A DNA stretch of 64,000 nucleotides. Source: a virus. Positions 1 to 64,000 of the stretch are shown here, one piece after another (the stretch's first letter is position 1; each line of letters opens with the position of its first letter). The notes under the pieces are model-generated. The model saw only the letters and a list, made by a program, of their open reading frames with translations. It had not been told where the DNA came from and made no database searches. The position numbers were made by a program, and so were the translations under genes. Where the stretch lies: IMG/VR virus record IMGVR_UViG_3300020187_000010. One strand, written 5' to 3'.

Positions 1-48
1 AGCGATATGGAGTCCAAGGTTTCCTTCTAGATAATGTGAGTTTGCCAT
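1..48 (-). CDS. 5' end of a gene running off the window (MANSHYLEGNLGLHIA...)
   Basis: ATG at 48-46, immediately after the stop of the 432-aa ORF; frame open to the window edge. Confidence 0.5.
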   Translation of the reverse strand, partial: MANSHYLEGNLGLHIA

Positions 49-49
49 T

Positions 50-1348
50 TTATTGTACCTTTAGGTGTACCGCAGATAGCGGACTTTGTGATTTTGCTAT
101 ACGGAATAAATAATCCATGAACTGTTGTTCGCGACCTTGTATCATTATGAAAATAGAAGTCACATAATACTTTGAGACTAACCACTCGGTGGTAACACCT
201 TCTAGATTCTTTTTAAAGGTTTCTTTGTCTACTGGTCTATCGACTGCACCGTCATAGAATCCATAGAATTTGTCTAGGAATGCATCCCTATCTTTCTTGA
301 TGGACGACTCAAGATCCTTACGATTCTCGGTCTTATCACGAGTTGTTGCATATAGAGCCGCATCAATACCACCATGAGACACCTTACCGTGTTTAGCAGC
401 CTTACCGATAATCTCGCACTGGAAGGTAGGGAAGGTTCGGAACTGCATCTCAATACCACCGTCACCAAACAAGTAACCATCTTTGGACTTGAAGAAATCC
501 CTCTTACCATAAGATGACTTGGTGAACTTTGCACCTTTGAATGGTTTCTTATAGTTAACTTGGGCAAGTCTACCTTTACCAGTCAATTTCTTCAACGACA
601 CACCGATGATATCACGTGCAGCAAATGCTTTCATCAACTCGTTGTTCAGGTATTCCAGAGACTTTGCACCCTCTATATCATACTTGTTCTCTGCACCCTT
701 TGCGACCATGTAGATGTCCGCAGGAGACCATTTGTTGATATTACCGAATGCTTTCTGGACGCGATTCAGTTCTTTGAACTTCTTCTCTACTATCTCAACC
801 CAACCAGATCCTCGATGGAAACTGTATTGTTTTTTACCTAGAGCTTTGTGAAGAAGTCTTGCAATATCAATAGAAGAAGAGATCCACGACTCATCACCCA
901 GAAGAACTTCGTCTAGGGATGCATCGGTATGGGTTTTTGGATATGCGTTACGTATATCGTCCGCACTGAACTTAGTTGTCCGGTTATCCCAGACGGCTTG
1001 AAGATATACACATTGTGCAGATTCGGTTGCACGAGTATTGGCGGCACCACCACCAGAACCACGACCACCACCAAACTCGGTGGTCTTTGATAACTTACCG
1101 AAGGCAAGTTTGGTTCCGTCTAGTGTTTCTAAACCAATCGACTGTGCGAGTTTAGAGTTCTGTGAGAGGATTGCTTTCTCAATCTCTGCATTGTATTTGA
1201 ATACTACTTGGTCACCCGAAGTCAATTCAAAAGGTTCATTACCCTTATACTTACGTAAGAAGATATCAACACGAGCAGGTCTATCTTCTCGTGTCAATTC
1301 TCCGAAGGTCAGTGATGCCTCCGATAAAAAGGTTCCAAACCCTATCAT
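50..1348 (-). CDS. putative internal head protein with PD-(D/E)xK nuclease-like motifs
   Basis: N-terminus FGTFLSEA resembles T4 capsid-targeting/gp21 cleavage sequences; WSPADIY...GVSLKK motif; late promoter upstream. Confidence 0.5.
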   Translation of the reverse strand: MIGFGTFLSEASLTFGELTREDRPARVDIFLRKYKGNEPFELTSGDQVVFKYNAEIEKAILSQNSKLAQSIGLETLDGTKLAFGKLSKTTEFGGGRGSGGGAANTRATESAQCVYLQAVWDNRTTKFSADDIRNAYPKTHTDASLDEVLLGDESWISSSIDIARLLHKALGKKQYSFHRGSGWVEIVEKKFKELNRVQKAFGNINKWSPADIYMVAKGAENKYDIEGAKSLEYLNNELMKAFAARDIIGVSLKKLTGKGRLAQVNYKKPFKGAKFTKSSYGKRDFFKSKDGYLFGDGGIEMQFRTFPTFQCEIIGKAAKHGKVSHGGIDAALYATTRDKTENRKDLESSIKKDRDAFLDKFYGFYDGAVDRPVDKETFKKNLEGVTTEWLVSKYYVTSIFIMIQGREQQFMDYLFRIAKSQSPLSAVHLKVQ

Positions 1349-1388
1349 ATCTATTTCCTAAAAAGTGAATATAAACAAATTATAACAC

Positions 1389-1396
1389 TATTTATA
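1389..1396 (-). promoter_or_regulatory. T4-type late promoter TATAAATA
   Basis: Exact TATAAATA about 40 nt upstream of ORF 50-1348, overlapping the stop of the upstream gene. Confidence 0.75.
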
Positions 1397-2108
1397 CAAA
1401 AAGGGAAGTAGAATTTTCCTCATTATATTGTGCAATAGTGTCGATCAATGGACGAACCCAGTTGTCTCGATGTTCAATAAACACTTGAGGTTCATGTTGG
1501 TCTACTGAGATTATAGTAACCAACTGAGTGATAGGTTGACCAGTACGTTCTTCCCACATGATTGCATACGCAGCTTCTTGCATGAAGTAGTTCTTAATCC
1601 AGTCAAGACGTTTAGGTTTCATCGAAGTTTTGTAATCGATGATTGACGGTTTACCATCAAAGATACCCACGCAATCCACACGACCCGCAACACCCAAATG
1701 ATTAGAGTATAGTGGGGCTTCTTGTGCGAAGACCTTGGTCAAACGTTCATCCAGTATTGGTTTCAAATCAAGAAACGATTGGATGAGGTCAGGAGTACGC
1801 TTGGTCAACTTCATTTCCCCATTGTCGGGGTCGATTGCCATGTACTTGTCCCAATCAGGGTCATTGTTAACATACTTCTCACAGATTTCGTGAACCGAGG
1901 TACCACGCGTAGATGCACGATAAGAGACACGATTCGCCTCTGCCTCACCTACACGTTTACGCCACTTCGCAATACTGTCACGTGACAGAATCGAAAGGAC
2001 TGTAGTGATAGAGGGAAGGTTGATACCTTCGGGTGTCATATATTTGCGACCAGTATCAGTGGTCACGGCATTCATTTCAGTCAATTCGACCGGTACATGT
2101 TCAAACAT
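1392..2108 (-). CDS. PD-(D/E)xK exonuclease (Cas4/MGME1-like phage exonuclease)
   Basis: LPSITTVLS, RGTSVH, AGRVDC, IIDYKTS and QEAAYA motifs; start placed at MFEH (the ORF track starts at 2141). Confidence 0.85.
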   Translation of the reverse strand: MFEHVPVELTEMNAVTTDTGRKYMTPEGINLPSITTVLSILSRDSIAKWRKRVGEAEANRVSYRASTRGTSVHEICEKYVNNDPDWDKYMAIDPDNGEMKLTKRTPDLIQSFLDLKPILDERLTKVFAQEAPLYSNHLGVAGRVDCVGIFDGKPSIIDYKTSMKPKRLDWIKNYFMQEAAYAIMWEERTGQPITQLVTIISVDQHEPQVFIEHRDNWVRPLIDTIAQYNEENSTSLFV

Positions 2109-2229
2109 CATCATTATCCAATAGTTGTTTATCAATGTCATCGAGTTCTCTCAATAACTTATACACCAAGTATAACACATACGCGACAGGAATACAACTA
2201 ATAATTAACGCGGTATACAAAATACTCAT
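2101..2229 (-). CDS. small membrane protein
   Basis: MSILYTALIISCIPVAYVLYLVYK hydrophobic helix; overlaps neighbouring start/stop codons. Confidence 0.55.
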   Translation of the reverse strand: MSILYTALIISCIPVAYVLYLVYKLLRELDDIDKQLLDNDDV

Positions 2230-2486
2230 ACAAATTCCTTCAGTAGTGCGGATGCTAACAGTACAGTCATACACACATTCAAAATAATCAGTGCACGGTC
2301 TTTCCACATCACTGACACCCACAACCAAAGCAAGGTACCGAGTAAACCGAAGGACAGGTCAAAATGTCGGAACTCGACACCTGCATTACGGAATATCACC
2401 GAGACCAAGATGATTATGGTTGCGGCCCACTTGACATACCAGTCTATACTGTTTTGGTTATACCATTTTACATTATTTTTTTTCAT
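2226..2486 (-). CDS. small three-helix membrane protein (DUF6552-like)
   Basis: DWYVKWAATIIIL...WLWVSVMWKDRALIILN pattern. Confidence 0.65.
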   Translation of the reverse strand: MKKNNVKWYNQNSIDWYVKWAATIIILVSVIFRNAGVEFRHFDLSFGLLGTLLWLWVSVMWKDRALIILNVCMTVLLASALLKEFV

Positions 2487-2658
2487 TTGTCAACCATTCA
2501 AAGTGTCCATTGGACGGATTAAACTGTGCACATTCGGTTGCAGCTGCATCGAGTCGCCAAGAACTTTGTATAGAAGTAGAACCAACCATCGAACCCATTA
2601 CGAAACTTATTAATATTACAACAATAAACGGTACCGTTTTCATATAATCAATTGTCAT
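2473..2658 (-). CDS. small membrane-anchored hypothetical protein
   Basis: N-terminal hydrophobic segment; tightly packed in the operon. Confidence 0.55.
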   Translation of the reverse strand: MTIDYMKTVPFIVVILISFVMGSMVGSTSIQSSWRLDAAATECAQFNPSNGHFEWLTNEKK

Positions 2659-3287
2659 TATAGTTTTTCCCTCATATTTTCCATACGTTGTTTACTTGCT
2701 AACCAATTATCAAAGGACATTGGTTTACGTGCTTCACCAAAGGAGAGTCCCTTACGTTTGAACTCATTCTTTAGAATCTTTTTCTCATTCGCACCCATGA
2801 AGGTACCGACCAAACTCACTAGACATTGACGGAACGAACGTCCGTGATGCATATGACCGAGACAGTGCGCAAGTTCATGGAGCAGGATGTATTTATTGAA
2901 TCCGGTGATAGGACATAGGGTAACAGTCTTACCGTCAGTGTATCCGGATAGTCTTTTCTTGGTATCTCGCATCTCGACAATTTGGGGTCGTGGGTTAAAC
3001 ATGAGACTGACATCAGTCTCAATCGCCTTCTCCCACAACTTCATCCAAGTCTTTGACTTGTAGATCTTACTGGAGAACTTGGTTATCTCGGCAATATCAT
3101 TGAACTCAAGAGTATTGACTTGACGCATAAACAGGTTCTCTGCCTTATAAGTCTTTTCACGTTCAGAGTCTCGTGAGGATGCACCTTTGTTTTGTTTATT
3201 TTTATGTTTTCTCAGGTACTGATTGTACTTGTATTCTTCGGAATCATACGTTGGATAATCGAAATAATTATAGTCCGACATGATCAC
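2658..3287 (-). CDS. HExxH zinc metallopeptidase-like protein (SprT-like)
   Basis: ILLHELAHCLGHMHHGRSF motif. Confidence 0.7.
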   Translation of the reverse strand: MIMSDYNYFDYPTYDSEEYKYNQYLRKHKNKQNKGASSRDSEREKTYKAENLFMRQVNTLEFNDIAEITKFSSKIYKSKTWMKLWEKAIETDVSLMFNPRPQIVEMRDTKKRLSGYTDGKTVTLCPITGFNKYILLHELAHCLGHMHHGRSFRQCLVSLVGTFMGANEKKILKNEFKRKGLSFGEARKPMSFDNWLASKQRMENMREKL

Positions 3288-3465
3288 CTCCAGTCATATT
3301 AACCCAAGCATACGCAGGGTTTTCACAAAACATACCTATCTCATCAAAGCCTAGGATACAGAAACCGTCATCAATAGGATTAGTACCTACTTCATACTCG
3401 ACTAACTCATAACCAGACTTGAAGGTCTGAACGTTTTTGATGTCATCAATAAGGATAGTTTTCAT
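3268..3465 (-). CDS. hypothetical early protein
   Basis: First ORF after an early promoter cassette, with a GAGAG RBS. Confidence 0.65.
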   Translation of the reverse strand: MKTILIDDIKNVQTFKSGYELVEYEVGTNPIDDGFCILGFDEIGMFCENPAYAWVNMTGGDHVGL

Positions 3466-3473
3466 AATATATT

Positions 3474-3528
3474 CTCTCTCAACTCAATTCTTACAGCCAT
3501 TATCTCATATTAATAACAAGAATGCAAG
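3474..3528 (-). promoter_or_regulatory. early promoter cassette, copy 1
   Basis: TTGCAT-17-GATAAT with TATGAGATAAT, followed by AATTGAGTTGAGAG; one of four copies. Confidence 0.8.
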
Positions 3529-3564
3529 GGAATAGTTATTTATATTACGAATATTCGTCATTCA

Positions 3565-4704
3565 TCATATGAATGCATTAACGAGAAAATTACCATCGAT
3601 GCGGATATCATCTACAAACCCTTGGGGAATATTCTCATCACATATCAGCAACCCAATTTTATTGTCAGTAGATTTACCTCTCATCATCAAGGACACACGA
3701 TACGCATCATCAATTATATCGAGTCCGCAGGGTATCGCGACATTATGTTTTAGGTGTAGATCGAATGGGTATGGTGAGTCCGGTTCTCTTGGCATCACGA
3801 TCATCTTATTCACATCTACCGGAAAGGACTCACCGATTATCTCGGGATGACCAGACATGGCCATCAACCACTCATCTCCCGATACGAAATATGGTACACT
3901 ATTGGTCTGTGAAGGTCTGACATTATTCTCACAGAAGTACCACTCACCGTCCTTAATGAAACCAGTCAGTTGTCCAATGTACGAGGATCTACTGCATTGT
4001 GCGGATGCCCAGTCCAGATACTTCTTTGCATTATCCAATACCAGATCATTATCATCTTTGGATAGTTTCCTGAAACTGGAAGTACAAGTCCAGTGTATTA
4101 ATCGATTCGACATCTTTCCGAGGTCTTCTCCGATCTTTTGTTGGGTATGCAGTATAGACCATTTGCCGTGAGACATTATATAATCAACATTGGTCTCTAT
4201 AGTATCAGTAAGATACTCTTCAACATAGAATGAATCGTTATCAAAGTTTCTTAGAGATTCTTCGGTCAAACATATGTTAACACGGTCAAATCCCTTTTTG
4301 GTGACTATTGGTTTTATGACACAGGGAGCAGTGGGTTTAGAGAGTATCTCAGGAACCTTTATTCCTAACTTCTTAACCTCACATCTGGTCATCCATTTAT
4401 GGGTTTCTAACCTAGAGGATCGTGGAGTCAGTCCGATATACTTTAATTTGTGTTGGTATGTATTGATCATGTCGATAGTAGGATCTGTCGATATCATCAC
4501 ATCTATAGACTCGGACTCGATGAAATTGTCCAATACACTTTGACGATCAATGTCCACTATTTGAATACCCAACTCCTTATAGAAAGTCGTGGGGCACAGT
4601 TCGTATTTCTCGGATGTCAGTACATATACTTTGTGTCCATCTTCTACCAATGATATGAGATTGTGAAAGTTACACAACCCATAGTCGATACACAGTATCT
4701 TCAT
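3565..4704 (-). CDS. ATP-grasp ligase, PurD/GARS-like (paralog 1)
   Basis: SRLETHK..R...LGIKVP, CVIKP, YVEEYL and LTGFIKDGEWYFCENNVRP align with ATP-grasp/PurD motifs. Confidence 0.7.
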   Translation of the reverse strand: MKILCIDYGLCNFHNLISLVEDGHKVYVLTSEKYELCPTTFYKELGIQIVDIDRQSVLDNFIESESIDVMISTDPTIDMINTYQHKLKYIGLTPRSSRLETHKWMTRCEVKKLGIKVPEILSKPTAPCVIKPIVTKKGFDRVNICLTEESLRNFDNDSFYVEEYLTDTIETNVDYIMSHGKWSILHTQQKIGEDLGKMSNRLIHWTCTSSFRKLSKDDNDLVLDNAKKYLDWASAQCSRSSYIGQLTGFIKDGEWYFCENNVRPSQTNSVPYFVSGDEWLMAMSGHPEIIGESFPVDVNKMIVMPREPDSPYPFDLHLKHNVAIPCGLDIIDDAYRVSLMMRGKSTDNKIGLLICDENIPQGFVDDIRIDGNFLVNAFI

Positions 4705-5846
4705 TAAACCAGTCGAGTAGTGATTGTGAAATTGCCATCCGAAACAATATCATCCACAAACTCTTGAGGTATAATACGGTCGCATATAACTATACCAATT
4801 TTTCTATCACGTGACCTATGCTTGAAAGTATCAGCTATTCGATATACACCATCGACCAGATCAAGACCACAAGGAATTGATACATTATGTTTTTCATGTA
4901 GATGGAATGGATATGGAGAATACTCCTCCACAGGCATAACAATCATCTTCTGTGCGTCATTAGGAAAGGCGTCTCCTAATATTTCCGGTTTGCCTCGCAT
5001 CGCTTCGAGGAAGTCATTTCCCGATATGAAAATCGGTAGACTATTAGTTTGTTCTGGTCGCACATTATTCTCACAGAAGTACCAAACACCATCTTTTAAC
5101 AGTCCGGTAAGTTGACCCACATACGAAGATTCCGTACATTCCTTTGAAGCCCAGTCGAGATATCTTTTTGCCCACTTTAAGACTATCTCATTGTTCTCTG
5201 GAGAGAGATGTTTGAAACTTGAAGTTCGTGTCCAATGAGTAAAGTTTCCTGCTACCTTGGCGACATCTTCTCCGAGTATCTCTTGGGTATGTAAGATAGA
5301 CCATTTACCCTTTGCAATCATATATGCAACATTGGTCTCTACAGCACCTTCAATGTATTCTTCGACATAACACTCTTCATATCCAATTCGATCCAGTTGT
5401 TTCTGAGTAAGACATATTCTGGCAGTGTCATTCACAATTCCACAAATGTTAGGTTTGACGACACAAGGTGCTATTATATCCTTTCCAGTTAATATCTTAG
5501 GTACCTTTATACCAAGACCCCTGACATTATTTCGAGTCTTCATTTTATCAATTTCTAATTTATTGACTCTTTTAGTCAAACCAAGAAATTCTGCATTCTC
5601 AGAGAATCTTTCGCAAGAAAGACTCGGATTAGTTGATATTACAATATCAGGTTTATTCGACTTCACCCATTTATCAAGAACGCTATCTTTATTGATGGAT
5701 AGAACTTCCACCCCCAAACTCCTGTAATATTCTACAGGTAGATTAAAGAACCCCGAGACAATAACAACCTCATGACCATCTTCAACTAAAGATATTACAT
5801 TATGGAAGTTACACAGACCAAAGTCTATACATAGTATCTTACTCAT
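4704..5846 (-). CDS. ATP-grasp ligase, PurD/GARS-like (paralog 2)
   Basis: Same motifs (KLEIDK, CVVKP, YVEEYIEG, FCENNVRP); colinear paralog of 3565-4704. Confidence 0.7.
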   Translation of the reverse strand: MSKILCIDFGLCNFHNVISLVEDGHEVVIVSGFFNLPVEYYRSLGVEVLSINKDSVLDKWVKSNKPDIVISTNPSLSCERFSENAEFLGLTKRVNKLEIDKMKTRNNVRGLGIKVPKILTGKDIIAPCVVKPNICGIVNDTARICLTQKQLDRIGYEECYVEEYIEGAVETNVAYMIAKGKWSILHTQEILGEDVAKVAGNFTHWTRTSSFKHLSPENNEIVLKWAKRYLDWASKECTESSYVGQLTGLLKDGVWYFCENNVRPEQTNSLPIFISGNDFLEAMRGKPEILGDAFPNDAQKMIVMPVEEYSPYPFHLHEKHNVSIPCGLDLVDGVYRIADTFKHRSRDRKIGIVICDRIIPQEFVDDIVSDGNFTITTRLV

Positions 5847-6210
5847 CTTCGCCTTTTAATAATCCAGTTGACCATCTTATAGGTTTGCCATGGTGTTCTT
5901 CGAATTGACGTATCAGTTCTTTGTATGTATTTAGAATTTCATCTTCTCTATTGTCCAACCAATCACTGAACTCATTCCAATCTTCGGTAAGCATTGGAGC
6001 AACACTGTATTCGCCCCAACCATTGTAATTTTCTTCTTCGTCCAGACCACGTATGTCGATGCGGCCGCATGAATAAGATTCAAGAAAGTGTTTATACTTT
6101 GCCTTCGGTAGTATCTTACCAGAAGTTTCTCTCCACTCGAAAGGTATATTATTATCTTCATACCAACGAGTAGATACTGGCCCCATCCAGTTTGTACTAT
6201 AGTTTATCAC
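5839..6210 (-). CDS. hypothetical protein
   Basis: 123-aa ORF overlapping both neighbours. Confidence 0.7.
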   Translation of the reverse strand: MINYSTNWMGPVSTRWYEDNNIPFEWRETSGKILPKAKYKHFLESYSCGRIDIRGLDEEENYNGWGEYSVAPMLTEDWNEFSDWLDNREDEILNTYKELIRQFEEHHGKPIRWSTGLLKGEDE

Positions 6211-6538
6211 TTAATAACTCCGACCAATCAGTATCTTCGGGCATCAGTTGAATCTGACCTTTGAATTTCTCGTTCTCTTTTAGTTGGTTGTAGATACCAA
6301 CAGTGGCCATTGACAACCCATATCCAACTTTATGACAGTGATACATCGAACCACTTTCACCATAAAAGTCTACAGTATTCTCTCTCTCAAAAACCGATGT
6401 GATTCCGGAGTTCATACGCCAAGAGTCTCCGTAAATATAACTACCACTCCATCCACCAAGAACTTTGTAAAATGGGAATGTCCCTTTACCTTCTTTAATC
6501 TTTAGAACGACCCATCGGTCAGGTGTATATTCACTCAT
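6197..6538 (-). CDS. conserved phage hypothetical protein
   Basis: YTPDRWVVLKI...GGWSGSY..GDSWRMNSGI pattern typical of large phages. Confidence 0.7.
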   Translation of the reverse strand: MSEYTPDRWVVLKIKEGKGTFPFYKVLGGWSGSYIYGDSWRMNSGITSVFERENTVDFYGESGSMYHCHKVGYGLSMATVGIYNQLKENEKFKGQIQLMPEDTDWSELLSDKL

Positions 6539-6702
6539 TGTACAGCCTCTTCTAATTCAACAACATACTTTTTCAGGTCAGCGATTTCCCATTCCAACTC
6601 TTGAATATACTCTTCGACTATCTCACGTTCACACAGAGTCTTACAACAAATAGAAATCTGTTGCTTTGCTCTTACTTCCAAACTTTTCTCGCCACGTTTC
6701 AT
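6535..6702 (-). CDS. small coiled-coil hypothetical protein (55 aa, not in the ORF track)
   Basis: MKRGEKSLEVRAKQQISICC...VVELEEAVQ fills the gap between neighbours, with an ATGA overlap. Confidence 0.6.
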   Translation of the reverse strand: MKRGEKSLEVRAKQQISICCKTLCEREIVEEYIQELEWEIADLKKYVVELEEAVQ

Positions 6703-6704
6703 AA

Positions 6705-6932
6705 TCATTTACTCCCCGGCCATCCACTATCCCATTCACCAAATATTTCTGGTGCCTGTTCTGAAGCTCGTAACATATAGTATTCGCCTGGATAATGTTT
6801 CAGACAACTATATGCTTCTTTTCTTATGGTCTTTGGTACACGTGGAGTCTTCTTAGGATCCATTAGATCAAGTAAGAACTCACGAGTACGGTTAACCGCA
6901 TTACGTCTTTCATTAGGCATTGTCATGATCAA
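6705..6932 (-). CDS. BPSL0761-like small protein
   Basis: MTMPNER..AV..TREFL..L......PRVP..IR..A...LKHYP pattern. Confidence 0.7.
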   Translation of the reverse strand: MIMTMPNERRNAVNRTREFLLDLMDPKKTPRVPKTIRKEAYSCLKHYPGEYYMLRASEQAPEIFGEWDSGWPGSK

Positions 6933-7123
6933 TAACCACCTTTATTAAACCATCCATTACCCTTGAGTTGAAATCCACCACTCTGAGTAATCACTTTCAC
7001 TTGTTGAGTATCTTCGTCACAGACCGTGCACGGAAGTTTCATCTCCCGTTCGGTCTCACTCATACTCATACGAACATCTGTAACGACATCACATTTTTCA
7101 CACTTGTAACTATAGGTCGGCAT
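6929..7123 (-). CDS. FmdB-family zinc-ribbon protein
   Basis: MPTYSYKCEKC...CTVC...FQLKGNGWF. Confidence 0.85.
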   Translation of the reverse strand: MPTYSYKCEKCDVVTDVRMSMSETEREMKLPCTVCDEDTQQVKVITQSGGFQLKGNGWFNKGGY

Positions 7124-7382
7124 CAATTTTCCCACGTCTATGATATTCTGAACAGACCGATTCAAACGTGTGAAACAATCTATCGAACTTTAACTCGTAC
7201 AGTTCTTTGACTGCGAAGTATTTATTCATCATCGCATCAGACGCTTCGGGACTGAAGTGATGTCCACCCCATTCCGGACTATCTACGAAATGTGTTGTTA
7301 TCATATCAAGATCATCAATAATCGCCCATGCTTGCATGATTTGTTGTTCTAAATCAAATATAGGATCTTTAAGTTTCATCAC
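7110..7382 (-). CDS. hypothetical protein
   Basis: FDLEQQIMQAWAI..DL pattern; tightly packed. Confidence 0.7.
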   Translation of the reverse strand: MMKLKDPIFDLEQQIMQAWAIIDDLDMITTHFVDSPEWGGHHFSPEASDAMMNKYFAVKELYELKFDRLFHTFESVCSEYHRRGKIDADL

Positions 7383-7538
7383 TTATCCTCCGTACCAATC
7401 CAACACTAAACGAAACGCCAGAAGATATTCTTCATTGTCCGCATCGTGTTCTTTTTCTAAATCGTCAATATGTTGTTGCAAATCCGCAATAACAATCTCA
7501 TCGGTTTTTTCGTGGTTTAACTCTACTTCAATTTTCAT
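7383..7538 (-). CDS. small protein, distant paralog of 11207-11428 and 11689-11910
   Basis: Shares E..D.I....L..HI and AF.LVLD(W/Y)YGG. Confidence 0.65.
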   Translation of the reverse strand: MKIEVELNHEKTDEIVIADLQQHIDDLEKEHDADNEEYLLAFRLVLDWYGG

Positions 7539-7929
7539 TGCGTAACTCCAATTCTTTTTGCATACATTTTCTTCGGAGTGGACACACTCCACGCATCACT
7601 ACAACAGCCTCAAGATGTCCGGTATCCATATCTGCAATAGTTTTATACTGCAATGGTTGATCACCATCGATACCATATGTTCCCCACGTTAGAACATCAC
7701 GTTGAACCTCGTGTGGTTGGTCGTTATAGAGACTCATATCAATCTCATCACCATTAGCAGATCTACGAATATAATCTAAACCTCCATCCACCATGTATTC
7801 CTTACCGTTTGCATCGGTATGAGTCACGTAGTCATGACGACCACGTGATTCGATGATTGTACCATCAGGCGTTTGTATCGCATTACGAATAAGTTTCACT
7901 TCATGTTCTCCCGAGTATCCATCACTCAT
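7528..7929 (-). CDS. conserved phage hypothetical protein
   Basis: IRNAIQTPDGTIIES..RHDYV...YMVDGGLDYIRR...WGTYG. Confidence 0.75.
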   Translation of the reverse strand: MSDGYSGEHEVKLIRNAIQTPDGTIIESRGRHDYVTHTDANGKEYMVDGGLDYIRRSANGDEIDMSLYNDQPHEVQRDVLTWGTYGIDGDQPLQYKTIADMDTGHLEAVVVMRGVCPLRRKCMQKELELRNEN

Positions 7930-8894
7930 TATAGTGCCTCCGCAAATTCGATTGCTTTTGATACCGCAAGTTGTTTACGGTTTTGGTTAGAACCGAACCA
8001 TGCAGATGTCATACGTGAATCTGCTTCACGACCCATCTGGTGGTCAGTCAAGTAGGTTACACTGTTAAGTGCTTGCCACCATGAACCCACACCAAACTCT
8101 GCACCCGGCTGAGTTTCTAAGACATCAAATGCCTTCTGACCATTAGTAGTCAGGTCAGCATACGTTTTGACTTGTGGTGGGTTCTTACCTTGATAAGTAC
8201 GAGGGAATACTTCATTGTAATACTGAATCAAGTTCTCCATCTTGAACTGTTTACCCGCAAGGAATTGCGACAGTTCTTTGTACTGTTCGAACTTCTCGTG
8301 AGCAAGACCAAGAGTAGTCTTAACGTGATTCGCATCAAACGCACGGCGGTGATTCATCTTCGCACCATTGATTGCACGACCCTTCAGGGCATACGCAAGA
8401 GTGTTCATGCACGATACACGGATCGGAGTGAAACGGATGTCGATAGACTTACCGTATTCGTGTGGGTTAGAGAACAACAAGTAAGAGTCTACTTGGTCAC
8501 CCTTGAGAACATCAAAAGACTCATTGACCTTGGCAAGTGCCCAGACCATCTTACCGCCTTTCAGAGAACCGGCAGTGTCCATCTGCATACCACCTTCAAT
8601 GCAATACTCATTGAAGAACTCAAACGCAGTCTCGTTCTGACAAGGTTCCCAGTTACCACCAACTTGAGTGAGAACTTTATTGTCCGAAGAACGAACAAGA
8701 GCTTCCATACCGGTAGGGATCTTGTCACCGTTGTAGTCAGCATAGGTAGGAACCTTTTCTACCGACCAGTTACAACCTGCCTTCTCCATCATTTGACGTG
8801 GAGTCAGGTCACCAGAAACAATCTCACCGATACCCCAAGGTGAAGAACCAACAGAGGCAGTAGTCTCGATTTGTAAAATGTCATTCATACTCAT
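7929..8894 (-). CDS. DUF932 / phage-plasmid-like (TIGR03299-like) protein
   Basis: PCQN..AFEFF, TAGSLKGGK.VW.LA, FTPIRVSCMNTL, W.ALN.VT...DH. Confidence 0.85.
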   Translation of the reverse strand: MSMNDILQIETTASVGSSPWGIGEIVSGDLTPRQMMEKAGCNWSVEKVPTYADYNGDKIPTGMEALVRSSDNKVLTQVGGNWEPCQNETAFEFFNEYCIEGGMQMDTAGSLKGGKMVWALAKVNESFDVLKGDQVDSYLLFSNPHEYGKSIDIRFTPIRVSCMNTLAYALKGRAINGAKMNHRRAFDANHVKTTLGLAHEKFEQYKELSQFLAGKQFKMENLIQYYNEVFPRTYQGKNPPQVKTYADLTTNGQKAFDVLETQPGAEFGVGSWWQALNSVTYLTDHQMGREADSRMTSAWFGSNQNRKQLAVSKAIEFAEAL

Positions 8895-8918
8895 AATATA
8901 TACTCTCTATTTAAAATG

Positions 8919-8969
8919 TTAACTCAATTCAACAAGGACATTATCTCATATTCAGAACAAGTTGTCAAG
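8919..8969 (-). promoter_or_regulatory. early promoter cassette, copy 2
   Basis: TTGACA-17-GATAAT (TATGAGATAAT) followed by AATTGAGTT. Confidence 0.85.
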
Positions 8970-8986
8970 TCTTTTTTTCAAAATAA

Positions 8987-9166
8987 TTAAATAACTTTCA
9001 TCAACAGATTAACCGTCTTCAATATAGTAGCTTTGGTTTCCATATCACTTACAGCATCATCCATCTCAATCTCTAATCTGAGATCTTCTAATAGTTCACG
9101 TTTCTCATCGGTAGACAGTTCGTCTAACAATTGGATGTCTTTAATTCTTTGATCATAGTTTTCCAT
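8987..9166 (-). CDS. small acidic helical protein (59 aa, not in the ORF track)
   Basis: MENYDQRIKDIQLL...LLMKVI; TAATG overlap with the upstream lipoprotein gene. Confidence 0.6.
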   Translation of the reverse strand: MENYDQRIKDIQLLDELSTDEKRELLEDLRLEIEMDDAVSDMETKATILKTVNLLMKVI

Positions 9167-9531
9167 TAAAATCTCCCCATCATTGCTTTAGTCATTTTCT
9201 CGGACTGGTTTATTAATGTCTTCCTTTTTAAGTTGCAGTAGGTCTCTCCAAATACTCTTCCGGATAGTCCATCGAGACTCTTCTCGAAGATACTGACCAT
9301 CTCAAGGACATCTTTAGATCCCTTCCCAGTTGAATAAGTCTTTAACCATTGTTTGGATTGTACAATGTCATCGACCTGTAGTGGCGCTAGTTCAGATGAA
9401 CAATCTAAATTCTGAACTGATACCCAGACATCAACTACTGCCTTACTTTCATTATCATCATAAAAACTAGTGTTAGATATGGTTGAACATCCGGTTACCG
9501 CAAGGGCACCGATCAATAGTAGTGCTTTCAT
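9166..9531 (-). CDS. putative lipoprotein
   Basis: MKALLLIGALAVTG-C lipobox. Confidence 0.75.
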   Translation of the reverse strand: MKALLLIGALAVTGCSTISNTSFYDDNESKAVVDVWVSVQNLDCSSELAPLQVDDIVQSKQWLKTYSTGKGSKDVLEMVSIFEKSLDGLSGRVFGETYCNLKRKTLINQSEKMTKAMMGRF

Positions 9532-9725
9532 TTTGTGTTACGTCTCCTTTTTGTTGTTTCATAACTATGTATATATTTCCGTATGTCAGATAAAGAGAAA
9601 ATAAAGTATCCCAGTGTTGGGATGGTTGCCACTGCCCACCAACCCGCATCACCAAATTCGAGTCGTAAACTTACTGCGTGGAATAATATCGCGAAACTAA
9701 TCGCAAGAAGAATAAAGTGTTTCAT
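9528..9725 (-). CDS. small two-helix membrane protein
   Basis: Two hydrophobic segments and a basic tail. Confidence 0.6.
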   Translation of the reverse strand: MKHFILLAISFAILFHAVSLRLEFGDAGWWAVATIPTLGYFIFSLSDIRKYIHSYETTKRRRNTK

Positions 9726-10135
9726 TTCACCTCCATATCGAATGGGAAGAAGTCCAAGAAAAGATCACGTTCCATCTTGTATGCTTCCTTTTCCCAAGGT
9801 TGATTTTGGTATTCGTAATTGTCTGCCTTGCGACCTTTCCACTTCCAAGCACCTTCCGAGACCAGTTCATCACGTAAGAATTGTTTTGCATGAACCATCT
9901 CGTGGGCAAGTGCTTGCATCTGACGCATGAAGGTCTGGCCTTTGGTACCGATTTCAATTTCGGCATAGTCGTGGTCACCGAGACACAGACCTTGGGCATT
10001 TCCATCTAGTGTTCCTTTGAATCGGATAGTCAATAGACGTTGAAGACGATTGATCTGCAATGCACGACATAGGTTATCGATGTATTTTTCAACAACCGCT
10101 TTATTCTTATGACGACCTTCGATAAAAACATACAT
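9722..10135 (-). CDS. HExxH metallopeptidase-like protein
   Basis: LAHEMVHAKQ...PWEKEAY. Confidence 0.75.
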   Translation of the reverse strand: MYVFIEGRHKNKAVVEKYIDNLCRALQINRLQRLLTIRFKGTLDGNAQGLCLGDHDYAEIEIGTKGQTFMRQMQALAHEMVHAKQFLRDELVSEGAWKWKGRKADNYEYQNQPWEKEAYKMERDLFLDFFPFDMEVK

Positions 10136-10383
10136 TATTTAATCTCCTCGAAACCATTAGACTCTAAAATCGCACGAACACGTTCACGGTCAAGACTGTC
10201 ACCGTCACCCCAAGTAATACAATTCTCATGGTGGGCGACAATTGCTAGAGTAGCCATATATTCCATAATCGCAGACTGGATATCAGGGATACTACAACCA
10301 AGGTCGTAGATACCGTCCTTACCGTAGAACATATGGACATAATCACGAAAATCATTCAACTTAACTGGAAACATAACAAACAC
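10135..10383 (-). CDS. hypothetical early protein
   Basis: First ORF after an early cassette; FYG.DGIY...GDSLDRE.VR pattern. Confidence 0.65.
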   Translation of the reverse strand: MFVMFPVKLNDFRDYVHMFYGKDGIYDLGCSIPDIQSAIMEYMATLAIVAHHENCITWGDGDSLDRERVRAILESNGFEEIK

Positions 10384-10434
10384 CTCTCAACTCAATAGGG
10401 TACTATTATCTCATAATCATAACAAGTATGCAAG
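10383..10434 (-). promoter_or_regulatory. early promoter cassette, copy 3
   Basis: TTGCAT-17-GATAAT (TATGAGATAAT) followed by ATTGAGTTGAGAGG. Confidence 0.8.
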
Positions 10435-10456
10435 ACTTATTTCACTTATTTTTAGA

Positions 10457-10693
10457 TCATTTTGTTATATCAAGGTAGGTTCTTATCTCTTTTTTGGATA
10501 ACTTGCGGAACTTCCTGCGAGTCACAGCCCAAGTCTTCAGGGGTGTACTGAACTCGATTATCTCGGTCGTACCACGTTTGACATACCCTATCAACTGAGA
10601 ACCTCGGGTAATGTAGGTATGGTTCGTAATCTTGTGGTCACCCCAGTCAGTCAGCTCTTCTCTCCAGAGAGAGGTTAATAGTCGTTCACTCAT
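10457..10693 (-). CDS. hypothetical protein
   Basis: 78-aa ORF with a GGAG RBS. Confidence 0.65.
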   Translation of the reverse strand: MSERLLTSLWREELTDWGDHKITNHTYITRGSQLIGYVKRGTTEIIEFSTPLKTWAVTRRKFRKLSKKEIRTYLDITK

Positions 10694-10768
10694 TACTCAT
10701 TCTCCAAGGTTTAAAATTGGGACTGTCTTTTAGTGTGCACACGGCGCAGTCATTCCGTACTCCTATGA

Positions 10769-11059
10769 TTACCTACGCATATTGGCGTGGTCTTTCGCCT
10801 CTTGCGCATCAATGATGGGTACCGCATTAGACTTGTGCATTGTACTGATACCTTTGACCAACGTACCCGTGTAGATCATTTTTTCTTTCTTTTCGGTATT
10901 GCCAGTACCACTATCCAGAGATTTATAAACCGGAGTCTCACGTCTGTAAGGTTGTTCTGGTGTATAGTCTTTGAACTCATACTCACGTTTTTTGGTCGTC
11001 CATGCATTGTACTTCTTCTTACGTCCATTTGCATAGTGTCGCATACTACCGTGAATCAT
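10769..11059 (-). CDS. conserved basic phage protein
   Basis: Starts at MIHGSMRH; C-terminal YTGTLVKGISTMHKSNAVPI motif seen in T4-like phages. Confidence 0.7.
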   Translation of the reverse strand: MIHGSMRHYANGRKKKYNAWTTKKREYEFKDYTPEQPYRRETPVYKSLDSGTGNTEKKEKMIYTGTLVKGISTMHKSNAVPIIDAQEAKDHANMRR

Positions 11060-11060
11060 A
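11014..11060. repeat. 47-bp exact direct repeat, copy 1 (copy 2 at 11647-11693)
   Basis: tcttcttacgtccatttgcatagtgtcgcatactaccgtgaatcata present twice. Confidence 0.95.
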
Positions 11061-11210
11061 CTATAATTCCTTTTCCATACGTTGTCTGAGTTTTTGCAAT
11101 ATCGATATACTATGTGCAATTAACATTAGACGAGAACTTTCCGTGCACTCGGATGCTTGTTGTTGAAGTAACTCCAACTCCTCCTCAACCATATCAAAGG
11201 GGGTGATCAT
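11061..11210 (-). CDS. small helical protein (49 aa, not in the ORF track)
   Basis: MITPFDMVEEELELL...RMEKEL fills the gap between two genes. Confidence 0.55.
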   Translation of the reverse strand: MITPFDMVEEELELLQQQASECTESSRLMLIAHSISILQKLRQRMEKEL

Positions 11211-11428
11211 AAATTACCACCGTAGTAATCCAGTACCAGACTAAACGCTTCGATACGTGCATTCAGGTAAGCATCGAGATCAGCGTAAGGGTCATTATCA
11301 AATATAGACACACCGCGTTCCAGATCTTGTCCCAGATCTTTCTTGAAGGTTTCGATGTGACATTTCAACTCACCGATCATTATCGCGTCAATCTGTTCAG
11401 ACTCCATTTCAATCATTACTTTAGACAT
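11207..11428 (-). CDS. hypothetical protein, duplicate copy A'
   Basis: 73-aa close paralog of 11689-11910. Confidence 0.75.
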   Translation of the reverse strand: MSKVMIEMESEQIDAIMIGELKCHIETFKKDLGQDLERGVSIFDNDPYADLDAYLNARIEAFSLVLDYYGGNL

Positions 11429-11636
11429 ATTGTTCTCCATTAGATAAATTTTTAACATTAATGGTTTTCATTGTAGTACTATCAAGAAAGTGTCTGTCCA
11501 TAGGTTCAGGGCCAGTCGCAATACTGTAGTAGTCAACATTGTTATCGGTGAGGTTCTCATGAACAAACATTATCTCACCTGTGATTATGGAACGAGGGGT
11601 TTCCCATTGAATAGTCTCACCTACTTTACCGTACAT
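11421..11636 (-). CDS. hypothetical protein
   Basis: 71-aa ORF between the duplicated genes. Confidence 0.65.
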   Translation of the reverse strand: MYGKVGETIQWETPRSIITGEIMFVHENLTDNNVDYYSIATGPEPMDRHFLDSTTMKTINVKNLSNGEQYV

Positions 11637-11646
11637 TATACAGTCC

Positions 11647-11693
11647 TCTTCTTACGTCCATTTGCATAGTGTCGCATACTACCGTGAATCATA
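11647..11693. repeat. 47-bp exact direct repeat, copy 2
   Basis: Identical to 11014-11060. Confidence 0.95.
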
Positions 11694-11910
11694 AATTACC
11701 ACCGTAGTAATCCAGTACCAGACCAAACGCCTCGATGTATTCATTCAGGTAAACAACATCAGCCTTAGGGTCATTGTCAAATATAGACACACCCTCACCC
11801 TTTTCTCTACGCTCCAAATCTTTTCTGAAGGTGTCGATGTGCCATTTCAACTCACTGACCATTATCGCGTCAATCTGTTCGTTTTCCATTTCAAGCATTA
11901 CTTTAGACAT
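11689..11910 (-). CDS. hypothetical protein, duplicate copy A
   Basis: 73 aa, MSKVMLEMENEQIDAIM...LVLDYYGGNL. Confidence 0.75.
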   Translation of the reverse strand: MSKVMLEMENEQIDAIMVSELKWHIDTFRKDLERREKGEGVSIFDNDPKADVVYLNEYIEAFGLVLDYYGGNL

Positions 11911-11911
11911 T

Positions 11912-12049
11912 TTAGTTCTCCATCTCATTAATTTTTACAACAATCTCATTGTAGATTCTTTCGAACTCTTCTTCATTGAAACGTTCTTTAGTTTCACAAT
12001 GAACCATCAAGTCATTCCAGTGGTAAGTAATCTGTTCTTCTCTATTCAT
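11912..12049 (-). CDS. small acidic early protein (45 aa, not in the ORF track)
   Basis: MNREEQITYHWNDL...; first ORF after early cassette copy 4. Confidence 0.6.
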   Translation of the reverse strand: MNREEQITYHWNDLMVHCETKERFNEEEFERIYNEIVVKINEMEN

Positions 12050-12053
12050 AATA

Positions 12054-12105
12054 TCTCTCAACTCAATTAGGTAACCATTATCTCATAATAATAATAAGAA
12101 GTCAA
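12054..12105 (-). promoter_or_regulatory. early promoter cassette, copy 4
   Basis: TTGACT-17-GATAAT (TATGAGATAAT) followed by AATTGAGTTGAGAG. Confidence 0.8.
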
Positions 12106-12200
12106 CACTTATCAGCTGATTCTTTTAGACTTTTTTAACACTTTTATGGGGTTTGATATAACGGAAAGGTATAATCACCCTCCCCGACTGGATAAGGCTT

Positions 12201-12229
12201 AGTATACCACAGTAAGGGGAGGATGTCAA
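12201..12229 (-). promoter_or_regulatory. sigma70-type promoter embedded in an inverted repeat
   Basis: TTGACA-17-TATACT; CCTCCCC.ACTG / CAGT..GGGGAGG arms flank the -10 box. Confidence 0.7.
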
Positions 12230-12237
12230 GGGGGGGA

Positions 12238-12750
12238 TTAGTTATCGGACAGGGGGTTATCCAATGCCTTTTGAACTAGGTCTGTGAGACGTTCTTCGAG
12301 TTCTTTTAACTCGCGGTCGTTCTTGTCACGTAGACGGTTGAGTTGGGTGTCGTAGTTTTCTTGTAGTTGGTTGCGTTTATCTTCGAATCGATCATTTGCT
12401 TTATCGATCATGTCACGTACTTCAGTTTCGGTAATTCTTAGATTGTCCTCTACACGGTCTGCTTGTTTCTCGATAGAGATGATGTCGTCACGTAGACCAG
12501 ACTTGATATCACGGGTATATTCTATGGCTTCATCTAGTTTAGTCTCAATGACATCGTTACGTGCTGAGATAGCATCTACGTCAATGTTCTCTACGATCTC
12601 TTTCATACTGCGATAGTCATTGTAGAACTCAAATCCACCCCACGCAGCACCACCGAGTGTAGAGAGTGCGGTAATCAATGCGAACATCTTACCACCTTTG
12701 AAGGTCATCCCTCCAAATTCGATTTCCGTTTTGTCTTCTTCTTCTGACAT
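12238..12750 (-). CDS. membrane-anchored coiled-coil protein (late exported-protein operon, gene 6)
   Basis: N-terminal hydrophobic helix (MFALITALSTLGGAAWGGF) and a long heptad-like charged region. Confidence 0.75.
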   Translation of the reverse strand: MSEEEDKTEIEFGGMTFKGGKMFALITALSTLGGAAWGGFEFYNDYRSMKEIVENIDVDAISARNDVIETKLDEAIEYTRDIKSGLRDDIISIEKQADRVEDNLRITETEVRDMIDKANDRFEDKRNQLQENYDTQLNRLRDKNDRELKELEERLTDLVQKALDNPLSDN

Positions 12751-13196
12751 TATTTCTCATCACCCTCGAATTTCAGTTTTCTTAGATTCGCCAACTCTGC
12801 TTGTAACTTCTGGACTTCTAATCTTTTCTTAGTAAGTTCTAATTGGTATAATGTATTACAGTTGATTCTTTCTTTTGGTGCACCTATAGGTATGGTGATC
12901 TTGGCATATACACCAACATCTTTCATTTTACCACTACCATTATTGTATAGGTTACTGTCAATGCCCATCGTATTGAATGGATCATCTTGATTGATTATAC
13001 CGACAACACCGAACTCTACGTTAGTAGCAGAACCAATGGCGTTCCGGCAATCTATATCACCAGCCCTAATTTGATCTGAAGCATAATTAGATGGGGATTG
13101 AGGTAATGATAGATTCAAAGCACTAGAATCTCCATGAACCTGTCCCACACATAATATTGTCAAAATCACTATAAAATATCTCACTGCATCACTCAC
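12750..13196 (-). CDS. exported protein with amphipathic beta-strands, two Cys and a C-terminal coiled coil (gene 5)
   Basis: Signal peptide; NVEFGVVG and VGVYAKITIPIG strands; DCRN and INCN. Confidence 0.75.
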   Translation of the reverse strand: MSDAVRYFIVILTILCVGQVHGDSSALNLSLPQSPSNYASDQIRAGDIDCRNAIGSATNVEFGVVGIINQDDPFNTMGIDSNLYNNGSGKMKDVGVYAKITIPIGAPKERINCNTLYQLELTKKRLEVQKLQAELANLRKLKFEGDEK

Positions 13197-13570
13197 TATT
13201 TAAGTTTCGAACATATCCTCGATGATACCACCGTTACTCTTTCATCTTCTGCTATTATCTTAGATTTACTGCATATGTATTTGACAATTTTAGTATCACC
13301 AAATCTAACATACACTTCCACTTTTTGTTTCTTTAGATAGGGAACATTTAGTATTCGTTCGCCACCTACCGCAAACTTTACTGGATTCCAATCTTTATCA
13401 AACACGGATATTTCATACCAACCAACATCCTGCCTGCTGTTGAAGAGTTCCATATCAACTTTCATAATACCAGAGACATGAGATAACTTCAGTTTTGGGT
13501 ACGTGGGTGTCCATTGGTGGGCATTCGCATACCCACCGATAAGGACTAATAACATCATAATATAACGCAT
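13196..13570 (-). CDS. exported beta-rich protein, possibly pilus-chaperone-like (gene 4)
   Basis: Signal peptide ANA|HQWTP; alternating beta-strand pattern; two ICSK motifs. Confidence 0.55.
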   Translation of the reverse strand: MRYIMMLLVLIGGYANAHQWTPTYPKLKLSHVSGIMKVDMELFNSRQDVGWYEISVFDKDWNPVKFAVGGERILNVPYLKKQKVEVYVRFGDTKIVKYICSKSKIIAEDERVTVVSSRICSKLK

Positions 13571-13574
13571 GATA

Positions 13575-14075
13575 CTATTGCGCTATACACTCAGCACTGA
13601 CTGCGGCACGGTAGATACCGCCAGGAAATGATTTCCCATAACCATAGTCTGCTTGAGATTCTGATCTGAACCATATACTACCAGCAACAGTCAAATCATA
13701 TTCTGTAACATTGTTGTACAGTACTTTGGTGTTGTCGAAGTCATTCATCAACGTATCTGATACTTCAGCAATATCAACCAATCCTGTCCAATTCACAACA
13801 TCGTTCAAATACGGTGAAGTGGTAAACTCGATAGGATACGATAGAACCGCCTTGTAAGATCCAGCTTCAATGATATCGAATCGAACGATAGGTTCTACCC
13901 CACCATCTATCGACTTAGTACTAAGAATATTGCTAACAGGGTTACCAAAGACTCCGGGCGTGTCGGTAGTGATAACACACTTAGACTCCACGTTACCAGT
14001 AATTGGTACTTCTGTAAATGCCATAACGCCAGTCGAAGTTAATGCGACCGTGGCAAATAAAATTTGTTTAAACAT
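13575..14075 (-). CDS. exported pilin-like protein resembling the Csu/spore-coat-U type (gene 3)
   Basis: Signal peptide; VPITGNVESKCVI at the mature N-terminus; GGIYRAAVSAEC at the C-terminus. Confidence 0.55.
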   Translation of the reverse strand: MFKQILFATVALTSTGVMAFTEVPITGNVESKCVITTDTPGVFGNPVSNILSTKSIDGGVEPIVRFDIIEAGSYKAVLSYPIEFTTSPYLNDVVNWTGLVDIAEVSDTLMNDFDNTKVLYNNVTEYDLTVAGSIWFRSESQADYGYGKSFPGGIYRAAVSAECIAQ

Positions 14076-14091
14076 AACTATTTCCTATAGA

Positions 14092-14952
14092 TTAGTTGTT
14101 ATACTGACTATTTATCATTTTTTCATGTAATAATTGTTGAGCAAGTCCAACTCTTTTTCCTTTAGGATTAGTTGGTAACTTACCATCTTTTAATGTAATT
14201 GTTTCGTCATATGTTCCCCCAGATATATCTCTCATATATGCTGGCGGTATTAAACCAAGCGCAAGTAACTGATCATGCTTTAGTTGTGCATCAGCACTCA
14301 TTAACGCGGAGTTAACTGCACCCATTGCGATTTCTAAACGTTCCCTATTCTTTTGTATTGAAATCCTCCTTCTATCCTTTTCCTTTTGTTCCTCTTCATC
14401 AAGTTCTGCCTTTTTCTCAGCTTCCTCCTTGATAAATCTTTGTTCTTGTTCGTATATTGCAGTCAAGTCCGGTTCAGGAATATCGGGTATTGGTACAACA
14501 TAGCCAGGACAGTCAGGACTAGTCTGTGGATCGAAACATGGGTCGTACCTATAGTTGTAAACCACCCGTGCGTCTTCTACAGTACCTTCTCCAGTCCATT
14601 CGATAGAACCATCTCCCCAACGGTCTATCAGTATATTGTCTACCGGAACTATCTTATTAATAGTGTTCGATCTTCGTCCAGACCAATCATCCACTTCTCG
14701 AAAGATGTAACCGTCACCGCCAGCATCTTCGTTCTGGACATAGACGACCATATCATCTTCGGTATTCTTTATAGCAGTGTATCTGTACAACACACTGGAT
14801 ACTTCTAGTCCTGCCTGTTGAGGCAAGATGTTGCGCATCACCCAATTATAACCAAAGTCGGTTGCGTTCCTAGTTGTACCGGATATGACCTCAGAGTAAG
14901 AGTAAGAGGAGCAGAGCGCCAATACCACCACTAGCGGCAAGAGTCTTCTCAT
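14092..14952 (-). CDS. exported protein with beta domain, Cys/Pro linker and coiled coil (gene 2)
   Basis: Signal peptide SYS|EV; DPCFDPQTSPDCPGY; charged helix. Confidence 0.75.
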   Translation of the reverse strand: MRRLLPLVVVLALCSSYSYSEVISGTTRNATDFGYNWVMRNILPQQAGLEVSSVLYRYTAIKNTEDDMVVYVQNEDAGGDGYIFREVDDWSGRRSNTINKIVPVDNILIDRWGDGSIEWTGEGTVEDARVVYNYRYDPCFDPQTSPDCPGYVVPIPDIPEPDLTAIYEQEQRFIKEEAEKKAELDEEEQKEKDRRRISIQKNRERLEIAMGAVNSALMSADAQLKHDQLLALGLIPPAYMRDISGGTYDETITLKDGKLPTNPKGKRVGLAQQLLHEKMINSQYNN

Positions 14953-15466
14953 TTGTGGTCATCTCCTTTTCTTTATCTTTATCGCTTTTCACTTCGGGTG
15001 AACCACCTGCGGCAAGTTCTGCTTCCCACGCAAGTTTAGCTTCTTCGCCGATCATACCGTCATATGGGCAAGGTGTTCCTGCATTCATCATAGCGTCAAA
15101 AACCCGTCTATCTTGACACATCACTGATACTGCTGCAACTTTCATACCCATATCGTATAAAGTCTTAGCATTTTTTAATTTTTCGCAATTATAATCAGTG
15201 AACTGTGTACCCGCAGAGATACCAAGAATTTGTGTTTGTACTGCACCCGCAACACCGAATGTACATAGGTCAGAGTTTGACGTATTAATCGTGGGGGAAA
15301 TAGCAGAAGGGGGAGGCGACTTCAAAGTAGTTGTCGAATCAGATTTTGTGGTAACAGTACTATTAGTTGTAGAGTCTGTCTTTATAATGTCTTCGATAAC
15401 ACTTTCTTGAGCATATGCCGAAGAAGTTAAAATCACACCAACAAGTAGGGTATAAAGTAGTTTCAT
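14891..15466 (-). CDS. exported Cys-containing protein with a C-terminal hydrophobic tail (gene 1)
   Basis: Signal peptide AYA|QE; S/T-rich linker; SPPPSAISP...CEKLK...MGMKVAAVS.MCQD...GTPCP; ends SGGIGALLLLLL. Confidence 0.75.
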   Translation of the reverse strand: MKLLYTLLVGVILTSSAYAQESVIEDIIKTDSTTNSTVTTKSDSTTTLKSPPPSAISPTINTSNSDLCTFGVAGAVQTQILGISAGTQFTDYNCEKLKNAKTLYDMGMKVAAVSVMCQDRRVFDAMMNAGTPCPYDGMIGEEAKLAWEAELAAGGSPEVKSDKDKEKEMTTNEKTLAASGGIGALLLLLLL

Positions 15467-15500
15467 GAATAAATCCAAAAATAGTTATTATGTACGATTC

Positions 15501-15508
15501 TATTTATA
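15501..15508 (-). promoter_or_regulatory. T4-type late promoter TATAAATA
   Basis: Exact motif about 35 nt upstream of the six-gene operon. Confidence 0.75.
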
Positions 15509-15579
15509 CAAAACATATCTTTAGAAGTGAACAGTTTAGGGACATGTTCGGGTCACGATCCCAAGGTAGGTGGGATTCT

Positions 15580-16260
15580 TTAGGTCGCGATCAACCCTTT
15601 GTTTACTAGTCGTTTATAGTTATTCATCTTAGTGTCTTTGGGGCCACTAGGTTTTATCTTTGTCCTTATATGTATGAAGTTTGCACGTTCAACATCTGGT
15701 TCAAACGAAGAATAGTTCCACATTTGTCCATCAAGGTAGTTGCCTTTCTGTGTGTGGGACATTCCCAGTTTAAGTGCGAGAGTGTGCATGACACCTTCAT
15801 CAACCCAGTTCTGTTTATACCGTAACACGATATCGTCAGTCAATACACTACGGAACTTCTTACGTTGTTCCTTGGTCAGTTTGTATATAGATCCACCCCA
15901 GTAAGGTGCACCTTCATTACCCCATACGAAACCGAGTGTTCTTGCAATACCCGAACGCAGATTGGTTTGGATTTGAGTATGTCTACCTATGCCTTTACAC
16001 TCAAATATGTTTTCATTACAACCCTTACGAACAAACATATCGGCATCAACCATAACAACATTGTCATAGTCATCCCATCGTTTGTCCAACATAACAAGTT
16101 TCTGTAGTTCGGGTCTCACATCCATAGAAGTGAATTGGTCACCTCTTACAAGTTCATAGTCCGCACCGACCATCTCAGCGTACTCAGAGATACTCTTAGA
16201 TGATAGTTTAGTCAGTTCGTTGAGTTCACCCGACCAGTGTTGTAGTATAATATTTTTCAT
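15580..16260 (-). CDS. GT-A fold glycosyltransferase-like protein
   Basis: EYAE.VGADY, K...L...YD.V.MVDADMF (DxD), WN, FIH; paralog of 32170-32983. Confidence 0.7.
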   Translation of the reverse strand: MKNIILQHWSGELNELTKLSSKSISEYAEMVGADYELVRGDQFTSMDVRPELQKLVMLDKRWDDYDNVVMVDADMFVRKGCNENIFECKGIGRHTQIQTNLRSGIARTLGFVWGNEGAPYWGGSIYKLTKEQRKKFRSVLTDDIVLRYKQNWVDEGVMHTLALKLGMSHTQKGNYLDGQMWNYSSFEPDVERANFIHIRTKIKPSGPKDTKMNNYKRLVNKGLIAT

Positions 16261-17018
16261 GAGAACTCTTTTACAAATATATCATATAGGTATTGTGACC
16301 ACGCTTCATGAGCGGGTTCGTTGGGATGTCCAAACTCTAATATTTCGAAGTCATTCTCGGCAAAAGTATAAAAGTCGATATACCTACCAAGTCCAAGTCT
16401 ACTGGTATCTTTCAAACTACTAAGTGATTTGTGGGTATACTCTATCCATTCAGTCCAAGGAGAATCGGTTCTTTTGAATCTTGGATGTGTTGACAATAAA
16501 ATATTCGACCAACACCTTTTGTGGAAAGAACCCTGTATTAATTTGATACCCATACTATCACATATCAATTCCATACTTTTCATGAAACTTAGATGATGTG
16601 TTATTTTAGTACGAAGAACATCCATCTTTTCTAATGCGGGGGACAATAGTTGTTCTAGTTCAGGTTTAATATGGTGCATCCTAGCAGGAGAGAATTGCGA
16701 CATACATTGGAACCGTTGGATACCAACCTCTCTTTCCCATCCAGATACTCTATTTTCTGCAGCCTCGTCTCTCTGCCACGCAGACCAAAGAATTACCATA
16801 TGAGTAGGATTTTCTTTAGTCGGATCTAAAAGATAGTCTATAGTGTCTCGAAATATTTTATCATTACACGCACCACAAGTAGCGAGATTCACATATTCTG
16901 TTTTTAATTTTTTAGATAAATGATGGGTGAATGTTAAATGGTAATGTTCTGGCGGACTCTTATCATATCCCTGCAACTCATCACCCCATACGAAACTGCA
17001 ACCATTAGTTAGTAACAT
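16257..17018 (-). CDS. SGNH/GDSL-like hydrolase (paralog 1)
   Basis: NGCSFVWGDEL, NLA..GACN..IFR, GHPNEPAH. Confidence 0.75.
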   Translation of the reverse strand: MLLTNGCSFVWGDELQGYDKSPPEHYHLTFTHHLSKKLKTEYVNLATCGACNDKIFRDTIDYLLDPTKENPTHMVILWSAWQRDEAAENRVSGWEREVGIQRFQCMSQFSPARMHHIKPELEQLLSPALEKMDVLRTKITHHLSFMKSMELICDSMGIKLIQGSFHKRCWSNILLSTHPRFKRTDSPWTEWIEYTHKSLSSLKDTSRLGLGRYIDFYTFAENDFEILEFGHPNEPAHEAWSQYLYDIFVKEFS

Positions 17019-17809
17019 GGTAACATTTCTGCCGCAGTAATTATATGAGCAATAAGTTTAGCGTATTCCGTATGGGTATCTTCATCAGCATGACCCATGG
17101 GTTTTAACGTGTAACTTTTCTCAGCCAAGGTATAAAGGTCTGTATAATTACCCAAACCCATTCTACATTCAGGACGCAAGTCTTTAAGGATTTTTTTAAC
17201 TTCTTTCTTATAATCTTCGAAACCATCCATTTTGAGAGTGGATAATATATTTTTATACATGTCACCGTGGATTACGCCCTGTATGATAGGGATCATCATC
17301 ATCTCACAAATAAACTGCATCTGTTGCATACATTTCAAACCATATAATATTTGAGTCTGCATGGTAAGAACATCTTCAGTATATGCTTTGAGAATTTCCT
17401 TTCTGTTTTTATTAGTACTATCACCCCATTCTAATTCAAAGGATGTACTCTTGTGTGAAGGTATTATCTGGTTCATGTTACATTCTTGAGGGATATGTAT
17501 ATCTTTATCCGCAAGAAAATGTTCAGACTCACACAGCTCAAACCTTCCCCAATTACTCCACATTATAACAACCATATCAACATGGTCAGATGGACGCATT
17601 AGAAAGTCGAGTGTTCTACGGTAAATCTTCGCGTTTGAAGAACCGTTCTCTGCAAGGTTCACATAAGGGAGATGCAATCTCTCTGATAATTTGTGTGTGT
17701 ATGTGTGACGATGGTGGGTGTCGATCCCATTCGGAGATCGACTTCCCTCTAGTTCATCGCCATAGGTGAACGAGTCACCATTAGTCAGTAGTATTCCCAT
17801 TATTCCCAT
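17009..17809 (-). CDS. SGNH/GDSL-like hydrolase (paralog 2)
   Basis: NGDSFTYGDEL, NLA.NGSSN..IYR, GHADEDTH; start codon uncertain. Confidence 0.75.
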   Translation of the reverse strand: MGIMGILLTNGDSFTYGDELEGSRSPNGIDTHHRHTYTHKLSERLHLPYVNLAENGSSNAKIYRRTLDFLMRPSDHVDMVVIMWSNWGRFELCESEHFLADKDIHIPQECNMNQIIPSHKSTSFELEWGDSTNKNRKEILKAYTEDVLTMQTQILYGLKCMQQMQFICEMMMIPIIQGVIHGDMYKNILSTLKMDGFEDYKKEVKKILKDLRPECRMGLGNYTDLYTLAEKSYTLKPMGHADEDTHTEYAKLIAHIITAAEMLPCY

Positions 17810-18317
17810 GAATCCTATCGTGTTCAAACAACTTCAGAAAACCATAATGAATTGTTTTCATAATGTCTTTACGCCAGTCAGCAGGGTTCTCTCCCTTGTT
17901 GCCATATCGACCATTATACTTGTCAATATTACCAGCAAAGAATCCCATACCATGACCACGATCAACGATGACTTCAGATGATTGAAGACCCCCTTGACCA
18001 TAGTGACCACTGTAAGTAGTATCTATATATTTCCTAAACTCTTCGATCAGTTCTCTTTCACGGAACTTGTAATCAATATCATCCGTATACTCATTCCAAG
18101 TAGTGAACTCATTCCAAGTATTGGTCGAATTATCTAGATAATTTGAGGTCAAATTATCTTGCCAGTAAAGTGCATCTCCATTGTAAGAAATGTCTGCATC
18201 AGTAATCGTGCGGCTGCGCAGTGCGTTTGCATGTGCCTGATCCCATTCTTCGGGAGTTGCGTCATTCAGACTACGACCACCTACAGTAACGTCACCATAA
18301 TATTCAGAACCCGCCAT
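17781..18317 (-). CDS. DUF3310-like protein (nucleotide kinase/SaV-like) with an N-terminal extension
   Basis: YIDTTYSGHY...GF.AGNI.KY..RYG.KG...D..K.IHY. Confidence 0.6.
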   Translation of the reverse strand: MAGSEYYGDVTVGGRSLNDATPEEWDQAHANALRSRTITDADISYNGDALYWQDNLTSNYLDNSTNTWNEFTTWNEYTDDIDYKFRERELIEEFRKYIDTTYSGHYGQGGLQSSEVIVDRGHGMGFFAGNIDKYNGRYGNKGENPADWRKDIMKTIHYGFLKLFEHDRIHGNNGNTTD

Positions 18318-18562
18318 TAGAACAACTCCTCATATAATGCTTCAAGGTCTTCGTACTCGGTACGAACTTCTGCCATGTTTGCTTTGTGATAAATCGTAGC
18401 AAGTTTACGGATATGTTTCTTATCCACGCCATGGTTCTCAAAGGTGACTTGAACGATATCTTTAATCAAGTCTTTCTCTGCATCGATGCGAGTCATACTA
18501 TCAGATAGTTCTTTAATCGCACCTGCAACTTTCTTTTTATCTTCGGGGGTCAATGTAATCAT
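18317..18562 (-). CDS. dsbA: double-stranded DNA-binding protein, T4 DsbA-like
   Basis: AIKELSDSMTRIDAEKDLIKDI...IRKLATIYHK...E.E..EALYE. Confidence 0.7.
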   Translation of the reverse strand: MITLTPEDKKKVAGAIKELSDSMTRIDAEKDLIKDIVQVTFENHGVDKKHIRKLATIYHKANMAEVRTEYEDLEALYEELF

Positions 18563-19227
18563 TCTGTTTCAATATCCTCAATTAATAAATCACGTAAGTC
18601 TCGCGCCTGTTGGTCACGAGGATCATTTTTTCCATACCCGCAAAACTTATATGCGAGTGTAATTCTGTCTTCTCCTGCATACGCAGAATGCCAACAGAGA
18701 TCTTTAGGTTCATCTTCGGGAGCAAAGTAGAAGTGTCTACATTGCCATCCCGGCACGTCCTGTAAGGTAACTATCTCACCTGTGTCGTTGTCACGGTACT
18801 TGAAGTATCCATTGCCACTCTTAGACCAAGTGAATAATACTTGATATGCAGATGCGTCATAGTTAGTGTGCCATCCAACAAACCCGCCAGGCGGATAATA
18901 TGATAATAGTGCAGAAGTATGTGCACCGATATCGGCTGCAAAATCATACTTGACACGTTTCATATAATCCGACCAGACTTTGGGTTGAGCACGAACCATC
19001 TTAGAGATAGGTTGTGCAAAATGTCTGTCTGGTACACCTACTAGTGTATCACGTGACAGACACTCTGTCAAGTACTCTTCGGAACAAAAGTACTCCCCAT
19101 TAGTCTTATCTTCTTCTGCACTATACACTTGGTAGTCAGTACTAGAATAGTCACGACTAAAGAAATCCTCGACAAAACTGTCAAGGGTCTCTAGGAGTTC
19201 TTTGTTCCGAATAGTTACTTCAGACAT
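18559..19227 (-). CDS. cupin/2OG-Fe(II) oxygenase-like protein
   Basis: YYPPGGFVGWHTN...WHSA...RITLAY; paralog of 45749-46372. Confidence 0.6.
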   Translation of the reverse strand: MSEVTIRNKELLETLDSFVEDFFSRDYSSTDYQVYSAEEDKTNGEYFCSEEYLTECLSRDTLVGVPDRHFAQPISKMVRAQPKVWSDYMKRVKYDFAADIGAHTSALLSYYPPGGFVGWHTNYDASAYQVLFTWSKSGNGYFKYRDNDTGEIVTLQDVPGWQCRHFYFAPEDEPKDLCWHSAYAGEDRITLAYKFCGYGKNDPRDQQARDLRDLLIEDIETE

Positions 19228-19496
19228 TAAATTATAATGCCACTAGTAGCTTCGATCCATGCTTTCTCAAAAGACTCATTTGTCGGTACAGTGAAAATAA
19301 CATCACTAAACGTCAAAGTCTTTGGATTTTCAACAGCAGACATACATACACCACGACCGAAACCAATCGTACCATCTTCACCACGTACAATAAGACGTGG
19401 GTCTTGTACATGTACCGCACCTGCATCAATTCGATCCAATCGTGCAATATATTCACCTACACCCGTCATCACTGTAACGATATCACCCTTCTTCAT
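19227..19496 (-). CDS. conserved small beta protein (possibly Sm-like fold)
   Basis: GDIVTV....GEYIARL......V.DPR pattern. Confidence 0.55.
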   Translation of the reverse strand: MKKGDIVTVMTGVGEYIARLDRIDAGAVHVQDPRLIVRGEDGTIGFGRGVCMSAVENPKTLTFSDVIFTVPTNESFEKAWIEATSGIII

Positions 19497-19671
19497 TTTC
19501 TTCTCCTACCTTGTTTACCTTATTTAAAAACCAAGAACCACTTTCTTCTGTTAGTTCCCATTCTATCACATCCCCTACCTTCAAGTCAAGTTCTTTCATT
19601 AATTCATCACTAAACTCAATGCATTGATGTCCTTCTTCATCCAATACTACTGGACAACTGTATTTACTCAT
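19483..19671 (-). CDS. AbrB/MazE-like small DNA-binding protein
   Basis: IEFSDELMKELDLKVGDVIEW. Confidence 0.65.
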   Translation of the reverse strand: MSKYSCPVVLDEEGHQCIEFSDELMKELDLKVGDVIEWELTEESGSWFLNKVNKVGEENEEG

Positions 19672-20368
19672 TTTCCATTACCGCCTCTGCTATATCAGGG
19701 AAATGTGTTTTGATATGTTCCCAACACTGTTCCGCAACAATACGATGTTCCTTCTGAGTTTCGATACCCATACGCAACTGACAGAAGTGAATCCAAGAAC
19801 GCAAAGATCCTGCCATGTATAAGGTGGTACCTGTATTACCTTCGGGTAACACCACACGTGCTTGTTCCTTTGCGATACCATTATCTAGTGCCCAGTTATA
19901 TGCATCTTTCGCAGCCGCAATAACCTTCTTCTGTTTCATGTTCCAGTTTTCGACCAGACCATTCGCACTTGTCTTAGCACCTTCACTACCCACACCATAG
20001 TCAGCATCCGCAATATCAATAGATGCCTGACGGTTCTTGGGATCTTGCAATCTCGCCATACGAGTAGAGAAGTTCTCACTCTCCGCATAACGTTGGGAGA
20101 ACTCTTGATATGAAAACGAACGGTGACGGATAATCTGTCGAGAGATATCACGTGTCGTTTTTATTTCAAGAGTCATATGCACCATCTCGAATGGAGACCA
20201 GTGTTGATGTTTGATTAGATATTTCAACAACCTTGGTGCACTTTCAGTATTGTTTTGGTTAGAAGGATTACTCACCCTTGCAGTATATGCGATTAAATCA
20301 TTTGCATCCCAACAGTCAGTTACTCCAACGTTTGGTTTGCTAATCGCAACTAAATTCACTTCACTCAT
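19664..20368 (-). CDS. thyX: FAD-dependent thymidylate synthase
   Basis: HWSPFE, RQIIRHRSFSYQEFSQRY, KEQARVVLP; start at MSEVNL. Confidence 0.95.
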   Translation of the reverse strand: MSEVNLVAISKPNVGVTDCWDANDLIAYTARVSNPSNQNNTESAPRLLKYLIKHQHWSPFEMVHMTLEIKTTRDISRQIIRHRSFSYQEFSQRYAESENFSTRMARLQDPKNRQASIDIADADYGVGSEGAKTSANGLVENWNMKQKKVIAAAKDAYNWALDNGIAKEQARVVLPEGNTGTTLYMAGSLRSWIHFCQLRMGIETQKEHRIVAEQCWEHIKTHFPDIAEAVMENE

Positions 20369-20525
20369 CTTCTTCTTCTTCCTCATCTAATGTTAGTGTT
20401 ATACCTTGACCTTCGAACCATACAATCGCCAGTTCAATACCCTTTAGTTTACCGAAATGATTACCCAAATAGTAGGCACCAATCATCAAGGCAAGAGTTA
20501 ATAGTGTTTGATATTCTGGACTCAT
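20361..20525 (-). CDS. small membrane protein with an acidic tail (54 aa, not in the ORF track)
   Basis: MSPEYQTLLTLALMIGAYYLG...DEEEEEDE bridges gene 41 and thyX. Confidence 0.6.
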   Translation of the reverse strand: MSPEYQTLLTLALMIGAYYLGNHFGKLKGIELAIVWFEGQGITLTLDEEEEEDE

Positions 20526-21919
20526 AATTTGAAATCTCCGAATCTATTTTCCGACTTTAGTCTTTGACCAGAATTCGAGTTATCAAACGCAGGGCCATTA
20601 TCTTCTTCTTTGTTTAGAGGAGAATCATTCTGATCCACATCAAATAAACGCATCTTAGAACGATCCACACCAACAACAAACCTTTGATTAGAACCAACAT
20701 CATTGTAACGATTCTTCAACTGTTTGATTAATATCTGACCATTGTTTGAGAGTTCATCATTACTAATCAATGCAAACATAAGGTCAGCGGTAGCAGGTAG
20801 ACCAAATGATTCCGAAGTATCTTCGAGTCCCACATCATCATTCCCGTAACCACCACGAGTAGTCTGTGTCGCAGACATAACAGGTACATCAAACTCTACC
20901 GCAAGACCACGTAGTTCTTCTGCAATGGACTTGATATATGTGTAAGAGTTGATAGAACCACCCATCGCTTTCATCCGTGAAGACGAACATATGTTCAGAT
21001 AATCAATATATATCATATCCGGAACAAAGTTCTTCTTCAACTTCAGTTCATTCAATAATGCACGGAAGTGAGACGCATTTGCTTGACCGGTAGGATATTC
21101 TTTAATTATCAATCTACCATTAGTCTTTGCCTGAATCTGAGAAACCTTGTCGGTGAACATCTGCTTGGATAGATTCTCTAATTGATCGATAGGTATGTTC
21201 AACAAGTTTGCATCGATACGTTCTGCGATACGTTCTTCGGCCATCTCCATAGTGATATACAATACATTCCTACCCATAGAGAGTGCGGCACCCGCACAGT
21301 GACACATAAACAGAGACTTACCTACACCAGTACCTGCAAGTGCAATGTTCAGGGTCTTGTTAGGAATACCACCCTTGGTGATCTGGTTGAATAGATCTAG
21401 GTCAAACGGAATACGTTCTTCTTGTTCGTGGTAGAAGTCATATCGACCTTCGACATTCTCAAGATAATCGTGACCAATGTTAGTATCAAATGTAACACCC
21501 AGTGCCTTAGATAGAATATCCGGAATCGCATTCTTAGATAGTGTCTGGTGTTTACCATCAATGATAGAGATAGACTCCATGATAGAATTGTAGACCGCAC
21601 GGTCTTGACACCACTTCTCGGTACGATCAATCAACCAGTCAAGGTTCTCTGCCTCAGCAGTAAAGATGTTTGGAAGTATCTCGATTGCATGACGATATTG
21701 TTCATCATTGAGACGATCACCTTCATCGACCTCAATCTTAAATGCTTCCATTGTGGGGAGTTTATTATACTTTGCAATAAACTTGGTGAATTCATTGAAG
21801 AGTCCTTTGTAGACCCCTTCAAAATAGTCAGGTGTTAGGAACGCTGCAACCTTTCTCGCATATGCATCATTCGTTAATAGATTCCTCAGAATCGTTTGTT
21901 CCAGATTGATTTCCAACAT
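20522..21919 (-). CDS. 41: replicative DNA helicase gp41
   Basis: AGTGVGKS Walker A, YITMEMAE, IDYLNI, SATQTTR, KQLKNRY. Confidence 0.95.
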   Translation of the reverse strand: MLEINLEQTILRNLLTNDAYARKVAAFLTPDYFEGVYKGLFNEFTKFIAKYNKLPTMEAFKIEVDEGDRLNDEQYRHAIEILPNIFTAEAENLDWLIDRTEKWCQDRAVYNSIMESISIIDGKHQTLSKNAIPDILSKALGVTFDTNIGHDYLENVEGRYDFYHEQEERIPFDLDLFNQITKGGIPNKTLNIALAGTGVGKSLFMCHCAGAALSMGRNVLYITMEMAEERIAERIDANLLNIPIDQLENLSKQMFTDKVSQIQAKTNGRLIIKEYPTGQANASHFRALLNELKLKKNFVPDMIYIDYLNICSSSRMKAMGGSINSYTYIKSIAEELRGLAVEFDVPVMSATQTTRGGYGNDDVGLEDTSESFGLPATADLMFALISNDELSNNGQILIKQLKNRYNDVGSNQRFVVGVDRSKMRLFDVDQNDSPLNKEEDNGPAFDNSNSGQRLKSENRFGDFKL

Positions 21920-22238
21920 CTTCTCCATTCTTTTTCTCAGTACCGTATACCCAACCTTCATTTATACCACGTTCAAGTATATCTTCTAGAATAGAACCAG
22001 AGAATTCTTGGAGGTCTTCACTAGAAGAATCCAACTCATCATCCGGAGATTCTACTACACGAAAGTCAAAGGTAAGACAATCGCGTTCTCCATCATACTT
22101 GATCGTGCCAAAACGTAACACGGTTTCGGTAAACTCACCACGCAGGATGCGAACATCCCACGCGGCCTCATTATCTACATATTCGACAGGGATCAACTCA
22201 TAGTCAACCCCCTCACTCACCTTGTCGAGATTAATCAT
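21867..22238 (-). CDS. conserved protein at the gp40 position
   Basis: Lies between uvsX and 41 as T4 gene 40 does; sequence match not verified. Confidence 0.5.
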   Translation of the reverse strand: MINLDKVSEGVDYELIPVEYVDNEAAWDVRILRGEFTETVLRFGTIKYDGERDCLTFDFRVVESPDDELDSSSEDLQEFSGSILEDILERGINEGWVYGTEKKNGEDVGNQSGTNDSEESINE

Positions 22239-23298
22239 TTATATCTTCGCCATCTATTTGTACTATTATATCAGGATCTACTTGCATTGGCAATCCAATT
22301 TGATATTGTTTTCTAATAAATTCTGCAAAGTCTGTAAATTCCCAAATAGGTGCCCAGAACTCATCGGTCAGAGTATCTTTCTGTCGAACCTTCGGATCTA
22401 CCAACTCACCAGTACTTTTGTCTACACGTTGATACCAACCATTACTTGGTTTGAAAACATATCCACCGGCAAGAGCAACATCAAGTAGTCCAGAGTTCTT
22501 CTCGACACCACCATCCCAAGATACTGAGATAGGAATCTTAGACTTCTCTTTAAGGTAACGAGACTTCTCGATGTTGACTACGAAATCATAACCAGTAACT
22601 TCGGTACCCGTCTTAGTCTGTCTACGACCGATGATCCAGATAGTATCAGCACTATAATAGATACCAGTACCACCACCAACAACATCCTTCGGAAACAATC
22701 CAATCTCTTTGTAGGTGTGATTGATAGCCAACATAGGAATGTTTTTCATTGCAAGGTATGGTGTTGACATACGGAACAGACCCTTCAATGCCTTCGCACG
22801 TGACATGTCCGCAACACCCTTCTCTGCCAATGCATCATCGAGTTCTTTCTTAGACGCAAGGTTACCAATAGAATCGATTACAATGATAACGTCATCATCA
22901 CGATCAATCTCTTCTAGTTGAGAGATAAGGTCAAACTTTAGTTCTTCTACATTCGTGATAGGAGTGTGAAGAACACGACTAGTGTCAATTCCAAACTGTT
23001 CGAAATAAGATTGGGGTGAACCGAACTCACTATCGTAGAATAAAATAACTGCATCTTTTCTCTCCCGTAAGTATGCACCAGCCATAAGTAGTGCAAATGA
23101 TGTTTTAAAGTGTTTAGATGGCCCTGCGAGGACGGTCAGTCCAGGCGTAACACCACCGTCAATAGAACCGGACAATGCGACATTGACCATAGGTACATCT
23201 GTAGAAACCATATCCTTTTCTGTGAAGAACTTACTCTTTGACATAACCTCGGCACTCTTGACCTTGGAGTTCTTCTTCAATTTATTCATTATACTCAT
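22231..23298 (-). CDS. uvsX: RecA-like recombinase UvsX
   Basis: AGPSKHFKT, FYDSEFG, IDSIGNLASKKE, GGTGIYYSAD. Confidence 0.95.
   Translation of the reverse strand: MSIMNKLKKNSKVKSAEVMSKSKFFTEKDMVSTDVPMVNVALSGSIDGGVTPGLTVLAGPSKHFKTSFALLMAGAYLRERKDAVILFYDSEFGSPQSYFEQFGIDTSRVLHTPITNVEELKFDLISQLEEIDRDDDVIIVIDSIGNLASKKELDDALAEKGVADMSRAKALKGLFRMSTPYLAMKNIPMLAINHTYKEIGLFPKDVVGGGTGIYYSADTIWIIGRRQTKTGTEVTGYDFVVNIEKSRYLKEKSKIPISVSWDGGVEKNSGLLDVALAGGYVFKPSNGWYQRVDKSTGELVDPKVRQKDTLTDEFWAPIWEFTDFAEFIRKQYQIGLPMQVDPDIIVQIDGEDIND
22265..22293 (-). promoter_or_regulatory. sigma70-type promoter for 40/41
   Basis: TTGCCA-17-TATAAT in the 3' end of uvsX. Confidence 0.65.
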
Positions 23299-24278
23299 AC
23301 GTCTTTCTCATCTCCAAATGATATATTATTTACTTTTTCACGTTCATCTAACTCGTATATTATACGATATTTGTTGTTGATTGTCAAGACATTTTCTAAC
23401 AGATCGAACTTTTCTCCCTGAGATTCGGAAAACTTCAGAAGTGCCATAGTGTCTTTGGGTAGACATGCACCACCAAACCCACGTTTCTTATCAGGGCCAG
23501 GCACACGGGTATGTTTGATGCCGATACGATCATCCGCACCCATTGCACGAGTAATCATATTATAACTACAATCAAATGAATCCACCAACTCTTTCAACTG
23601 GTTGAAGAATGTCAACTTAGTTGCAAGATAGGAATTGGTCGCATACTTAACAAAGGATGCCTCGCACCCAGACATACGATAGTATTTGTCGGACTTACAC
23701 CCACTAAAGATATCATAGATCTGTTGTAGTTCATTACACGCAGGATCCGTACCACCAAACACATGATGTTCCGCATTGACGAAATCTTCACACGCAGACT
23801 TCTCGGTCAGGAATTCGGGATTGTACACGAATCGATCAAAGTCTTGAGGTTCGATTGAATTGTATATTCTATCCACAATGTCGGGAGTGATTGTTGATTT
23901 GACAACAACAAGTGCGTTAGTATGGTACATCAACTTGAGTACCGCATCTTCTACAATAGACGCGTCCACAAAACCCGTCTCTGAGTTCTGTGGAGTAGGT
24001 GCAGCGATAAACGCAATCTGTGGTTTATACTTCACAAGATCATCGATAGTAGTTTGGTTATTCGGATCAACAATAAAGTGTTCTACCATAGGATGATAGA
24101 ACGCATATTCTACAGCCTTACCTACAAACCCATGTCCCACGATACCCATACGTAAAGGATTCTTCTTACTCACACCTTCGGGTTGAGATTCACCTTCGGG
24201 TTTCTCGGGGACATATTCATCAAAATCATCTGCCACTATTGTACTCCATATACCATTCATAAAAATTACGGATACCAT
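23295..24278 (-). CDS. ugd: UDP-glucose/GDP-mannose 6-dehydrogenase family protein
   Basis: GHGFVG, VKSTI.P, YNPEFL, KY..N..LA.K..FFN, GFGGACLPKD; true start probably near 24236. Confidence 0.9.
   Translation of the reverse strand: MVSVIFMNGIWSTIVADDFDEYVPEKPEGESQPEGVSKKNPLRMGIVGHGFVGKAVEYAFYHPMVEHFIVDPNNQTTIDDLVKYKPQIAFIAAPTPQNSETGFVDASIVEDAVLKLMYHTNALVVVKSTITPDIVDRIYNSIEPQDFDRFVYNPEFLTEKSACEDFVNAEHHVFGGTDPACNELQQIYDIFSGCKSDKYYRMSGCEASFVKYATNSYLATKLTFFNQLKELVDSFDCSYNMITRAMGADDRIGIKHTRVPGPDKKRGFGGACLPKDTMALLKFSESQGEKFDLLENVLTINNKYRIIYELDEREKVNNISFGDEKDV
23359..23387 (-). promoter_or_regulatory. sigma70-type promoter for uvsX
   Basis: TTGACA-17-TATAAT in the 3' end of ugd. Confidence 0.75.
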
Positions 24279-25164
24279 CTTCTACGTTAGTAGTTGGATG
24301 ATAACCAAGTTTTTCTAACTTACCTGTGTTAGACCAAGTTTCTTTTGTGTCTGCGGGATGTTTTGGTGCCATCAACTTGATTGCGGACTTACCCGTATTC
24401 TTTTCGATCTCTGAAATAAAGTCCATAAGTTGTACCGGTGCACCACGACCAATATTGAAGATCTCTCCTGCATCCACATCATTATTCAACACACATTCTA
24501 TACCATCTAGGATATCTTCTACGTATGTAAAATCACGTTTCATGTCACCATAATTATACACTGTTATTGGTTTCTCGGCAAGTATATTTTTGGTGAAGTC
24601 AAACAATGCCATATCCGGACGACCCCAAGGGCCATAGACCGTAAAGAATCTCAGACCAATAGTGTGGAGACCAGACCCCTGCATCTGACATTCATTGGCC
24701 CATTTAGTCCACCCATAAGGATTCAACTGTTTACCAGTCTCTTTACCTTCTGTCCAAGGTAGTTCAGAACCCGCAAAGACACAAGAGGTTGACGCATATA
24801 CAATACGTGCGTCCGGTGCATGTCTCTTACAGGCATCAATGAGATTCTGCGTACCATCGATATTGTTTGCATGATATTGTTTTTCTTTACCGAACGAATC
24901 ACGCACACCTGCATGTGCTGCAAGGTGAATAATATCTGTGGGTTTGACACCTTCGATGAGATTGTCCATCGCTTCTTCATCACGAAGATCCACATTCAGG
25001 ACATCAATACCAAAATGTTCGACACGATGATGTTTCAGTGTGGGACTATACAAATGGTCATTGTAATTATCCATACCAATAACCCAATAACCTTCTCGTT
25101 TTAATCTGTTACATAATTGCGATCCGATGAATCCTGCCGCACCTGTTACTAAATATTTTCTCAT
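24226..25164 (-). CDS. NAD-dependent epimerase, UDP-glucuronate 4-epimerase type
   Basis: TGAAGFIG, HLAA.AGVR.S, YGWTK, LRFFTVYGPWGRPDMA. Confidence 0.9.
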   Translation of the reverse strand: MRKYLVTGAAGFIGSQLCNRLKREGYWVIGMDNYNDHLYSPTLKHHRVEHFGIDVLNVDLRDEEAMDNLIEGVKPTDIIHLAAHAGVRDSFGKEKQYHANNIDGTQNLIDACKRHAPDARIVYASTSCVFAGSELPWTEGKETGKQLNPYGWTKWANECQMQGSGLHTIGLRFFTVYGPWGRPDMALFDFTKNILAEKPITVYNYGDMKRDFTYVEDILDGIECVLNNDVDAGEIFNIGRGAPVQLMDFISEIEKNTGKSAIKLMAPKHPADTKETWSNTGKLEKLGYHPTTNVEDGIRNFYEWYMEYNSGR

Positions 25165-26108
25165 TATCCGTTCCTATAAACGTATTCTAGTGCACGATCT
25201 GCCTCTACACTGAGAGGACGGTTCTCGTACCAGTTTCCTGTTTCTTTATCAAACTCTTCACATAACCGAGAGATTTGGTTTGATGATATGGGGTAACCTC
25301 TACTTACCGCACTTCCGGCAATCGCAATCATTATCGCGTACATTTTAGCATACCAACCAGTTTCAGAAATGGTCTGGTATTCTATACCCAACCTTTTAGG
25401 CCAGAACGGACAATCGCGATACGAAGTCCAATTGAAGTTAGTATTATTTAGACTATTCTTACGATGTTCTACTACTGCCTTCTGCATCTCTGGTGGCAGT
25501 CTATCTAGGAAAGAGTTACCGGTCTTCTGTACATAAGGATGTCTGGCAATCAGTTCACCCACATTAATTGGATTGCCGCCCAGATGAGAGAAGAAGAAAT
25601 TAGTAGAACTAGGATATATTGCAGGAACATAGTACATCCGTGCAAGATCTTTTGTTTGCGGGTCACCAATTTCTCCAATTTCAGTATTAAGGGCGTACCA
25701 GAAGGATTTGATCGTATCTCGTTCAATAGTTTCCGATAGTCGGAAGACAATCCTGAATTTAAGATACTGATCCCTAGAACTAGCAGTACTATAACAGATG
25801 AAGTCCAGATCGCGAAACCTATCAATTAATTCACCCCTTAGAGAATCCAAATCATTAGTAAAATTATGGTTGTCCACATCAACAGCGCACCAACCACCCC
25901 AATATAAAGTAGATTTATTACTACGTGTGCTATCGGCTTCAAACACAGCAGGAGTAATAAGAGGACTAGAATTTCTACCACCCTTTTCACCTTTAGTTTG
26001 ACTCAATCCATACAACAACTCAACGAACTTGTCCCAACTCTTCAGAGACATTGTTCGGTGAGTCTTGTTATCGAACTGAGATTTAAATATAGTTAATTCA
26101 TAATTCAT
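25164..26108 (-). CDS. AEP-superfamily primase-like protein
   Basis: WCAVDVD (DxD), YSTASS..., KFRIVF.L, D....D.ARMYYVP and a helical C-terminal domain; directly follows gene 43. Confidence 0.6.
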   Translation of the reverse strand: MNYELTIFKSQFDNKTHRTMSLKSWDKFVELLYGLSQTKGEKGGRNSSPLITPAVFEADSTRSNKSTLYWGGWCAVDVDNHNFTNDLDSLRGELIDRFRDLDFICYSTASSRDQYLKFRIVFRLSETIERDTIKSFWYALNTEIGEIGDPQTKDLARMYYVPAIYPSSTNFFFSHLGGNPINVGELIARHPYVQKTGNSFLDRLPPEMQKAVVEHRKNSLNNTNFNWTSYRDCPFWPKRLGIEYQTISETGWYAKMYAIMIAIAGSAVSRGYPISSNQISRLCEEFDKETGNWYENRPLSVEADRALEYVYRNG

Positions 26109-26114
26109 AGATAC

Positions 26115-26143
26115 ATTATATCAAATAATTGACCACCTGTCAA
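26115..26143 (-). promoter_or_regulatory. sigma70-type promoter
   Basis: TTGACA-17-TATAAT; the -35 overlaps the gene 43 stop codon. Confidence 0.8.
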
Positions 26144-28629
26144 CCAAAGAAATCCTCTAGTGACGCCTGAGGTTCAGAATCCCAACCAACCGCATCCAGA
26201 ATGGGAGTGAGTGGGTCAAGGAATGTTTTGTTGAACATCATATCATAATTGATATACTTATCCAGTCCCAGTTCACGGGGAAGGTTCAGTGGATAGGAGA
26301 TCACATTCTCACCGATTGGATTGGGCATCTTCAGGTAACAAAACTTGATCTTCTCACCATTCTTGATAGTCTCGTACCGTTTGGTCAGAGAACTTTCCTT
26401 GAGTGCTTTGTTGAACATCAACGCACCACGAACATGGATAGGAGTGCCTTTCTTGTACACCGTCTTACGGTCAGACCATTTGGTCACATCCGATACACCC
26501 CGAGGGAACGAAACCGCTTCGGGCGGTAAGGTCTTAAAATGGGACTTAAAGTCTCGAATGTACTTTTGTGTATCTACTTCGGTACCTTCTACGATGACCC
26601 GAAAGATCTCCTTGAACTTGTCACGGACGACCTGCGGAGTACTAGACTTGATTGCCTCGATACCCATCATCTTGAGTTTGGGTTCTGCGTACTGAACACC
26701 CTCGTTATTATGCACGTTCAGGATGTAACGTTTCTTGGCCATCCAGATACCACGGTCTGCGATTACCTCCCGTTCCATCTCCATGCGATTCTCATAGGCA
26801 TTGGTCGCTAGTGCCATATCCGCATAAGACTTTACAAGGAGTTTCTCGAAGTGTTCCGAACAGATCTTGTCGAGAAACTTTACCGGATTACTAGGAGAAA
26901 ACTTATCAACGAGATCCCCCATACGAAGATAAACAGAGTCGGTATCAATTGCCACAACGTAGTCTTCATCCGTGTTAAGAAGTTTTTGCATTTCATTGTT
27001 TACTGCTCTCTCTGCCCATTTGATTGCAAGTTGACCAGCAAGAGTAATGGACTCTGCAACTCTTTGGTCGAAATATCTGAACCAACGATTGCCGAGGGCC
27101 CCATATAATGAATTCATAAGTATCTTTATGGCCATCTGTTGATTATTCAGAGAAGTTATGGTATACTCTAGAGTTTTAGATGGGTTACTCTGCATCTCCT
27201 GTTGACATTCCAACATCTTCTTCTTGATCACACGGCGTTCCGAGTAATACTGTTTAATGATTATGGGAATCACACCTTCTCTATCTTGGGTGAATCTAAC
27301 ACCAGTGGGTGCAAGAGCATAATCTAGATTCTGGTCAGTAAGGTCAATCGAACCGTCCAGAAACTTATCGACCGAGACATTGCTAACGAATCCGTCCATT
27401 ACCGTCTCGGGTGACATATTGTATTGTACAATGATGTTAGGATACAGAGATGCCAAATCGAATGAGGTTACCCAGTCGTGCGAACCAACCTGTGGGTCTT
27501 TCACGTAACCGCCAGGATATGCGGTCTTGGGTTTCTCAATCTTCTTAGGAACCGCAACCTTGTTCTTATTCAGAAGTCGGTAGATGATGGTGTCCCAGAT
27601 AGCAGTCGTACCCAGAGTATCATTATAGTTCACACCCGCCTTGTAGGCCATGGTGAGAATTAATGAAATCAAATCAAGTTTAACATCGAGGAGATGTACC
27701 AACTCAACGTCTTTGATGTTATAGTCAATGAACTTTTGGAAGTCATTCTCATACAGGGCAAACAGAGAACCATGTTCCTCATAGGATAGTTTGCGTTCAC
27801 CCAGTACTACATGGGCAATATGATCCAGTCGATAGGATTCTTGTTGACCCAGAGTATTGTAGGTGAACTTCTTGAAGACCTCAAGGTAATCGAGTTGTTC
27901 GATACCCTCAAGGACAAACTCTTGGTTGGGTTTACCATTGATAGTAGTATTGCGTTCACGGATAAGACCCCACGGAGACATGCGTTTTGCCATGGTATCG
28001 TCACCGAGGAGTTTAACCATACGATTGACTAGATACGGAATATCAAAGAATCGTGTGTTCCAACCAGTAATAATATTGGGTGCGTACTGTTCGAACTGTC
28101 GGACAAACTTACGAAGTAGGTCTAGTTCGTTGTCGCATTTGATATAGAGTACGTCATCACGGGATACTGTATAGTCTTGACAACCCCAGACCCAGTACGT
28201 ACCACAGTCTTGACGCATAGTGATTGCGGTAACAGGATATGCAGCCGCGCCAGGAGTAGGGAATCCGTCCTGAGAGAAAACCTCGATATCGATGTTCGCA
28301 GTCTTGATGAGACTACGGTCATAGTCAATCTTATCAGGGAAGACTTCTCCGAGGAATTGGGCAACATAATTAGTATTGCCTGCAATAGTAAAGTTGGAGA
28401 CATGTTCGTAACGTTTGTCAAAGTCCTTCGCCTCTGTCATAGAGTCAAAGGTTACTGGTTGTACGGGTAGACCGTCAAGTGTAGTCCAACCATCAGATTG
28501 TTCTGCGGTACCGGACATAAAAAGAGTTGGTTTGAATGGGATTCTGCGTTTTACTTCTTTGCCGTTCTCGAAACCACGGTACAGAAGTTTGTTGCCAAAA
28601 CGGACAACCGATGTATAAAAATTGGACAT
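26140..28629 (-). CDS. 43: family B DNA polymerase gp43
   Basis: DIEV exonuclease motif, [26 protein letters not shown]. Confidence 0.97.
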
Positions 28630-28657
28630 AGACTCACTTCTTTAGAATAATGTATAT

Positions 28658-28693
28658 AGTATAACAAAAAAAGGGGGTTTTGTCAACCCCCTT
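28658..28693 (-). promoter_or_regulatory. overlapping rho-independent terminator and gene 43 promoter
   Basis: AAGGGGG-TTGACAAAA-CCCCCTT hairpin plus T-run; TTGACA (at the top of the hairpin)-17-TATACT. Confidence 0.8.
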
Positions 28694-28701
28694 CGCAGTT
28701 A

Positions 28702-30057
28702 TCATGACGAAACAAGATCCCCTATGACCACGGGATTCTTACCCAGTTTTCGGTTATCTTCTTTGGTTTGTATCACAAAGTTGTCTTGGTTAGTTTTGCC
28801 GCCATCAGCATACGGTTTGATGTGACCAATTTCGAAGTCAGTTGATAGGACATCTTCTAATGGGATTTCTACACCTTCGGGAGTTATCCATCCCTGATCT
28901 TTTGCAGCAATAAGTTTTTCTTCGGCAGTTCCACCTCTACGAGAATCTAACTGTACGAAATATTTAGACGCATCAAACTTTTCAGAGATTAACTTATTAC
29001 GTAGATTGTTAAAACGAATCTCACGTGAACGCAACAACTCAGAGAAATTTGCAGAACGACCGTTCTCATTGTATGAGTATTCGGTCTTATCTTTCATCAG
29101 ATCAATCTGAACATCGATATAATCTTTAATGAAAGTTTCTGGTTCAATCATACGCTTTCCACCTCGGATCTGTTCTAGGTAGATCACAAACAAATCCAAC
29201 AATCCGTTTTCACGTTTAAAGATGGAAATGTTCTTACCGACAATTTTCAAGAAACGATCCATCTCGCGAGAGAACTTGTTGACTAACTTGTTAGCATTCT
29301 CGTTATAATACATTTCTTCTAAAGACTTGGCGGTAATTTTACTTTGCAGTCCATCGATGTAAATCATGAAAAGACCAGATAAGTAGTCATCAACTTTACG
29401 TCTGTTAATTTCTTTTTGTGAAAATACATTCTTAACGAAAGTCTTAGTGTGTTTTGTAGCAAGACTGCGGATTTCCTCCGCAACATTAGATATAATCGGG
29501 TTTCTCAATTCTGGCGCATTCAACGCAACACCACTATTAACAACTAAGAACAAACGAGTAATGTCTTCTTGATTGACGTTCAAGTAAATCTCTAGAGTCA
29601 ATTTACGCGAATCTAGGATACACTTCATACCAGTAGGAAGTGTAGAATAGTTGCAGGTGTCTTTAGTTATGGTGTAAACCTCATCACCGATAACATAGTT
29701 CCCTAGAGGAAGACCAAACTTATCATCAACAAACTCGCCTATCGTAACAGTGCGGTTGTTAGAGTCGAGGTTCAAGTAGTCACATGTACTTAGGAACTGT
29801 GTGAAATATTCCATGGACTTTTTGTCATTTGAAATCTCAGCGGAATTGTAACAACTCTTCACATGCGCAAGGATGAACTTGGATGGTGCAGTATTCAGAA
29901 TAAGAGAAACCAAGAATGATTGCTTATTCTGTACTTCCCATCGAGTCACCGACTGACAATTAAGATCAGCATAGACCGTATCAATCATCTTCTTGTATGC
30001 ACCAAGAGTAATGTTTGAAGTTTTTGATTCTACAGACTTGTATGTTACATTTTTCAT
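28702..30057 (-). CDS. GmrSD-like protein (DUF262/ParB-like N-domain plus C-terminal HNH)
   Basis: Q...RW....KQSF..SL, LDSNNR (variant of DGxxR), F...NSGV.LN..E.R; C-terminal GHIKPYADGGKTNQDN...N. Confidence 0.7.
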   Translation of the reverse strand: MKNVTYKSVESKTSNITLGAYKKMIDTVYADLNCQSVTRWEVQNKQSFLVSLILNTAPSKFILAHVKSCYNSAEISNDKKSMEYFTQFLSTCDYLNLDSNNRTVTIGEFVDDKFGLPLGNYVIGDEVYTITKDTCNYSTLPTGMKCILDSRKLTLEIYLNVNQEDITRLFLVVNSGVALNAPELRNPIISNVAEEIRSLATKHTKTFVKNVFSQKEINRRKVDDYLSGLFMIYIDGLQSKITAKSLEEMYYNENANKLVNKFSREMDRFLKIVGKNISIFKRENGLLDLFVIYLEQIRGGKRMIEPETFIKDYIDVQIDLMKDKTEYSYNENGRSANFSELLRSREIRFNNLRNKLISEKFDASKYFVQLDSRRGGTAEEKLIAAKDQGWITPEGVEIPLEDVLSTDFEIGHIKPYADGGKTNQDNFVIQTKEDNRKLGKNPVVIGDLVSS

Positions 30058-30138
30058 AATATATACCTTTATATAATTAGTTAGGGTGTGTAGGAAGTGA
30101 AGGAGTCACCATGAGTCGTTCTATCAACCTACACATAT

Positions 30139-30167
30139 ATAATACCAAAAGAGAGTGCCTTTGGCAA
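30139..30167 (-). promoter_or_regulatory. sigma70-type promoter for the GmrSD-like gene
   Basis: TTGCCA-17-TATTAT. Confidence 0.6.
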
Positions 30168-30184
30168 CACTTTTTTAAACTTTT

Positions 30185-31321
30185 TTAACGAATAATGTCA
30201 ATTTCATCCGCATTTGTATTCCACGTTTCTAGTTTAGTACGTAGACGACCATCTGCCTTGACCTGTTCGAATCTCTTAGATGCCTTCTTGCGCCACCAAG
30301 ATACGATGTTCTCCATCTCGAATCGGTCAAAGTTCTCTGCGGGTTTGAGTTCATCGGTCTTGAGGTTTAGATAGTCCTTAACAGACTGTGCCTCATAACC
30401 ATAGGTAGAGAAGAAGGAACGTTTCTTCTCGGTCAAACCCTTCGCATCTTTAAAGGTCTGACAGAACTTCGCATAACCATCCATATCATATTGCTTGAGA
30501 GAGGTTTTGATAATGGATACCATCTTGGTCTGCGTCTTCAACTTACGAGAAGATGCGTCAGCAGGTACCAAGTAATCACCACCGTTCCGTTCTTTGAACC
30601 AATCGTTCAGTCTACGGAAGTTATCATCGTTGATCAGTGGGGCGAAGTTTGAGTCTGTCAAACCATTAAAACGTAGGAATGGACGCATACCGTCATACAT
30701 ACTTGCAGACGTAGATGACCCATATAGTGATGTGGTCTCCATCATTGCTATGTTAGAACCATATCGTTTATTGATTTCTTTTCTCATTTGGTGAGAACAA
30801 CAAATACCCGCAAGTAGTTTACCACCTAAAGTATTGAACGCTGCGGGCTGCACGGGGATTATGTTAAACGACATAATCACAGAGTCGTTGAATCTTTTCA
30901 TCACTGCGGGATTGTACGAGTCCAGAGGATTACCCAACCATTCATTACGAGGACGTGAGTTGATTGTCGGAGAACCGAATCGAATCATACCGAAGATCTT
31001 ACCAGAGTTCTTCTCCTTGACGATCTTCAACATCTGTTTGCCCGGAATACTAGATTCTACAGGGGCGGAAGTAACAATCTCCATGTACTGCATAAACTGG
31101 TTCTGTGGACAATCACCGATGACAAACTCCATGTCATTGGGGTGCATGTCAAAGTCATCGAATAGGTCATCTTCGGGGCCCATGCCGAGAAGACCCGTAG
31201 GGAACGTCTTCATGCGTTCCATCTTGATTTGTCGCATATAGTCATCAATACGGTCGAAGTTCGAAAAGAACTCGGTAAAGACGTTTGCTGCGTAGTGTGT
31301 ATCTTCTTTAGTTAGTATCAT
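30185..31321 (-). CDS. DUF4338 (Druantia DruA-like, GNAT-related) protein
   Basis: GMIRFGSP.IN..PRN, IIP.QP..FN.LGGKLLA, ETTSLYG. Confidence 0.7.
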   Translation of the reverse strand: MILTKEDTHYAANVFTEFFSNFDRIDDYMRQIKMERMKTFPTGLLGMGPEDDLFDDFDMHPNDMEFVIGDCPQNQFMQYMEIVTSAPVESSIPGKQMLKIVKEKNSGKIFGMIRFGSPTINSRPRNEWLGNPLDSYNPAVMKRFNDSVIMSFNIIPVQPAAFNTLGGKLLAGICCSHQMRKEINKRYGSNIAMMETTSLYGSSTSASMYDGMRPFLRFNGLTDSNFAPLINDDNFRRLNDWFKERNGGDYLVPADASSRKLKTQTKMVSIIKTSLKQYDMDGYAKFCQTFKDAKGLTEKKRSFFSTYGYEAQSVKDYLNLKTDELKPAENFDRFEMENIVSWWRKKASKRFEQVKADGRLRTKLETWNTNADEIDIIR

Positions 31322-31344
31322 AAATTCCTCATCTCAATGTAACC

Positions 31345-31373
31345 ATTATATACTATTACGAGGAGTTTGTCAA
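31345..31373 (-). promoter_or_regulatory. sigma70-type promoter
   Basis: TTGACA-17-TATAAT. Confidence 0.8.
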
Positions 31374-32173
31374 TCTATTATATGAAAATAGTGATGACGA
31401 GTCCAAGGTGCATCTATGTATTTTTGATTGTACCCGTGATGATCTTGGGTAACACAAAGTTTCTTAGATATGACCTGAGTAGTAGGTGTTCTCCATGGAT
31501 TGAATGTAATATTGGGATCCCTTTTGTTGAAGGGTTTTTGGATGTTTCGACCAAAATGTAGAGTGTCACACCCGTGCCAAGGATGCACAAGAGTTGTCTC
31601 ACGACCTCTATAATTTTCATATTTTAATACACGTGTAGTGTATGTCGAATATAATCTCTGTAGTGTGCAATATGGGCCACAGTTAATAGGGAAGTTACCT
31701 TGGGTCAACATATCGTATTGCCATGCAGCGGTTTCCTTCTCCAAGGTATAACACCCCATAAACAAACCAATGTTTCCATACAAGACATCCATTTCTTCAA
31801 TAAACTTAATTATAGATTTCAACACATCTAAGTATTCTTCTATGAAAAAGGTATCATGTTCCAATACTAAGAATCTCTCATCAGACTCGGACGCCATGCG
31901 CATAAGTTCCCAATGAGAACACATTCCTGCCTTCTCGGTAGGAGAATGGTCATCAGGGGCACTACCATATAGATCAGCCTGCATTAAAGAAGTTTGCCAA
32001 TTATATCTTGACAAATGTTCTTCAAAATCTACAGAGTCTGGAGTGATCGCATCAAAGGTTATTATCTCATCGATGATACCCGCGTCAATTGCAGGCTGAA
32101 AAGATTCACGAGAGATACGTGCGTACTCCTCGGATACTTTATCACCCTTTATTACTATCTGATATGCCTTCAA
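31370..32173 (-). CDS. glycosyltransferase family 25-like protein
   Basis: FDAITP, E.AG..SH..L, FLVLEHD. Confidence 0.7.
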   Translation of the reverse strand: MKAYQIVIKGDKVSEEYARISRESFQPAIDAGIIDEIITFDAITPDSVDFEEHLSRYNWQTSLMQADLYGSAPDDHSPTEKAGMCSHWELMRMASESDERFLVLEHDTFFIEEYLDVLKSIIKFIEEMDVLYGNIGLFMGCYTLEKETAAWQYDMLTQGNFPINCGPYCTLQRLYSTYTTRVLKYENYRGRETTLVHPWHGCDTLHFGRNIQKPFNKRDPNITFNPWRTPTTQVISKKLCVTQDHHGYNQKYIDAPWTRHHYFHIID

Positions 32174-32983
32174 CTAGGGAGATTCCATTTTTCTTGAGGA
32201 AGGTTCACAATACGGTGATGGGTCTCTGCGTCTAGGTTATCTGCACCTGCAAACTGCACGTGTACAAACTTGGTGTTATCATCTCTCCAGTCATGGAGTT
32301 CTCTTCCATCCACACCTTTATATCTACTGTAATGAATATAAGAGTTCCACCCATTATCCATACGTTGTACTTCAAAGTCGTGTACAAACATCATTGCATG
32401 TAGGTATGGTTGATCACAAGTATAGAACGAGTCTAATCCCATTTGACGAACTAACTCAACATATCTTTTAGGATCTAACCAAGTCTCCCGTGCCTTCACA
32501 CGTCCTTCTTTTGAATACAAGACCATTCCAGTATTGAAGACATCAATACCATATGAATTTCTAGGTAAGTCCGTTCCGAACATATTCTTACATAACGCAG
32601 CGAAACGTTCGTCTTGTTCGTGAGTGATGCGACCACCGGTAATAGTACGAATACGTGGTTGTTCTGGTTCTGTACAGATACCAATCTCACCAGTAAATTC
32701 GTCAAAGATGTTTGCCTCTAGACCTTCTACCGGAAAGACATCAGTATCTGCAAATAGAATCTTATCATACTTGTCGAAGGATTCATCGTAGATAGGTTTG
32801 AATGCACCGTAGTGGGGAGAGTAGTTACCAAAGTTGTAACCAAAATGATTTTTGAGAAACTGAGGGTTCTCTTCGAAGATGTACTCTGCACCAATACGTT
32901 CTGCGTATTCTTGCATGGCCATAACACCGGCACGACATGATTCTCTTACTTCACCATCCCAATATTGATAGATCAGGTTCATG
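32170..32983 (-). CDS. GT-A fold glycosyltransferase-like protein
   Basis: EYAERIGAEY, YDKILFADTDVF, FNTGMVLY, DQPYL, WN, FVH; start at MNLIYQYW. Confidence 0.75.
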
Positions 32984-33037
32984 ACAAATTTCCTTAAAGG
33001 TTGGGGCAAAGTCCCATGACCTCACCCGTTTTTCTTT

Positions 33038-33145
33038 TTATACCATCAGTGCACTAAATGTTATATAGAACGTAATTGCACTTGCTAAACTGACTATAGT
33101 CATTCCTAATCTCTCTGATATTTTATCAGATCGTGACCTTTCCAT
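33038..33145 (-). CDS. 35-aa single-helix membrane peptide (not in the ORF track)
   Basis: MERSRSDKISERLGMTIVSLASAITFYITFSALMV; AGAGG upstream. Confidence 0.5.
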   Translation of the reverse strand: MERSRSDKISERLGMTIVSLASAITFYITFSALMV

Positions 33146-33252
33146 AACTTTTACTAACCTCTGTTTAATTATATAATGAATTATTTCATTACGTATATAT
33201 GTATATAAACGCATACTCTTGATAGAGGCTATGCAAAAATATCATACCGCAT

Positions 33253-33786
33253 TTAGAAATAAATGGATGGGTCAGGGTCTCCTTCAACACCGAAGGAAAA
33301 ACTTACTCGACTATCGTGGGGAATCACTTGATGGTGGGTACCCCGAGGCAACCATACATAGTCGCCAGGATTGAACCAAAATGGTTCATCGTTATTATGA
33401 CCCTCTACTCGCATTTCAACGGATGCCAGAACTTGTACTAAAAACACGTCCATCTGGTCGAAGTGCCAAGGGTAAGAGTCGGAGTTCTTACCAATACCCG
33501 TAAATGCGATATTGGTAATCTTGTTTCCATGCAAAGAAAAAACGTCCTGCATCTCTTGTTCAATGTCTCGTGCGAACTGAGGTGCAGAAGGTCTACTATG
33601 GAAAGAGTTCAATCCGATACGAAACTTGTTCGTATTCGAATCTATTTGTTTATCCGGATGAGTATTGAGTAGGTGCATATGTTTGTTCCAATCATACACA
33701 TCACTTATTTCAAGAGGAAGTTTCCCAAAGAACGGGATCTTATCCGCAATGAATTCATCTTTATCTGTAAATATATCAAACATCAC
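33253..33786 (-). CDS. JmjC/cupin-like 2OG-Fe(II) oxygenase
   Basis: PWHFD.MDVFLVQV...PGDYVWLPRGTHHQV...RVSFSF (HxD...H). Confidence 0.8.
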   Translation of the reverse strand: MMFDIFTDKDEFIADKIPFFGKLPLEISDVYDWNKHMHLLNTHPDKQIDSNTNKFRIGLNSFHSRPSAPQFARDIEQEMQDVFSLHGNKITNIAFTGIGKNSDSYPWHFDQMDVFLVQVLASVEMRVEGHNNDEPFWFNPGDYVWLPRGTHHQVIPHDSRVSFSFGVEGDPDPSIYF

Positions 33787-34193
33787 TTATTTCCAATATT
33801 ATACTTAGGACAAAGCTCCCACTGGTCTTTATCTTTAAATCCAATAATCTTGATTGTACGCATAGGCGCACAGTCTTTTGCAACTTCTTTATTGTGGATC
33901 TCTACCAGACCCCAGTCTTGCAGTAAAGTTGCGATTGTATTTCTTCGTTGTACATCTCCAGTTTCTAGATTAGACTTCTTACCGTCTAACATAAAGAGTT
34001 CTTTGAAGTGTACAATAAAATATCTTCCCTGTTTGTGTAGTATATGACAGGACTGGAAAAGTTTATTATCACGTCTGGAGGCGATACCAATACGTGTGAG
34101 AGTTTCCTTGACTTTCAAAAAGTCATCTGGTTCTGCTAGGATAATTTCTAACATCAACCCAGAGTTCCATTCTACAATATTATTTTCTTCCAC
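33783..34193 (-). CDS. regA: translational repressor RegA
   Basis: DDFLKVKETLTRIGIAS...QSCHILHKQGRYFIVHFKELF. Confidence 0.97.
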   Translation of the reverse strand: MEENNIVEWNSGLMLEIILAEPDDFLKVKETLTRIGIASRRDNKLFQSCHILHKQGRYFIVHFKELFMLDGKKSNLETGDVQRRNTIATLLQDWGLVEIHNKEVAKDCAPMRTIKIIGFKDKDQWELCPKYNIGNK

Positions 34194-34575
34194 CTTTATT
34201 CACCTTATCTTTTATAATAGTTAGTTGTGTGGCGGAGAGTAACGGTAGGACTTGACGCGCTTTATCATTGCTATATCCATAATACTCTTTCACCAATTCA
34301 ATATCATTTTCTATTTCAGGTTTTACCCATTTAGAAAACCGTTTTCGTTTCCTAACTATATTTATAAGAAATTGATATTGTAACTTACTATCGATATGGT
34401 GATACCGATTCATCTCATTCGCCAGTGCAACTGTGTCGGGGAAGTACGACAAACTGCGATTGATAACGAAAGGGACATAACCCTTCTCGTTACCCTCATA
34501 TATATCTATCTTCGAGTGGTTTATGCTTTGTAAAAAATCAAACGGGGAGACGGTCTTCTTGTTTGCACCAGCCAT
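34180..34575 (-). CDS. 62: clamp loader small subunit gp62
   Basis: YVPFVINRSLS...ANEMN...RKRFSKW...EYYGYS..KA. Confidence 0.92.
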   Translation of the reverse strand: MAGANKKTVSPFDFLQSINHSKIDIYEGNEKGYVPFVINRSLSYFPDTVALANEMNRYHHIDSKLQYQFLINIVRKRKRFSKWVKPEIENDIELVKEYYGYSNDKARQVLPLLSATQLTIIKDKVNKGGRK

Positions 34576-35185
34576 TTTTGTAATCCTTCAAGTAAAAGTT
34601 GCGAAGTTTCACCAGATGTTCTGGTGATATCGCATCATTATATAATTTCATTGTAGTTCGGTTTTCATGTAATCCACTAATGTCACGTTCTATTGTACAG
34701 GCTTCTTGGAGGAAGTCAAGAAGTTTCGGTATCTCGCTAATATGATAAACCATATCATAATCATCGGGATGACCCATGTACCAAGACTGTGTATAGAAGT
34801 GACTATTTTTCACCAAACCCCGTTCCATATCATCAATAACTCGATCAATCTGTAGTGATATATCTGGTAAATCTCTGCCATTTTTAATGTAGAAAGCACG
34901 TGCGGATTGAATGAATTCACACGCAGATTTGAATCTATCAATCGGATCGCGTCTTATAGCAATGCGATAAGAACCTTTTCTGAAGGGGATATCGAATTGA
35001 TCTGCGTGTTTCTTCACCGATAAAACTCTATCCACGAGTCCCAGAGGAGCTCTAGAAGCCAAAGATCTACGAAGAGCCTCTTTCACGGAAGACATACCAT
35101 TTTTAGGACATATCCTAACATCTATGTTATTAGGAAAATACAGTACATTGTCTGCCGGAGTCATCTCGTAAATATCATTAATCAT
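34538..35185 (-). CDS. sulfotransferase (Sulfotransfer_2-like)
   Basis: CPKNGMSSVK (5'-PSB-like), RDPIDRFKSA (3'-PB-like), HFYTQ, Y..D. Confidence 0.75.
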   Translation of the reverse strand: MINDIYEMTPADNVLYFPNNIDVRICPKNGMSSVKEALRRSLASRAPLGLVDRVLSVKKHADQFDIPFRKGSYRIAIRRDPIDRFKSACEFIQSARAFYIKNGRDLPDISLQIDRVIDDMERGLVKNSHFYTQSWYMGHPDDYDMVYHISEIPKLLDFLQEACTIERDISGLHENRTTMKLYNDAISPEHLVKLRNFYLKDYKNGWCKQEDRLPV

Positions 35186-35634
35186 TATATTTGACATACG
35201 GGTATTCCACATTTTCCAAGAAAATCTATACCGTCTGTACTGCGCAAGTGCGGAGTACGGTAATAAACATTCTTGATACCTGATTGATATATTAGTTTAG
35301 CACAGTCTAAACACGGTGCCGTTGTAGTATATAGATCACTATTATAACACGATTCCGAGGATTGTGCAACCTTCGCAATCGCATTAGTTTCTGCGTGTAG
35401 AACTTCGTCTTTAGTGACTAGTTTCCTACCGTAACCTGTGTTGCCAGTCTTCACTTCATGTTCGCAGTTGTTGTCCCAACCAGAAGGCATACCGTTGTAT
35501 CCGATAGAGATGATGCGGTTCTCTTTCACAATGACACAACCAACCTTCAGTCGGTTAGCCGAAGACAATTTTGCATATGTCTCGGCAACCGCCATGTGCG
35601 CATCACTCCACTTAGACACCCAACACACTCGCAA
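35185..35634 (-). CDS. cd: dCMP deaminase
   Basis: VGCVIV...GYNG, HAETNAI, PCLDCAKLI. Confidence 0.93.
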   Translation of the reverse strand: MRVCWVSKWSDAHMAVAETYAKLSSANRLKVGCVIVKENRIISIGYNGMPSGWDNNCEHEVKTGNTGYGRKLVTKDEVLHAETNAIAKVAQSSESCYNSDLYTTTAPCLDCAKLIYQSGIKNVYYRTPHLRSTDGIDFLGKCGIPVCQI

Positions 35635-35989
35635 GATCTGGTTCAGAGAATGTATCTGGTTTCATAATCTTACCTGTCTCGGGATTACGAATCGCAACGC
35701 CATCGGGAAACTTAGACATGTTAGAACGTTTAACTTCTTTCCAAATATCATTGAAGTCCATATCTAGAGTAGAGGCCAGACCCATGATAACCCATACCAT
35801 ATCTGCAAGACCATCTGCGACTTCTACAATATCACCGTGTAAGAATGCCTGTTTGGTCTCCCAAAATTCTTCCTCAATTAAATCCATATACAGATTTGCT
35901 TGATCGCTCTCCATCCCACTATGGTCAGGAACTTCGTGTCCTCCAATCACCATAAAATCTTCTACATCTTTTTGATAATCATTCATCAT
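35612..35989 (-). CDS. MazG-like/PRA-PH nucleotide pyrophosphohydrolase
   Basis: LIEEEF.E, EVADGLAD, EV.RSNMSK, GKIMKP. Confidence 0.85.
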   Translation of the reverse strand: MMNDYQKDVEDFMVIGGHEVPDHSGMESDQANLYMDLIEEEFWETKQAFLHGDIVEVADGLADMVWVIMGLASTLDMDFNDIWKEVKRSNMSKFPDGVAIRNPETGKIMKPDTFSEPDLASVLGV

Positions 35990-36936
35990 TTCACCTCTAC
36001 ATTAGCCATAATTTCGGTCATACATGCGACCAGATTCAGTTCGTGATCCGCAACAAAAGAATTCTTGTATTGATAATCAGCAAGAATCAATACCAGTTGC
36101 GGAATCGATTGGGGTTGTACATACTCGGACATTGCATCGTATATACCACGGAAGATAGACGCAGGTTCTACATCCATGTTATTGACAACCCATCCACGCA
36201 TCTTCTTAAAGTCTTTACCCTTCAGTGCCTTGAACAAGAGACTGTAGTTTGAGTTTGCGTCAGTGATAATAGACGTAGTTTCCAACTGACCAGAGATACT
36301 GTGTCGTTGTAGTTCGTTAAGTACACGTCTCCAGTCCGGTGCGTGTTTCATGATCAACTGTGCAAGTACATCTTTGTTATAGTTGACATTCTCACCTTCC
36401 AGAATATCCTGTGCACGTACCATAAACTGACCGCACAACTGTTGCATAATCTTCTTAGAGAAGTTAAACTCATAATTAGAACAACGACTGTGTAATGGTT
36501 CGATTACACGGTTCTTGAAGTTACATGTCAGAATGAACCGACAGTTATTAGAGAACTCCTCGATAAACCCACGGAGAGCGGGTTGGGTAGATTGTGGATT
36601 GAGATAGTCAGCCTCATCTAGGATAACAACCTTGTAACCACCGGACAGTGATACCGAGGATGCAAACTGTTTGATCTTACCACGAAGAGTATCAATGTTA
36701 CCCTCTTCAGATCCGTTGATGACAATATAGTCAAGACCAAGTTCGTCACACATGGCACGTGCGATAGTCGTCTTACCAGTACCCGCAGTACCAGAGAACA
36801 ACATGTTAGGTAGTTCACCACCATCTACGATCTTTTGGAATGTTACTTTTAGGTCAGACGACAGGATAGTGTCTGATACTTTCTGTGGACGAAACCGCTC
36901 GACCCATAAGAATTCATCTTTCATGTATTGCTCCAT
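35986..36936 (-). CDS. 44: clamp loader large subunit gp44
   Basis: LWVERFRP, GTAGTGKTT, ILDEAD, LHSRC. Confidence 0.96.
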   Translation of the reverse strand: MEQYMKDEFLWVERFRPQKVSDTILSSDLKVTFQKIVDGGELPNMLFSGTAGTGKTTIARAMCDELGLDYIVINGSEEGNIDTLRGKIKQFASSVSLSGGYKVVILDEADYLNPQSTQPALRGFIEEFSNNCRFILTCNFKNRVIEPLHSRCSNYEFNFSKKIMQQLCGQFMVRAQDILEGENVNYNKDVLAQLIMKHAPDWRRVLNELQRHSISGQLETTSIITDANSNYSLLFKALKGKDFKKMRGWVVNNMDVEPASIFRGIYDAMSEYVQPQSIPQLVLILADYQYKNSFVADHELNLVACMTEIMANVEVK

Positions 36937-36953
36937 AATTTAATTTACAGGTA

Positions 36954-36982
36954 ATTATAACACACCTGTGTTTCATTGTCAA
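36954..36982 (-). promoter_or_regulatory. sigma70-type promoter for gene 44
   Basis: TTGACA-17-TATAAT. Confidence 0.8.
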
Positions 36983-36983
36983 T

Positions 36984-37007
36984 AAAAAACCCCCCTTTCG
37001 GGGGGGA
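36984..37007 (-). terminator. rho-independent terminator
   Basis: CCCCCC-GAAA-GGGGGG followed by TTTTTT after the peroxiredoxin gene. Confidence 0.85.
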
Positions 37008-37009
37008 TA

Positions 37010-37540
37010 TTAACTGTTTCGTATTGTATCAAGAACATTCTGTGGGTCAGATACTTCGTATGGGTCGTCCGGACAATTGTCAGACATACCGTCTTCATCG
37101 AACCAACGTTCAATACTCATGTTATCAATGACTAGTGCGTAACGCCAAGAACGTTTGCCGAATCCCAGATTAGACTTATCAACTAAGTAACCCATACCAT
37201 CTGCAAACTGACCGTTACCGTCAGGTAACATCTTCACCTTGATGATACCAAGGTCTTTGGCCCACTTGTTCATCGAGAATGCATCATTCACCGAAGTGCA
37301 CCAGATCTCTTCAATACCTTCTGCAACAAACTCGTCATGGAGTCGTTCGAAGTTAGGTAGTTGTTCATTAGTGCAAGTGGGAGTAAATGCGCCAGGCAGT
37401 CCAAACACAACAACCTTCTTCCCTCCAAGCAATTCACTTGTCATCTTACGAACCCACTTGTAAGGATTATCTCCTCCAATAGATTCATCACGTTCCCGCA
37501 TATGGTGTACAACATCGGGGATATATGTTTTAAACAACAT
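37010..37540 (-). CDS. peroxiredoxin (Prx5-like)
   Basis: LPGAFTPTC, SVNDAF.M..W, LPDGNG.F, RSWRYA. Confidence 0.93.
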   Translation of the reverse strand: MLFKTYIPDVVHHMRERDESIGGDNPYKWVRKMTSELLGGKKVVVFGLPGAFTPTCTNEQLPNFERLHDEFVAEGIEEIWCTSVNDAFSMNKWAKDLGIIKVKMLPDGNGQFADGMGYLVDKSNLGFGKRSWRYALVIDNMSIERWFDEDGMSDNCPDDPYEVSDPQNVLDTIRNS

Positions 37541-37559
37541 TCGTTCTCCTATAATAATA

Positions 37560-37633
37560 TGGAGCGGGTGGAGAGAATCGAACTCCCATCAAAAGGTTGG
37601 AAACCTCCTGTAATACCACTATACTACACCCGC
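37560..37633 (-). tRNA. tRNA-Gly (TCC)
   Basis: GCGGGTG...TT-TCC-AA...GTTCGATTC...CACCCGCTCCA; cloverleaf with encoded CCA. Confidence 0.95.
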
Positions 37634-37639
37634 ATTATT

Positions 37640-37716
37640 TGGCGCGTCTGGCAGGACTCGAACCTGCAATAATCCGCTTAGAAGGCGGATGCCTTATCCA
37701 ATTAGACGACAAACGC
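37640..37716 (-). tRNA. tRNA-Arg (TCT)
   Basis: GCGTTTG...TCCGC-CT-TCT-AA-GCGGA...GGTTCGAGTCC...CAGACGCGCCA. Confidence 0.95.
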
Positions 37717-37724
37717 TTAGTTGG

Positions 37725-37943
37725 TTACTGGTCTTGTAACTGTTCAACTAGTTGGATAGATTCAATTGCTTGATCTCGCAACTGACCAATCGTAGACAAT
37801 TCTTCACCTTTGAAGCCACCACGTTGTACTACAGTATCGATTACTGCGACAGTAGATCGTGAGACTCGATTAGCGAGGTCTAACAGTACTGCGATACGTT
37901 CGTCTTTAACTGGTGGTGTTGGTGCCTTTTCTTTGTTACTCAT
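37725..37943 (-). CDS. conserved hypothetical protein
   Basis: VIDTVVQRGGFKGEELSTIGQLRD motif; follows gene 45. Confidence 0.75.
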   Translation of the reverse strand: MSNKEKAPTPPVKDERIAVLLDLANRVSRSTVAVIDTVVQRGGFKGEELSTIGQLRDQAIESIQLVEQLQDQ

Positions 37944-37946
37944 TTC

Positions 37947-38624
37947 TTATACTCCGTAAGTAGATGATTTTTCAAGTGCAATAAAATATTCAATGGACGA
38001 TTGTTTCGACTTAAAGTTAGAGATCAATTTCTTAGAAATACCAACCTCAAAGTCTTCGGAAACAATCTTCAAGTTGTTCACATTCAGGACAAAGTTGAAA
38101 TCAACTCCTTCTTGGAACTCTCCTTCAACATATGAGAAGAAACTATTAGAAGTTGCGTCATCGTTATCAACCACAGTAAGTTTGATAGACTTACCTTCGG
38201 GGGTGATAGAAATCGAATCGTGTCCTAGGACAGAGGACGCACGCTTCAATCGACTCAATGTATCAGTATCTAGGGTAAACTTAACTTCTGGTTCTGGCAT
38301 GATGACATCTTTACTAGGTGCAGACAACATATCAATGTCAGAATAGAAGTAACGGTTACCACGAAGACCGGTAGAGTCAGAGACTACTACGTGAGTCTTT
38401 TCGAATCTTAGTGCGGGTTTCTCAACTAGACCCAACACACTAAGGAATTCATTAAGGTCGTAGATACCGAAGGTGGATGGGATATCGTCATCTAGGGTAA
38501 CTTTTGCAAGAATATTCTTTGCGACCGAAATAGTTTTTAGTTCATTGCCTTCACGAAACACAATGTTAGAATTGATGTTTGCGAAGTTTTTAAGTACCGA
38601 TAAGGTACGATCAGATAGTTCCAT
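37947..38624 (-). CDS. 45: sliding clamp gp45
   Basis: LS..TL.VLKNFA.IN, FGIYDLNEFL, YFIALE. Confidence 0.96.
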   Translation of the reverse strand: MELSDRTLSVLKNFANINSNIVFREGNELKTISVAKNILAKVTLDDDIPSTFGIYDLNEFLSVLGLVEKPALRFEKTHVVVSDSTGLRGNRYFYSDIDMLSAPSKDVIMPEPEVKFTLDTDTLSRLKRASSVLGHDSISITPEGKSIKLTVVDNDDATSNSFFSYVEGEFQEGVDFNFVLNVNNLKIVSEDFEVGISKKLISNFKSKQSSIEYFIALEKSSTYGV

Positions 38625-38653
38625 GATTTAGTTCTCTCAGTTAATATACAGTC

Positions 38654-38682
38654 ATTATATAACATTGGGCAACGTTTGTCAA
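38654..38682 (-). promoter_or_regulatory. sigma70-type promoter for gene 45
   Basis: TTGACA-17-TATAAT. Confidence 0.8.
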
Positions 38683-38685
38683 CCC

Positions 38686-40407
38686 TTATGCAGCTTTTAA
38701 TTTGGAAAAGTTTTTCTCTTTAACAAATTCCAGTTTACGTTGGAATTGAGCATCCTCAAGTTCCGACTTGTGAGAGATAACAAAAACGTTTGTCTCTTCC
38801 CCTAGACTATACAGGATTTTCATAAGATTGTCAACCCCATCATCGTCTAATGATGAATCAAAAGTCTCGTCCAAAATCAATAGATTGGTTGCGACTGAAT
38901 TCTTCATCTTAGCAATCTGTCTCCACGTAAACAATAGAGACAAATCGATTCGTTGTTTCTCACCTTCCGAGAAAGAATCATAAGAGAAGTTATCACGGAA
39001 ACGTGACCGGATAGTCTCTTGGAAACTCTCGTCCAGATCGAAATGTACAAAGAAGTCCAAGATCTGTAGGTACTGGTTGGTCAGTTGATTGATGACCGGA
39101 ATGTACTGTTTGATGATCTTGGTCTTGATACCAGTGTCACGTAACAACTCTGCATTCACTTGGTTGTACGAGTACTGTTCAGCAAGGATATACTTCTCGT
39201 CCTGAGTTTTGTGCAGTTCGGTGTTCAAAGTCTCTAACTCTTCGTTAGCACTCTTGAGGTCGCCGGTGGTTTCTGATTGTGAATCTATATCAGAACGAAT
39301 ACTATCATTCTGTTTGTATAACCTAGCAATCATCTGGTTATTGTTATTCACATTGTTCTGTAAAGTCTTGGTCTCTTCTAACCGACTATGGAGTTCTACA
39401 AGTTGTTCATCGTAAGTCCCCATCTGTTGAGTTGACTTAGACATTGCAGAGTTCAGTTCCTTTGCACGTGACTTCGCAGATACCTTCTTAGACTCACGTA
39501 GGTCTTCGGCAATACCTTGGTCACAGGTAGGACAGTGTTCGTTCTCGTCAAAGAACTTCGCTTCCTTAACCACAGTCTTAATCTGTGATTTGAAGGTCGA
39601 TTGGTACTCGATCAGTTTGTTACGATTTGAGTTTATACCTTCGATTTTCTTCGACACGTCTTCTAGTTGTGTCGTCACAATCTCCATGTGTTCAGTATTG
39701 TACCCCTGAAGAAACTCAATCTCAGTCTGGTTAGCCTCAATCTCCGACTCTTTCTCTTTACGATGTGCAGTATTGATTGCAGACAAATCACGTAGATACT
39801 TCTTCTGTGAGTTTATCTTGGTCTTACACATCTCTATGTTGTAACCATTCGTGGTTATCTGATCTCTCAACACAGACATCTTTTCTTTCAGAATACTATT
39901 CATCTTAGAGAAGATATTGATGTCGAGAAGATCCTCGATTACCTCACGTCTCGCACCACCAGTCAACTGCATAAACGGAACAAAGGAACTTGATCCGAGA
40001 ACAACAATCTGGTGAAAAGATTTGTGGGTAAGTTTTAGTATATTCTTCTCAAGCATAGACTGATATTCTTTTGCATGAGAGTCTTGGTTGATCATATTAC
40101 CACCAACCCAGATTTCGAATATGTTAGGTTTTATCCCACGAACAATCTTATATTCCTGTGAACCCATAGAGAACTCAACTTCAACAACTGTTCCTTTACC
40201 ATTAATGGTATTGACCAGTTGTCCTTTAGAGATCTTGCGGTGGGGTTTGCCAAACAAACCAAAGGATAATGCGTCCAACATAGTAGACTTACCCGCACCA
40301 TTGTGACCCACGACCAATGTCGTAGAGGATGCTGCAAAGTCTATCTCTGTAAAGGCATTACCAGATGACAGGAAGTTTTTATATCGTAGTTTACTAAATT
40401 TTATCAT
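38686..40407 (-). CDS. 46: recombination endonuclease ATPase subunit gp46 (Rad50-like)
   Basis: GHNGAGKST, CPTC hook, FSEGEKQRID, LILDE. Confidence 0.96.
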   Translation of the reverse strand: MIKFSKLRYKNFLSSGNAFTEIDFAASSTTLVVGHNGAGKSTMLDALSFGLFGKPHRKISKGQLVNTINGKGTVVEVEFSMGSQEYKIVRGIKPNIFEIWVGGNMINQDSHAKEYQSMLEKNILKLTHKSFHQIVVLGSSSFVPFMQLTGGARREVIEDLLDINIFSKMNSILKEKMSVLRDQITTNGYNIEMCKTKINSQKKYLRDLSAINTAHRKEKESEIEANQTEIEFLQGYNTEHMEIVTTQLEDVSKKIEGINSNRNKLIEYQSTFKSQIKTVVKEAKFFDENEHCPTCDQGIAEDLRESKKVSAKSRAKELNSAMSKSTQQMGTYDEQLVELHSRLEETKTLQNNVNNNNQMIARLYKQNDSIRSDIDSQSETTGDLKSANEELETLNTELHKTQDEKYILAEQYSYNQVNAELLRDTGIKTKIIKQYIPVINQLTNQYLQILDFFVHFDLDESFQETIRSRFRDNFSYDSFSEGEKQRIDLSLLFTWRQIAKMKNSVATNLLILDETFDSSLDDDGVDNLMKILYSLGEETNVFVISHKSELEDAQFQRKLEFVKEKNFSKLKAA

Positions 40408-40413
40408 ACAGGT

Positions 40414-40442
40414 ATTATACCATTAATAGTCAGTCTTGTCAA
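40414..40442 (-). promoter_or_regulatory. sigma70-type promoter for gene 46
   Basis: TTGACA-17-TATAAT overlapping the 3' end of the Mom-like gene. Confidence 0.75.
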
Positions 40443-40950
40443 ACTTTATTTTATCCCACACGCATTTAATAGAAGGGTCATATGACTTAGTGAATACATG
40501 AAACTCCACGTCCTCATAACCCCGAATGGCTCTGTCCCCGCCCTTCTGAAGTCCATAGTAGTCGAACCCAGTTGCCGCATAGATAGTACCATTGTGCATC
40601 CTACGGTCTGCCATTGTCAACACATACCTAGGTTTCAACATCTTCAATGCTCGCGATAGAAACCACGAGGTAATGTTATATTCGTTTTGGTGTTTGGCGG
40701 ATACGACCAGTCTGGCCATGTCCCAGAGTCCGGTCGTGGGGGAGTCCACTCCAAAGTAGATTGGAACGAAAGACGGATGACAATGACCGTCACTGAACTG
40801 AACCACCCCCACGACATCCTCACCGTGGATCAAACCATAAAACTTATTGGTCGGTGCATCCATGTATGGGGTACCAAGATAGTGGTACCTCTTAATACAA
40901 TCTGATCCTTGACTCATGGTTATCTCTCGAACACCATATTCACTCTTCAA
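40423..40950 (-). CDS. Mom-like GNAT-fold DNA modification protein
   Basis: I..YHYL, GV..F, RL, SWFLSRALK.L, AD....H.GTIY.ATGF.Y.G. Confidence 0.7.
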   Translation of the reverse strand: MKSEYGVREITMSQGSDCIKRYHYLGTPYMDAPTNKFYGLIHGEDVVGVVQFSDGHCHPSFVPIYFGVDSPTTGLWDMARLVVSAKHQNEYNITSWFLSRALKMLKPRYVLTMADRRMHNGTIYAATGFDYYGLQKGGDRAIRGYEDVEFHVFTKSYDPSIKCVWDKIKFDKTDY

Positions 40951-40951
40951 A

Positions 40952-42016
40952 TTAAATTACTTCCATACTTTGGGCTTCTTTCATAAGGTATGAAATCTCT
41001 GTTTTGATCCTGTCCTTATTCAGATCAGTATTAACATTGTCAATATAATCGTTGACTAAGGTATGAGTATCGTCAACAGATATGTTTTCGTCACCCACAT
41101 TCTCACCAAGGAAATCTTTGAAGTCTTCTGCAATCTTCAGTTCATGAATCTTCTGTTGTTGTACACGATCCACAAAACGTTCGAACTGTAGAGCATCACC
41201 CTTATTGTTCACTATGATCTTGACAAACTTATTATCTAAGTAAGACATATCCTTGAACTTCCACTCACCCATCTCTTCGTGGTCATAGTAAATCTTTTCG
41301 TAGATGGTGATTGGGTTACGGATCGCTTCCACTTCTCTTGTTTTGGTATCAAGGACATGGAAGTGTTTAGGGTCACCGCAATCATTCCAGAAGAATTCCA
41401 TCTGTGCACCAAGGTAGTGGATATTACCCTGTGATGATTTGGCATGGAAGTGTCCGGTCAGTACAGTTTCGAACCGATCAAACGCAGACTTATCCATACC
41501 ATCCTTACAGACTTGACCACGAGCCATCTCGAATCCTGCAAGTTCAAGGTGTGCACCCACAACTTCTGCTTTAGTGTTCTTCAGAAACTCAAGTGTTTCT
41601 TTCTCGTTCTCGGGATTGATCCAAGGAACCATTGCAACCTTCAGTCCACCATACTCCATAGTAGTCGGTTCCATGATAAGGTTAACCTCATTCATGTAGT
41701 GACCTTGGAGTTCCTTCAGTGCGTTTAGTTCATTGGTGTTCTTGTAGTACACGTCATGATTGCCCGGAATGATATCCATAGTGATACCATACTCTCGTAA
41801 CTTCTCTAGGAAGATCTTACGATTATGCGCAAGTGCTTTGAAGTTAATAGTCTTACGATTGTCGTAGTAATCTCCGAGATGGAGAATCTGTGTAATATTA
41901 TTCTCTAACAGATACGGGAAGAACACTTCGGAATAGAAACGTTCTTGGTAACCCATAAAGATATCAGAAGAATTACGACACCCTGCATGAGTGTCGTTTA
42001 GGATTGCCAGCTTCAT
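40952..42016 (-). CDS. 47: recombination endonuclease nuclease subunit gp47 (Mre11-like)
   Basis: DTH.G, GD..D.R, GNHD, GHFH. Confidence 0.96.
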   Translation of the reverse strand: MKLAILNDTHAGCRNSSDIFMGYQERFYSEVFFPYLLENNITQILHLGDYYDNRKTINFKALAHNRKIFLEKLREYGITMDIIPGNHDVYYKNTNELNALKELQGHYMNEVNLIMEPTTMEYGGLKVAMVPWINPENEKETLEFLKNTKAEVVGAHLELAGFEMARGQVCKDGMDKSAFDRFETVLTGHFHAKSSQGNIHYLGAQMEFFWNDCGDPKHFHVLDTKTREVEAIRNPITIYEKIYYDHEEMGEWKFKDMSYLDNKFVKIIVNNKGDALQFERFVDRVQQQKIHELKIAEDFKDFLGENVGDENISVDDTHTLVNDYIDNVNTDLNKDRIKTEISYLMKEAQSMEVI

Positions 42017-42046
42017 ATAATACTCATTTTATTAATAGATGTTACT

Positions 42047-42075
42047 ATTATACATGATAAAAATCAGTCTGTCAA
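42047..42075 (-). promoter_or_regulatory. sigma70-type promoter for gene 47
   Basis: TTGACA-17-TATAAT. Confidence 0.8.
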
Positions 42076-42656
42076 GTAAGAAAATCACTAAGATCAGAAT
42101 CGACATTAACTGCACGTCTCTTCCGCTGTTTCTTTTCTTCTTTAACATACTCTTTGAACTGTTTATCCGCATCTTTAACAGTATCAATTCGATGCCGTAA
42201 TCCTTCCACGACATGTTGTCCATAGGATTCGCCGTCACCAGATTCATCAACAAACATACTCACGTCCGCTTCTGCGATATACTTCATCTTGATGTCTTGT
42301 TGTTTCTTCTCTTTCTGGATTCTTCGGAGGAATGCGTACCAAGAGATCTGTGTAAAGTATGCGAAAGCATTGGGTGCGTTGGTGCGAGTAACTTTAGTGA
42401 TGTCATAGTTCTCGATAGCCTTGAGACAGTTTTCTACTGCATCCATGACCATCTCTTCACGGTAAGTGTAACGAACAAAGTTGGACTTGTGTGAAAGTCC
42501 TTCTGCAATCTTCAGAAAACACAATGCGATATAATCGTTAATCATCGGACGTTCATTACCGTTTAAGGTGGCGTTCTGCACACTTTCACAGTAATCTACT
42601 ACCGCTAAGGAGAACTCTTTGTTGTTTACGTAGTGCGGTCTATCTTTAGGTTTCAT
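42072..42656 (-). CDS. 55: late transcription sigma factor gp55
   Basis: HYVNNKEF, KIAEGLSHK.NF..YTYREEMV.D..ENC, NAFAYFTQI. Confidence 0.96.
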   Translation of the reverse strand: MKPKDRPHYVNNKEFSLAVVDYCESVQNATLNGNERPMINDYIALCFLKIAEGLSHKSNFVRYTYREEMVMDAVENCLKAIENYDITKVTRTNAPNAFAYFTQISWYAFLRRIQKEKKQQDIKMKYIAEADVSMFVDESGDGESYGQHVVEGLRHRIDTVKDADKQFKEYVKEEKKQRKRRAVNVDSDLSDFLT

Positions 42657-42683
42657 TTGGTACTCTCACTTTATATTTACCCT

Positions 42684-42712
42684 ATTATACTATCTTAGGG
42701 TATGAATGTCAA
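42684..42712 (-). promoter_or_regulatory. sigma70-type promoter for gene 55
   Basis: TTGACA-17-TATAAT. Confidence 0.8.
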
Positions 42713-42715
42713 GGG

Positions 42716-43204
42716 TTAACTGTTCTGTAGTTGTAACCAATCTTCTGCTTTCTTTCTTACCGCTTCTTCTTGGGTAACTTTCATACCCATCAGGGGGTCT
42801 TTCATGGATACTCGTTTGCGGAGGTCACTGGTCGAAAATCTGTGGTCTCTCTTATTAAAGTATATCTCTATACCACGGGCTGCACAAGTTGCACGTCCGG
42901 TGAAGGTCGTGTCTTTATATTCACTACCAATGATTCTCACATCGATATCAACCATCTTTAGAATGTCCTCCAAGTCCTTTTCGGTCTGGTACGGGATTAT
43001 CTCATCCACATACTTAACCGCAGATAGTTGGGTGTATCTTTCGACCAACGTCTGGACAGGAGAGTTTTTTTCTGAACGATCAGTAGAAGGGTCTATCTGA
43101 AGTGCGCATATAAGGTAGTCACACTGTGTCTTCGATTCACGTAACATTGATATATGACCTGCATGTAACAAATCAAATGTAGAGGCGGTTAAACCAACTT
43201 TCAT
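42716..43204 (-). CDS. TagD-like (glycerol-3-phosphate) cytidylyltransferase
   Basis: TFDLLHAGH, KYVDEIIPY, R.H.FSTS.LR. Confidence 0.88.
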   Translation of the reverse strand: MKVGLTASTFDLLHAGHISMLRESKTQCDYLICALQIDPSTDRSEKNSPVQTLVERYTQLSAVKYVDEIIPYQTEKDLEDILKMVDIDVRIIGSEYKDTTFTGRATCAARGIEIYFNKRDHRFSTSDLRKRVSMKDPLMGMKVTQEEAVRKKAEDWLQLQNS

Positions 43205-43234
43205 AAAATAATCCTAATATAATTAAAATATAAC

Positions 43235-43263
43235 TTGACATAATCTTTTTTATGTGATAAAAT
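43235..43263 (+). promoter_or_regulatory. plus-strand (antisense-oriented) sigma70-type promoter
   Basis: TTGACA-17-TAAAAT with a TGn extension; no plus-strand gene downstream. Confidence 0.55.
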
Positions 43264-43297
43264 AAGCATGTTGTCTGCCCCCCAGTCAATGTAACGT

Positions 43298-43687
43298 TTA
43301 GTGAATGGTTGTAGGGAACTTTAAAATGTTATTAGGTGAGTCACTATCCATCGAAACAAACTCATCGTCATACTCTGGTTCAGTACCTTCATAATCCATT
43401 ATAGAATCAACTGCTTGAACATACTGTTTCAAAATTTCGTCAACTGGATTAGCGATACTGACAATCTTATCCAACTTCAAAAGAATGAATCTATCCGGAT
43501 CATCCTGATAACACATGAACAAACGGAACGACCACATTCTCTGGCCATCTTCGGCTTGCGCAAACTGGATGGTAAGAGGATTTCTAATAATAAGATCATA
43601 ATCATCTTCCTCAAGGATCTCACACATGATCTCTTCACCAGTGGATAACTTGAGTTGTTTCACTTGTTTTAAATCATATATCATCAT
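43298..43687 (-). CDS. conserved T4-like protein downstream of uvsW (possibly Sm-like fold)
   Basis: KLSTGEEI.C...IRNPL pattern, acidic tail ending NILKFP. Confidence 0.7.
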   Translation of the reverse strand: MMIYDLKQVKQLKLSTGEEIMCEILEEDDYDLIIRNPLTIQFAQAEDGQRMWSFRLFMCYQDDPDRFILLKLDKIVSIANPVDEILKQYVQAVDSIMDYEGTEPEYDDEFVSMDSDSPNNILKFPTTIH

Positions 43688-45185
43688 CGTTTCCTTTTAG
43701 GTCTATCTTATATATCTTATACTTAAAACCCTCTTTCGTGTACATCTTAACACGTTCACCCGAATGGTTTAAAGTAAAGTTACGGTGTCCTTTTACAGAG
43801 AAGTCGTCAGCAATATCGAATAACTTTGTCACTGCTTCGTTGTCGGATTGTCTGAGTCCTCGTCCGATTGACTGAAGTACTTTGACTTGAGACTTTGATG
43901 GAGTCCCAAACACAATATTGTGAAGATTCCTAATGTTGATACCAGTACTAAAAGTCCCCAGACTAGCGACAATAATTGCATCATTTTCTTTCTCCACTAT
44001 TCCCCTAATTTTCTCTCGGTCAGTTGCATCAACTTCTCCCGATACATAGAATACTTTTCGGTCGGTATCTGATACCGAATCCTTTATCATCTCATACAGA
44101 ACTTTACCGTGTTTCTCAACGAACTGAAACATGACCAGACTATTACCTTCCAAGTCCTTTGTAAGTTTAGTAATGAACTTATTCCTGCGTTCATTTGTAA
44201 CTATGTAGTCAATCTCTTCCTGATAGGTTTTGTCCTTCATCCGTTGACAGATATCATTGTGATACCTCAGAAGAAGAATAGAGATCTCTAGGTCTGCAAG
44301 TGTCTTCTCTTCCTGCAACTTTGCAGTAGTAGTTACCTTATATACAGGGCCAAACAAACCCTCAAGTACAAGTTTGTTCGTCTCGGTACCATCCAGTGTA
44401 CCCGTAGTACCAAACCTATACTTCGCATTAACACATTTGTCCATCATGGTAGACAGAGACTTTGCCTTGAATAAGTGAACTTCGTCACCAAACACTGCAT
44501 CGAATTGTTCGAACCACTCCGGGCCAAACTTATAGATTGACTGCCAAGTAGAGATGATGACATCTTTATCAGTAACCTTCTCCTTACCGGAGTAGATCTT
44601 GTGACATTCGTTCTCTACGTCATAACCATAGTCAGCGAAGTCTTTATACATCTGTTCAACTAGACTTGTTGTAGGAACAATAACTAAAGTTTTACCTACA
44701 CCTTCTTTATCCTTGACAAACCGTAATAAATTGTATATAATAAAACTCTTGCCGCTGCCGGTTGGAGATAGTAACAAACACCGCTTGTTTTCAATACCAT
44801 GAGATATCGCTTCATACTGATAATCTCTTGTATCGAACGGACTACCGAGGTTTCCTAGATACTTTACCAACTCAGGATGATTAACCTTCGTAGTTGCACT
44901 AGGTACACCATACTCTTCATGTTCTAATATCTGTAGGGGATAGAATCTATCACCACAGAATTTACGCAAGTGATGATAAAGACCCACGTTCAAAGTCTTG
45001 GTCACGGTGTTGTAAAGTTTTACGCGGCCGTCCCAAACCTTACGTTTGTATGCCGGCATGTACTTATATCCAGGCACAAAAAATGCAAAGAACTCACGGA
45101 GTTCCATCTCTTGGGATGCGTTACTCTCTATCGCCAGATACGAGTGGTTTAACATCCTTATTCGTATCGTGTTGTCTTTGTTCAT
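43674..45185 (-). CDS. uvsW: SF2 helicase UvsW
   Basis: SPTGSGKS, VPTTSLVEQM, DEVH, QSIGRGLR. Confidence 0.95.
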   Translation of the reverse strand: MNKDNTIRIRMLNHSYLAIESNASQEMELREFFAFFVPGYKYMPAYKRKVWDGRVKLYNTVTKTLNVGLYHHLRKFCGDRFYPLQILEHEEYGVPSATTKVNHPELVKYLGNLGSPFDTRDYQYEAISHGIENKRCLLLSPTGSGKSFIIYNLLRFVKDKEGVGKTLVIVPTTSLVEQMYKDFADYGYDVENECHKIYSGKEKVTDKDVIISTWQSIYKFGPEWFEQFDAVFGDEVHLFKAKSLSTMMDKCVNAKYRFGTTGTLDGTETNKLVLEGLFGPVYKVTTTAKLQEEKTLADLEISILLLRYHNDICQRMKDKTYQEEIDYIVTNERRNKFITKLTKDLEGNSLVMFQFVEKHGKVLYEMIKDSVSDTDRKVFYVSGEVDATDREKIRGIVEKENDAIIVASLGTFSTGINIRNLHNIVFGTPSKSQVKVLQSIGRGLRQSDNEAVTKLFDIADDFSVKGHRNFTLNHSGERVKMYTKEGFKYKIYKIDLKGNDDDI

Positions 45186-45285
45186 ATAGTCTCTTTGCCA
45201 AGTCGATCATATTAAATTGTACACACATACCATGTTCGTGTAACCAATTCGCTTTGTCTAAGTCTTCGTCATCGTACTGTCGCAT
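45121..45285 (-). CDS. small hypothetical protein between uvsY and uvsW
   Basis: MRQYDDEDLDKANWL... starts just after the uvsY stop; its 3' end overlaps uvsW. Confidence 0.45.
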   Translation of the reverse strand: MRQYDDEDLDKANWLHEHGMCVQFNMIDLAKRLYEQRQHDTNKDVKPLVSGDRE

Positions 45286-45286
45286 C

Positions 45287-45733
45287 TTATGCACCCGCTT
45301 CAAACGCTCTATACCGAATCATATTTCCAATCGTTTGGTGTCTCCAGTTGAGACTTTGTACGATTTCTTTCAATGTATCTATAATTGTATTATAGTACTG
45401 TAACTTCTCTTCGGATTTCTGAATCTCAGGATCTGCATCATAATACAAATCCATGTCACCCTTGAGTACTTTGAGTCCATCGAATGGATCTAAATCCCAT
45501 CCAGTAGCAAGTAACTCTTTTTGATCCATCTTACCATTATAGTACTTCCATTTTTGTAACAAGAGAGTCTTCTGAGAGTTCTCTGCACGTTTGAGTTGTA
45601 ACTTTGTGAGAGATAGGTACTGTAAATATTTTGCATGTAGACTAGGTGTGTGTCGAGACGCCTCGTCCAGTTGGTGTTGTGGAATTTGGGAATCCTCTTT
45701 CCACTCTGATAATATACTTTCAAGGTCTAACAT
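45287..45733 (-). CDS. uvsY: recombination mediator UvsY
   Basis: W..DS.I....LD......P.LH.KY, YY.GK, Y..AD, R...I.N.I....FEAG. Confidence 0.9.
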   Translation of the reverse strand: MLDLESILSEWKEDSQIPQHQLDEASRHTPSLHAKYLQYLSLTKLQLKRAENSQKTLLLQKWKYYNGKMDQKELLATGWDLDPFDGLKVLKGDMDLYYDADPEIQKSEEKLQYYNTIIDTLKEIVQSLNWRHQTIGNMIRYRAFEAGA

Positions 45734-45748
45734 AATAATCTCCAATAA

Positions 45749-46372
45749 TCAAACTGTATTTATATGATCAATAACGTCTTCCCAGAACTCTAGATTGAAC
45801 CCGAGAGTATATGAGAGGGTAATTCTTTTACTGTCTGTTGATGCGCAATGGTATATAATTTTATCTGTCTCTTCGGAAGAACCAAAGTATCCAGCCTTAC
45901 ATGTCCACCCCTTCTTATCCTTCATGCGAATATGATCTTTTGTTATGGGATCGACCCACTCAAAATAACCATCACCGGTCTCGCTCCATGTGAATATAAG
46001 ATTGTATGAAGATGCGTTTTGATTTGTATGCCATCCAATATATCCACCAACCGGATATAACTGACTAAGCGCAGAATTGCGCACTCCTAGTTCAGTCTTC
46101 AATCTTTCATCCAATGTTATATAGGATTTTCGGTAGTCCAGATTAGATGAATCGTCATGATCGGGCTTGAGACAATAAGACCTTGCTGATTCGGGTGATC
46201 CATCATGACCTACTTGTATAGATTGTAAGTATTCGTCACTAATCCAATGATCTCTATTCTCTCCATCAAGAAAGGTATTGGTCTTGGTAACATCGTATTT
46301 GTCAATAAACAACTCTCTAAAACCTTCTAGTATATCCAGAAGATTCTCATTCATAATATAGACGTGTCTCAT
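45749..46372 (-). CDS. cupin/2OG-Fe(II) oxygenase-like protein
   Basis: LYPVGGYIGWHTN...YHCA...RITLSY; paralog of 18559-19227. Confidence 0.6.
   Translation of the reverse strand: MRHVYIMNENLLDILEGFRELFIDKYDVTKTNTFLDGENRDHWISDEYLQSIQVGHDGSPESARSYCLKPDHDDSSNLDYRKSYITLDERLKTELGVRNSALSQLYPVGGYIGWHTNQNASSYNLIFTWSETGDGYFEWVDPITKDHIRMKDKKGWTCKAGYFGSSEETDKIIYHCASTDSKRITLSYTLGFNLEFWEDVIDHINTV
45757..45764 (-). promoter_or_regulatory. T4-type late promoter TATAAATA
   Basis: Exact motif about 25 nt upstream of uvsY. Confidence 0.65.
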
Positions 46373-46873
46373 TTATAACAACTCGAAAGAACTAAACCTA
46401 AAGCTTACTGTGAATGTAGGGTATTGTATATCACTAACATTAGATTGTAAAGTGATAGGACTCAAGTTTGTAGGAAGGGCATCAAAATACTTTATCTGCA
46501 CATTCTTGTTGTTGTGACTAGACATGATAATCAATGTTATATCTGCATAACTACTTCGTGTAGTACCCTCTGCGCCTACACTATTGTCTTGTCCCTGATT
46601 CACGATACGTTCCAACCAGTTCTGCATCTCTTTGTATGCAACAATATCTTCATCAAGAATGATCTCTACGGTGAGTTCCCCATAGGTAATTTTATCACCC
46701 GCAAGAGGAACCGAAGTAATACGTGCAACTGGTAGTTCTGTTGGATTAACTGAGGAGCCAGGATGTGTTACACTCTGCGCAAAATAACTCAGATTCTTAT
46801 AACCATCACCGGATATAATAATCTTAAATCCCGTGGGTTGTAGATAATTTTTATTTGATGTTAACTCTGCCAT
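46373..46873 (-). CDS. 3: tail tube terminator / tail completion protein gp3
   Basis: N.NYLQPTGF, GDK..YG.L....ILDED...Y.E...WL, F.DA.PT.LS; position after gene 23. Confidence 0.85.
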   Translation of the reverse strand: MAELTSNKNYLQPTGFKIIISGDGYKNLSYFAQSVTHPGSSVNPTELPVARITSVPLAGDKITYGELTVEIILDEDIVAYKEMQNWLERIVNQGQDNSVGAEGTTRSSYADITLIIMSSHNNKNVQIKYFDALPTNLSPITLQSNVSDIQYPTFTVSFRFSSFELL

Positions 46874-46897
46874 TATAACTCTCGTTGATTTTACTTT

Positions 46898-46905
46898 TAT
46901 TTATA
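46898..46905 (-). promoter_or_regulatory. T4-type late promoter TATAAATA
   Basis: Exact motif upstream of gene 3. Confidence 0.8.
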
Positions 46906-46908
46906 CAC

Positions 46909-46959
46909 ATTATAGTGGTCTATTAATGGACAATTATCTAAAATATAGACCACTATAAT
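46909..46959. repeat. 15-bp perfect inverted repeat with a 21-nt spacer
   Basis: attatagtggtctat (46909-46923) / atagaccactataat (46945-46959). Confidence 0.9.
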
Positions 46960-46965
46960 AGACAC

Positions 46966-46995
46966 AAAAAAAACCCCCATCCGAAGATGAGGGTC
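46966..46995 (-). terminator. gene 23 terminator with a cUUCGg tetraloop
   Basis: ACCCTCATC-TTCG-GATGGGGGT followed by a T-run. Confidence 0.9.
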
Positions 46996-47053
46996 AAAAG
47001 GTGATTTAACCGGGCGTTCCCGATCTATCACTCTTATTATTTTATACTACCAT

Positions 47054-48406
47054 CTACGCGAGAATATTGTCAACTCGGAAGATTCTGTAGTAAACATTGC
47101 TCTTAGCAGCGGCAAGACCGTTACTTGGAGTAGAACCGACAAACGGGTTAGACGCCATACCATAACGAGTCTTGAACCCGATACGTGGTTGGAAGTCATT
47201 CTCGCCAACGGCTTTAACCATTTGCAGTGGAACGTATGGGCAGTAGAATACACCTGCGTCATATGCGTTAGTACCTTTGTAACCTACAGTGATGTAGTCA
47301 GCAGAGGCATATGGGTCAATATAGACCTTAGTGCGACCGTTCAAAGTACCAGCAAAAGTATTACCAGTGTCATCAACCTGAAGGTTGGTAGACATTGCAG
47401 GAGTGTAGTCCAACATACCAGAAGCGGCAAGTGCAGTAGCAACGTCAGAAGAACAGATAACAACGTTACCCTTTCCACGGCGAGTTTCTTTTGCAATTAC
47501 GTTTGCTTCGCGGTCGATCTGTACAACCAGACCCTTGAACTTCTCAGCAGACCAACGACCGTCAGCATCAGTTGACAAGTCAAAGATACCTTTAGTAGCA
47601 ACGTTAGACTGGAGAGCACCAGTTTTTGCTTGACTGTTGATAGTACGAACAACTTCACGGTTGATTTCCGCAAGGATCTCAGTAGAGAGGATGTTAGCAA
47701 GTTCAGTTTCTGCATCCAGACCATGGATTGCTTTCAGGTCTTGTGCAAGTTCTAAACTGTACTCAGCTTTCAACGCACGAGATACGGCAGTTACAGTTGC
47801 CTTCTCGATGGTGAAACCCATTTCTGCGAAAGGTGCACCAACACCATCACCCAGTGCTTCAGCAGCAGCGGTAGTCATACCAGTTGCAGCAAGTGAAGTC
47901 AGACGAGAATCGTCTACACTTGAGTCAACAGTGCGAACACCAGTTGCAGAGTCATCAGAGATGCCGTTGAAACCAGAAGCGTTATCAGAATCGTGAGTAC
48001 CGGTACGGTCACCAGAGAACTGAGTTTCTGCTTCTTGGAACAATGCTTCACGTGAAGAAGTTGAACCAGCACCATAACGTGCCTTCATCGCGAAGATGAG
48101 ACCAGTTGGGCCAGACATTGGTTGAACGCCACATACGTCATATGCCATCAAGTTAGGCATTGCACGGCGAACGAGAGAGATCAATACTGGATCCCAGTTA
48201 CCCGCAGAAGTGGTGTTGTTGCCCGGCGCAGCTTCGTTTAAAGAACCGAAACCTGCGTGTTGAGCGCGTTCTTCCATCATTGCTTTCTCTTGGTTTTCCA
48301 AGATTGCAGCAGTAACAGCTCTACGTTGATGATCTTTAATCTCGCCAGCAGAACTTTCGTTCAGGACGGGAGCCCATTTTTCGATAAGAGTATCGTAAGA
48401 ATTCAT
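47054..48406 (-). CDS. 23: major capsid protein gp23
   Basis: KWAPVL, GVQPMSGPTGLIFA, SRALKAEYS.ELAQDLKAIHGLDAE, FQPRIGFKTRYG. Confidence 0.98.
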   Translation of the reverse strand: MNSYDTLIEKWAPVLNESSAGEIKDHQRRAVTAAILENQEKAMMEERAQHAGFGSLNEAAPGNNTTSAGNWDPVLISLVRRAMPNLMAYDVCGVQPMSGPTGLIFAMKARYGAGSTSSREALFQEAETQFSGDRTGTHDSDNASGFNGISDDSATGVRTVDSSVDDSRLTSLAATGMTTAAAEALGDGVGAPFAEMGFTIEKATVTAVSRALKAEYSLELAQDLKAIHGLDAETELANILSTEILAEINREVVRTINSQAKTGALQSNVATKGIFDLSTDADGRWSAEKFKGLVVQIDREANVIAKETRRGKGNVVICSSDVATALAASGMLDYTPAMSTNLQVDDTGNTFAGTLNGRTKVYIDPYASADYITVGYKGTNAYDAGVFYCPYVPLQMVKAVGENDFQPRIGFKTRYGMASNPFVGSTPSNGLAAAKSNVYYRIFRVDNILA

Positions 48407-48418
48407 ATTGGTTATTCC

Positions 48419-49456
48419 TTATTGAGTTCTAGAAGTTTTTCTAATTGCAGTGAGGTAAGAGTCCATGCTTGAAGACACTTCAACTGTTGTTTCAGGTTCC
48501 TCATCTACGGCAGCAACTTCTTCACTAATTTTTTGAGAAAAGTAAGATTCGCGGATAGTAGCAACTTTAGATGCGAATACTTCCGCACTTTCGAAATCGA
48601 TACTTTCAACGAGACCTTTCAGTTTCTCGACTTGGGTGTCTGCCAAACCACGAGCGGCTTCAGCAATGATAGAATCACGCTTCAACACTTCGAGTTCTTC
48701 TGACAGTTTAATGGACTCACCAGTTTGAGAATTTAACTTCTCTTCAAGTTCTTCAACTTGACCTGCGAGTTCATCAACTAGGTCTACCTTGGACTCAGGT
48801 ACTTCGATGTGAGATTCTACGAATAGATCCTTCATCTTGTCCATAAAGTTCTCTGCGATTTCAGTACGGAGACCGTTCTGAACAGCAACTTTATTATCTT
48901 CCATCCAAGTTTCAACTACGTAGTTTAAGTAAGAATCAACTTTCTCAACAAGATCACTCTTAATAGACGCGACTTCTTCAGATAGTTCTTCTTGGTATTG
49001 TTCCTCTAAACGAGAAACTTCTTCGGACAGTTTAGATTTAACAGCAGCTTCAAAGATAACTGAAGTTTTCTCTTTGAACTCATCAGACAAAGTTGCCTCT
49101 GACTCTACGAGTGCATCAAGTTCACTTACTGTATCAATTTTTTCTGCAACTACTTCAACATCAAACTCGACATCTTCGCCCATCATTTTACCGTATGCAG
49201 CCTGAAGATCCATTTTTTTCATGGAGTTCATCTTCTGGTACATAGAGTTAATCATGCCCGCTTTTGTCTTGGGTAATGTTGCTTTCTTAGTTGCATCGGC
49301 CGCCTTATCTACTGACGCTACAGACTCAGGTTCAGTTACACCATCAGTTGATGTTGCGCCTGCGCCTTTAGGTTCTGCTTTTTCTTCGAGAGTTTCCTCC
49401 ACGATTTCGTTAATATCATCGTGAAGTTCTACTTCGACATTAGTTTCATCAGTCAT
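48419..49456 (-). CDS. 22: prohead core scaffold protein gp22
   Basis: LSDEFKEK...IFEAAV, KVDSYLNYVVE.W..DN..A...GLR.EIAE.F. Confidence 0.93.
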   Translation of the reverse strand: MTDETNVEVELHDDINEIVEETLEEKAEPKGAGATSTDGVTEPESVASVDKAADATKKATLPKTKAGMINSMYQKMNSMKKMDLQAAYGKMMGEDVEFDVEVVAEKIDTVSELDALVESEATLSDEFKEKTSVIFEAAVKSKLSEEVSRLEEQYQEELSEEVASIKSDLVEKVDSYLNYVVETWMEDNKVAVQNGLRTEIAENFMDKMKDLFVESHIEVPESKVDLVDELAGQVEELEEKLNSQTGESIKLSEELEVLKRDSIIAEAARGLADTQVEKLKGLVESIDFESAEVFASKVATIRESYFSQKISEEVAAVDEEPETTVEVSSSMDSYLTAIRKTSRTQ

Positions 49457-49466
49457 TATAGACTCC

Positions 49467-50126
49467 TTACATATTAGATTTGATTAACGAGAGGAAATTT
49501 TTAAACTCACGAATTTGAACAGCAGAACTGTACGCCTTCGGTGCATTTTTGATTTCTGTCTCCATATCTTCAATTATCTGTTGTTCCAAAATACCGTTAT
49601 TCCAGATCCAATCCACACCTTCCATAATACCATTAACAAAAGCATCAGGTGCGGAGGGGTCTTGTACTATGTCGATAGTTGCAAGGTGAAAATCTTCACC
49701 AACATATGCGACACCATTTCGGTTCACTAGACTTCCCATACCACGAGTTGACACACCTAGTTGAACACCACCTTCTAGAAGACCTTGAACGATCTTACCC
49801 ATCGGAGTATCCAATATTTGTGCCTTTCCGACCACATCATTTCCCTCAAATCTGAGGTCAGTGATGAGATGCGAAACTTTATCCAAGTTAACAGTTGGGC
49901 CTTCGGGGTGATTCAATTCACCGACCGCACGTTTCTTGCTAACTTGTTCGGTAACGTACTTATTTACAGCACGTTCCATAATTGCTTTGGGGTAAATTCG
50001 CCCATTGCGATTCTTTTGATCTGCTTGAGCGAATACGCCCTCGATGACATATTTCTTGGCACCGTCTTCTTTCTTTTCTACGATACACTGAATGTCGTTT
50101 TCGTAGTATTCGCTAATCAGTTTCAT
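49467..50126 (-). CDS. 21: prohead protease gp21
   Basis: NRNGRIYP, GELNHP, GVSTRGMGS, DIVQDPSAPDA. Confidence 0.96.
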   Translation of the reverse strand: MKLISEYYENDIQCIVEKKEDGAKKYVIEGVFAQADQKNRNGRIYPKAIMERAVNKYVTEQVSKKRAVGELNHPEGPTVNLDKVSHLITDLRFEGNDVVGKAQILDTPMGKIVQGLLEGGVQLGVSTRGMGSLVNRNGVAYVGEDFHLATIDIVQDPSAPDAFVNGIMEGVDWIWNNGILEQQIIEDMETEIKNAPKAYSSAVQIREFKNFLSLIKSNM

Positions 50127-50326
50127 TTTAATTCCTTTACGACTGTCTTTGCAGTCTTCTCAGCTTCTTTTTGATCCTTGAAGGTGTCTAACATATCACC
50201 GTCAATATACAAAACGAAACCCTTCGAGTCTTTCACGATCTTAACAGGTACTTTATCGATCTTCTTATTGAAGACGACTTTACCTTTGGAAGCGACAGCT
50301 TCTCTTAATTGACCGAATGTTTTCAT
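50123..50326 (-). CDS. small prohead core protein (gp68 position)
   Basis: MKTFGQLREA capsid-targeting-like start; lies between genes 20 and 21. Confidence 0.7.
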   Translation of the reverse strand: MKTFGQLREAVASKGKVVFNKKIDKVPVKIVKDSKGFVLYIDGDMLDTFKDQKEAEKTAKTVVKELK

Positions 50327-50350
50327 TTTAAGTTTTTCCGTTTATGGTAT

Positions 50351-50358
50351 TATTTATA
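50351..50358 (-). promoter_or_regulatory. T4-type late promoter TATAAATA
   Basis: Exact motif upstream of the core-21-22-23 unit. Confidence 0.8.
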
Positions 50359-50384
50359 CAAATTCCATCTTTAACAATAAACTT

Positions 50385-50648
50385 TTATTCGATATCGTCA
50401 GACTCGTATTCTGTTTCATCTTCTATTTCATCTTCGATGAGATCGTCATCTTCGAAGTCTATCTCCAGTTGATCTTCTTCTGCACCGTTAAAGATAGTGT
50501 CTGCAACAGAAATCTTTTCAACTTCCAATGCGTCATGCATCTTATCAGCCAACACGGCATCTAAAGAACCCTGTGCTGAGTTAAAATCTTGTTGTTGGAT
50601 CGCATCAATCAAATCATGGATGGGATTAGTTTCTACTTCTTCAGTCAT
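50385..50648 (-). CDS. acidic prohead core protein (gp67-like)
   Basis: Position after the portal gene; very acidic C-terminus. Confidence 0.7.
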   Translation of the reverse strand: MTEEVETNPIHDLIDAIQQQDFNSAQGSLDAVLADKMHDALEVEKISVADTIFNGAEEDQLEIDFEDDDLIEDEIEDETEYESDDIE

Positions 50649-50650
50649 AG

Positions 50651-52174
50651 TTATACTCCAAGGTCTTCTTCATTATCATCTCCGCCCTTTGCGTTCTCGG
50701 CTTCGACTTGGTTTTTCATTTCTTCAATATCATCATCAGACATCATCATGACATTCTTCATTACCCACTCACGTGAGAAGTATTCACCTACGTACTGTGA
50801 TACTTGGTCAAGGGTACTTAGTCTTTCTCTAAGTATCTCAGAATCCTTCAACTCGGTGAAATGATTATCACGAACAAAGTCTATCTGGATATCATTCTTC
50901 CAAATATCCCAATCCTGTTCTGTACAGATACCTTTGAGGATTAATTGTTTCTTCAGGATACCAGTGAATAGGCCAGAAAAACGTTTACGTAATCTATCGA
51001 TAAACTTCTGGAATTTAACTTCATCCCTAGAAATCTCGGTAGAACGACCCAGACTAAACTGTGACTCTTGTTCTAAACGGTTGATAGGTACATTCAAAGA
51101 ACGATACAATCTCTTCTGGAAGTATACAATATCGTCAATCTGCCCAAGGTTCTCACCGCCAGGTAGTGTACTAATCTCGGTACCACGACCACCTTCTCTA
51201 CGAGGTAACCAGAAGTCCTCCAACATAGACATATGTTTACGGTCATCTTTAAGGTTACCGGTACTCGCATCGTATACTAACTTATTACGATAACGACCCA
51301 TGATATCCTTCATGTGTTGTTCTGCTTTGTTAGCAGGTAAGTTACCAACATCAATATAAAAGATTCTACGTTCTGGTGCACGTGCGAGACGATAAATTAC
51401 CAGACTATCTTCCATCATACGTAACTGGTTGATGGGTTTAATTGCTTTCTGTAAGTAAGATAAAATACGTTTCTTACTAGGATCTGTAAGACCCGAAGTC
51501 ACATATGATACTGCATCCGGAGAAATCTTTACCGCACTCTGCGTAGAACTCTTCTCTTGGAACACGTAGAACTCTTCGGTTTTATCTACGATCTTTGCAC
51601 CAGTCAGTGTATCTTTTTTATACTTTACTTCTTTTACTTTACGAATCTTGGGGGTGTCTATAGGACGGATCTCTTGGATACCGGCCTTCGCATTAGATTC
51701 GTTTACTACTAAGTGATGGACAAGACGACCGTCAATATACCATGAACGGAATATGTCGTGTCCCATCTCGGAAAAGTTTAACATGGAACATATCCCATCA
51801 AACTCTTCTACCATTAATTTTTTAATTTTATCTGACGTTTCGATACCGTCTAGATTCAGTTCTACAGGAGAGGTTGTCTCCGAACCAGAAATACTTTCGT
51901 TTACAATATCTTCAATCGCTGCGTCAACTTCTGGATGGTTGGCCACACCGCGATACTTCATGATGAGTTCTGCATTGTCCTTTGCGTTATCACCATTAAT
52001 GTCAATGTACTGACCATAGTGAGAACCAGACGCAGTTACATAACCCGCACCATCGTCATCCGCTTTCGGAACGATAGAAGGTAATTTATCATTTTCTTTA
52101 CCGGTTTCTTTTTTCGATGCTCTTTTGAGTTCGAAACCGAATAATTTCATAATACTGTTATTGTCGTCTGCCAT
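50651..52174 (-). CDS. 20: portal protein gp20
   Basis: HPEVD.AI.DIVNE, NQLRMMEDSLVIYRLARAPERRIFYIDVGN, EDFWLPRREGGRGTEI. Confidence 0.98.
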   Translation of the reverse strand: MADDNNSIMKLFGFELKRASKKETGKENDKLPSIVPKADDDGAGYVTASGSHYGQYIDINGDNAKDNAELIMKYRGVANHPEVDAAIEDIVNESISGSETTSPVELNLDGIETSDKIKKLMVEEFDGICSMLNFSEMGHDIFRSWYIDGRLVHHLVVNESNAKAGIQEIRPIDTPKIRKVKEVKYKKDTLTGAKIVDKTEEFYVFQEKSSTQSAVKISPDAVSYVTSGLTDPSKKRILSYLQKAIKPINQLRMMEDSLVIYRLARAPERRIFYIDVGNLPANKAEQHMKDIMGRYRNKLVYDASTGNLKDDRKHMSMLEDFWLPRREGGRGTEISTLPGGENLGQIDDIVYFQKRLYRSLNVPINRLEQESQFSLGRSTEISRDEVKFQKFIDRLRKRFSGLFTGILKKQLILKGICTEQDWDIWKNDIQIDFVRDNHFTELKDSEILRERLSTLDQVSQYVGEYFSREWVMKNVMMMSDDDIEEMKNQVEAENAKGGDDNEEDLGV

Positions 52175-52196
52175 CTTTGCCTCAAAGTAAAAATAA

Positions 52197-52233
52197 TACG
52201 CAGGGGGAAAATCCCCCTACGCATATATTTAGT
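52197..52233 (-). promoter_or_regulatory. late-promoter variant ACTAAATA followed by a GC-rich hairpin between genes 19 and 20
   Basis: ACTAAATA at 52233-52226; GCGTAGGGGGA-TTT-TCCCCCTGCGT stem. Confidence 0.55.
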
Positions 52234-52239
52234 CACAAC

Positions 52240-52767
52240 TTAACTAGTTGTGCCTGACTCCCAATATTGTACTTGGAATGTTACGGTAAACTCTTCGATA
52301 GTGTCTACTGTATCATAGTTCAAGTCAATAGCAGAAATCACGGTTGGGAAACAAGAACGGAAGTTGTAAGTCTTAATTACAAGTCCATCTTTGTCCAACT
52401 GGTCTACTGACAGGTCAGTTTGGTAATCCGCAGGATCATTGAATCCGGTATTCGCATTGTGCGAATTGATACCGTTCATCCAACGTTCCATTGCATCACG
52501 TATTTCAAAACCTGTGTCGTTAATGACGGTTACTGTCCACTCTTCGAATGTACGGTCACCGGCAATCTTCAGTTGACGACCACGGAAAGGTACCGTGATC
52601 GGAGCAACGTTAGAAGAAGGTAACTGTGCACCCTTCACCATGAAAGAAGTCAGTTCTGCATCACCAAGGGCATATGCAGGAAAGTTCAACTTACAGTTGA
52701 AGAGGTTAGGACGAGCACCACCGCCTTTTAGTTTTGATTTAAAATCATCTACACCTAAAATAGCCAT
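52240..52767 (-). CDS. 19: tail tube protein gp19
   Basis: GGARPNLF, PFRGRQLKIAGDRTF..W.VT..ND. Confidence 0.96.
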   Translation of the reverse strand: MAILGVDDFKSKLKGGGARPNLFNCKLNFPAYALGDAELTSFMVKGAQLPSSNVAPITVPFRGRQLKIAGDRTFEEWTVTVINDTGFEIRDAMERWMNGINSHNANTGFNDPADYQTDLSVDQLDKDGLVIKTYNFRSCFPTVISAIDLNYDTVDTIEEFTVTFQVQYWESGTTS

Positions 52768-52771
52768 TGTA

Positions 52772-54580
52772 TTATGCTCCTACCGTGCCGATAACTTCTT
52801 CAAAGTCCACACCACTTCTAACAGCAACAAAGTTCAATTGAACGAAGTTGATAGAACGTGCGGGTTTAACGAAGATACTTGCAACAAATTGGTTATTGTC
52901 CACAACTTCTTGATTGTTGTTTGTTTCATCACATACAACACGGAAGTCAGTTATACCTCTACGACCCTTAACTCTACGGAGGAAAGGTTCAACGATATTT
53001 ACGAACTCTGCACGAGTAAACTCGTCATTGAATTCGAACATCACGTTTTTCGCAGCTTCACCAATAGACTTCTCAATCGCAATAAACAAACGTCTTACGT
53101 TGATACGGTCAAAGGCAGAAGGTCGGCTTTCCAACGTCTTATCACCAAACAAGATCAGACCAGTGCCTGGAATGTTTGCGATAGGGTTGACACCTGCTTT
53201 ATACAGAGAATCACGTTGGGTTTGATTAGGGTTAGTTAAGATATCGGTAACACCACGATAATTACCACGTCTCTGTCCGGCAGGTGAGTACCAAGGATCT
53301 GCGATAATGTCAGTAGCAGCCATCAGACCCGCAGTGCTTGAAGCAGCAGGGATGTTGATGTACTTGTCGTTGTACTTATCAAAGATCTTGATGAAGTTGT
53401 TATCGACAATTAAGTAAGAGGATTTAGTTAATCCGCCAACGAAGGAAACCGCATTGGTTGTTGCTTGTGCATCGGTCTTACCCACAAGATTGTCTCTGTC
53501 TACAGAAGTTATTACAACACAATCTTTACGTGCAGTTGCAATTGACGTTAGGTCATTTGTAACAGTCGCGCCTTGTGCGGCAGTTGGGTGCATAGGAGCA
53601 ATCAGGAAGTCAATCTCGGTAGTGAGTTTGTCTTCGAACAGATCGTAACCTTCTGAGATATCGCCAGTAGATAGAGTTGCAGACGCTTGTCCACCACCAA
53701 GATTTACTGTACGAACACCATCTACAAGAGCTGCACCGAGACCATAGTTGGTCGCAGTATCTACATCAGGAGTAGTTCCCCAGTTTCCGCCAAGATCTAA
53801 GAAGTCAGAACCGAAGGCAGAGTCATCACCGAAGTAACCATTCCAGATATACTGAGAGTTTGCATTCAGTACGTCAGAGATATAGTTAGGTGAATTGTCA
53901 GGAGTTACTGCGCCTTTAGCAACAGAGAGATATTCAAACTTTTCAAGAACTGCACCAACAGTACCAGAGATTAGACCGGTACGGTCAATAATAGCAACGT
54001 GAACTTCGTCATTAGATGCACCATTGCTGGTTGCATAAGTAGAAGATCCGGGCGCGCCATTGAACTGTGATGCGTATGACCAACCAGTAAAGTGATCAAC
54101 ACTTGCAGAGTCGCCAGCAGGACAGAAAGATACAGTCAAAGCGTTACCAATGTCGCCTGGATATTTTGCAATCCAAGTACCACTAGAAGTTTTTGAAACA
54201 CCTTCACCTACTGCGTCTTTGACAGTATTTTCCCAGTGAGAGCCATTGTTGACAATCATAGAGTTAAGGTCAGAGTCACCTGCAAGTTTGGTCACTGCAC
54301 CGTGTGCGTTTTGTCCACCATTGTTCTCGCGAACAACTTGAAGAGTTTGTGAGTATTTTAAGAAATACGCAGCGGAATGAAAATCCACTGAGTTCGTGTC
54401 GTTAGGTGCGGCAAATGCAGTAACTAAACCCGTCTCGTCAGAGATAAGAGTTCGTTCATGCACAGGGCCCCAACGGAAGTTTCCTACGAAACCAGCACCA
54501 GAAGCACCGACAGCAGGCACGATTGCCGTTTTGTCGATCTCACTGATATTGATCCGTGGAGATGCGGGTTTTACAGCCAT
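52772..54580 (-). CDS. 18: tail sheath protein gp18
   Basis: SP...I.EID, F.WGP, PW.SPAG..RG, SAFDRINVRRLF, FEFNDEFTR. Confidence 0.97.
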   Translation of the reverse strand: MAVKPASPRINISEIDKTAIVPAVGASGAGFVGNFRWGPVHERTLISDETGLVTAFAAPNDTNSVDFHSAAYFLKYSQTLQVVRENNGGQNAHGAVTKLAGDSDLNSMIVNNGSHWENTVKDAVGEGVSKTSSGTWIAKYPGDIGNALTVSFCPAGDSASVDHFTGWSYASQFNGAPGSSTYATSNGASNDEVHVAIIDRTGLISGTVGAVLEKFEYLSVAKGAVTPDNSPNYISDVLNANSQYIWNGYFGDDSAFGSDFLDLGGNWGTTPDVDTATNYGLGAALVDGVRTVNLGGGQASATLSTGDISEGYDLFEDKLTTEIDFLIAPMHPTAAQGATVTNDLTSIATARKDCVVITSVDRDNLVGKTDAQATTNAVSFVGGLTKSSYLIVDNNFIKIFDKYNDKYINIPAASSTAGLMAATDIIADPWYSPAGQRRGNYRGVTDILTNPNQTQRDSLYKAGVNPIANIPGTGLILFGDKTLESRPSAFDRINVRRLFIAIEKSIGEAAKNVMFEFNDEFTRAEFVNIVEPFLRRVKGRRGITDFRVVCDETNNNQEVVDNNQFVASIFVKPARSINFVQLNFVAVRSGVDFEEVIGTVGA

Positions 54581-54646
54581 AGCATTTTCCTTTAGTTTCG
54601 TTAACGAATGATAAGTAAATCATAATACGGTTATTTTCAATACTAG

Positions 54647-54654
54647 TATTTATA
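54647..54654 (-). promoter_or_regulatory. T4-type late promoter TATAAATA
   Basis: Exact motif upstream of gene 18. Confidence 0.8.
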
Positions 54655-54667
54655 AGAATACTATTCT

Positions 54668-56275
54668 CTACCAGTCTCGATCACCTATCGTGTCTATAGA
54701 GTGCCATCCTTGGTATGTGTTATCTTGTTCTTCGATATAATCCGATCCATCATCAATGAAACCGAACGGTACTATATCATTTTCTATTGCGGACATCTTA
54801 TCTCGGAACATCATGTCCTTTAGATTAATGTCTGTCATATCCGCAAAGAATTGGGTGGATACGAAATATCCAAACATCACTAGGTTCATCATAAGGTCAT
54901 CGTGGTTACCACTAGAGGCTTCGTATGATTGTCCTTTACCTATGAATGTTGATATCTCTAGGATGGTGTTCTCATCCACTATGTTTATTTTGTTTGTTTC
55001 TATAATGTCTTTGATTGAGGAACACCCAAGTCTCTTGACTTTTCGGTTCATTTCTATACCGAGTGCGTCTGCCTTGGTTGCACTGGAGGTGTGGAGGTTC
55101 TCATATTCTAAGTCATAATATAGTCCATTACAAACTACTGTACCCTGATCATTTGATTCAACGACTACCCACGATTGATTGTAGAGATTCGCATACTTAT
55201 ATATAATGTTAGGAAAGAGTAGTGGAGAAATAGTATTGCACCGATACACCGCGACTTGTTTGAAAGGTCGTGAGGTAATATCGATTACGTTAAACGTAGA
55301 ATAATCCTGTCCTCTTCCCTTCGATACATCAACTGCCATGATGTATTCGTAATCCTTAATTGGTTCGTCATATATAAGGCAGTCACCCCCTTCAAGAACA
55401 CTTGAAGGATTTTGTGCTCTGAGACCCATCAGGGTTTCTGCACCTATGAGTGTATCACCCGTACCAAAGAAAGTATTACCAAATTCTTGGTCGAACTGTA
55501 ATTGAGAAGTGTTCGCAATTGTTTGCAACTTCCATTTCTCATCCCTGCCCGGCACATCCCACCAATCCACACGGAATGGTTGGTATGCATTCGTTCCTTG
55601 AACGGCACCAGTCCAAATCTTTTCGTACTGATTACCAATACCATTTGCGGTAGAGGTGATGATTACTTTGGTGTCTTTACCCGAAGATACAACAGGATAC
55701 GTTGACGTATAGAACTCAGCCGCATTCTCAACGAAAGCAAACTCATCGAGAAAAAGAAGATTAACAGACATACCACGAATAGAAGACCCACTAGTAGCAG
55801 CGGCAATGATTCTAGAATTATTACTAAACTCAATAGAACCTTTGTTGAGTGCCTTACAACCCGGCTGCAAAAAGAAAGGAAGGTTTTCCAACATGAGTGT
55901 AACACGTGCGAGCATCTCTCGTGCGGTTGCACCTTTGTTTGCAAGTACTGCGATAGTTTTCTCGGAATGGAAACAAGCATACCATAGAAGGTACCCAACC
56001 GAACTGATTGACTTACCGGATTGACGACATGCAAGTACGATAGAGAAACGATTCTTTTCGAAATGGTCAAACATCTTTTCTTGATATTCGTATAAATCAA
56101 AATTAACCAGACCACGGTCAAGATGCACCACCTTTACGTATGTACGACAGAAGTGTACGGGGTCTCCCATACACTTTTGGTATTCTTTTATCTTCTCTTC
56201 TGTCCAATTCTCGGCAACCCCATCCCGCTTCACCATTGGGTTTCCGAGGTAGCTCTCTTTAGTCTGAGTCGTCAT
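54668..56275 (-). CDS. 17: terminase large subunit gp17
   Basis: YLGNP, RQSGKS, LFLDEFAF, ITSTANG, HDDLMM. Confidence 0.97.
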   Translation of the reverse strand: MTTQTKESYLGNPMVKRDGVAENWTEEKIKEYQKCMGDPVHFCRTYVKVVHLDRGLVNFDLYEYQEKMFDHFEKNRFSIVLACRQSGKSISSVGYLLWYACFHSEKTIAVLANKGATAREMLARVTLMLENLPFFLQPGCKALNKGSIEFSNNSRIIAAATSGSSIRGMSVNLLFLDEFAFVENAAEFYTSTYPVVSSGKDTKVIITSTANGIGNQYEKIWTGAVQGTNAYQPFRVDWWDVPGRDEKWKLQTIANTSQLQFDQEFGNTFFGTGDTLIGAETLMGLRAQNPSSVLEGGDCLIYDEPIKDYEYIMAVDVSKGRGQDYSTFNVIDITSRPFKQVAVYRCNTISPLLFPNIIYKYANLYNQSWVVVESNDQGTVVCNGLYYDLEYENLHTSSATKADALGIEMNRKVKRLGCSSIKDIIETNKINIVDENTILEISTFIGKGQSYEASSGNHDDLMMNLVMFGYFVSTQFFADMTDINLKDMMFRDKMSAIENDIVPFGFIDDGSDYIEEQDNTYQGWHSIDTIGDRDW

Positions 56276-56612
56276 GCGGGATCACTTGTTTCTCATTCTG
56301 TAAAAATCGTTGGAGTTCGGTTGTTGAACCCAGAAAAACATTGTTGGTGGTATTACCTCTATTCTCCAGAGCTGGAACATCAGACTTCTCGACATCCTTT
56401 TTCTTTTTCTGGAGATCCATTAACTTATCGTTAACATCAGCAATACCTTTTATCATACCAGACAATACTTCGAATGCGCGAGGGTGTTCACTCTCACGTG
56501 CAACTTCAATCATGAGTTCCAGAGATTCACGTCCCTTTTCAATTAGGTCGTAGTAGGTCTCTCTAGAATAGTCATAATCACTTTTGATGTTATCATTACT
56601 ATCATCTGACAT
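56259..56612 (-). CDS. 16: terminase small subunit gp16
   Basis: DY.YSR...Y.LIEKG, HPRAFEV, NN.F.GST.ELQ. Confidence 0.92.
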   Translation of the reverse strand: MSDDSNDNIKSDYDYSRETYYDLIEKGRESLELMIEVARESEHPRAFEVLSGMIKGIADVNDKLMDLQKKKKDVEKSDVPALENRGNTTNNVFLGSTTELQRFLQNEKQVIPHDDSD

Positions 56613-57388
56613 TAAAATGCACTATCCAAATATAATTCTAAAAATCCATAGTCGCTATCTGCACTAATTCCAACCGGAGTTGGTGTAGTTTGGATGCGTG
56701 TGTGAAACAGATCTCCGTCTGCTCCTATAGTATATAGATTATTATTAACTTCGCGTATGACCGGTGATTGTGAGGTTGGGCCGTAGAAGTTTATTTTCAT
56801 ACCGAATGATAGTGTGTATATGATGGTTCTTCGATCACCAACAGAACCTTCAAAGTCGTCCGAGAAAGATATTGCCTGTAATGTAATAGGTACGTCTTCT
56901 TTTATCTCGGGGAACTCTGAACTGAAAGGTTTTACACCAACCGTATATGATGGGTTGAAATATGGTATAATCTGTTCGACCATTTGCAATGCGTCATCTT
57001 GACTCTTTGCATATACGTTGACATCAAATGTCATATCATATGGTACGGACACATAGAAGTTATTACGTTTAGTCTCACTACCTTGCAGTGTTGTCGAGAA
57101 CGTATTTGTCTTGGGTAGTTGTCTCTGAGGGTCATACGCCATAGAAGTAATCTCGAAAGACATCCGAGGCAACTTAATTGCAACTCTACGTTCCTGTTCT
57201 TCACCTTCTCTCATTTCCTGAAGACGTTGAATGAAACTTCTCTTGGGGGCATATGATAACGGAACTTTGACTTGAGAGATAGTCTCTCCTGCCGAGTTAG
57301 TTCTCAACACATATATGTTATTAAATAAAGAACCGAATACGGATACCGCAGTTCTTACTCTCTTGTGATAAAAATGTGTTCCGAACAT
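56612..57388 (-). CDS. 15: tail sheath stabiliser/completion protein gp15
   Basis: FG..FYH, FG.LFNNI, KVPL.Y.PK, LPRMSFE, EQI.PYF.P. Confidence 0.95.
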   Translation of the reverse strand: MFGTHFYHKRVRTAVSVFGSLFNNIYVLRTNSAGETISQVKVPLSYAPKRSFIQRLQEMREGEEQERRVAIKLPRMSFEITSMAYDPQRQLPKTNTFSTTLQGSETKRNNFYVSVPYDMTFDVNVYAKSQDDALQMVEQIIPYFNPSYTVGVKPFSSEFPEIKEDVPITLQAISFSDDFEGSVGDRRTIIYTLSFGMKINFYGPTSQSPVIREVNNNLYTIGADGDLFHTRIQTTPTPVGISADSDYGFLELYLDSAF

Positions 57389-59139
57389 TATGACATATCT
57401 CCAAACGGATTTCCTTCAGAAAAATCTAAAAAATCACTTTCGAAATCATCAAAGTAATCTCCCTGAGAAAGACCTGCGGCCACCTCTTCTATTTGTTGTA
57501 ACTCTTCTACCAGATTCGGTGCATAGGTTGCACTAGGAGAAACTACCGCTCTTGTTGTATTGAATGTATGATACTTACCGTCTGTCGCACCCACATGAGC
57601 CAGATACAAAGTATTGTCCGAGTCAGACCATTTTGCAACCTCGCCGGTCATGGAGTATCCACTACCAGACTGTGTTACTATCTCACCACGTTTGTAATCA
57701 TTAACACTGTATGGAGCAGAAATCGTTACGGTCGGTGGTTCGTTGTAATATATACCCGAGTTTGTCAAGATAAATGAATCTATCACACCATCCGAATCGA
57801 TTGTAGATGTAGCGGTTGCACTGATTGCATCGAAATGTAACAGTACGGCATCTTTATCATCTGCACTATATGCGGCTTCAGTAGTTACTATTACGTTATC
57901 AACACCAACAACAGTATATCTTGGTTCTAGAAGTTCTGCCTTCGTGCCAACTTGAACACGGAATTCATCGATGAATCCATTCAATCCACTCCAGTCAACA
58001 CCATCGACTGTACGTGCCGCAGTTCCGCCTACCGAGTAACCATTATCAGACACCCAGTCGAAAGTAACACCTGCAAGATTATCATCAAACTTTTTCTCGA
58101 AATCAAAGTATATAACTAGATTATTTGTATCAAATGCACCGATAAGTATGTGATGCCAAGTATCTTCTTGGAATAAAACGTTATTACCAGTAAGTACTGT
58201 GACACCACCGCCAGAATTATCACCACGACTATATGTTAACTGACCACTACTATTGACACCCCAGAAATATCGGGCAGGAAGATCGTCATCACTTCCACCT
58301 GTTTCGAAAAAGATTGACTGACCAGTAGAAGGTAAATCATCAATATATATCCAAGCTTCAATTACACCATGCAATCCGGTTTGTGTGTAATTAGATTCTG
58401 AACCACGACCACGACCTACATCCAGAGACGCATTACCGAACTGCGAATTACTACCCAAGGCAGATTCTAGAGTTATTGTGGGTGCAGAAGTATATCCCTT
58501 ACCTGCGAAACCAGTTTGAAACTGTGTCACTTGTCCATCGAGATTGATCAGTGTAGTTGCAGTTGCTCTCGCAACCTCCGGAGACTCCATGACCAGTTTA
58601 TATTGGTATGCACTCTCAACCTCCACGTCATCAATACCTTCGATATCAGTATCAAAGTCTTCGTCATTATATTCGAATAACTCACACTGAAGTCTGAACG
58701 TTGGTAATTGACTTAGTTGATAGAAAGGTGTTTCGGTTTCTACTTTGAAGATCTCAAACATAGACTGAGAGAATGGGATGTATATGATATCACCTTCTCT
58801 TGGACGGAAGTTATACGCATCTAGTTTATCACCGATGAGTCCTTTCCATCTTCTTCGTGCACAAACAAATGTTGCTTGATCACGTAACTCTACTCCGAAC
58901 TTGGAGAATAAGTCAGCCTCTCCTCCAAACCCATCTACATTCTCTACATACATTTCTATTTTGTATGCGTCACTGAAATGCGAAGGAACGTCATCAAGGA
59001 ACACTTTATCTACATTGACAAGTTCACGGGGTAAATAATATACATCTTGACCATAGAACTTCAAGGACTCGATTACCAAGTCCTCGTATAAGTTCTGTTC
59101 GCCACGTACTGCTTGGGAAACCCACGGATTCGTTGCCAT
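57388..59139 (-). CDS. 14: neck protein gp14 with an inserted LamG/concanavalin-like domain
   Basis: EQNL.EDL..E....YG.DVYYLPR, RPREGD.IY.P, PFYQL, CELF.Y..E, DFSE.NPFG; insert carrying IEAWIY, WHHI, GFIDEFRV. Confidence 0.9.
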   Translation of the reverse strand: MATNPWVSQAVRGEQNLYEDLVIESLKFYGQDVYYLPRELVNVDKVFLDDVPSHFSDAYKIEMYVENVDGFGGEADLFSKFGVELRDQATFVCARRRWKGLIGDKLDAYNFRPREGDIIYIPFSQSMFEIFKVETETPFYQLSQLPTFRLQCELFEYNDEDFDTDIEGIDDVEVESAYQYKLVMESPEVARATATTLINLDGQVTQFQTGFAGKGYTSAPTITLESALGSNSQFGNASLDVGRGRGSESNYTQTGLHGVIEAWIYIDDLPSTGQSIFFETGGSDDDLPARYFWGVNSSGQLTYSRGDNSGGGVTVLTGNNVLFQEDTWHHILIGAFDTNNLVIYFDFEKKFDDNLAGVTFDWVSDNGYSVGGTAARTVDGVDWSGLNGFIDEFRVQVGTKAELLEPRYTVVGVDNVIVTTEAAYSADDKDAVLLHFDAISATATSTIDSDGVIDSFILTNSGIYYNEPPTVTISAPYSVNDYKRGEIVTQSGSGYSMTGEVAKWSDSDNTLYLAHVGATDGKYHTFNTTRAVVSPSATYAPNLVEELQQIEEVAAGLSQGDYFDDFESDFLDFSEGNPFGDMS

Positions 59140-59142
59140 TTT

Positions 59143-59904
59143 TTATCCTACAAAGAACATTGGGCCAATGTCTTCTTCTTCTCTGAATTTAATCATGATT
59201 TGTTCTATCTCTGCAACAGCATCATCATAGATCTGTCGTCCCGAAATAGTAACACCGCCAGGTAATTGCATACCTTCGAACTTAGACATATTCTGTCCCC
59301 ACTGTTTCTTGAGTAGTGCGATAGAATATTGTTTTAAAAACTTATGGTTCCATAGTGAATTCAAATCCGAGTTTGTTCCCGCATTAGGATCAATATCACC
59401 ATATACCTCAAAGACCACATAGTTACCTACTGTGAAATCTGCCTTATCATGATAGAAATATACTCTGTCATTCTGTCGGTCAAATGTAATCTGTGGTTCC
59501 CCACTTAGTTTCATATCAAGTAATGATAGGTGTTGTTGCATTTGTTCATAGTATGCCATGTCACCACTATGTCTATTTAGATCACTAATATCATTCAATC
59601 TCATCTGATACTTAATATCAAAGAAGTTGGTTGATGCAGTCACACTATCCACACGGAACATGCGTACAACAGTTAATAGATCTTCTTGTAGTTCGAAAAA
59701 CCCTGCGTCAATTTCTGCCTGAACAAGTTGATGTGTAATGTAAAATCGTCTTTTACCATCAGGGTGATATTCACGAAACCATTGTAAAGCTTCGTCAATA
59801 CGATCTTCGATCTGTTCGTCCGCCACATTAATTTCGAGTACAGGAGATCCTAATGCCCGTAGACAGTAGTCAATATGTTCGTCTCTTGTATTTGGATTGG
59901 CCAT
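59143..59904 (-). CDS. 13: neck protein gp13
   Basis: YCLR.LG.PVLEINV..EQI.DRIDEA, K.QWGQN..KF.G.QLPGG. Confidence 0.95.
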   Translation of the reverse strand: MANPNTRDEHIDYCLRALGSPVLEINVADEQIEDRIDEALQWFREYHPDGKRRFYITHQLVQAEIDAGFFELQEDLLTVVRMFRVDSVTASTNFFDIKYQMRLNDISDLNRHSGDMAYYEQMQQHLSLLDMKLSGEPQITFDRQNDRVYFYHDKADFTVGNYVVFEVYGDIDPNAGTNSDLNSLWNHKFLKQYSIALLKKQWGQNMSKFEGMQLPGGVTISGRQIYDDAVAEIEQIMIKFREEEDIGPMFFVG

Positions 59905-59915
59905 GTTATTACCTA

Positions 59916-62900
59916 TTAGTTAAGTAGCGTTCCCGCAGAGTTATATACGTTGATTCGATAATGCGAACCTTGTTGACCATCAAGAACATCAGCATCCAGA
60001 CCTGAACCCGATCCATCTACAGTCTTGACCGCAGTCAACAGTTCATTTGCAGTAGAGTATGTTTCATCTACCGAGAACTGACCAGTCGCAGAGTCATATG
60101 CGATATCACCAGTAACACTGAATTGATCACGAATGTTTTGTGTCGTGACCTTGTTATAGGTAATTGTACCAGTTCCAGAGTTATAACTTAAAGAACCGAA
60201 TCCAGTACCATTATTATTGATACCGATTGCACCACGTGCAAGAGTATCAGTATACTGTGTAATGGTAGTTGAAATCGCCCCATCGGTGATTGAGATACCA
60301 GTACTTGCGGATATTGCAGAACGGATGTTTGCATCTGTTACCTTCGCAAAACTAAACTCTCCATTTGAATATGAGAGTGTACCATATCCGGTACCACTAT
60401 TTGCAGCAGAGAACAATGCAAGAGTTGACGCAGAGTCTACGCCAGGATTTGCTAAACTAAACTGTCCGGTCGCACTATCATATCCAAGACCCGAATTATC
60501 TACACTGAATAAGTTACGGATAGTAGACGTATGGTTGGATAGACTCGATACAGTACCAGTTACGTCACCTGTTAGGTTTGCGGTGATTGCAGTTGCAGTA
60601 AAGTTACCCGAACCATCACGTTCAACAATTGTACTTGCGGTATTCGCAGAAGTCGCAGTAGTTGCAGAATTCTGTACCTTACCCGCAGTTGAGATTGTTC
60701 CGAGTTTAGTATCTGCAATCGCAGCATTTGTATTGATGTCAGCATTGACAATAGTATTCGCAGTAATCCCAGTCGTAATAGTAATGTTACTAGTACCATC
60801 AAACGAAGTTGCGGTACCAGTCACATCACCAGAAATACCAATAGTTCTTGAAGTGAGAAGACTATTTGCGGTAGACGCATTACCCGTTACTGCACCAGTA
60901 ACATTACCATATAATCTGTTGACTTGCAAGTCTGCGAGTTCAAAAGATGGGTCTGAAGTATTGATGTTTCCACCAACTTCTGGATCGTATTTGTTGAAGA
61001 ACTTCCAACGACTATCTGTGGTATCACGGAAGACACCCGCATGGGTATATGGCGCATCAATCGTATTGTAGTTACCGACAATACCAAAATCTTGATTGAT
61101 TGGTTGTGCGTCACCTTTCCAGTAGTTGTTTAAAGTGTGACCAGTAGGAGACGAGAAAGTTACCTTGACATTATATCTTAATGGTACAAGAGTATTATCT
61201 ACACCCAAGTTCCAAGAGGTAGGGCCTGTACCACCGTCCGAATCAAACGATAACGGAGTAAACTCGCCAATACCTTCCGCAGAGTCGAAACCCCATTGGA
61301 TAGTATCACCTGCACTATCGGTTCCGGTTATCTTGACAAAATACGTTCTGTCAGAATCACCTTCATAATATTCTTTGAAAGTCGCATCATTAAGTCCAGA
61401 TATACCCGCACCGAATACTGTTTCGATGGTATCACCTGCACCAACATAGATGAACTGATCACCAACGTTTAGAGACTGTACAGTAGTTGTTGTTTCAGAA
61501 CCAAGGATGTTCAGATTACCTGCGATAGTGACATCACCATCTACACGTTGGTTACCTTGAACACGAATGTTCTCTGCAATCTCTGGAGCAAGACGGATCT
61601 GAATACAACCACCGACATTACCACCAGTTGCGGAATCCGAAACAAGTACCGTACCAACTTGATATGGCCAGTTAGGATAATCAGGAGAAAATGCTACCAT
61701 TTCACCCGCACTATCAGGAGAAACGTGAAGGGTATCACCCACATTAAAGGATGCAGTATTCAACCCACCGTATAGACCACGTACTGTTACATAACCATAT
61801 GCACCATTAGCGATAGTACTTGATGCAAGTCCAGATGTTGTGTATGTTGTACTGAAGTTATCTGCCTTTGCAAGTGAGATTGTCGGGAAGTCATTTGCAG
61901 CACCAGTTACATATACAACTTTACCCTTGGGAATAGATGATCCCGAGTTGTTGAAAACTCGCATGATTTCATCTTGACCAACTTTGACATTGATTGATGA
62001 GTTCGAGTATACAAGTGCATCAGGGCCTTGCATATAAAACAAGTTACCTTCACGGAAAGCAGGAAGGTTATTGGGAACATCGATATCCGAGTAGGATGAT
62101 ATGTCTACGTTAAGTAGTTTGAAGTCACCAGAATCCGCAGTGATTTTACCATCAACAATCATACGGTCTTCAACACGGATATATTCTGCGTGTTCTTTCT
62201 CAACGTTTACAAGTAGTGAACCCGAAGTAGAATCTACTGAGATTACACGACCTACGTGTGTAGGATAACCTTGGTCGATTGATACTTCAGTTGTAGACCA
62301 CTTACCCGCACTATCAGCAGAAAGGTATGCAAATGCACCTTCGATCATATTCGAAGTGTTCAAACCATTTACTAAACCGAACTGAGTCACATAACCGTGG
62401 TTCCCGTTCGGGATATCCATAGTTGCAATACCAGTAACATTTGCTGTAGAAGAAGCATCTGCCTTTGCAAGAGATATTTGGGGGTGGATACCGTGTGCAG
62501 TACCGGATACGTATACTGCATCACCATTGTTAATCTGTCCACCGGTCAAGTTATGAACATATATTAAATGTTCTTGACCGAGGTTGATTGTTACATCTTG
62601 AACCAATTCATTGGTTGTTGGTATAAACGATATACCTTTCTGTGGGTTTGAATCATAGTAGAGTAAACCCGCAAGACTATTAGGTGCAGTTTCTTGTTTA
62701 GTTAAGTGTAGACATCCAATCTCTGCGGAGTCAACAGTTACCTTACCGAATACAATATCATCGGTAGTTCCGACAGACTGTGCAATCGCAATAGACCCGT
62801 CAGTGATTGTGACACCAGTTCCACCAGAGAAATGTGCACGAGTCTCGGATGCACTAGGGCCTGTGTATGTAATTACACCAGTACCGTTATTATAAGATAG

Positions 62901-64000
62901 AGAACCATCTCCACCTGCATCTGTTACTGAGACCAGACCACGTACTTCTGAGTCTGTTCTTTGTGTGAAAGAGTATCTACCAGTCGCAGAGTCATATGAT
63001 AAATCACCACCGGCAGATAAATGCGCACGGACTTCACTCGCATTTGGGCCAGTGTATGTAAAGATACCTGTGGATGAATCATATGAAAGAGACCCATCAC
63101 CCCCAGCATCGTTTACTGATACTGTGCCACGTGCGTCTGCATCTGTATATTGTGTAATACTTGTCGAGATTTGACCATTGGTGATACCAATACCTGTACC
63201 TGCACTAAAATGTGCACGGACTTCGGCCGCAGAAGGGCCGGTAAAGGAGAACGTACCTGTAGAACTATCATACGAGAATGAACCATCTCCGCCATTGTCA
63301 GTCGCAGATACCGCAGCACGTGCTCTGGCATTGTTGAAATAGAGATTGGTAGAACCACCTTCACTTAAATCATTGGTAGTTTTTAACGCAAAGTCAGAAT
63401 CAAATCCTGCATATGATACTTCGGTATAACCTAGTGTACCAGTTGCAGCGTTATATGTCAACGGTAAACCACTTACACCAATCGCATTTCGTGCGGTAGT
63501 TGTGGTGGTTGCGGAATCGTAATAGAGGTTAGTCGAGCCTTGTGTTAGGTCGTCTGTTGTTTTGGTTGCAAGATCTGTATTGAATAGAGATGTTGCATAA
63601 TATTTGTTTGTGCTACCTTGGGTAAGATCGTCTGTTGTTTTAAGAGCAAGACGATCATCGAATGCGGAGTCTGCACGTGCAGTTGTGTAGTAAAGGTTAG
63701 TCCCTTCACTTAAATCCGAAGTCGAGAAATGTTGCAGACCAATTCGTGCATTGAATGAACCACCATCTGCGGTGGCCAGTGTAAGAGTTGCATTAGAGGA
63801 ATCGAAGGATAACCCCGAAACACCTGCAACAGTAACAGTTCCCGCACTATCAATTTGACCTTGCGCATTGATAGTCAATACTGGAATGGTTGTGGTAGAA
63901 CCATAGGTACCTGCACCGACACCAGTGTTGGTGATACTTAACTCACCGTTGGTCTCGGTAATGCCGGTTCCACCAGATACTTGTCTGAGTGTTACGATAG
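59916..64000 (-). CDS. long tail-fibre-like structural protein (5' end outside the window)
   Basis: Frame open to the window edge; G/S/T-rich repeats (TTDDL.EG..NLYY, SYDS.TG), C-terminal GSGSGLDAD.LDG motif. Confidence 0.85.
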   Translation of the reverse strand, partial: IVTLRQVSGGTGITETNGELSITNTGVGAGTYGSTTTIPVLTINAQGQIDSAGTVTVAGVSGLSFDSSNATLTLATADGGSFNARIGLQHFSTSDLSEGTNLYYTTARADSAFDDRLALKTTDDLTQGSTNKYYATSLFNTDLATKTTDDLTQGSTNLYYDSATTTTTARNAIGVSGLPLTYNAATGTLGYTEVSYAGFDSDFALKTTNDLSEGGSTNLYFNNARARAAVSATDNGGDGSFSYDSSTGTFSFTGPSAAEVRAHFSAGTGIGITNGQISTSITQYTDADARGTVSVNDAGGDGSLSYDSSTGIFTYTGPNASEVRAHLSAGGDLSYDSATGRYSFTQRTDSEVRGLVSVTDAGGDGSLSYNNGTGVITYTGPSASETRAHFSGGTGVTITDGSIAIAQSVGTTDDIVFGKVTVDSAEIGCLHLTKQETAPNSLAGLLYYDSNPQKGISFIPTTNELVQDVTINLGQEHLIYVHNLTGGQINNGDAVYVSGTAHGIHPQISLAKADASSTANVTGIATMDIPNGNHGYVTQFGLVNGLNTSNMIEGAFAYLSADSAGKWSTTEVSIDQGYPTHVGRVISVDSTSGSLLVNVEKEHAEYIRVEDRMIVDGKITADSGDFKLLNVDISSYSDIDVPNNLPAFREGNLFYMQGPDALVYSNSSINVKVGQDEIMRVFNNSGSSIPKGKVVYVTGAANDFPTISLAKADNFSTTYTTSGLASSTIANGAYGYVTVRGLYGGLNTASFNVGDTLHVSPDSAGEMVAFSPDYPNWPYQVGTVLVSDSATGGNVGGCIQIRLAPEIAENIRVQGNQRVDGDVTIAGNLNILGSETTTTVQSLNVGDQFIYVGAGDTIETVFGAGISGLNDATFKEYYEGDSDRTYFVKITGTDSAGDTIQWGFDSAEGIGEFTPLSFDSDGGTGPTSWNLGVDNTLVPLRYNVKVTFSSPTGHTLNNYWKGDAQPINQDFGIVGNYNTIDAPYTHAGVFRDTTDSRWKFFNKYDPEVGGNINTSDPSFELADLQVNRLYGNVTGAVTGNASTANSLLTSRTIGISGDVTGTATSFDGTSNITITTGITANTIVNADINTNAAIADTKLGTISTAGKVQNSATTATSANTASTIVERDGSGNFTATAITANLTGDVTGTVSSLSNHTSTIRNLFSVDNSGLGYDSATGQFSLANPGVDSASTLALFSAANSGTGYGTLSYSNGEFSFAKVTDANIRSAISASTGISITDGAISTTITQYTDTLARGAIGINNNGTGFGSLSYNSGTGTITYNKVTTQNIRDQFSVTGDIAYDSATGQFSVDETYSTANELLTAVKTVDGSGSGLDADVLDGQQGSHYRINVYNSAGTLLN

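Follow-up and report, generated by a model that had tools for sequence, protein, structure and literature searches.

Organization and conservation of the operon

The window, a 64,000-nt stretch of DNA from an uncultured marine T4-like phage (IMG/VR record IMGVR_UViG_3300020187_000010), contains six close-packed minus-strand open reading frames, here designated g1–g6 (positions 12238–15466; table 1). The intergenic distances from g1 to g6 are −62, 16, 4, −1, and −1 nt, the first value representing 62 nt that are shared between the g1 and g2 reading frames. A T4-type late promoter box, TATAAATA, precedes g1. This octamer is found in eight copies in the window, all on the coding strand, compared with 4.05 copies expected over both strands, and an exact copy lies within 160 nt 5′ of g1 in 28 of 53 distinct related loci, mostly at a distance of 29–52 nt. 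The operon ends with g6 and is followed by a strong sigma70-like promoter, and the cassette as a whole is located outside the structural gene block of the genome. Based on the promoter box and its conservation in relatives, the operon is predicted to be transcribed late.

In 92 viral and metagenomic loci with 30–70% identity, the gene order g1–g6 is maintained as far as each contig extends and is therefore not a product of chance. A preliminary description of this DNA, made from the sequence alone, had proposed that a late promoter precedes six tightly packed genes and that these form a late operon for exported proteins of a lytic myophage. The position of the box supports this proposal, and the synteny of the related loci shows that the operon is conserved. 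The cassette is very common among aquatic phages, and we found no account of it in the literature searched. None of the six proteins reaches any Pfam or NCBIfam cut-off (weak sub-threshold matches only), and no lysis, spanin, fimbrial, or chaperone family is matched by sequence by any of them. CsgG, CsgF, and CsgE likewise gave no Pfam match among the six proteins, and CsgG is absent from the record of the nearest relative, which is 54% complete.

Table 1. Features of the operon and of associated genes in the window
Feature	Position	Strand	Size	Description
Late promoter box	15501–15508	−		T4-type, TATAAATA; 35 nt 5′ of the g1 ATG
g1	14891–15466	−	191 aa from ATG	Module A
g2	14092–14952	−	286 aa	Module A; largest product of the cassette
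g3	13575–14075	−	166 aa	Module B; signal peptide, N-terminal extension, Ig-like beta-sandwich (model)
g4	13196–13570	−	124 aa	Module B; signal peptide, single PapD-like Ig domain (model)
g5	12750–13196	−	148 aa	Module B, third member; GTG start
g6	12238–12750	−	170 aa	Module A; i-spanin-like architecture
Sigma70-like promoter	12201–12229			Follows the end of g6
Lipoprotein gene	9166–9531	−	121 aa	Lipobox to Cys15; 2.7 kb from the cassette
Acidic protein gene	8987–9166	−	59 aa	Adjoins the lipoprotein gene; assigned by position and composition only

The N-termini of the g1–g5 products have a hydrophobic core followed by a small-residue cleavage site; these signal peptides were called by a rule-based check, not by SignalP. 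The mature proteins contain 4 (g1), 2 (g2, g3, g4, and g5), and 0 (g6) cysteines, and the cysteines of the exported members are invariant in alignments of relatives. The positions of the cleavage sites are also conserved across divergent relatives. The g1–g5 products accordingly carry cleavable signal peptides by this check, and all six products are predicted to be located in the cell envelope. These results agree with the earlier view of five signal-peptide proteins with paired cysteines and a sixth protein with a membrane anchor and a coiled coil; in g6 a hydrophobic segment precedes a sequence whose matches to coiled-coil families are weak and sub-threshold.

The operon is composed of two separable modules

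The genes had been interpreted as a single fimbrial operon, an interpretation that our comparisons do not uphold. The cassette consists of two separable modules, module A (g1, g2, and g6) and module B (g3, g4, and g5), each of which is also encountered apart from the other. The module B trio is found by itself in the cultured Vibrio phages D479 and 2.275.O, Klebsiella phage Eowyn, and Erwinia phage pEp_SNUABM_01, where the genes run g4-like, g5-like, pilin-like. These stand-alone trios retain the hallmarks described below: the N-terminal histidine, the coiled coil and hairpin, and the cysteine pairs. Conversely, homologs of g1 and g6 cluster with a g2-like protein in the Pelagibacter podophage HTVC115P. 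A further arrangement, g1-g2-x-g6-g3-g4-g5, is found in one locus (L104). Across loci, g3 and g4 are adjacent and always occur together.

Module B: a predicted half chaperone, an Ig-like protein, and a putative membrane partner

Mature g4 has about 107 residues forming one domain, and its relatives are 122–147 aa long. With a structural model of high confidence (pLDDT 89.6), Foldseek returned a top list composed mostly of chaperone-usher chaperones, with DraB in first place (E = 2.6e-4) and DraB, Caf1M, SafB, PapD, FaeE, FimC, and CsuC spanning E values of 2.6e-4 to 4e-3 and TMq values of 0.55–0.65. The VIA search agreed, with FimC (Z = 10.7; 98 residues, 2.6 Å), SafB (10.6), YadV (10.1), CfaA (9.9), PapD (9.7), and CsuC (9.0) as matches and FaeE within the range of Z 9.0–10.7; the alignments cover residues 1 to about 120 of the chaperone chains. 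MSP domains, which belong to the same superfamily, score like the chaperones, and the AmoB cupredoxin domain and a Cu(I) chaperone are found among the lower-ranked matches (Z 7.5–7.8). The suggestion that gene 4 is chaperone-like therefore holds at the level of the predicted fold, with the N-terminal domains of chaperones as the best matches, and g4 is, as modeled, a PapD-like domain of this type that lacks the second, C-terminal Ig domain. At the level of sequence, g4 matches no Pfam or NCBIfam family, the profiles of PapD-like chaperones (PF00345 and PF02753) included, a profile search against PDB sequences gave no chaperone, and hhalign against FimC gave a probability of 0.1%. The conserved residues of g4 include an invariant cysteine pair in the last two strands, an invariant arginine and a nearly invariant lysine near the C-terminal strand, and a histidine, the only one that is invariant, which is the first residue of the mature protein in both close and remote relatives. 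In PapD-like chaperones, basic residues in the cleft hold the C-terminus of the subunit, and the G1 strand is donated to it.

Mature g3 has about 147 residues. Its model (pLDDT 87) is a beta-sandwich comprising residues 30–166, with residues 20–32 modeled at low confidence and the invariant cysteines in the first and last strands. Although unfolded in the monomer model, the N-terminal extension is conserved, and in 45 relatives it displays alternating hydrophobic residues and an invariant glycine ahead of the first cysteine; the G-x-Y alternating pattern of the C-terminal strand is also kept in 45 relatives. The gene 3 motifs quoted in the preliminary description are present and conserved, and these terminal features line up with the mature termini of E. 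coli K-12 FimA, FimF, and FimG (sequences from NC_000913.3). The glycine is not retained in the remote pilin-like partners. Foldseek matched g3 to CfaB, the PapG pilin domain, FimF/G, Caf1, and CsuA/B (E values of 3e-3 to 5e-2, TM 0.3–0.5), and the donor-strand polymer CanA is also on this list. The best matches by Z score are MSCRAMM, integrin, and Gram-positive pilin domains (Z 6–7, maximum 7.0), and chaperone-usher pilins are missing from the 50 best. No Pfam match to Fimbrial (PF00419) or SCPU/Csu (PF05229) was obtained for g3 (E up to 1) or for ten close and remote relatives (E up to 0.1), and hhalign of the g3 alignment against E. coli FimA, FimI, FimF, and FimG gave probabilities of at most 1.3%. 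Of the proposal that g3 is a pilin, the Fim-like termini and the Foldseek matches to pilins stand, whereas the fold is generically Ig-like by Z score and the Fimbrial and SCPU families are not matched. We consider g3 to be, as modeled, an Ig-like sandwich of a generic kind; its termini resemble those of pilins, but its link to pilins is weak. Chaperone-usher pilins themselves have an incomplete Ig fold, in which the missing G strand leaves a groove for a donor strand. Membership in the Csu/SCPU family, which was also considered, was rejected on the lack of a sequence match to the SCPU profile.

In the third member, g5, the signal peptide is followed by a pair of amphipathic beta-strands with a hypervariable loop between them and by a C-terminal coiled coil; an invariant cysteine lies on each side of the strand pair. 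The motifs previously quoted for this gene are present and conserved in its relatives, of which there are at least 5317. We regard g5 as a candidate oligomeric membrane partner.

Module A and its satellite genes

The g1 protein consists of a signal peptide, a Ser/Thr-rich stretch, a nearly invariant four-cysteine domain, a charged linker, and a C-terminal hydrophobic anchor. It matches phrog_20531 (function unknown), has homologs in the Pelagibacter phages HTVC115P (gp54) and Mosig (Mosig_00202), and belongs to a family that is 99–100% viral in Atlas. In g2, the signal peptide is followed by a beta-rich N-terminal domain with a cysteine pair, a Pro-rich and acidic linker, and a conserved C-terminal domain; none of its 1257 relatives is named, and the likeness of its C-terminal region to HTVC115P gp53 is weak (E = 0.32). 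The g6 protein, a homolog of HTVC115P gp49 (E = 2e-22), is predicted to contain a short conserved cytoplasmic N-terminus, a single transmembrane segment (approximately residues 22–45), and a long periplasmic coiled coil. This is the arrangement of i-spanins (N-terminal transmembrane segment and periplasmic coiled coil), a resemblance at the level of architecture only.

No lipoprotein gene adjoins g6 in the window. In some relatives (e.g., L031, L037, L039, and L083), however, a lipoprotein gene is located directly 3′ of g6, and a homolog is encoded in the window at a distance from the cassette (38.8% identity to the L037 lipoprotein, E = 9e-21). This gene probably belongs to module A and has been displaced. 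Relatives such as L037, L031, and L083 have the lipoprotein gene after g6 paired with a gene for an acidic protein; a tblastn search of the window with the acidic protein of the relatives gave no match.

Lysis genes in the neighborhoods of related loci

In L101 and L102, two near-identical contigs of one metagenomic lineage, a Phage_lysozyme gene is followed by remote g3-like and g4-like genes. Between the lysozyme gene and this pair lies a gene encoding a transmembrane segment and a coiled coil (Rz-like), together with an embedded Rz1-like reading frame that has a lipobox and is Pro-rich, with overlapping starts and stops. Because L101 has its own Rz/Rz1-like genes, the trio does not stand in for spanins in that locus. 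The g1-like gene of Mosig comes after a GTA_holin_3TM gene, a GTA_holin_3TM gene and a SleB-type cell-wall hydrolase gene are found 3′ of g6 in L100 and L074, respectively, and in relatives g5 and g6 are also separated by Peptidase_C93 or Lipase_3 genes. Hydrolase, holin, or lipase genes with Pfam support are present in the approximately 6-kb flanks of only about 17 of the 92 loci. In the window itself no lysis gene adjoins the cassette; in the closest relative examined the sole Phage_lysozyme match is approximately 35 kb from it, and the trios of D479, Eowyn, 2.275.O, and pEp_SNUABM_01 are not beside annotated lysis genes. The neighbors in relatives point to lysis as much as to an appendage.

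A putative envelope complex of late infection

We tentatively favor, among several readings, a late envelope complex that uses strand complementation between a chaperone and a subunit and that probably acts around lysis or egress. We posit that the operon puts a multi-protein complex into the envelope of the infected Gram-negative host. Module B would be a derivative of the chaperone-subunit principle without an usher, in which periplasmic g4 most likely binds the Ig-like g3 through beta-strand complementation and g5 most likely oligomerizes close to the membrane, as the partner that takes over or anchors g3. Module A may form a scaffold that is anchored in the inner membrane, by the N-terminus of g6 and the C-terminus of g1, and that spans the periplasm, to which relatives would add an outer-membrane lipoprotein and an acidic protein. 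Such a complex could breach or reorganize the outer layers of the cell at lysis or could condition the lysing cell for virion release. We do not think it likely that the operon is a classical pilus builder. The generic fold of g3 (Z at most 7.0) and the single chaperone domain of g4 weigh against this reading, as do the lack of sequence matches to lysis, spanin, fimbrial, or chaperone families and the absence of annotated lysis genes beside the cassette in the window and beside the stand-alone trios.

A second reading, which we consider possible though rather unlikely, is that the operon encodes a surface fiber or capsule-like polymer. In this case, g3 would be released from g4 to form a donor-strand polymer that aggregates cells ("sibling capture") or coats them, a g5 oligomer would replace the usher as the route of g3 across the outer membrane, and module A would anchor or energize the system. 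The PapD-like fold of g4 is closest to the FGL chaperones, the builders of thin polymers, but a second chaperone domain and an usher are missing; as the preliminary description had recognized, no canonical usher is present, the largest product having 286 aa and no reading frame of the size of an outer-membrane usher (about 800 aa) being found in the cassette or in the related loci examined. The Fim-like termini of g3, its conserved but unstructured extension, and its Foldseek matches to CfaB, FimF/G, Caf1, CsuA/B, and CanA would suit a fiber subunit, although the fold is generic, the 50 best matches by Z score include no chaperone-usher pilin, and no fimbrial family is matched by sequence. The amphipathic hairpin, variable loop, and coiled coil of g5 are as expected of an oligomeric barrel. 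A precedent for such a phage-encoded system is provided by the curli/T8SS genes of marine pelagiphages (PMC7029224, PMC9599517); however, late expression by a lytic phage would leave an appendage little time to matter.

We regard as improbable a receptor-masking or exclusion device that, like T5 Llp, would bind or cover host receptors late in infection and spare the progeny from debris and infected cells. All products are predicted to be envelope proteins, in relatives the cassette is accompanied by a lipoprotein, the trio behaves as a mobile accessory module in unrelated phages, and the g1/g2/g6 set of HTVC115P follows fiber-type genes, which encode a glycine-rich domain protein and a protein resembling tail-fiber assembly chaperones. 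Known exclusion proteins, however, have no similarity to members of the cassette, and g1 shows almost no variation among phages, Pelagibacter phages and T4-like phages included. A target common to all envelopes would account for this near-invariance better than one specific receptor would.

There is very little to recommend a periplasmic metal-handling or redox module, in which g4 would be an Ig or cupredoxin-like protein, its free N-terminal histidine would bind copper or another metal, and the likeness to chaperones would reflect a shared fold. The conservation of the histidine after cleavage and the AmoB and Cu(I) chaperone matches are compatible with this reading, but the matches to PapD-like chaperones and MSP domains are clearly better (Z 9–10.7, with Foldseek in agreement for the chaperones), a single histidine is invariant, and g3, g5, and module A are left without a role. 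Least credible of all are virion or cytoplasmic proteins whose N-termini merely resemble signal peptides: late expression and the location of related genes beside tail-fiber genes in some phages are outweighed by five consecutive canonical signal peptides with conserved cleavage positions (and an invariant first mature residue in g4), by invariant cysteine pairs that fit an oxidizing compartment, and by the position of the cassette outside the structural gene block.

Comparison with known systems

The envelope complex that we favor shares features with several systems. Like the spanins (lambda Rz/Rz1 and T4 PseT.3/PseT.2), g6 is predicted to be a type II membrane protein with a periplasmic coiled coil, expression is predicted to be late, and in relatives the gene after g6 encodes an outer-membrane lipoprotein, comparable to separated i-spanin/o-spanin pairs; as in lysis cassettes, relatives adjoin holin, endolysin, cell-wall hydrolase, and Rz/Rz1-like genes. 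The likeness to spanins does not extend to sequence, the lipoprotein exceeds typical o-spanins in size and is not rich in proline, the block encodes four or five further exported proteins, and the trio coexists with Rz/Rz1-like genes (L101). The cassette is also far from the lysozyme gene in this lineage. T5 Llp-type proteins are small exported proteins or lipoproteins of a lytic phage that act on the host envelope and block receptors; each of these acts as one protein on a known receptor, and none is similar to members of the cassette.

The chaperone-usher systems, above all the FGL systems (Caf1M-Caf1, SafB-SafA, and DraB) and type 1 pili (FimC with FimA/F/G), share with module B the fold of the chaperone N-terminal domain, predicted for g4, and a Sec-exported Ig-like protein with Fim-pattern termini, g3, encoded adjacent to it. 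FGL chaperones have a disulfide in their last two strands, which is the position of the g4 cysteine pair. The usher, the second chaperone domain, and sequence membership are all absent here, the g3 cysteine pair joins the first and last strands, and the N-terminal histidine of g4 is invariant. Moreover, the obligatory partner g5 has no counterpart in chaperone-usher operons, and the cassette is carried by lytic phages with predicted late expression.

A further parallel is the curli or type VIII secretion operon of pelagiphages, in which CsgG and CsgF are recognizable by sequence (PMC7029224, PMC9599517). Both cassettes encode Sec-exported envelope proteins in abundant marine myo- and podophages, and both are transferred as modules across phage families. 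The operon described here differs from curli in its components, a PapD-like domain and an Ig-like partner rather than an amyloid.

A late operon of exported proteins

Six open reading frames (g1–g6, numbered from the promoter end) follow one another in tandem on the minus strand, with intergenic spacings of -62, 16, 4, -1, and -1 nt. This tight spacing, the promoter box 5' of g1, and the signal peptides of g1–g5 bear out the preliminary description of the cassette as a late operon of six genes for exported proteins. The octamer TATAAATA occurs eight times in the window, always on the coding strand. Of 53 distinct related loci, 28 have the exact octamer at most 160 nt 5' of g1, mostly at a distance of 29–52 nt. 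The operon ends with g6, which is immediately followed by a strong sigma70-like promoter; no terminator-like site was found after g6 in the window. The window is part of a T4-like myophage genome and also has genes for a T4-type DNA polymerase, a DnaB-like helicase, an SbcC-like nuclease subunit, a portal protein, a tail sheath, and the large subunit of terminase. The nearest relative record is a 92-kb IMG/VR contig whose cassette is 96% identical. Just upstream of the cassette is a pair of neighboring paralogs (253 and 272 aa) with weak matches to DUF6071, homologs of which flank the cassette in 24 related loci.

The architectures of the six products and the coordinates of the features discussed here are collected in the table. 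The four-Cys domain of g1 has 55 invariant columns in a 40-sequence alignment, and the strand pair of g5 is flanked by conserved Cys residues, one on each side. The predicted cleavage site of the g4 signal peptide is always directly N-terminal to an invariant His, which is found in all g4 relatives seen, very distant ones included; remote copies that start with the mature His are found at L101, L104, and L108–L111 (L-numbers denote viral or metagenomic loci compared with the cassette). A mature N-terminal His is not a known feature of PapD-like chaperones, and this residue may point to metal binding or to a special role in strand donation. We considered two spanin assignments and rejected both: g5 as a lipoprotein o-spanin, since its signal-peptide Cys is not conserved, and g1 as a unimolecular spanin, since it has no lipobox.

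Features of the cassette, its surroundings, and related loci
Feature	Locus	Position	Description
Promoter box TATAAATA	window	15501-15508	minus strand; 35 nt 5' of g1 ATG
g1–g6	window	12238-15466	minus strand
g1	window		signal peptide, Ser/Thr-rich stretch, four-Cys domain, charged linker, C-terminal hydrophobic tail
g2	window		signal peptide, beta-rich domain with Cys pair, Pro-rich/acidic linker, conserved C-terminal domain
g3	window		signal peptide, conserved N-terminal extension, beta-sandwich; invariant Cys in first and last strands
g4	window		signal peptide, one beta domain, invariant Cys pair in last two strands
First mature g4 codon (His)	window	13519-13521
g5	window		signal peptide, two amphipathic strands around hypervariable loop, C-terminal coiled coil
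g6	window		no Cys; short conserved cytoplasmic N-terminus, one TM segment, long coiled coil
Sigma70-like promoters	window	12201-12229, 12077-12105	strong
Small-gene block	window	9531-12238	about 10 genes
65-aa ORF	window	9528-9725	two hydrophobic segments
Lipoprotein homolog and acidic protein	window	8987-9531
Paralogous pair	window	16257-17827	weak DUF6071 matches
45-aa very basic protein	L075	7019-7153
45-aa very basic protein	L085
45-aa very basic protein	L064
45-aa very basic protein	L012 (HTVC115P)	1697-1834	gp50
Accessory gene	L026	7487-7900
Accessory gene	L087	2878-3339
Accessory gene	L075	6022-6741
Accessory gene	L074	8531-9082	SleB-type hydrolase
Accessory gene	L100	7065-7466	GTA-type holin
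Compact lysis cassette	L101	100-1572	ENA metagenome contig

Distribution and modular organization

No Pfam or NCBIfam family reaches its cut-off in any of the six products, and PHROGs matches were obtained for g1, g4, and g5 only, all to families of unknown function. Alignment profiles of g1–g5 gave nothing meaningful against PDB sequences. Among cultured phages, DNA searches for near and distant matches and a protein search with g3 returned solely a short match to the g1 domain in Pelagibacter phages; a g4 protein search gave no match. A protein atlas places g1 and g2 in viral clusters without names, and nothing else. Relatives are numerous (480 of similar length for g3, 1257 for g2, and at least 5317 for g5), none of them named; those of g3 are encoded by at least 530 IMG/VR stretches. 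An exhaustive g3 profile search returned 109 representatives, and none of the 10 that we scanned against Pfam reaches a cut-off. Curli operons of pelagiphages have been described (PMC7029224, PMC9599517); in the literature that we searched for phage genes of the PapD-like or fimbrial-chaperone type within lysis cassettes, the present cassette is not described.

One proposed check was the conservation of the operon in phages and bacteria. Across 92 related loci the order g1–g6 is kept wherever the contig reaches, at 30–70% identity and with differing flanking genes. Matches in genome collections are only short contigs from metagenome-assembled genomes (MAGs) of unrelated phyla, most likely binned phage DNA, and g5 profiles were not found in the 400 scored of 401 sampled genomes from the proteobacterial class of a Pseudomonadales MAG. 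The MAGs with cassette contigs (L093–L100) are labelled Melainabacteria, Bathyarchaeia, Aquiluna, Saprospiraceae, Pseudomonadales, and Rhodobacteraceae, and one Rhodobacteraceae MAG has four different g5 copies.

The cassette is composed of two modules, g1, g2, and g6 on the one hand and the trio g3–g4–g5 on the other. The Pelagibacter podophage HTVC115P encodes homologs of g1 (gp54, E 2e-43) and g6 (gp49, E 2e-22) with a g2-like protein between them, and the g1 domain is present in the pelagimyophage Mosig too. The trio stands alone in four cultured phages, Vibrio phages D479 (where it follows rIIA and rIIB) and 2.275.O, Klebsiella phage Eowyn, and Erwinia phage pEp_SNUABM_01, in the order g4-like, g5-like, pilin-like. 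These trios retain all hallmarks, namely the N-terminal His, the Cys pairs, the hairpin with coiled coil, and, in the pilin-like protein, the Cys of the first and of the last strand. In the divergent cassette L104 the order is g1-g2-x-g6-g3-g4-g5. A conserved, very basic 45-aa protein is encoded just upstream of the g6-type gene in the Pelagibacter podophage and in some T4-like cassettes.

A lipoprotein homolog is found in 21 of the related loci, in several of them directly 3' of g6 together with an acidic protein. In the window a lipoprotein homolog and an acidic protein are encoded 2.7 kb from g6. The small genes in between have sigma70-like promoters and include paralogous genes of 79 and 83 aa, and this block looks as if early-type genes had been inserted into what was once an eight-gene cassette. 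A 65-aa ORF overlaps the start of the lipoprotein gene; its product is a small membrane protein that might be holin-like.

Association with lysis genes

On two metagenomic contigs, L101 and L102, a remote g3 homolog and a g4-like gene are found directly 3' of a Phage_lysozyme gene. In between is a gene for a TM and coiled-coil protein in which a Pro-rich ORF with a lipobox is embedded, an arrangement that matches Rz/Rz1; on L101 the pilin-like and g4-like genes join the Rz/Rz1-like gene gaplessly to form a compact lysis cassette. In Mosig a GTA-type holin gene is followed by the g1-like gene. Among relatives of the cassette, genes encoding a GTA-type three-TM holin (L100) or a SleB-type cell-wall hydrolase (L074) occur 3' of g6, and genes for Peptidase_C93 (a transglutaminase-like Cys peptidase) or a class 3 lipase (Lipase_3) occur between g5 and g6; such genes are present in about 17 of the 92 loci. 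A 153-aa tail-anchored protein encoded before g6 in 14 loci is holin-like by eye; given that it has neither a Pfam match nor BLAST similarity to GTA-type holins, we did not count it as a lysis gene.

No lysis gene adjoins the cassette in the window, and in the nearest relative record the sole lysozyme match is about 35 kb away. T4-type phages scatter their lysis genes, so this distance alone says little. We regard the lysis-gene neighbors as a suggestive link, not a strong one, and tentatively favor a role in lysis or egress, a reading in which our confidence is somewhat short of even.

Predicted folds and possible mechanism

The model of g4 (pLDDT 89.6) consists of one domain only, and its best structural matches are to the N-terminal domain of chaperone-usher chaperones. 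Foldseek ranks DraB first (E 2.6e-4), followed by Caf1M, SafB, PapD, FaeE, FimC, and CsuC, with TMq of 0.55–0.65. An independent all-against-representatives search gives Z-scores of 10.7 for FimC (98 residues, 2.6 A), 10.6 for SafB, 10.1 for YadV, 9.9 for CfaA, 9.7 for PapD, 9.5 for FaeE, and 9.0 for CsuC, with MSP domains of the same superfamily at 9.2–9.7. At fold level, the structural comparison supports g4 as a chaperone-like member of the cassette, as first proposed.

The model of g3 (pLDDT 87) is less diagnostic, and the proposal that it is a pilin is weakly supported. Its two ends resemble those of E. coli FimA, FimF, and FimG, as read from the K-12 genome, and Foldseek returns several chaperone-usher pilins, namely CfaB, the PapG pilin domain, FimF/G, HdaB, CsuA/B, and Caf1 (E 3e-3 to 5e-2, low TM scores); however, the top Z-scores (at most 7.0) are to MSCRAMM, integrin, and Gram-positive pilin Ig domains, and a profile comparison with the same three Fim proteins was negative. 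That the cassette builds a true surface polymer is, in our judgment, unlikely. Receptor masking is improbable, and minor alternatives are less probable again.

The safest mechanistic statement is that the phage would export a protein complex late in infection, in which the half-chaperone g4 and its Ig-like partner g3 may work by strand complementation together with g5, and that in marine T4-like phages this trio would be coupled to the inner-membrane coiled-coil set g1, g2, and g6. A bolder proposal, which we consider distinctly unlikely as a whole, is that phages carry a minimal, usher-independent donor-strand system in which one-domain g4 would hand g3 to an oligomeric hairpin/coiled-coil pore or anchor formed by g5, so that the dying cell would acquire a polymer or surface layer. 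The trio, as a mobile unit, would have reached marine T4-like, jumbo, Vequintavirinae, and other phages; in the T4-like marine phages it would have become attached to a coiled-coil scaffold in the inner membrane.

The Cys pair of g4, which lies in the last two strands, recalls a disulfide that is present in FGL chaperones.

Of the uncharacterized gene blocks of aquatic T4-like phages, the cassette is one of the commoner ones, and all of its members have been annotated as hypothetical to date. Since the trio is present in cultured phages of Vibrio, Klebsiella, and Erwinia, the question can be tested at the bench. If the chaperone–subunit reading is true, lytic phages would deploy donor-strand complementation in the host envelope during the last minutes of infection, and this mechanism would work with no usher and only half a chaperone. 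That would be relevant to how marine phages lyse or condition cells without recognizable spanins, and to what the chaperone-usher mechanism minimally requires.

Follow-up and report, generated by a model that had tools for sequence, protein, structure and literature searches.

On its outward-facing virion proteins, a clade of phages represented here by an uncultured marine T4-like phage carries the tripeptide D-S-[A/D] (DS[AD]) four to six times above chance, and related phages outside the clade do not. The window, the whole 64,000-nucleotide stretch of DNA that was analysed, holds a long tail-fibre fragment and four further virion proteins with such sites (Table 1). The motif is strictly D-S-[A/D], with almost random flanks. 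We tentatively regard it as a putative acceptor tag for cytoplasmic modification of serine, a reading to which we give rather less than an even chance.

Table 1. Features of the window that carry the motif or were considered as candidate modification enzymes
Feature	Coordinates	Strand	Remarks
Long tail-fibre fragment	59916..63998	-	5' end open; 16 DS[AD] sites; no Pfam family
gp14 neck protein with C-terminal Laminin_G_3-like extension	57388..59139	-	Pfam T4_neck-protein, Laminin_G_3
gp15 tail-sheath stabiliser	56612..57388	-	Pfam T4-gp15_tss
gp18 tail sheath	52772..54580	-	Pfam sheath domains
gp23 major capsid protein	47054..48406	-	Pfam Gp23
Nucleotide-sugar dehydrogenase-like protein (327 aa)	23295..24278	-	Pfam UDPG_MGDP_dh central and N domains
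NAD-dependent NDP-sugar epimerase/dehydratase (SDR)	24226..25164	-	Pfam Epimerase 3e-51
Possible GT25-like glycosyltransferase, sub-threshold	31370..32173	-	Glyco_transf_25 E = 1.2e-3, 19.1 bits vs cut-off 24
279-aa protein, faint GT8 resemblance	32170..33009	-	Pfam Glyco_transf_8 E = 0.15
Sulfotransferase-like, sub-threshold	34538-35212		PHROG E = 7e-7, Pfam E = 0.26
ATP-grasp, sub-threshold	3565-4704		E = 0.15
Oxygenase-like, paralogue of o231 (fibre-cluster cassette)	45749..46372	-	35-41% identity to relatives' o231-type genes

The fibre, whose full length is 1409 aa in the relative L005 (96% identical), contains 24 DS dipeptides, among them 13 DSA (residues 50, 110, 161, 336, 423, 562, 762, 788, 894, 905, 1174, 1188 and 1302 of the 1360-aa frame) and three DSD (residues 200, 881 and 919); the first site lies at 63843-63851 and the last at 60087-60095. 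A sequence-only reading of the window had estimated that composition would yield one or two fibre DSA and had proposed a test with composition-preserving shuffles. These shuffles gave a mean of 0.89 (sd 0.93) and reached 13 in 0 of 3000 cases, while a first-order Markov model predicts 4.1. Since 14 of the 16 fibre DS[AD] windows are non-redundant (<8/15 identity), internal repeats account for little, in line with the earlier remark that many sites lie outside them. The excess thus persists after composition and repeats. All motif counts given by that reading for the fibre, gp18, gp15, gp14 and gp23 were reproduced, and the enrichment is stronger than it had stated.

Alanine or aspartate follows DS in 16/24 cases in the fibre and in 9/13 in gp14, gp15, gp18 and gp23 together, against 2/60 in the non-structural ORFs below 47 kb (Fisher p = 3.6e-7 for 9/13 versus 2/60). 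The figure is 0/7 in gp13, gp17, gp19, gp20, gp21, gp22 and two small late ORFs, and gp13, gp17, gp19 and gp20 have no DS[AD] in any relative examined. With the fibre excluded, DS[AD] ranks first among patterns of the form XY[ab] in the comparison of virion with non-structural proteins (10 v 2, p = 1.2e-6), the virion count of 10 taking in one C-terminal DSD of the small terminase (56259-56612), a non-virion protein. The codons at the sites are mixed, with serine encoded by TCN and AGY and aspartate by GAT and GAC, so the signal belongs to the protein level rather than to the DNA. The zero count noted earlier for DSA and DSD in gp43, gp46, gp41 and UvsW was confirmed, but it does not amount to depletion, because the pooled non-structural sets of three genomes are near expectation (DSA 11 vs 15.2 expected, DSD 15 vs 18.1 expected). 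Non-structural proteins accordingly give no sign of off-target avoidance, an observation that counts against a modification reading.

The specificity of the motif was assessed in the pooled structural modules of the window and the relatives G003 and G004. DSA is found 92 times vs 16.1 expected (5.7x) and DSD 64 times vs 15.6 expected (4.1x), and ESA, NSA, DTA, DGA and DSI/V/M/T/L are all at or below expectation in this set. ORFs with at least two DS[AD] are concentrated in the structural module. In an unbiased tripeptide scan of G004, DSA ranks first for structural versus other genes (p = 2e-13), with 37 vs 6.8 expected in the former and 5 vs 6.8 expected in the latter; in G003, DSA and DSD rank just below the repeat words of the hairpin proteins. 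Flank preferences are weak and do not exceed 2.8x among 137 non-redundant sites. It could be argued that the motif is a by-product of internal repeats, of D/S/A-rich composition or of post-hoc pattern picking: it was picked after the sequence had been read, and paralogy links some fibre sites (those of the Y-DSA-TG repeats and of a duplicated domain with ADSAG/PDSAG and VDSTSG/SDSATG). This explanation is very improbable and largely refuted by the shuffles, which never met the observed count, by the conditional test on the residue after DS, which is independent of composition, by the recovery of DSA and DSD in unbiased scans of independent genomes with controls at expectation, and by the non-redundancy of the fibre sites.

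The same counts bear on the comparison, drawn by the sequence-only reading, with the general O-glycosylation sequon of Bacteroidota, D-(S/T)-(A/I/L/V/M/T). DSA fits this sequon, and one sheath column exchanges DSA (47) for DTA (31) among homologues. However, DTA (9 vs 18.1 expected) and DTD (12 vs 17.6 expected) fall below expectation, DT[AD] does not occur in the fibre, there is no excess of hydrophobic third residues (I 0.4x, V 0.6x, M 0, T 0.7x, L 0.9x) and DSD is enriched although the sequon disallows it, so the comparison does not hold. T4-type virions assemble in the cytoplasm. The Bacteroidota system moves a lipid-linked glycan in the periplasm onto exported, non-cytoplasmic proteins only (PMC12871550) and is therefore a poor fit to such virions. 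The phage clade, moreover, groups beside the pelagiphage HTVC008M and the cyanomyoviruses, and use of a Bacteroidota-type sequon of the host is hardly tenable. What the clade motif shares with the Bacteroidota sequon (PMC8550257, PMC12871550) is a length of three residues with aspartate first and the acceptor second, and both are seen as proteome-level enrichment; unlike the sequon, the clade motif takes no threonine, shows no preference for hydrophobic third residues and favours aspartate at position 3.

The restriction of the motif to outward-facing or variable parts of the virion proteins is supported by the positions of the sites. In gp14, which has the sites IDSDG and SDSDN, DSD448 (57790-57798) and DSD506 (57616-57624) both lie within the Laminin_G_3-like extension, and gp14 of relatives has up to 7 DS[AD] among 9 DS. 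The gp15 protein carries DSD244 (56651-56659, ADSDY) and the C-terminal DSA255 (56618-56626, LDSAF); the blocks VS[AP]DSD[YF]GF and terminal YLDSA recur throughout the clade, and gp15 of T4 and HTVC008M has no DS[AD]. The gp23 sites DSD139 (47984-47992, HDSDN) and DSA152 (47945-47953, DDSAT) are located in or at the edge of residues 118-151, a stretch that cannot be aligned with T4 gp23 (T4 gp23 structures), and gp23 of the relative C48C1 has DSA at the matching position. The three gp18 sites, DSD102 (54269-54277, GDSDL), DSA157 (54104-54112, GDSAS) and DSA253 (53816-53824, DDSAF), fall in residues 88-275, which are unalignable with T4 gp18. Mapping on an AlphaFold model, as the sequence-only reading had suggested, was done for gp18 and places all three in coil, that is, in loops. 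Across 120 gp18 homologues, A or D follows DS in 424/530 cases, and DS[AD] has been gained and lost at at least 20 alignment columns, all inside residues 85-335; in the conserved sheath core of these homologues, A or D never follows DS.

The clade is monophyletic. In the virion proteins of T4, HTVC008M, phiN3 and two cyanomyovirus controls, S-RIM2 and P-HM2, A or D follows DS in 21/173 cases (12%), which equals composition. Roseophage CRP-6, a Nitrincola phage and Pseudomonas phage Rollin have tail fibres homologous to residues 429-1063 of the fibre. Where the clade has DS[AD], homologous fibre modules from outside it have other residues, namely NTD in S-RS29, YNSSTG, ADSR, ADTR and ADAR in P-TIM40, YNSGTG in CRP-207, and GGG and SAA in CRP-6, indicating that the fold does not need the motif. 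Given its absence from T4, the two cyanomyoviruses, phiN3 and HTVC008M, and even from homologous fibres, we conclude that repeats, composition and a general turn preference are insufficient to explain the enrichment.

A clade-specific structural loop motif without covalent modification is a serious rival, although on the whole we consider it unlikely. An Asx/ST-type turn, a helix N-cap or a divalent-cation site would, on this account, stiffen exposed virion loops in seawater. The fibre repeat Y-DS[AS]-TG-x-F aligns residue by residue with the GB1 beta-hairpin loop (D-D-A-T-K-T), its form DGSFSY-DSS-TGTFSF matching the classical GB1 hairpin DGEWTY-DDA-TKTFTV. Glycine is the most frequent residue at +3 (22/137 non-redundant sites, 1.9x background) and phenylalanine is raised 2.4x at -1. 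The sheath sites are in loops, many fibre sites hold fixed places in recurring modules (LYYTxAR-DS[AD]-F, INAQGQI-DSA-GTV and NDKNIVLA-DSA), D253-S254-A255-F256 of the sheath is an invariant part of a conserved block, and the motif is tracked by no transferase. The obvious structural reading of the Y-DS[AS]-TG-x-F subset and the invariance of some sites within conserved blocks both count against a modification reading. The GB1 likeness, however, is limited to this repeat; it covers 5/24 fibre DS sites and none in the sheath, gp14 or gp15, and the P-TIM40 and CRP-207 homologues of the repeat read Y-N-S-[S/G]-T-G. The same modules and proteins do without the motif outside the clade, including in marine phages that live in the same ionic surroundings. 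A preference for a turn or cap ought to extend to Asn, Thr or Glu, but NSA, DTA and ESA show no enrichment, and alanine, the main third residue, provides no metal ligand. It is also hard to explain without a shared reader how non-homologous proteins of one lineage converged on one tripeptide. Even if purely structural, such convergence would be unusual.

The strict core, near-free flanks, exposed sites and independent gains and losses form the pattern expected from a recognition step acting in trans. D-S-[A/D] would then be a short linear motif held under selection on the outward-facing virion parts of the clade, that is, the long fibres, outer baseplate proteins, the outer domain of the sheath, the gp14 extension, the C-terminal tail of gp15 and the gp23 insertion. 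The likeliest step would be covalent modification of serine, carried out in the cytoplasm by a soluble transferase that the phage encodes, with folded or assembling proteins as substrates. O-glycosylation would be the likeliest modification, and the nucleotide-sugar genes of the phage could supply the donors. Exposure, free flanks and clade specificity would suit any reader acting in trans, enzyme or not, and the motif might instead dock a non-enzymatic partner, either a clade-specific decoration or assembly protein or, as a weak multivalent ligand, a host or environmental surface. This is improbable: a tripeptide yields little energy for binding, the parts that carry sites (head, neck, sheath, baseplate and fibres) differ greatly in geometry, and no candidate partner was found. 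The modification reading is directly testable, since it specifies which peptides to seek and predicts failure for the variants DTA, ESA and NSA. In its fullest form, a phage-specified tripeptide sequon and a cytoplasmic transferase would together lay a coat on head, neck, sheath, baseplate and fibres throughout an abundant uncultured clade, which seems to us possible but doubtful. In that event the surface chemistry of these common ocean phages would be dictated by a readable code, and a shielding glycan would matter for host recognition, for withstanding proteases and grazers, for particle adsorption and for the interpretation of marine virome proteomics.

One known system is that of SdgA and SdgB, which O-GlcNAcylate the Ser-Asp repeat adhesins of staphylococci; in vitro, the soluble transferase SdgB needs no more than the tripeptide DSD as acceptor (PMC8561734). 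The likeness would lie in a putative serine acceptor next to aspartate, in surface-exposed fibrous targets and in a soluble transferase, the last only proposed for the clade. SdgB is a GT-B (GT4) enzyme with a DUF1975 domain and acts on long tandem SD repeats, whereas the clade sites are isolated, with almost random flanks and no such repeats, and DSA is commoner than DSD. A Pfam scan of roughly 50 ORFs detected no SdgB-like GT-B/DUF1975 family, and the one nearby transferase with good support is, in contrast to SdgB, a GT-A enzyme (GT8-like). According to a review (PMC12871550), no bacteria other than Bacteroidota are known to have an O-glycosylation motif defined by sequence. If the coat exists, it would represent a sequence-defined O-modification code outside Bacteroidota and one that the literature searched does not report for a myovirus virion.

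A glycan coat on virion proteins, which is only proposed for the clade, and phage glycosyltransferases beside structural genes also invite comparison with mycobacteriophages. There the case is experimentally demonstrated, in siphoviruses of actinobacteria. We know of no tripeptide sequon in mycobacteriophage virion glycosylation. Freeman et al. in 2023 reportedly found capsid and tail-tube subunits to be modified. Glycosylation of mycobacteriophage virions by phage glycosyltransferases is the subject of a reference cited in PMC12801897. The genome layout of the clade is that of the host recognition cluster of pelagimyophages and cyanomyophages, which the relevant passages of PMC7029224 describe as a variable island of tail-fibre and glycosyltransferase genes between the baseplate and neck genes. 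According to the same passages, GT8 is the most frequent glycosyltransferase family in these clusters, UDP-glucose dehydrogenase is present and the glycosyltransferases are taken to alter the lipopolysaccharide of the host (Zaragoza-Solas et al. 2020, PMC7029224). Neither a DS[AD] motif nor virion modification is mentioned in the glycosyltransferase and host recognition cluster passages of that work, and the coat, if real, would offer a second reading for these enzymes.

In L005, G003, G004 and C48C1, a GT8-like GT-A transferase, o249, is encoded between fibre genes of the fibre cluster, just outside the window (L005:7377-8126). Its DxD residues, D89 and D91, are the same in all 37 homologues compared. 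The structural model (pLDDT 92.3) matches glycogenin, LgtC, the UGGT catalytic domain, XXYLT1, LARGE1 and GlyE in Foldseek (probability 1.0, E about 6e-8, TM 0.5-0.58); several of these GT8 matches, namely glycogenin, UGGT, XXYLT1 and GlyE, act on proteins. The ESM Atlas assigns Nucleotid_trans and GT8 at 0.97, and Pfam (including PF01501) and NCBIfam gave no match even at E up to 5. Among 50,697 phage records the gene turns up just once, and the cultured pelagimyophage HTVC008M lacks both the motif and an o249-type glycosyltransferase. The 1826-aa hairpin protein adjoining the transferase gene has 10 DS and no DS[AD]. The clade member G005, whose host recognition cluster is fully covered, has neither hairpin proteins nor the o151-o249-o231 cassette there and carries two GT2 fusions in the same island instead. 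It nevertheless keeps the motif (fibre 30/42, gp15 3/4, gp14 2/2). The GT8-like gene thus goes with the hairpin fibres rather than with the motif, and the clade has no single transferase in common. The correlation between motif and enzyme families that the sequence-only reading had put forward as a check is thus not borne out, in that no enzyme follows the motif across the clade. The clade also bears sugar-nucleotide and glycosyltransferase-like genes, but since motif and candidate genes are traits of one monophyletic clade, their co-occurrence represents a single evolutionary event.

Within the window, glycosyltransferases, uronic-acid enzymes, a sulfotransferase, oxygenases and possibly ATP-grasp ligases had been proposed to decorate the sites, an interpretation that finds partial support. 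From this set the SDR and a truncated dehydrogenase-like protein stand, whereas the glycosyltransferases, sulfotransferase and ATP-grasp protein stay below threshold and the oxygenase is without a family match. The dehydrogenase-like protein covers only positions 76-296 of a 413-position family model, lacks the C-terminal UDP-binding domain and scores 139.6 bits with NCBIfam TIGR03026, under the 189.8 cut-off; homologues occur in C48C1, G003, G004 and G005 and were not found in S-RIM2, P-HM2 or T4. The SDR reaches no NCBIfam equivalog cut-off and has homologues in C48C1, G003 and G004, again with none in S-RIM2, P-HM2 or T4. The oxygenase-like protein has no Pfam or NCBIfam match and does not significantly resemble the 2OG oxygenases annotated in S-RIM2. 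Homologues of the possible GT25-like protein are present in C48C1 (61%) and G003 (52%), with a weak one in G004, and the 279-aa protein has a homologue in G004 (44%). The gene at 25164-26108 encodes a primase.

The tripeptide Asp-Ser-(Ala/Asp), DS[AD], is enriched on the virion proteins of this phage, as the sequence-only reading had proposed, and the enrichment extends to related genomes. All window genes lie on the minus strand, with the replication module below 47 kb and a T4-type late block that was identified by Pfam and PDB matches (see table). Phage C48C1 (156 kb) is the annotated record closest to the window and is syntenic with it. In terminase and portal trees, the window, C48C1 and two IMG/VR relatives, G003 and G004, form one clade (support 100/100) separate from the pelagiphage HTVC008M and the cyanomyoviruses S-RIM2 and P-HM2. 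The record nearest to the window, G001, covers 92 kb and does not include the fibre cluster. Marine metagenomes hold many sheath homologues (61-100% identity, contigs up to 150 kb), clade contigs of 142-156 kb are available, and literature searches on C48C1 gave nothing relevant.

Late-block genes of the window
Gene	Position	Strand	Evidence	Remark
gp23	47054-48406	(-)	Pfam/PDB	
gp22	48419-49456	(-)	Pfam/PDB	
gp21	49467-50126	(-)	Pfam/PDB	
gp20	50651-52174	(-)	Pfam/PDB	
gp19	52240-52767	(-)	Pfam/PDB	
gp18	52772-54580	(-)	Pfam/PDB	
gp17	54668-56275	(-)	Pfam/PDB	
small terminase	56259-56612	(-)	Pfam/PDB	
gp15	56612-57388	(-)	Pfam/PDB	
gp14	57388-59139	(-)	Pfam/PDB	
gp13	59143-59904	(-)	Pfam/PDB	
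long fibre	59916-63998	(-)		runs off window end

The manual motif counts were reproduced throughout, and the predicted excess of DSA in the fibre survived composition-preserving shuffling: 13 copies were observed where the shuffles gave 0.9 and a first-order Markov model predicted 4.1, making DSA the most enriched tripeptide among those with more than three occurrences in the fibre fragment. Correction for repeats did not abolish the enrichment. When similar windows were dropped by a redundancy filter, 14 of the 16 fibre DS[AD] windows were kept, which rules out internal repeats as the sole cause. As a composition-free statistic we used the share of DS dipeptides whose next residue is Ala or Asp. 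This share was 16/24 in the fibre and 9/13 in gp14, gp15, gp18 and gp23 taken together, against 2/60 in the non-structural ORFs (p = 3.6e-7 for 9/13 versus 2/60); it was 0/7 in gp13, gp17, gp19, gp20, gp21, gp22 and two small late ORFs. A motif at the DNA level (e.g. GANTC arising from GAY-TCN) could be ruled out because the serine codons at the sites are a mixture of TCN and AGY at genome-wide proportions. DSD was also present in two non-virion proteins, gp55 (42093-42101) and the C-terminus of the small terminase (56262-56270). C48C1 retains the gp55 site, VNVDSDLS, and the DS[AD] counts of the orthologues suggest that G004 and a further clade member, G005, keep it as well. Conserved DS[AD] is thus not always on a virion protein.

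The same pattern was found in independent genomes. Among 120 sheath homologues, DS was followed by Ala (337) or Asp (87) in 424 of 530 cases; the DS[AD] sites fell into at least 20 alignment columns, all within residues 85-335, and in the conserved core DS was never followed by either residue. ORFs of G003 and G004 that carry at least two DS[AD] were concentrated in the structural module, among the genes for capsid, sheath, gp14, gp15, fibres and outer baseplate, and outside it the motif stood at the compositional level, 13%. DSA ranked first in an unbiased scan of all tripeptides in G004, while in G003 DSA and DSD came just below the repeat words of the giant hairpin fibre proteins. Avoidance of the motif in non-structural proteins had no support with three genomes pooled. 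Two ORFs outside the structural block have at least two DS[AD]. One of them codes for a 191-aa protein (G003:25616-26191) and lies about 0.7 kb away from the GT25-like gene; four of its eight DS are DS[AD].

Specificity was assessed on pooled structural modules comprising 36,653 residues. The strongest excess was seen for DSA (92 observed, 16.1 expected) and DSD (64 and 15.6), followed by DSS (39 and 18) and DSN (24 and 14.7). ESA, NSA, QSA, DTA, DTD and DGA, as well as DS followed by Ile, Val, Met, Thr or Leu, were at or below expectation. The likeness to the Bacteroidota sequon drawn in the sequence-only reading therefore had to be given up: the definition of that sequon does not fit a motif for which DTA and DS plus Ile, Val, Met, Thr or Leu are not enriched and DSD is. 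The Bacteroidota sequon is the sole sequence-defined bacterial O-glycosylation motif named in a review of the field, and the system is periplasmic, acting on exported proteins (PMC12871550). A bare DSD tripeptide can be read by the soluble transferase SdgB (PMC8561734), but SdgB is a GT-B enzyme with tandem repeats as substrate. Literature searches turned up neither the DS[AD] motif nor a report of any marine myovirus with glycosylated virions.

The flanks of 137 non-redundant sites were almost unconstrained, with Phe 2.4-fold enriched at -1 and Gly 1.9-fold at +3. Sheath sites 102, 157 and 253 were placed in outer-domain loops of the predicted sheath model. The gp23 sites lie inside or at the border of a segment that does not align to T4 gp23, the gp14 sites within a C-terminal extension and the gp15 sites within the final 15 residues.

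Outside the clade the share of DS[AD] among DS in T4 was 2/21 in the fibres, 0/10 in sheath, head and neck proteins and 3/33 in the baseplate. The motif was at expectation in S-RIM2, P-HM2, phiN3 and HTVC008M, and the pooled controls gave 21/173 (12%). These five phages show that the enrichment is a general feature neither of marine phages nor of virion proteins of the T4 type. Inheritance of the motif along with fibre modules was excluded as well, since homologous modules from S-RS29, P-TIM40, CRP-207, CRP-6 and the Nitrincola phage are without the tripeptide at the aligned positions; the Rollin fibre has DTAG at one aligned place and three DSA elsewhere. This bears on the serious rival to a modification signal, namely a clade-specific structural or ion-binding loop motif. 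For a minority of sites the structural reading is clear, as the loop of the GB1 hairpin can be aligned with the repeat Y-DS[A/S]-TG-x-F. However, the out-of-clade modules hold other residues, so the fold does not require the tripeptide, which is a clade-specific overlay. As an inference, a modification sequon remains the best single explanation for DS[AD], even though no enzyme tracks the motif.

In the long fibre of the window, residues 429-640 and 644-830 form a tandemly duplicated domain of about 200 aa. Homologues of this domain occur in the tail fibres of three phages, roseophage CRP-6 (gp61), Nitrincola phage 1M3-16 and Pseudomonas phage Rollin, indicating a receptor-binding-type module shared with small unrelated phages. 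Residues 1003-1076 (about 60771-60992) of the fibre match in sequence Dec, the decoration protein of phage L (PDB 6e3c, residues 60-133, E = 2e-6).

The set of decoration enzymes proposed for the window held up in part. Only two calls were well supported, a nucleotide-sugar dehydrogenase-like protein and an SDR epimerase/dehydratase, and the GT25-like, GT8-like, sulfotransferase-like and ATP-grasp candidates all fell below threshold; 25164-26108 encodes a primase. The UDP-glucose dehydrogenase-like protein (23295-24278, 327 aa) matches positions 76-296 of a 413-position family model and is short at its C-terminus, where the UDP-binding domain is absent. Orthologous frames are also short (319 aa in C48C1, 349 and 312 aa in G003 and G004), and judged by this architecture the activity may differ from that of canonical UGDH. 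Neither the oxygenase-like protein at 45749-46372 nor o231 of the fibre cluster matched a family or resembled the annotated oxygenases of cyanophages significantly, which leaves both as a weak lead to 2OG-Fe(II) oxygenases.

Genes beyond the window end were taken from L005, a 96%-identical relative. Upstream of the fibre it encodes a hairpin protein of 1826 aa (L005:1414-6894, about 3-9 kb past the window end), o151, o249, o231, an LtfC-like protein and a 663-aa fibre-like protein; the G003 counterpart of the hairpin gene (70560-76682) comprises two paralogues. Hairpin proteins are built of GNY, YTR and YSR words, the most over-represented tripeptides in G003, and none of the 10 DS in the L005 protein is DS[AD]. 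In L005, G003 and G004 the hairpin genes are followed by an o151-o249-o231 cassette, whose GT8-like member o249 has an invariant DxD and a model (pLDDT 92) matching GT8 enzymes. A late-promoter consensus precedes the hairpin gene (L005:1373), and before o151 there was only a weak sigma70-like site, no better than shuffles. The cassette is syntenic in G003, G004, C48C1 and two further relatives (L047, L017); it was not found in T4, S-RIM2, P-HM2, phiN3, Rollin or HTVC008M, and C48C1 was its sole carrier among 50,697 phage records. The dehydrogenase-like and SDR genes have the same clade distribution. The motif and the candidate genes are one phylogenetic event, which weakens the link between them.

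The expected correlation of the motif with a specific glycosyltransferase family was not borne out, as no transferase was found in all genomes that carry the motif. In G005, whose fibre island is fully covered, the island is without hairpin proteins or cassette and the motif is kept at full density, which indicates that the cassette tracks the hairpin proteins and weakens o249 as a universal enzyme. Their place (G005:30199-49070) is taken by two GT2 glycosyltransferases, fused to a methyltransferase domain and to DUF6445, respectively, by an SDR and by two fibre proteins that combine collagen repeats with Peptidase_S74 chaperone domains. Passages of a report on pelagimyophages (PMC7029224) describe glycosyltransferases in host recognition clusters, GT8 being the commonest family, and interpret them as modifiers of host lipopolysaccharide; the report also places curli-like genes, for type VIII secretion, in the stretch that separates the replication module from the structural one.

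Some further window genes were annotated. A Pfam search gave no match for ORF 14092-14952. The 451-aa protein at 28702-30057, missing from the syntenic part of C48C1, has a weak C-terminal HNH endonuclease motif (E = 0.013). The 378-aa protein at 30185-31321, with a homologue in G003, matches a DruA (Druantia) domain (Pfam E = 5e-9) and, over its full length, PHROG 19197 (E = 1e-147).
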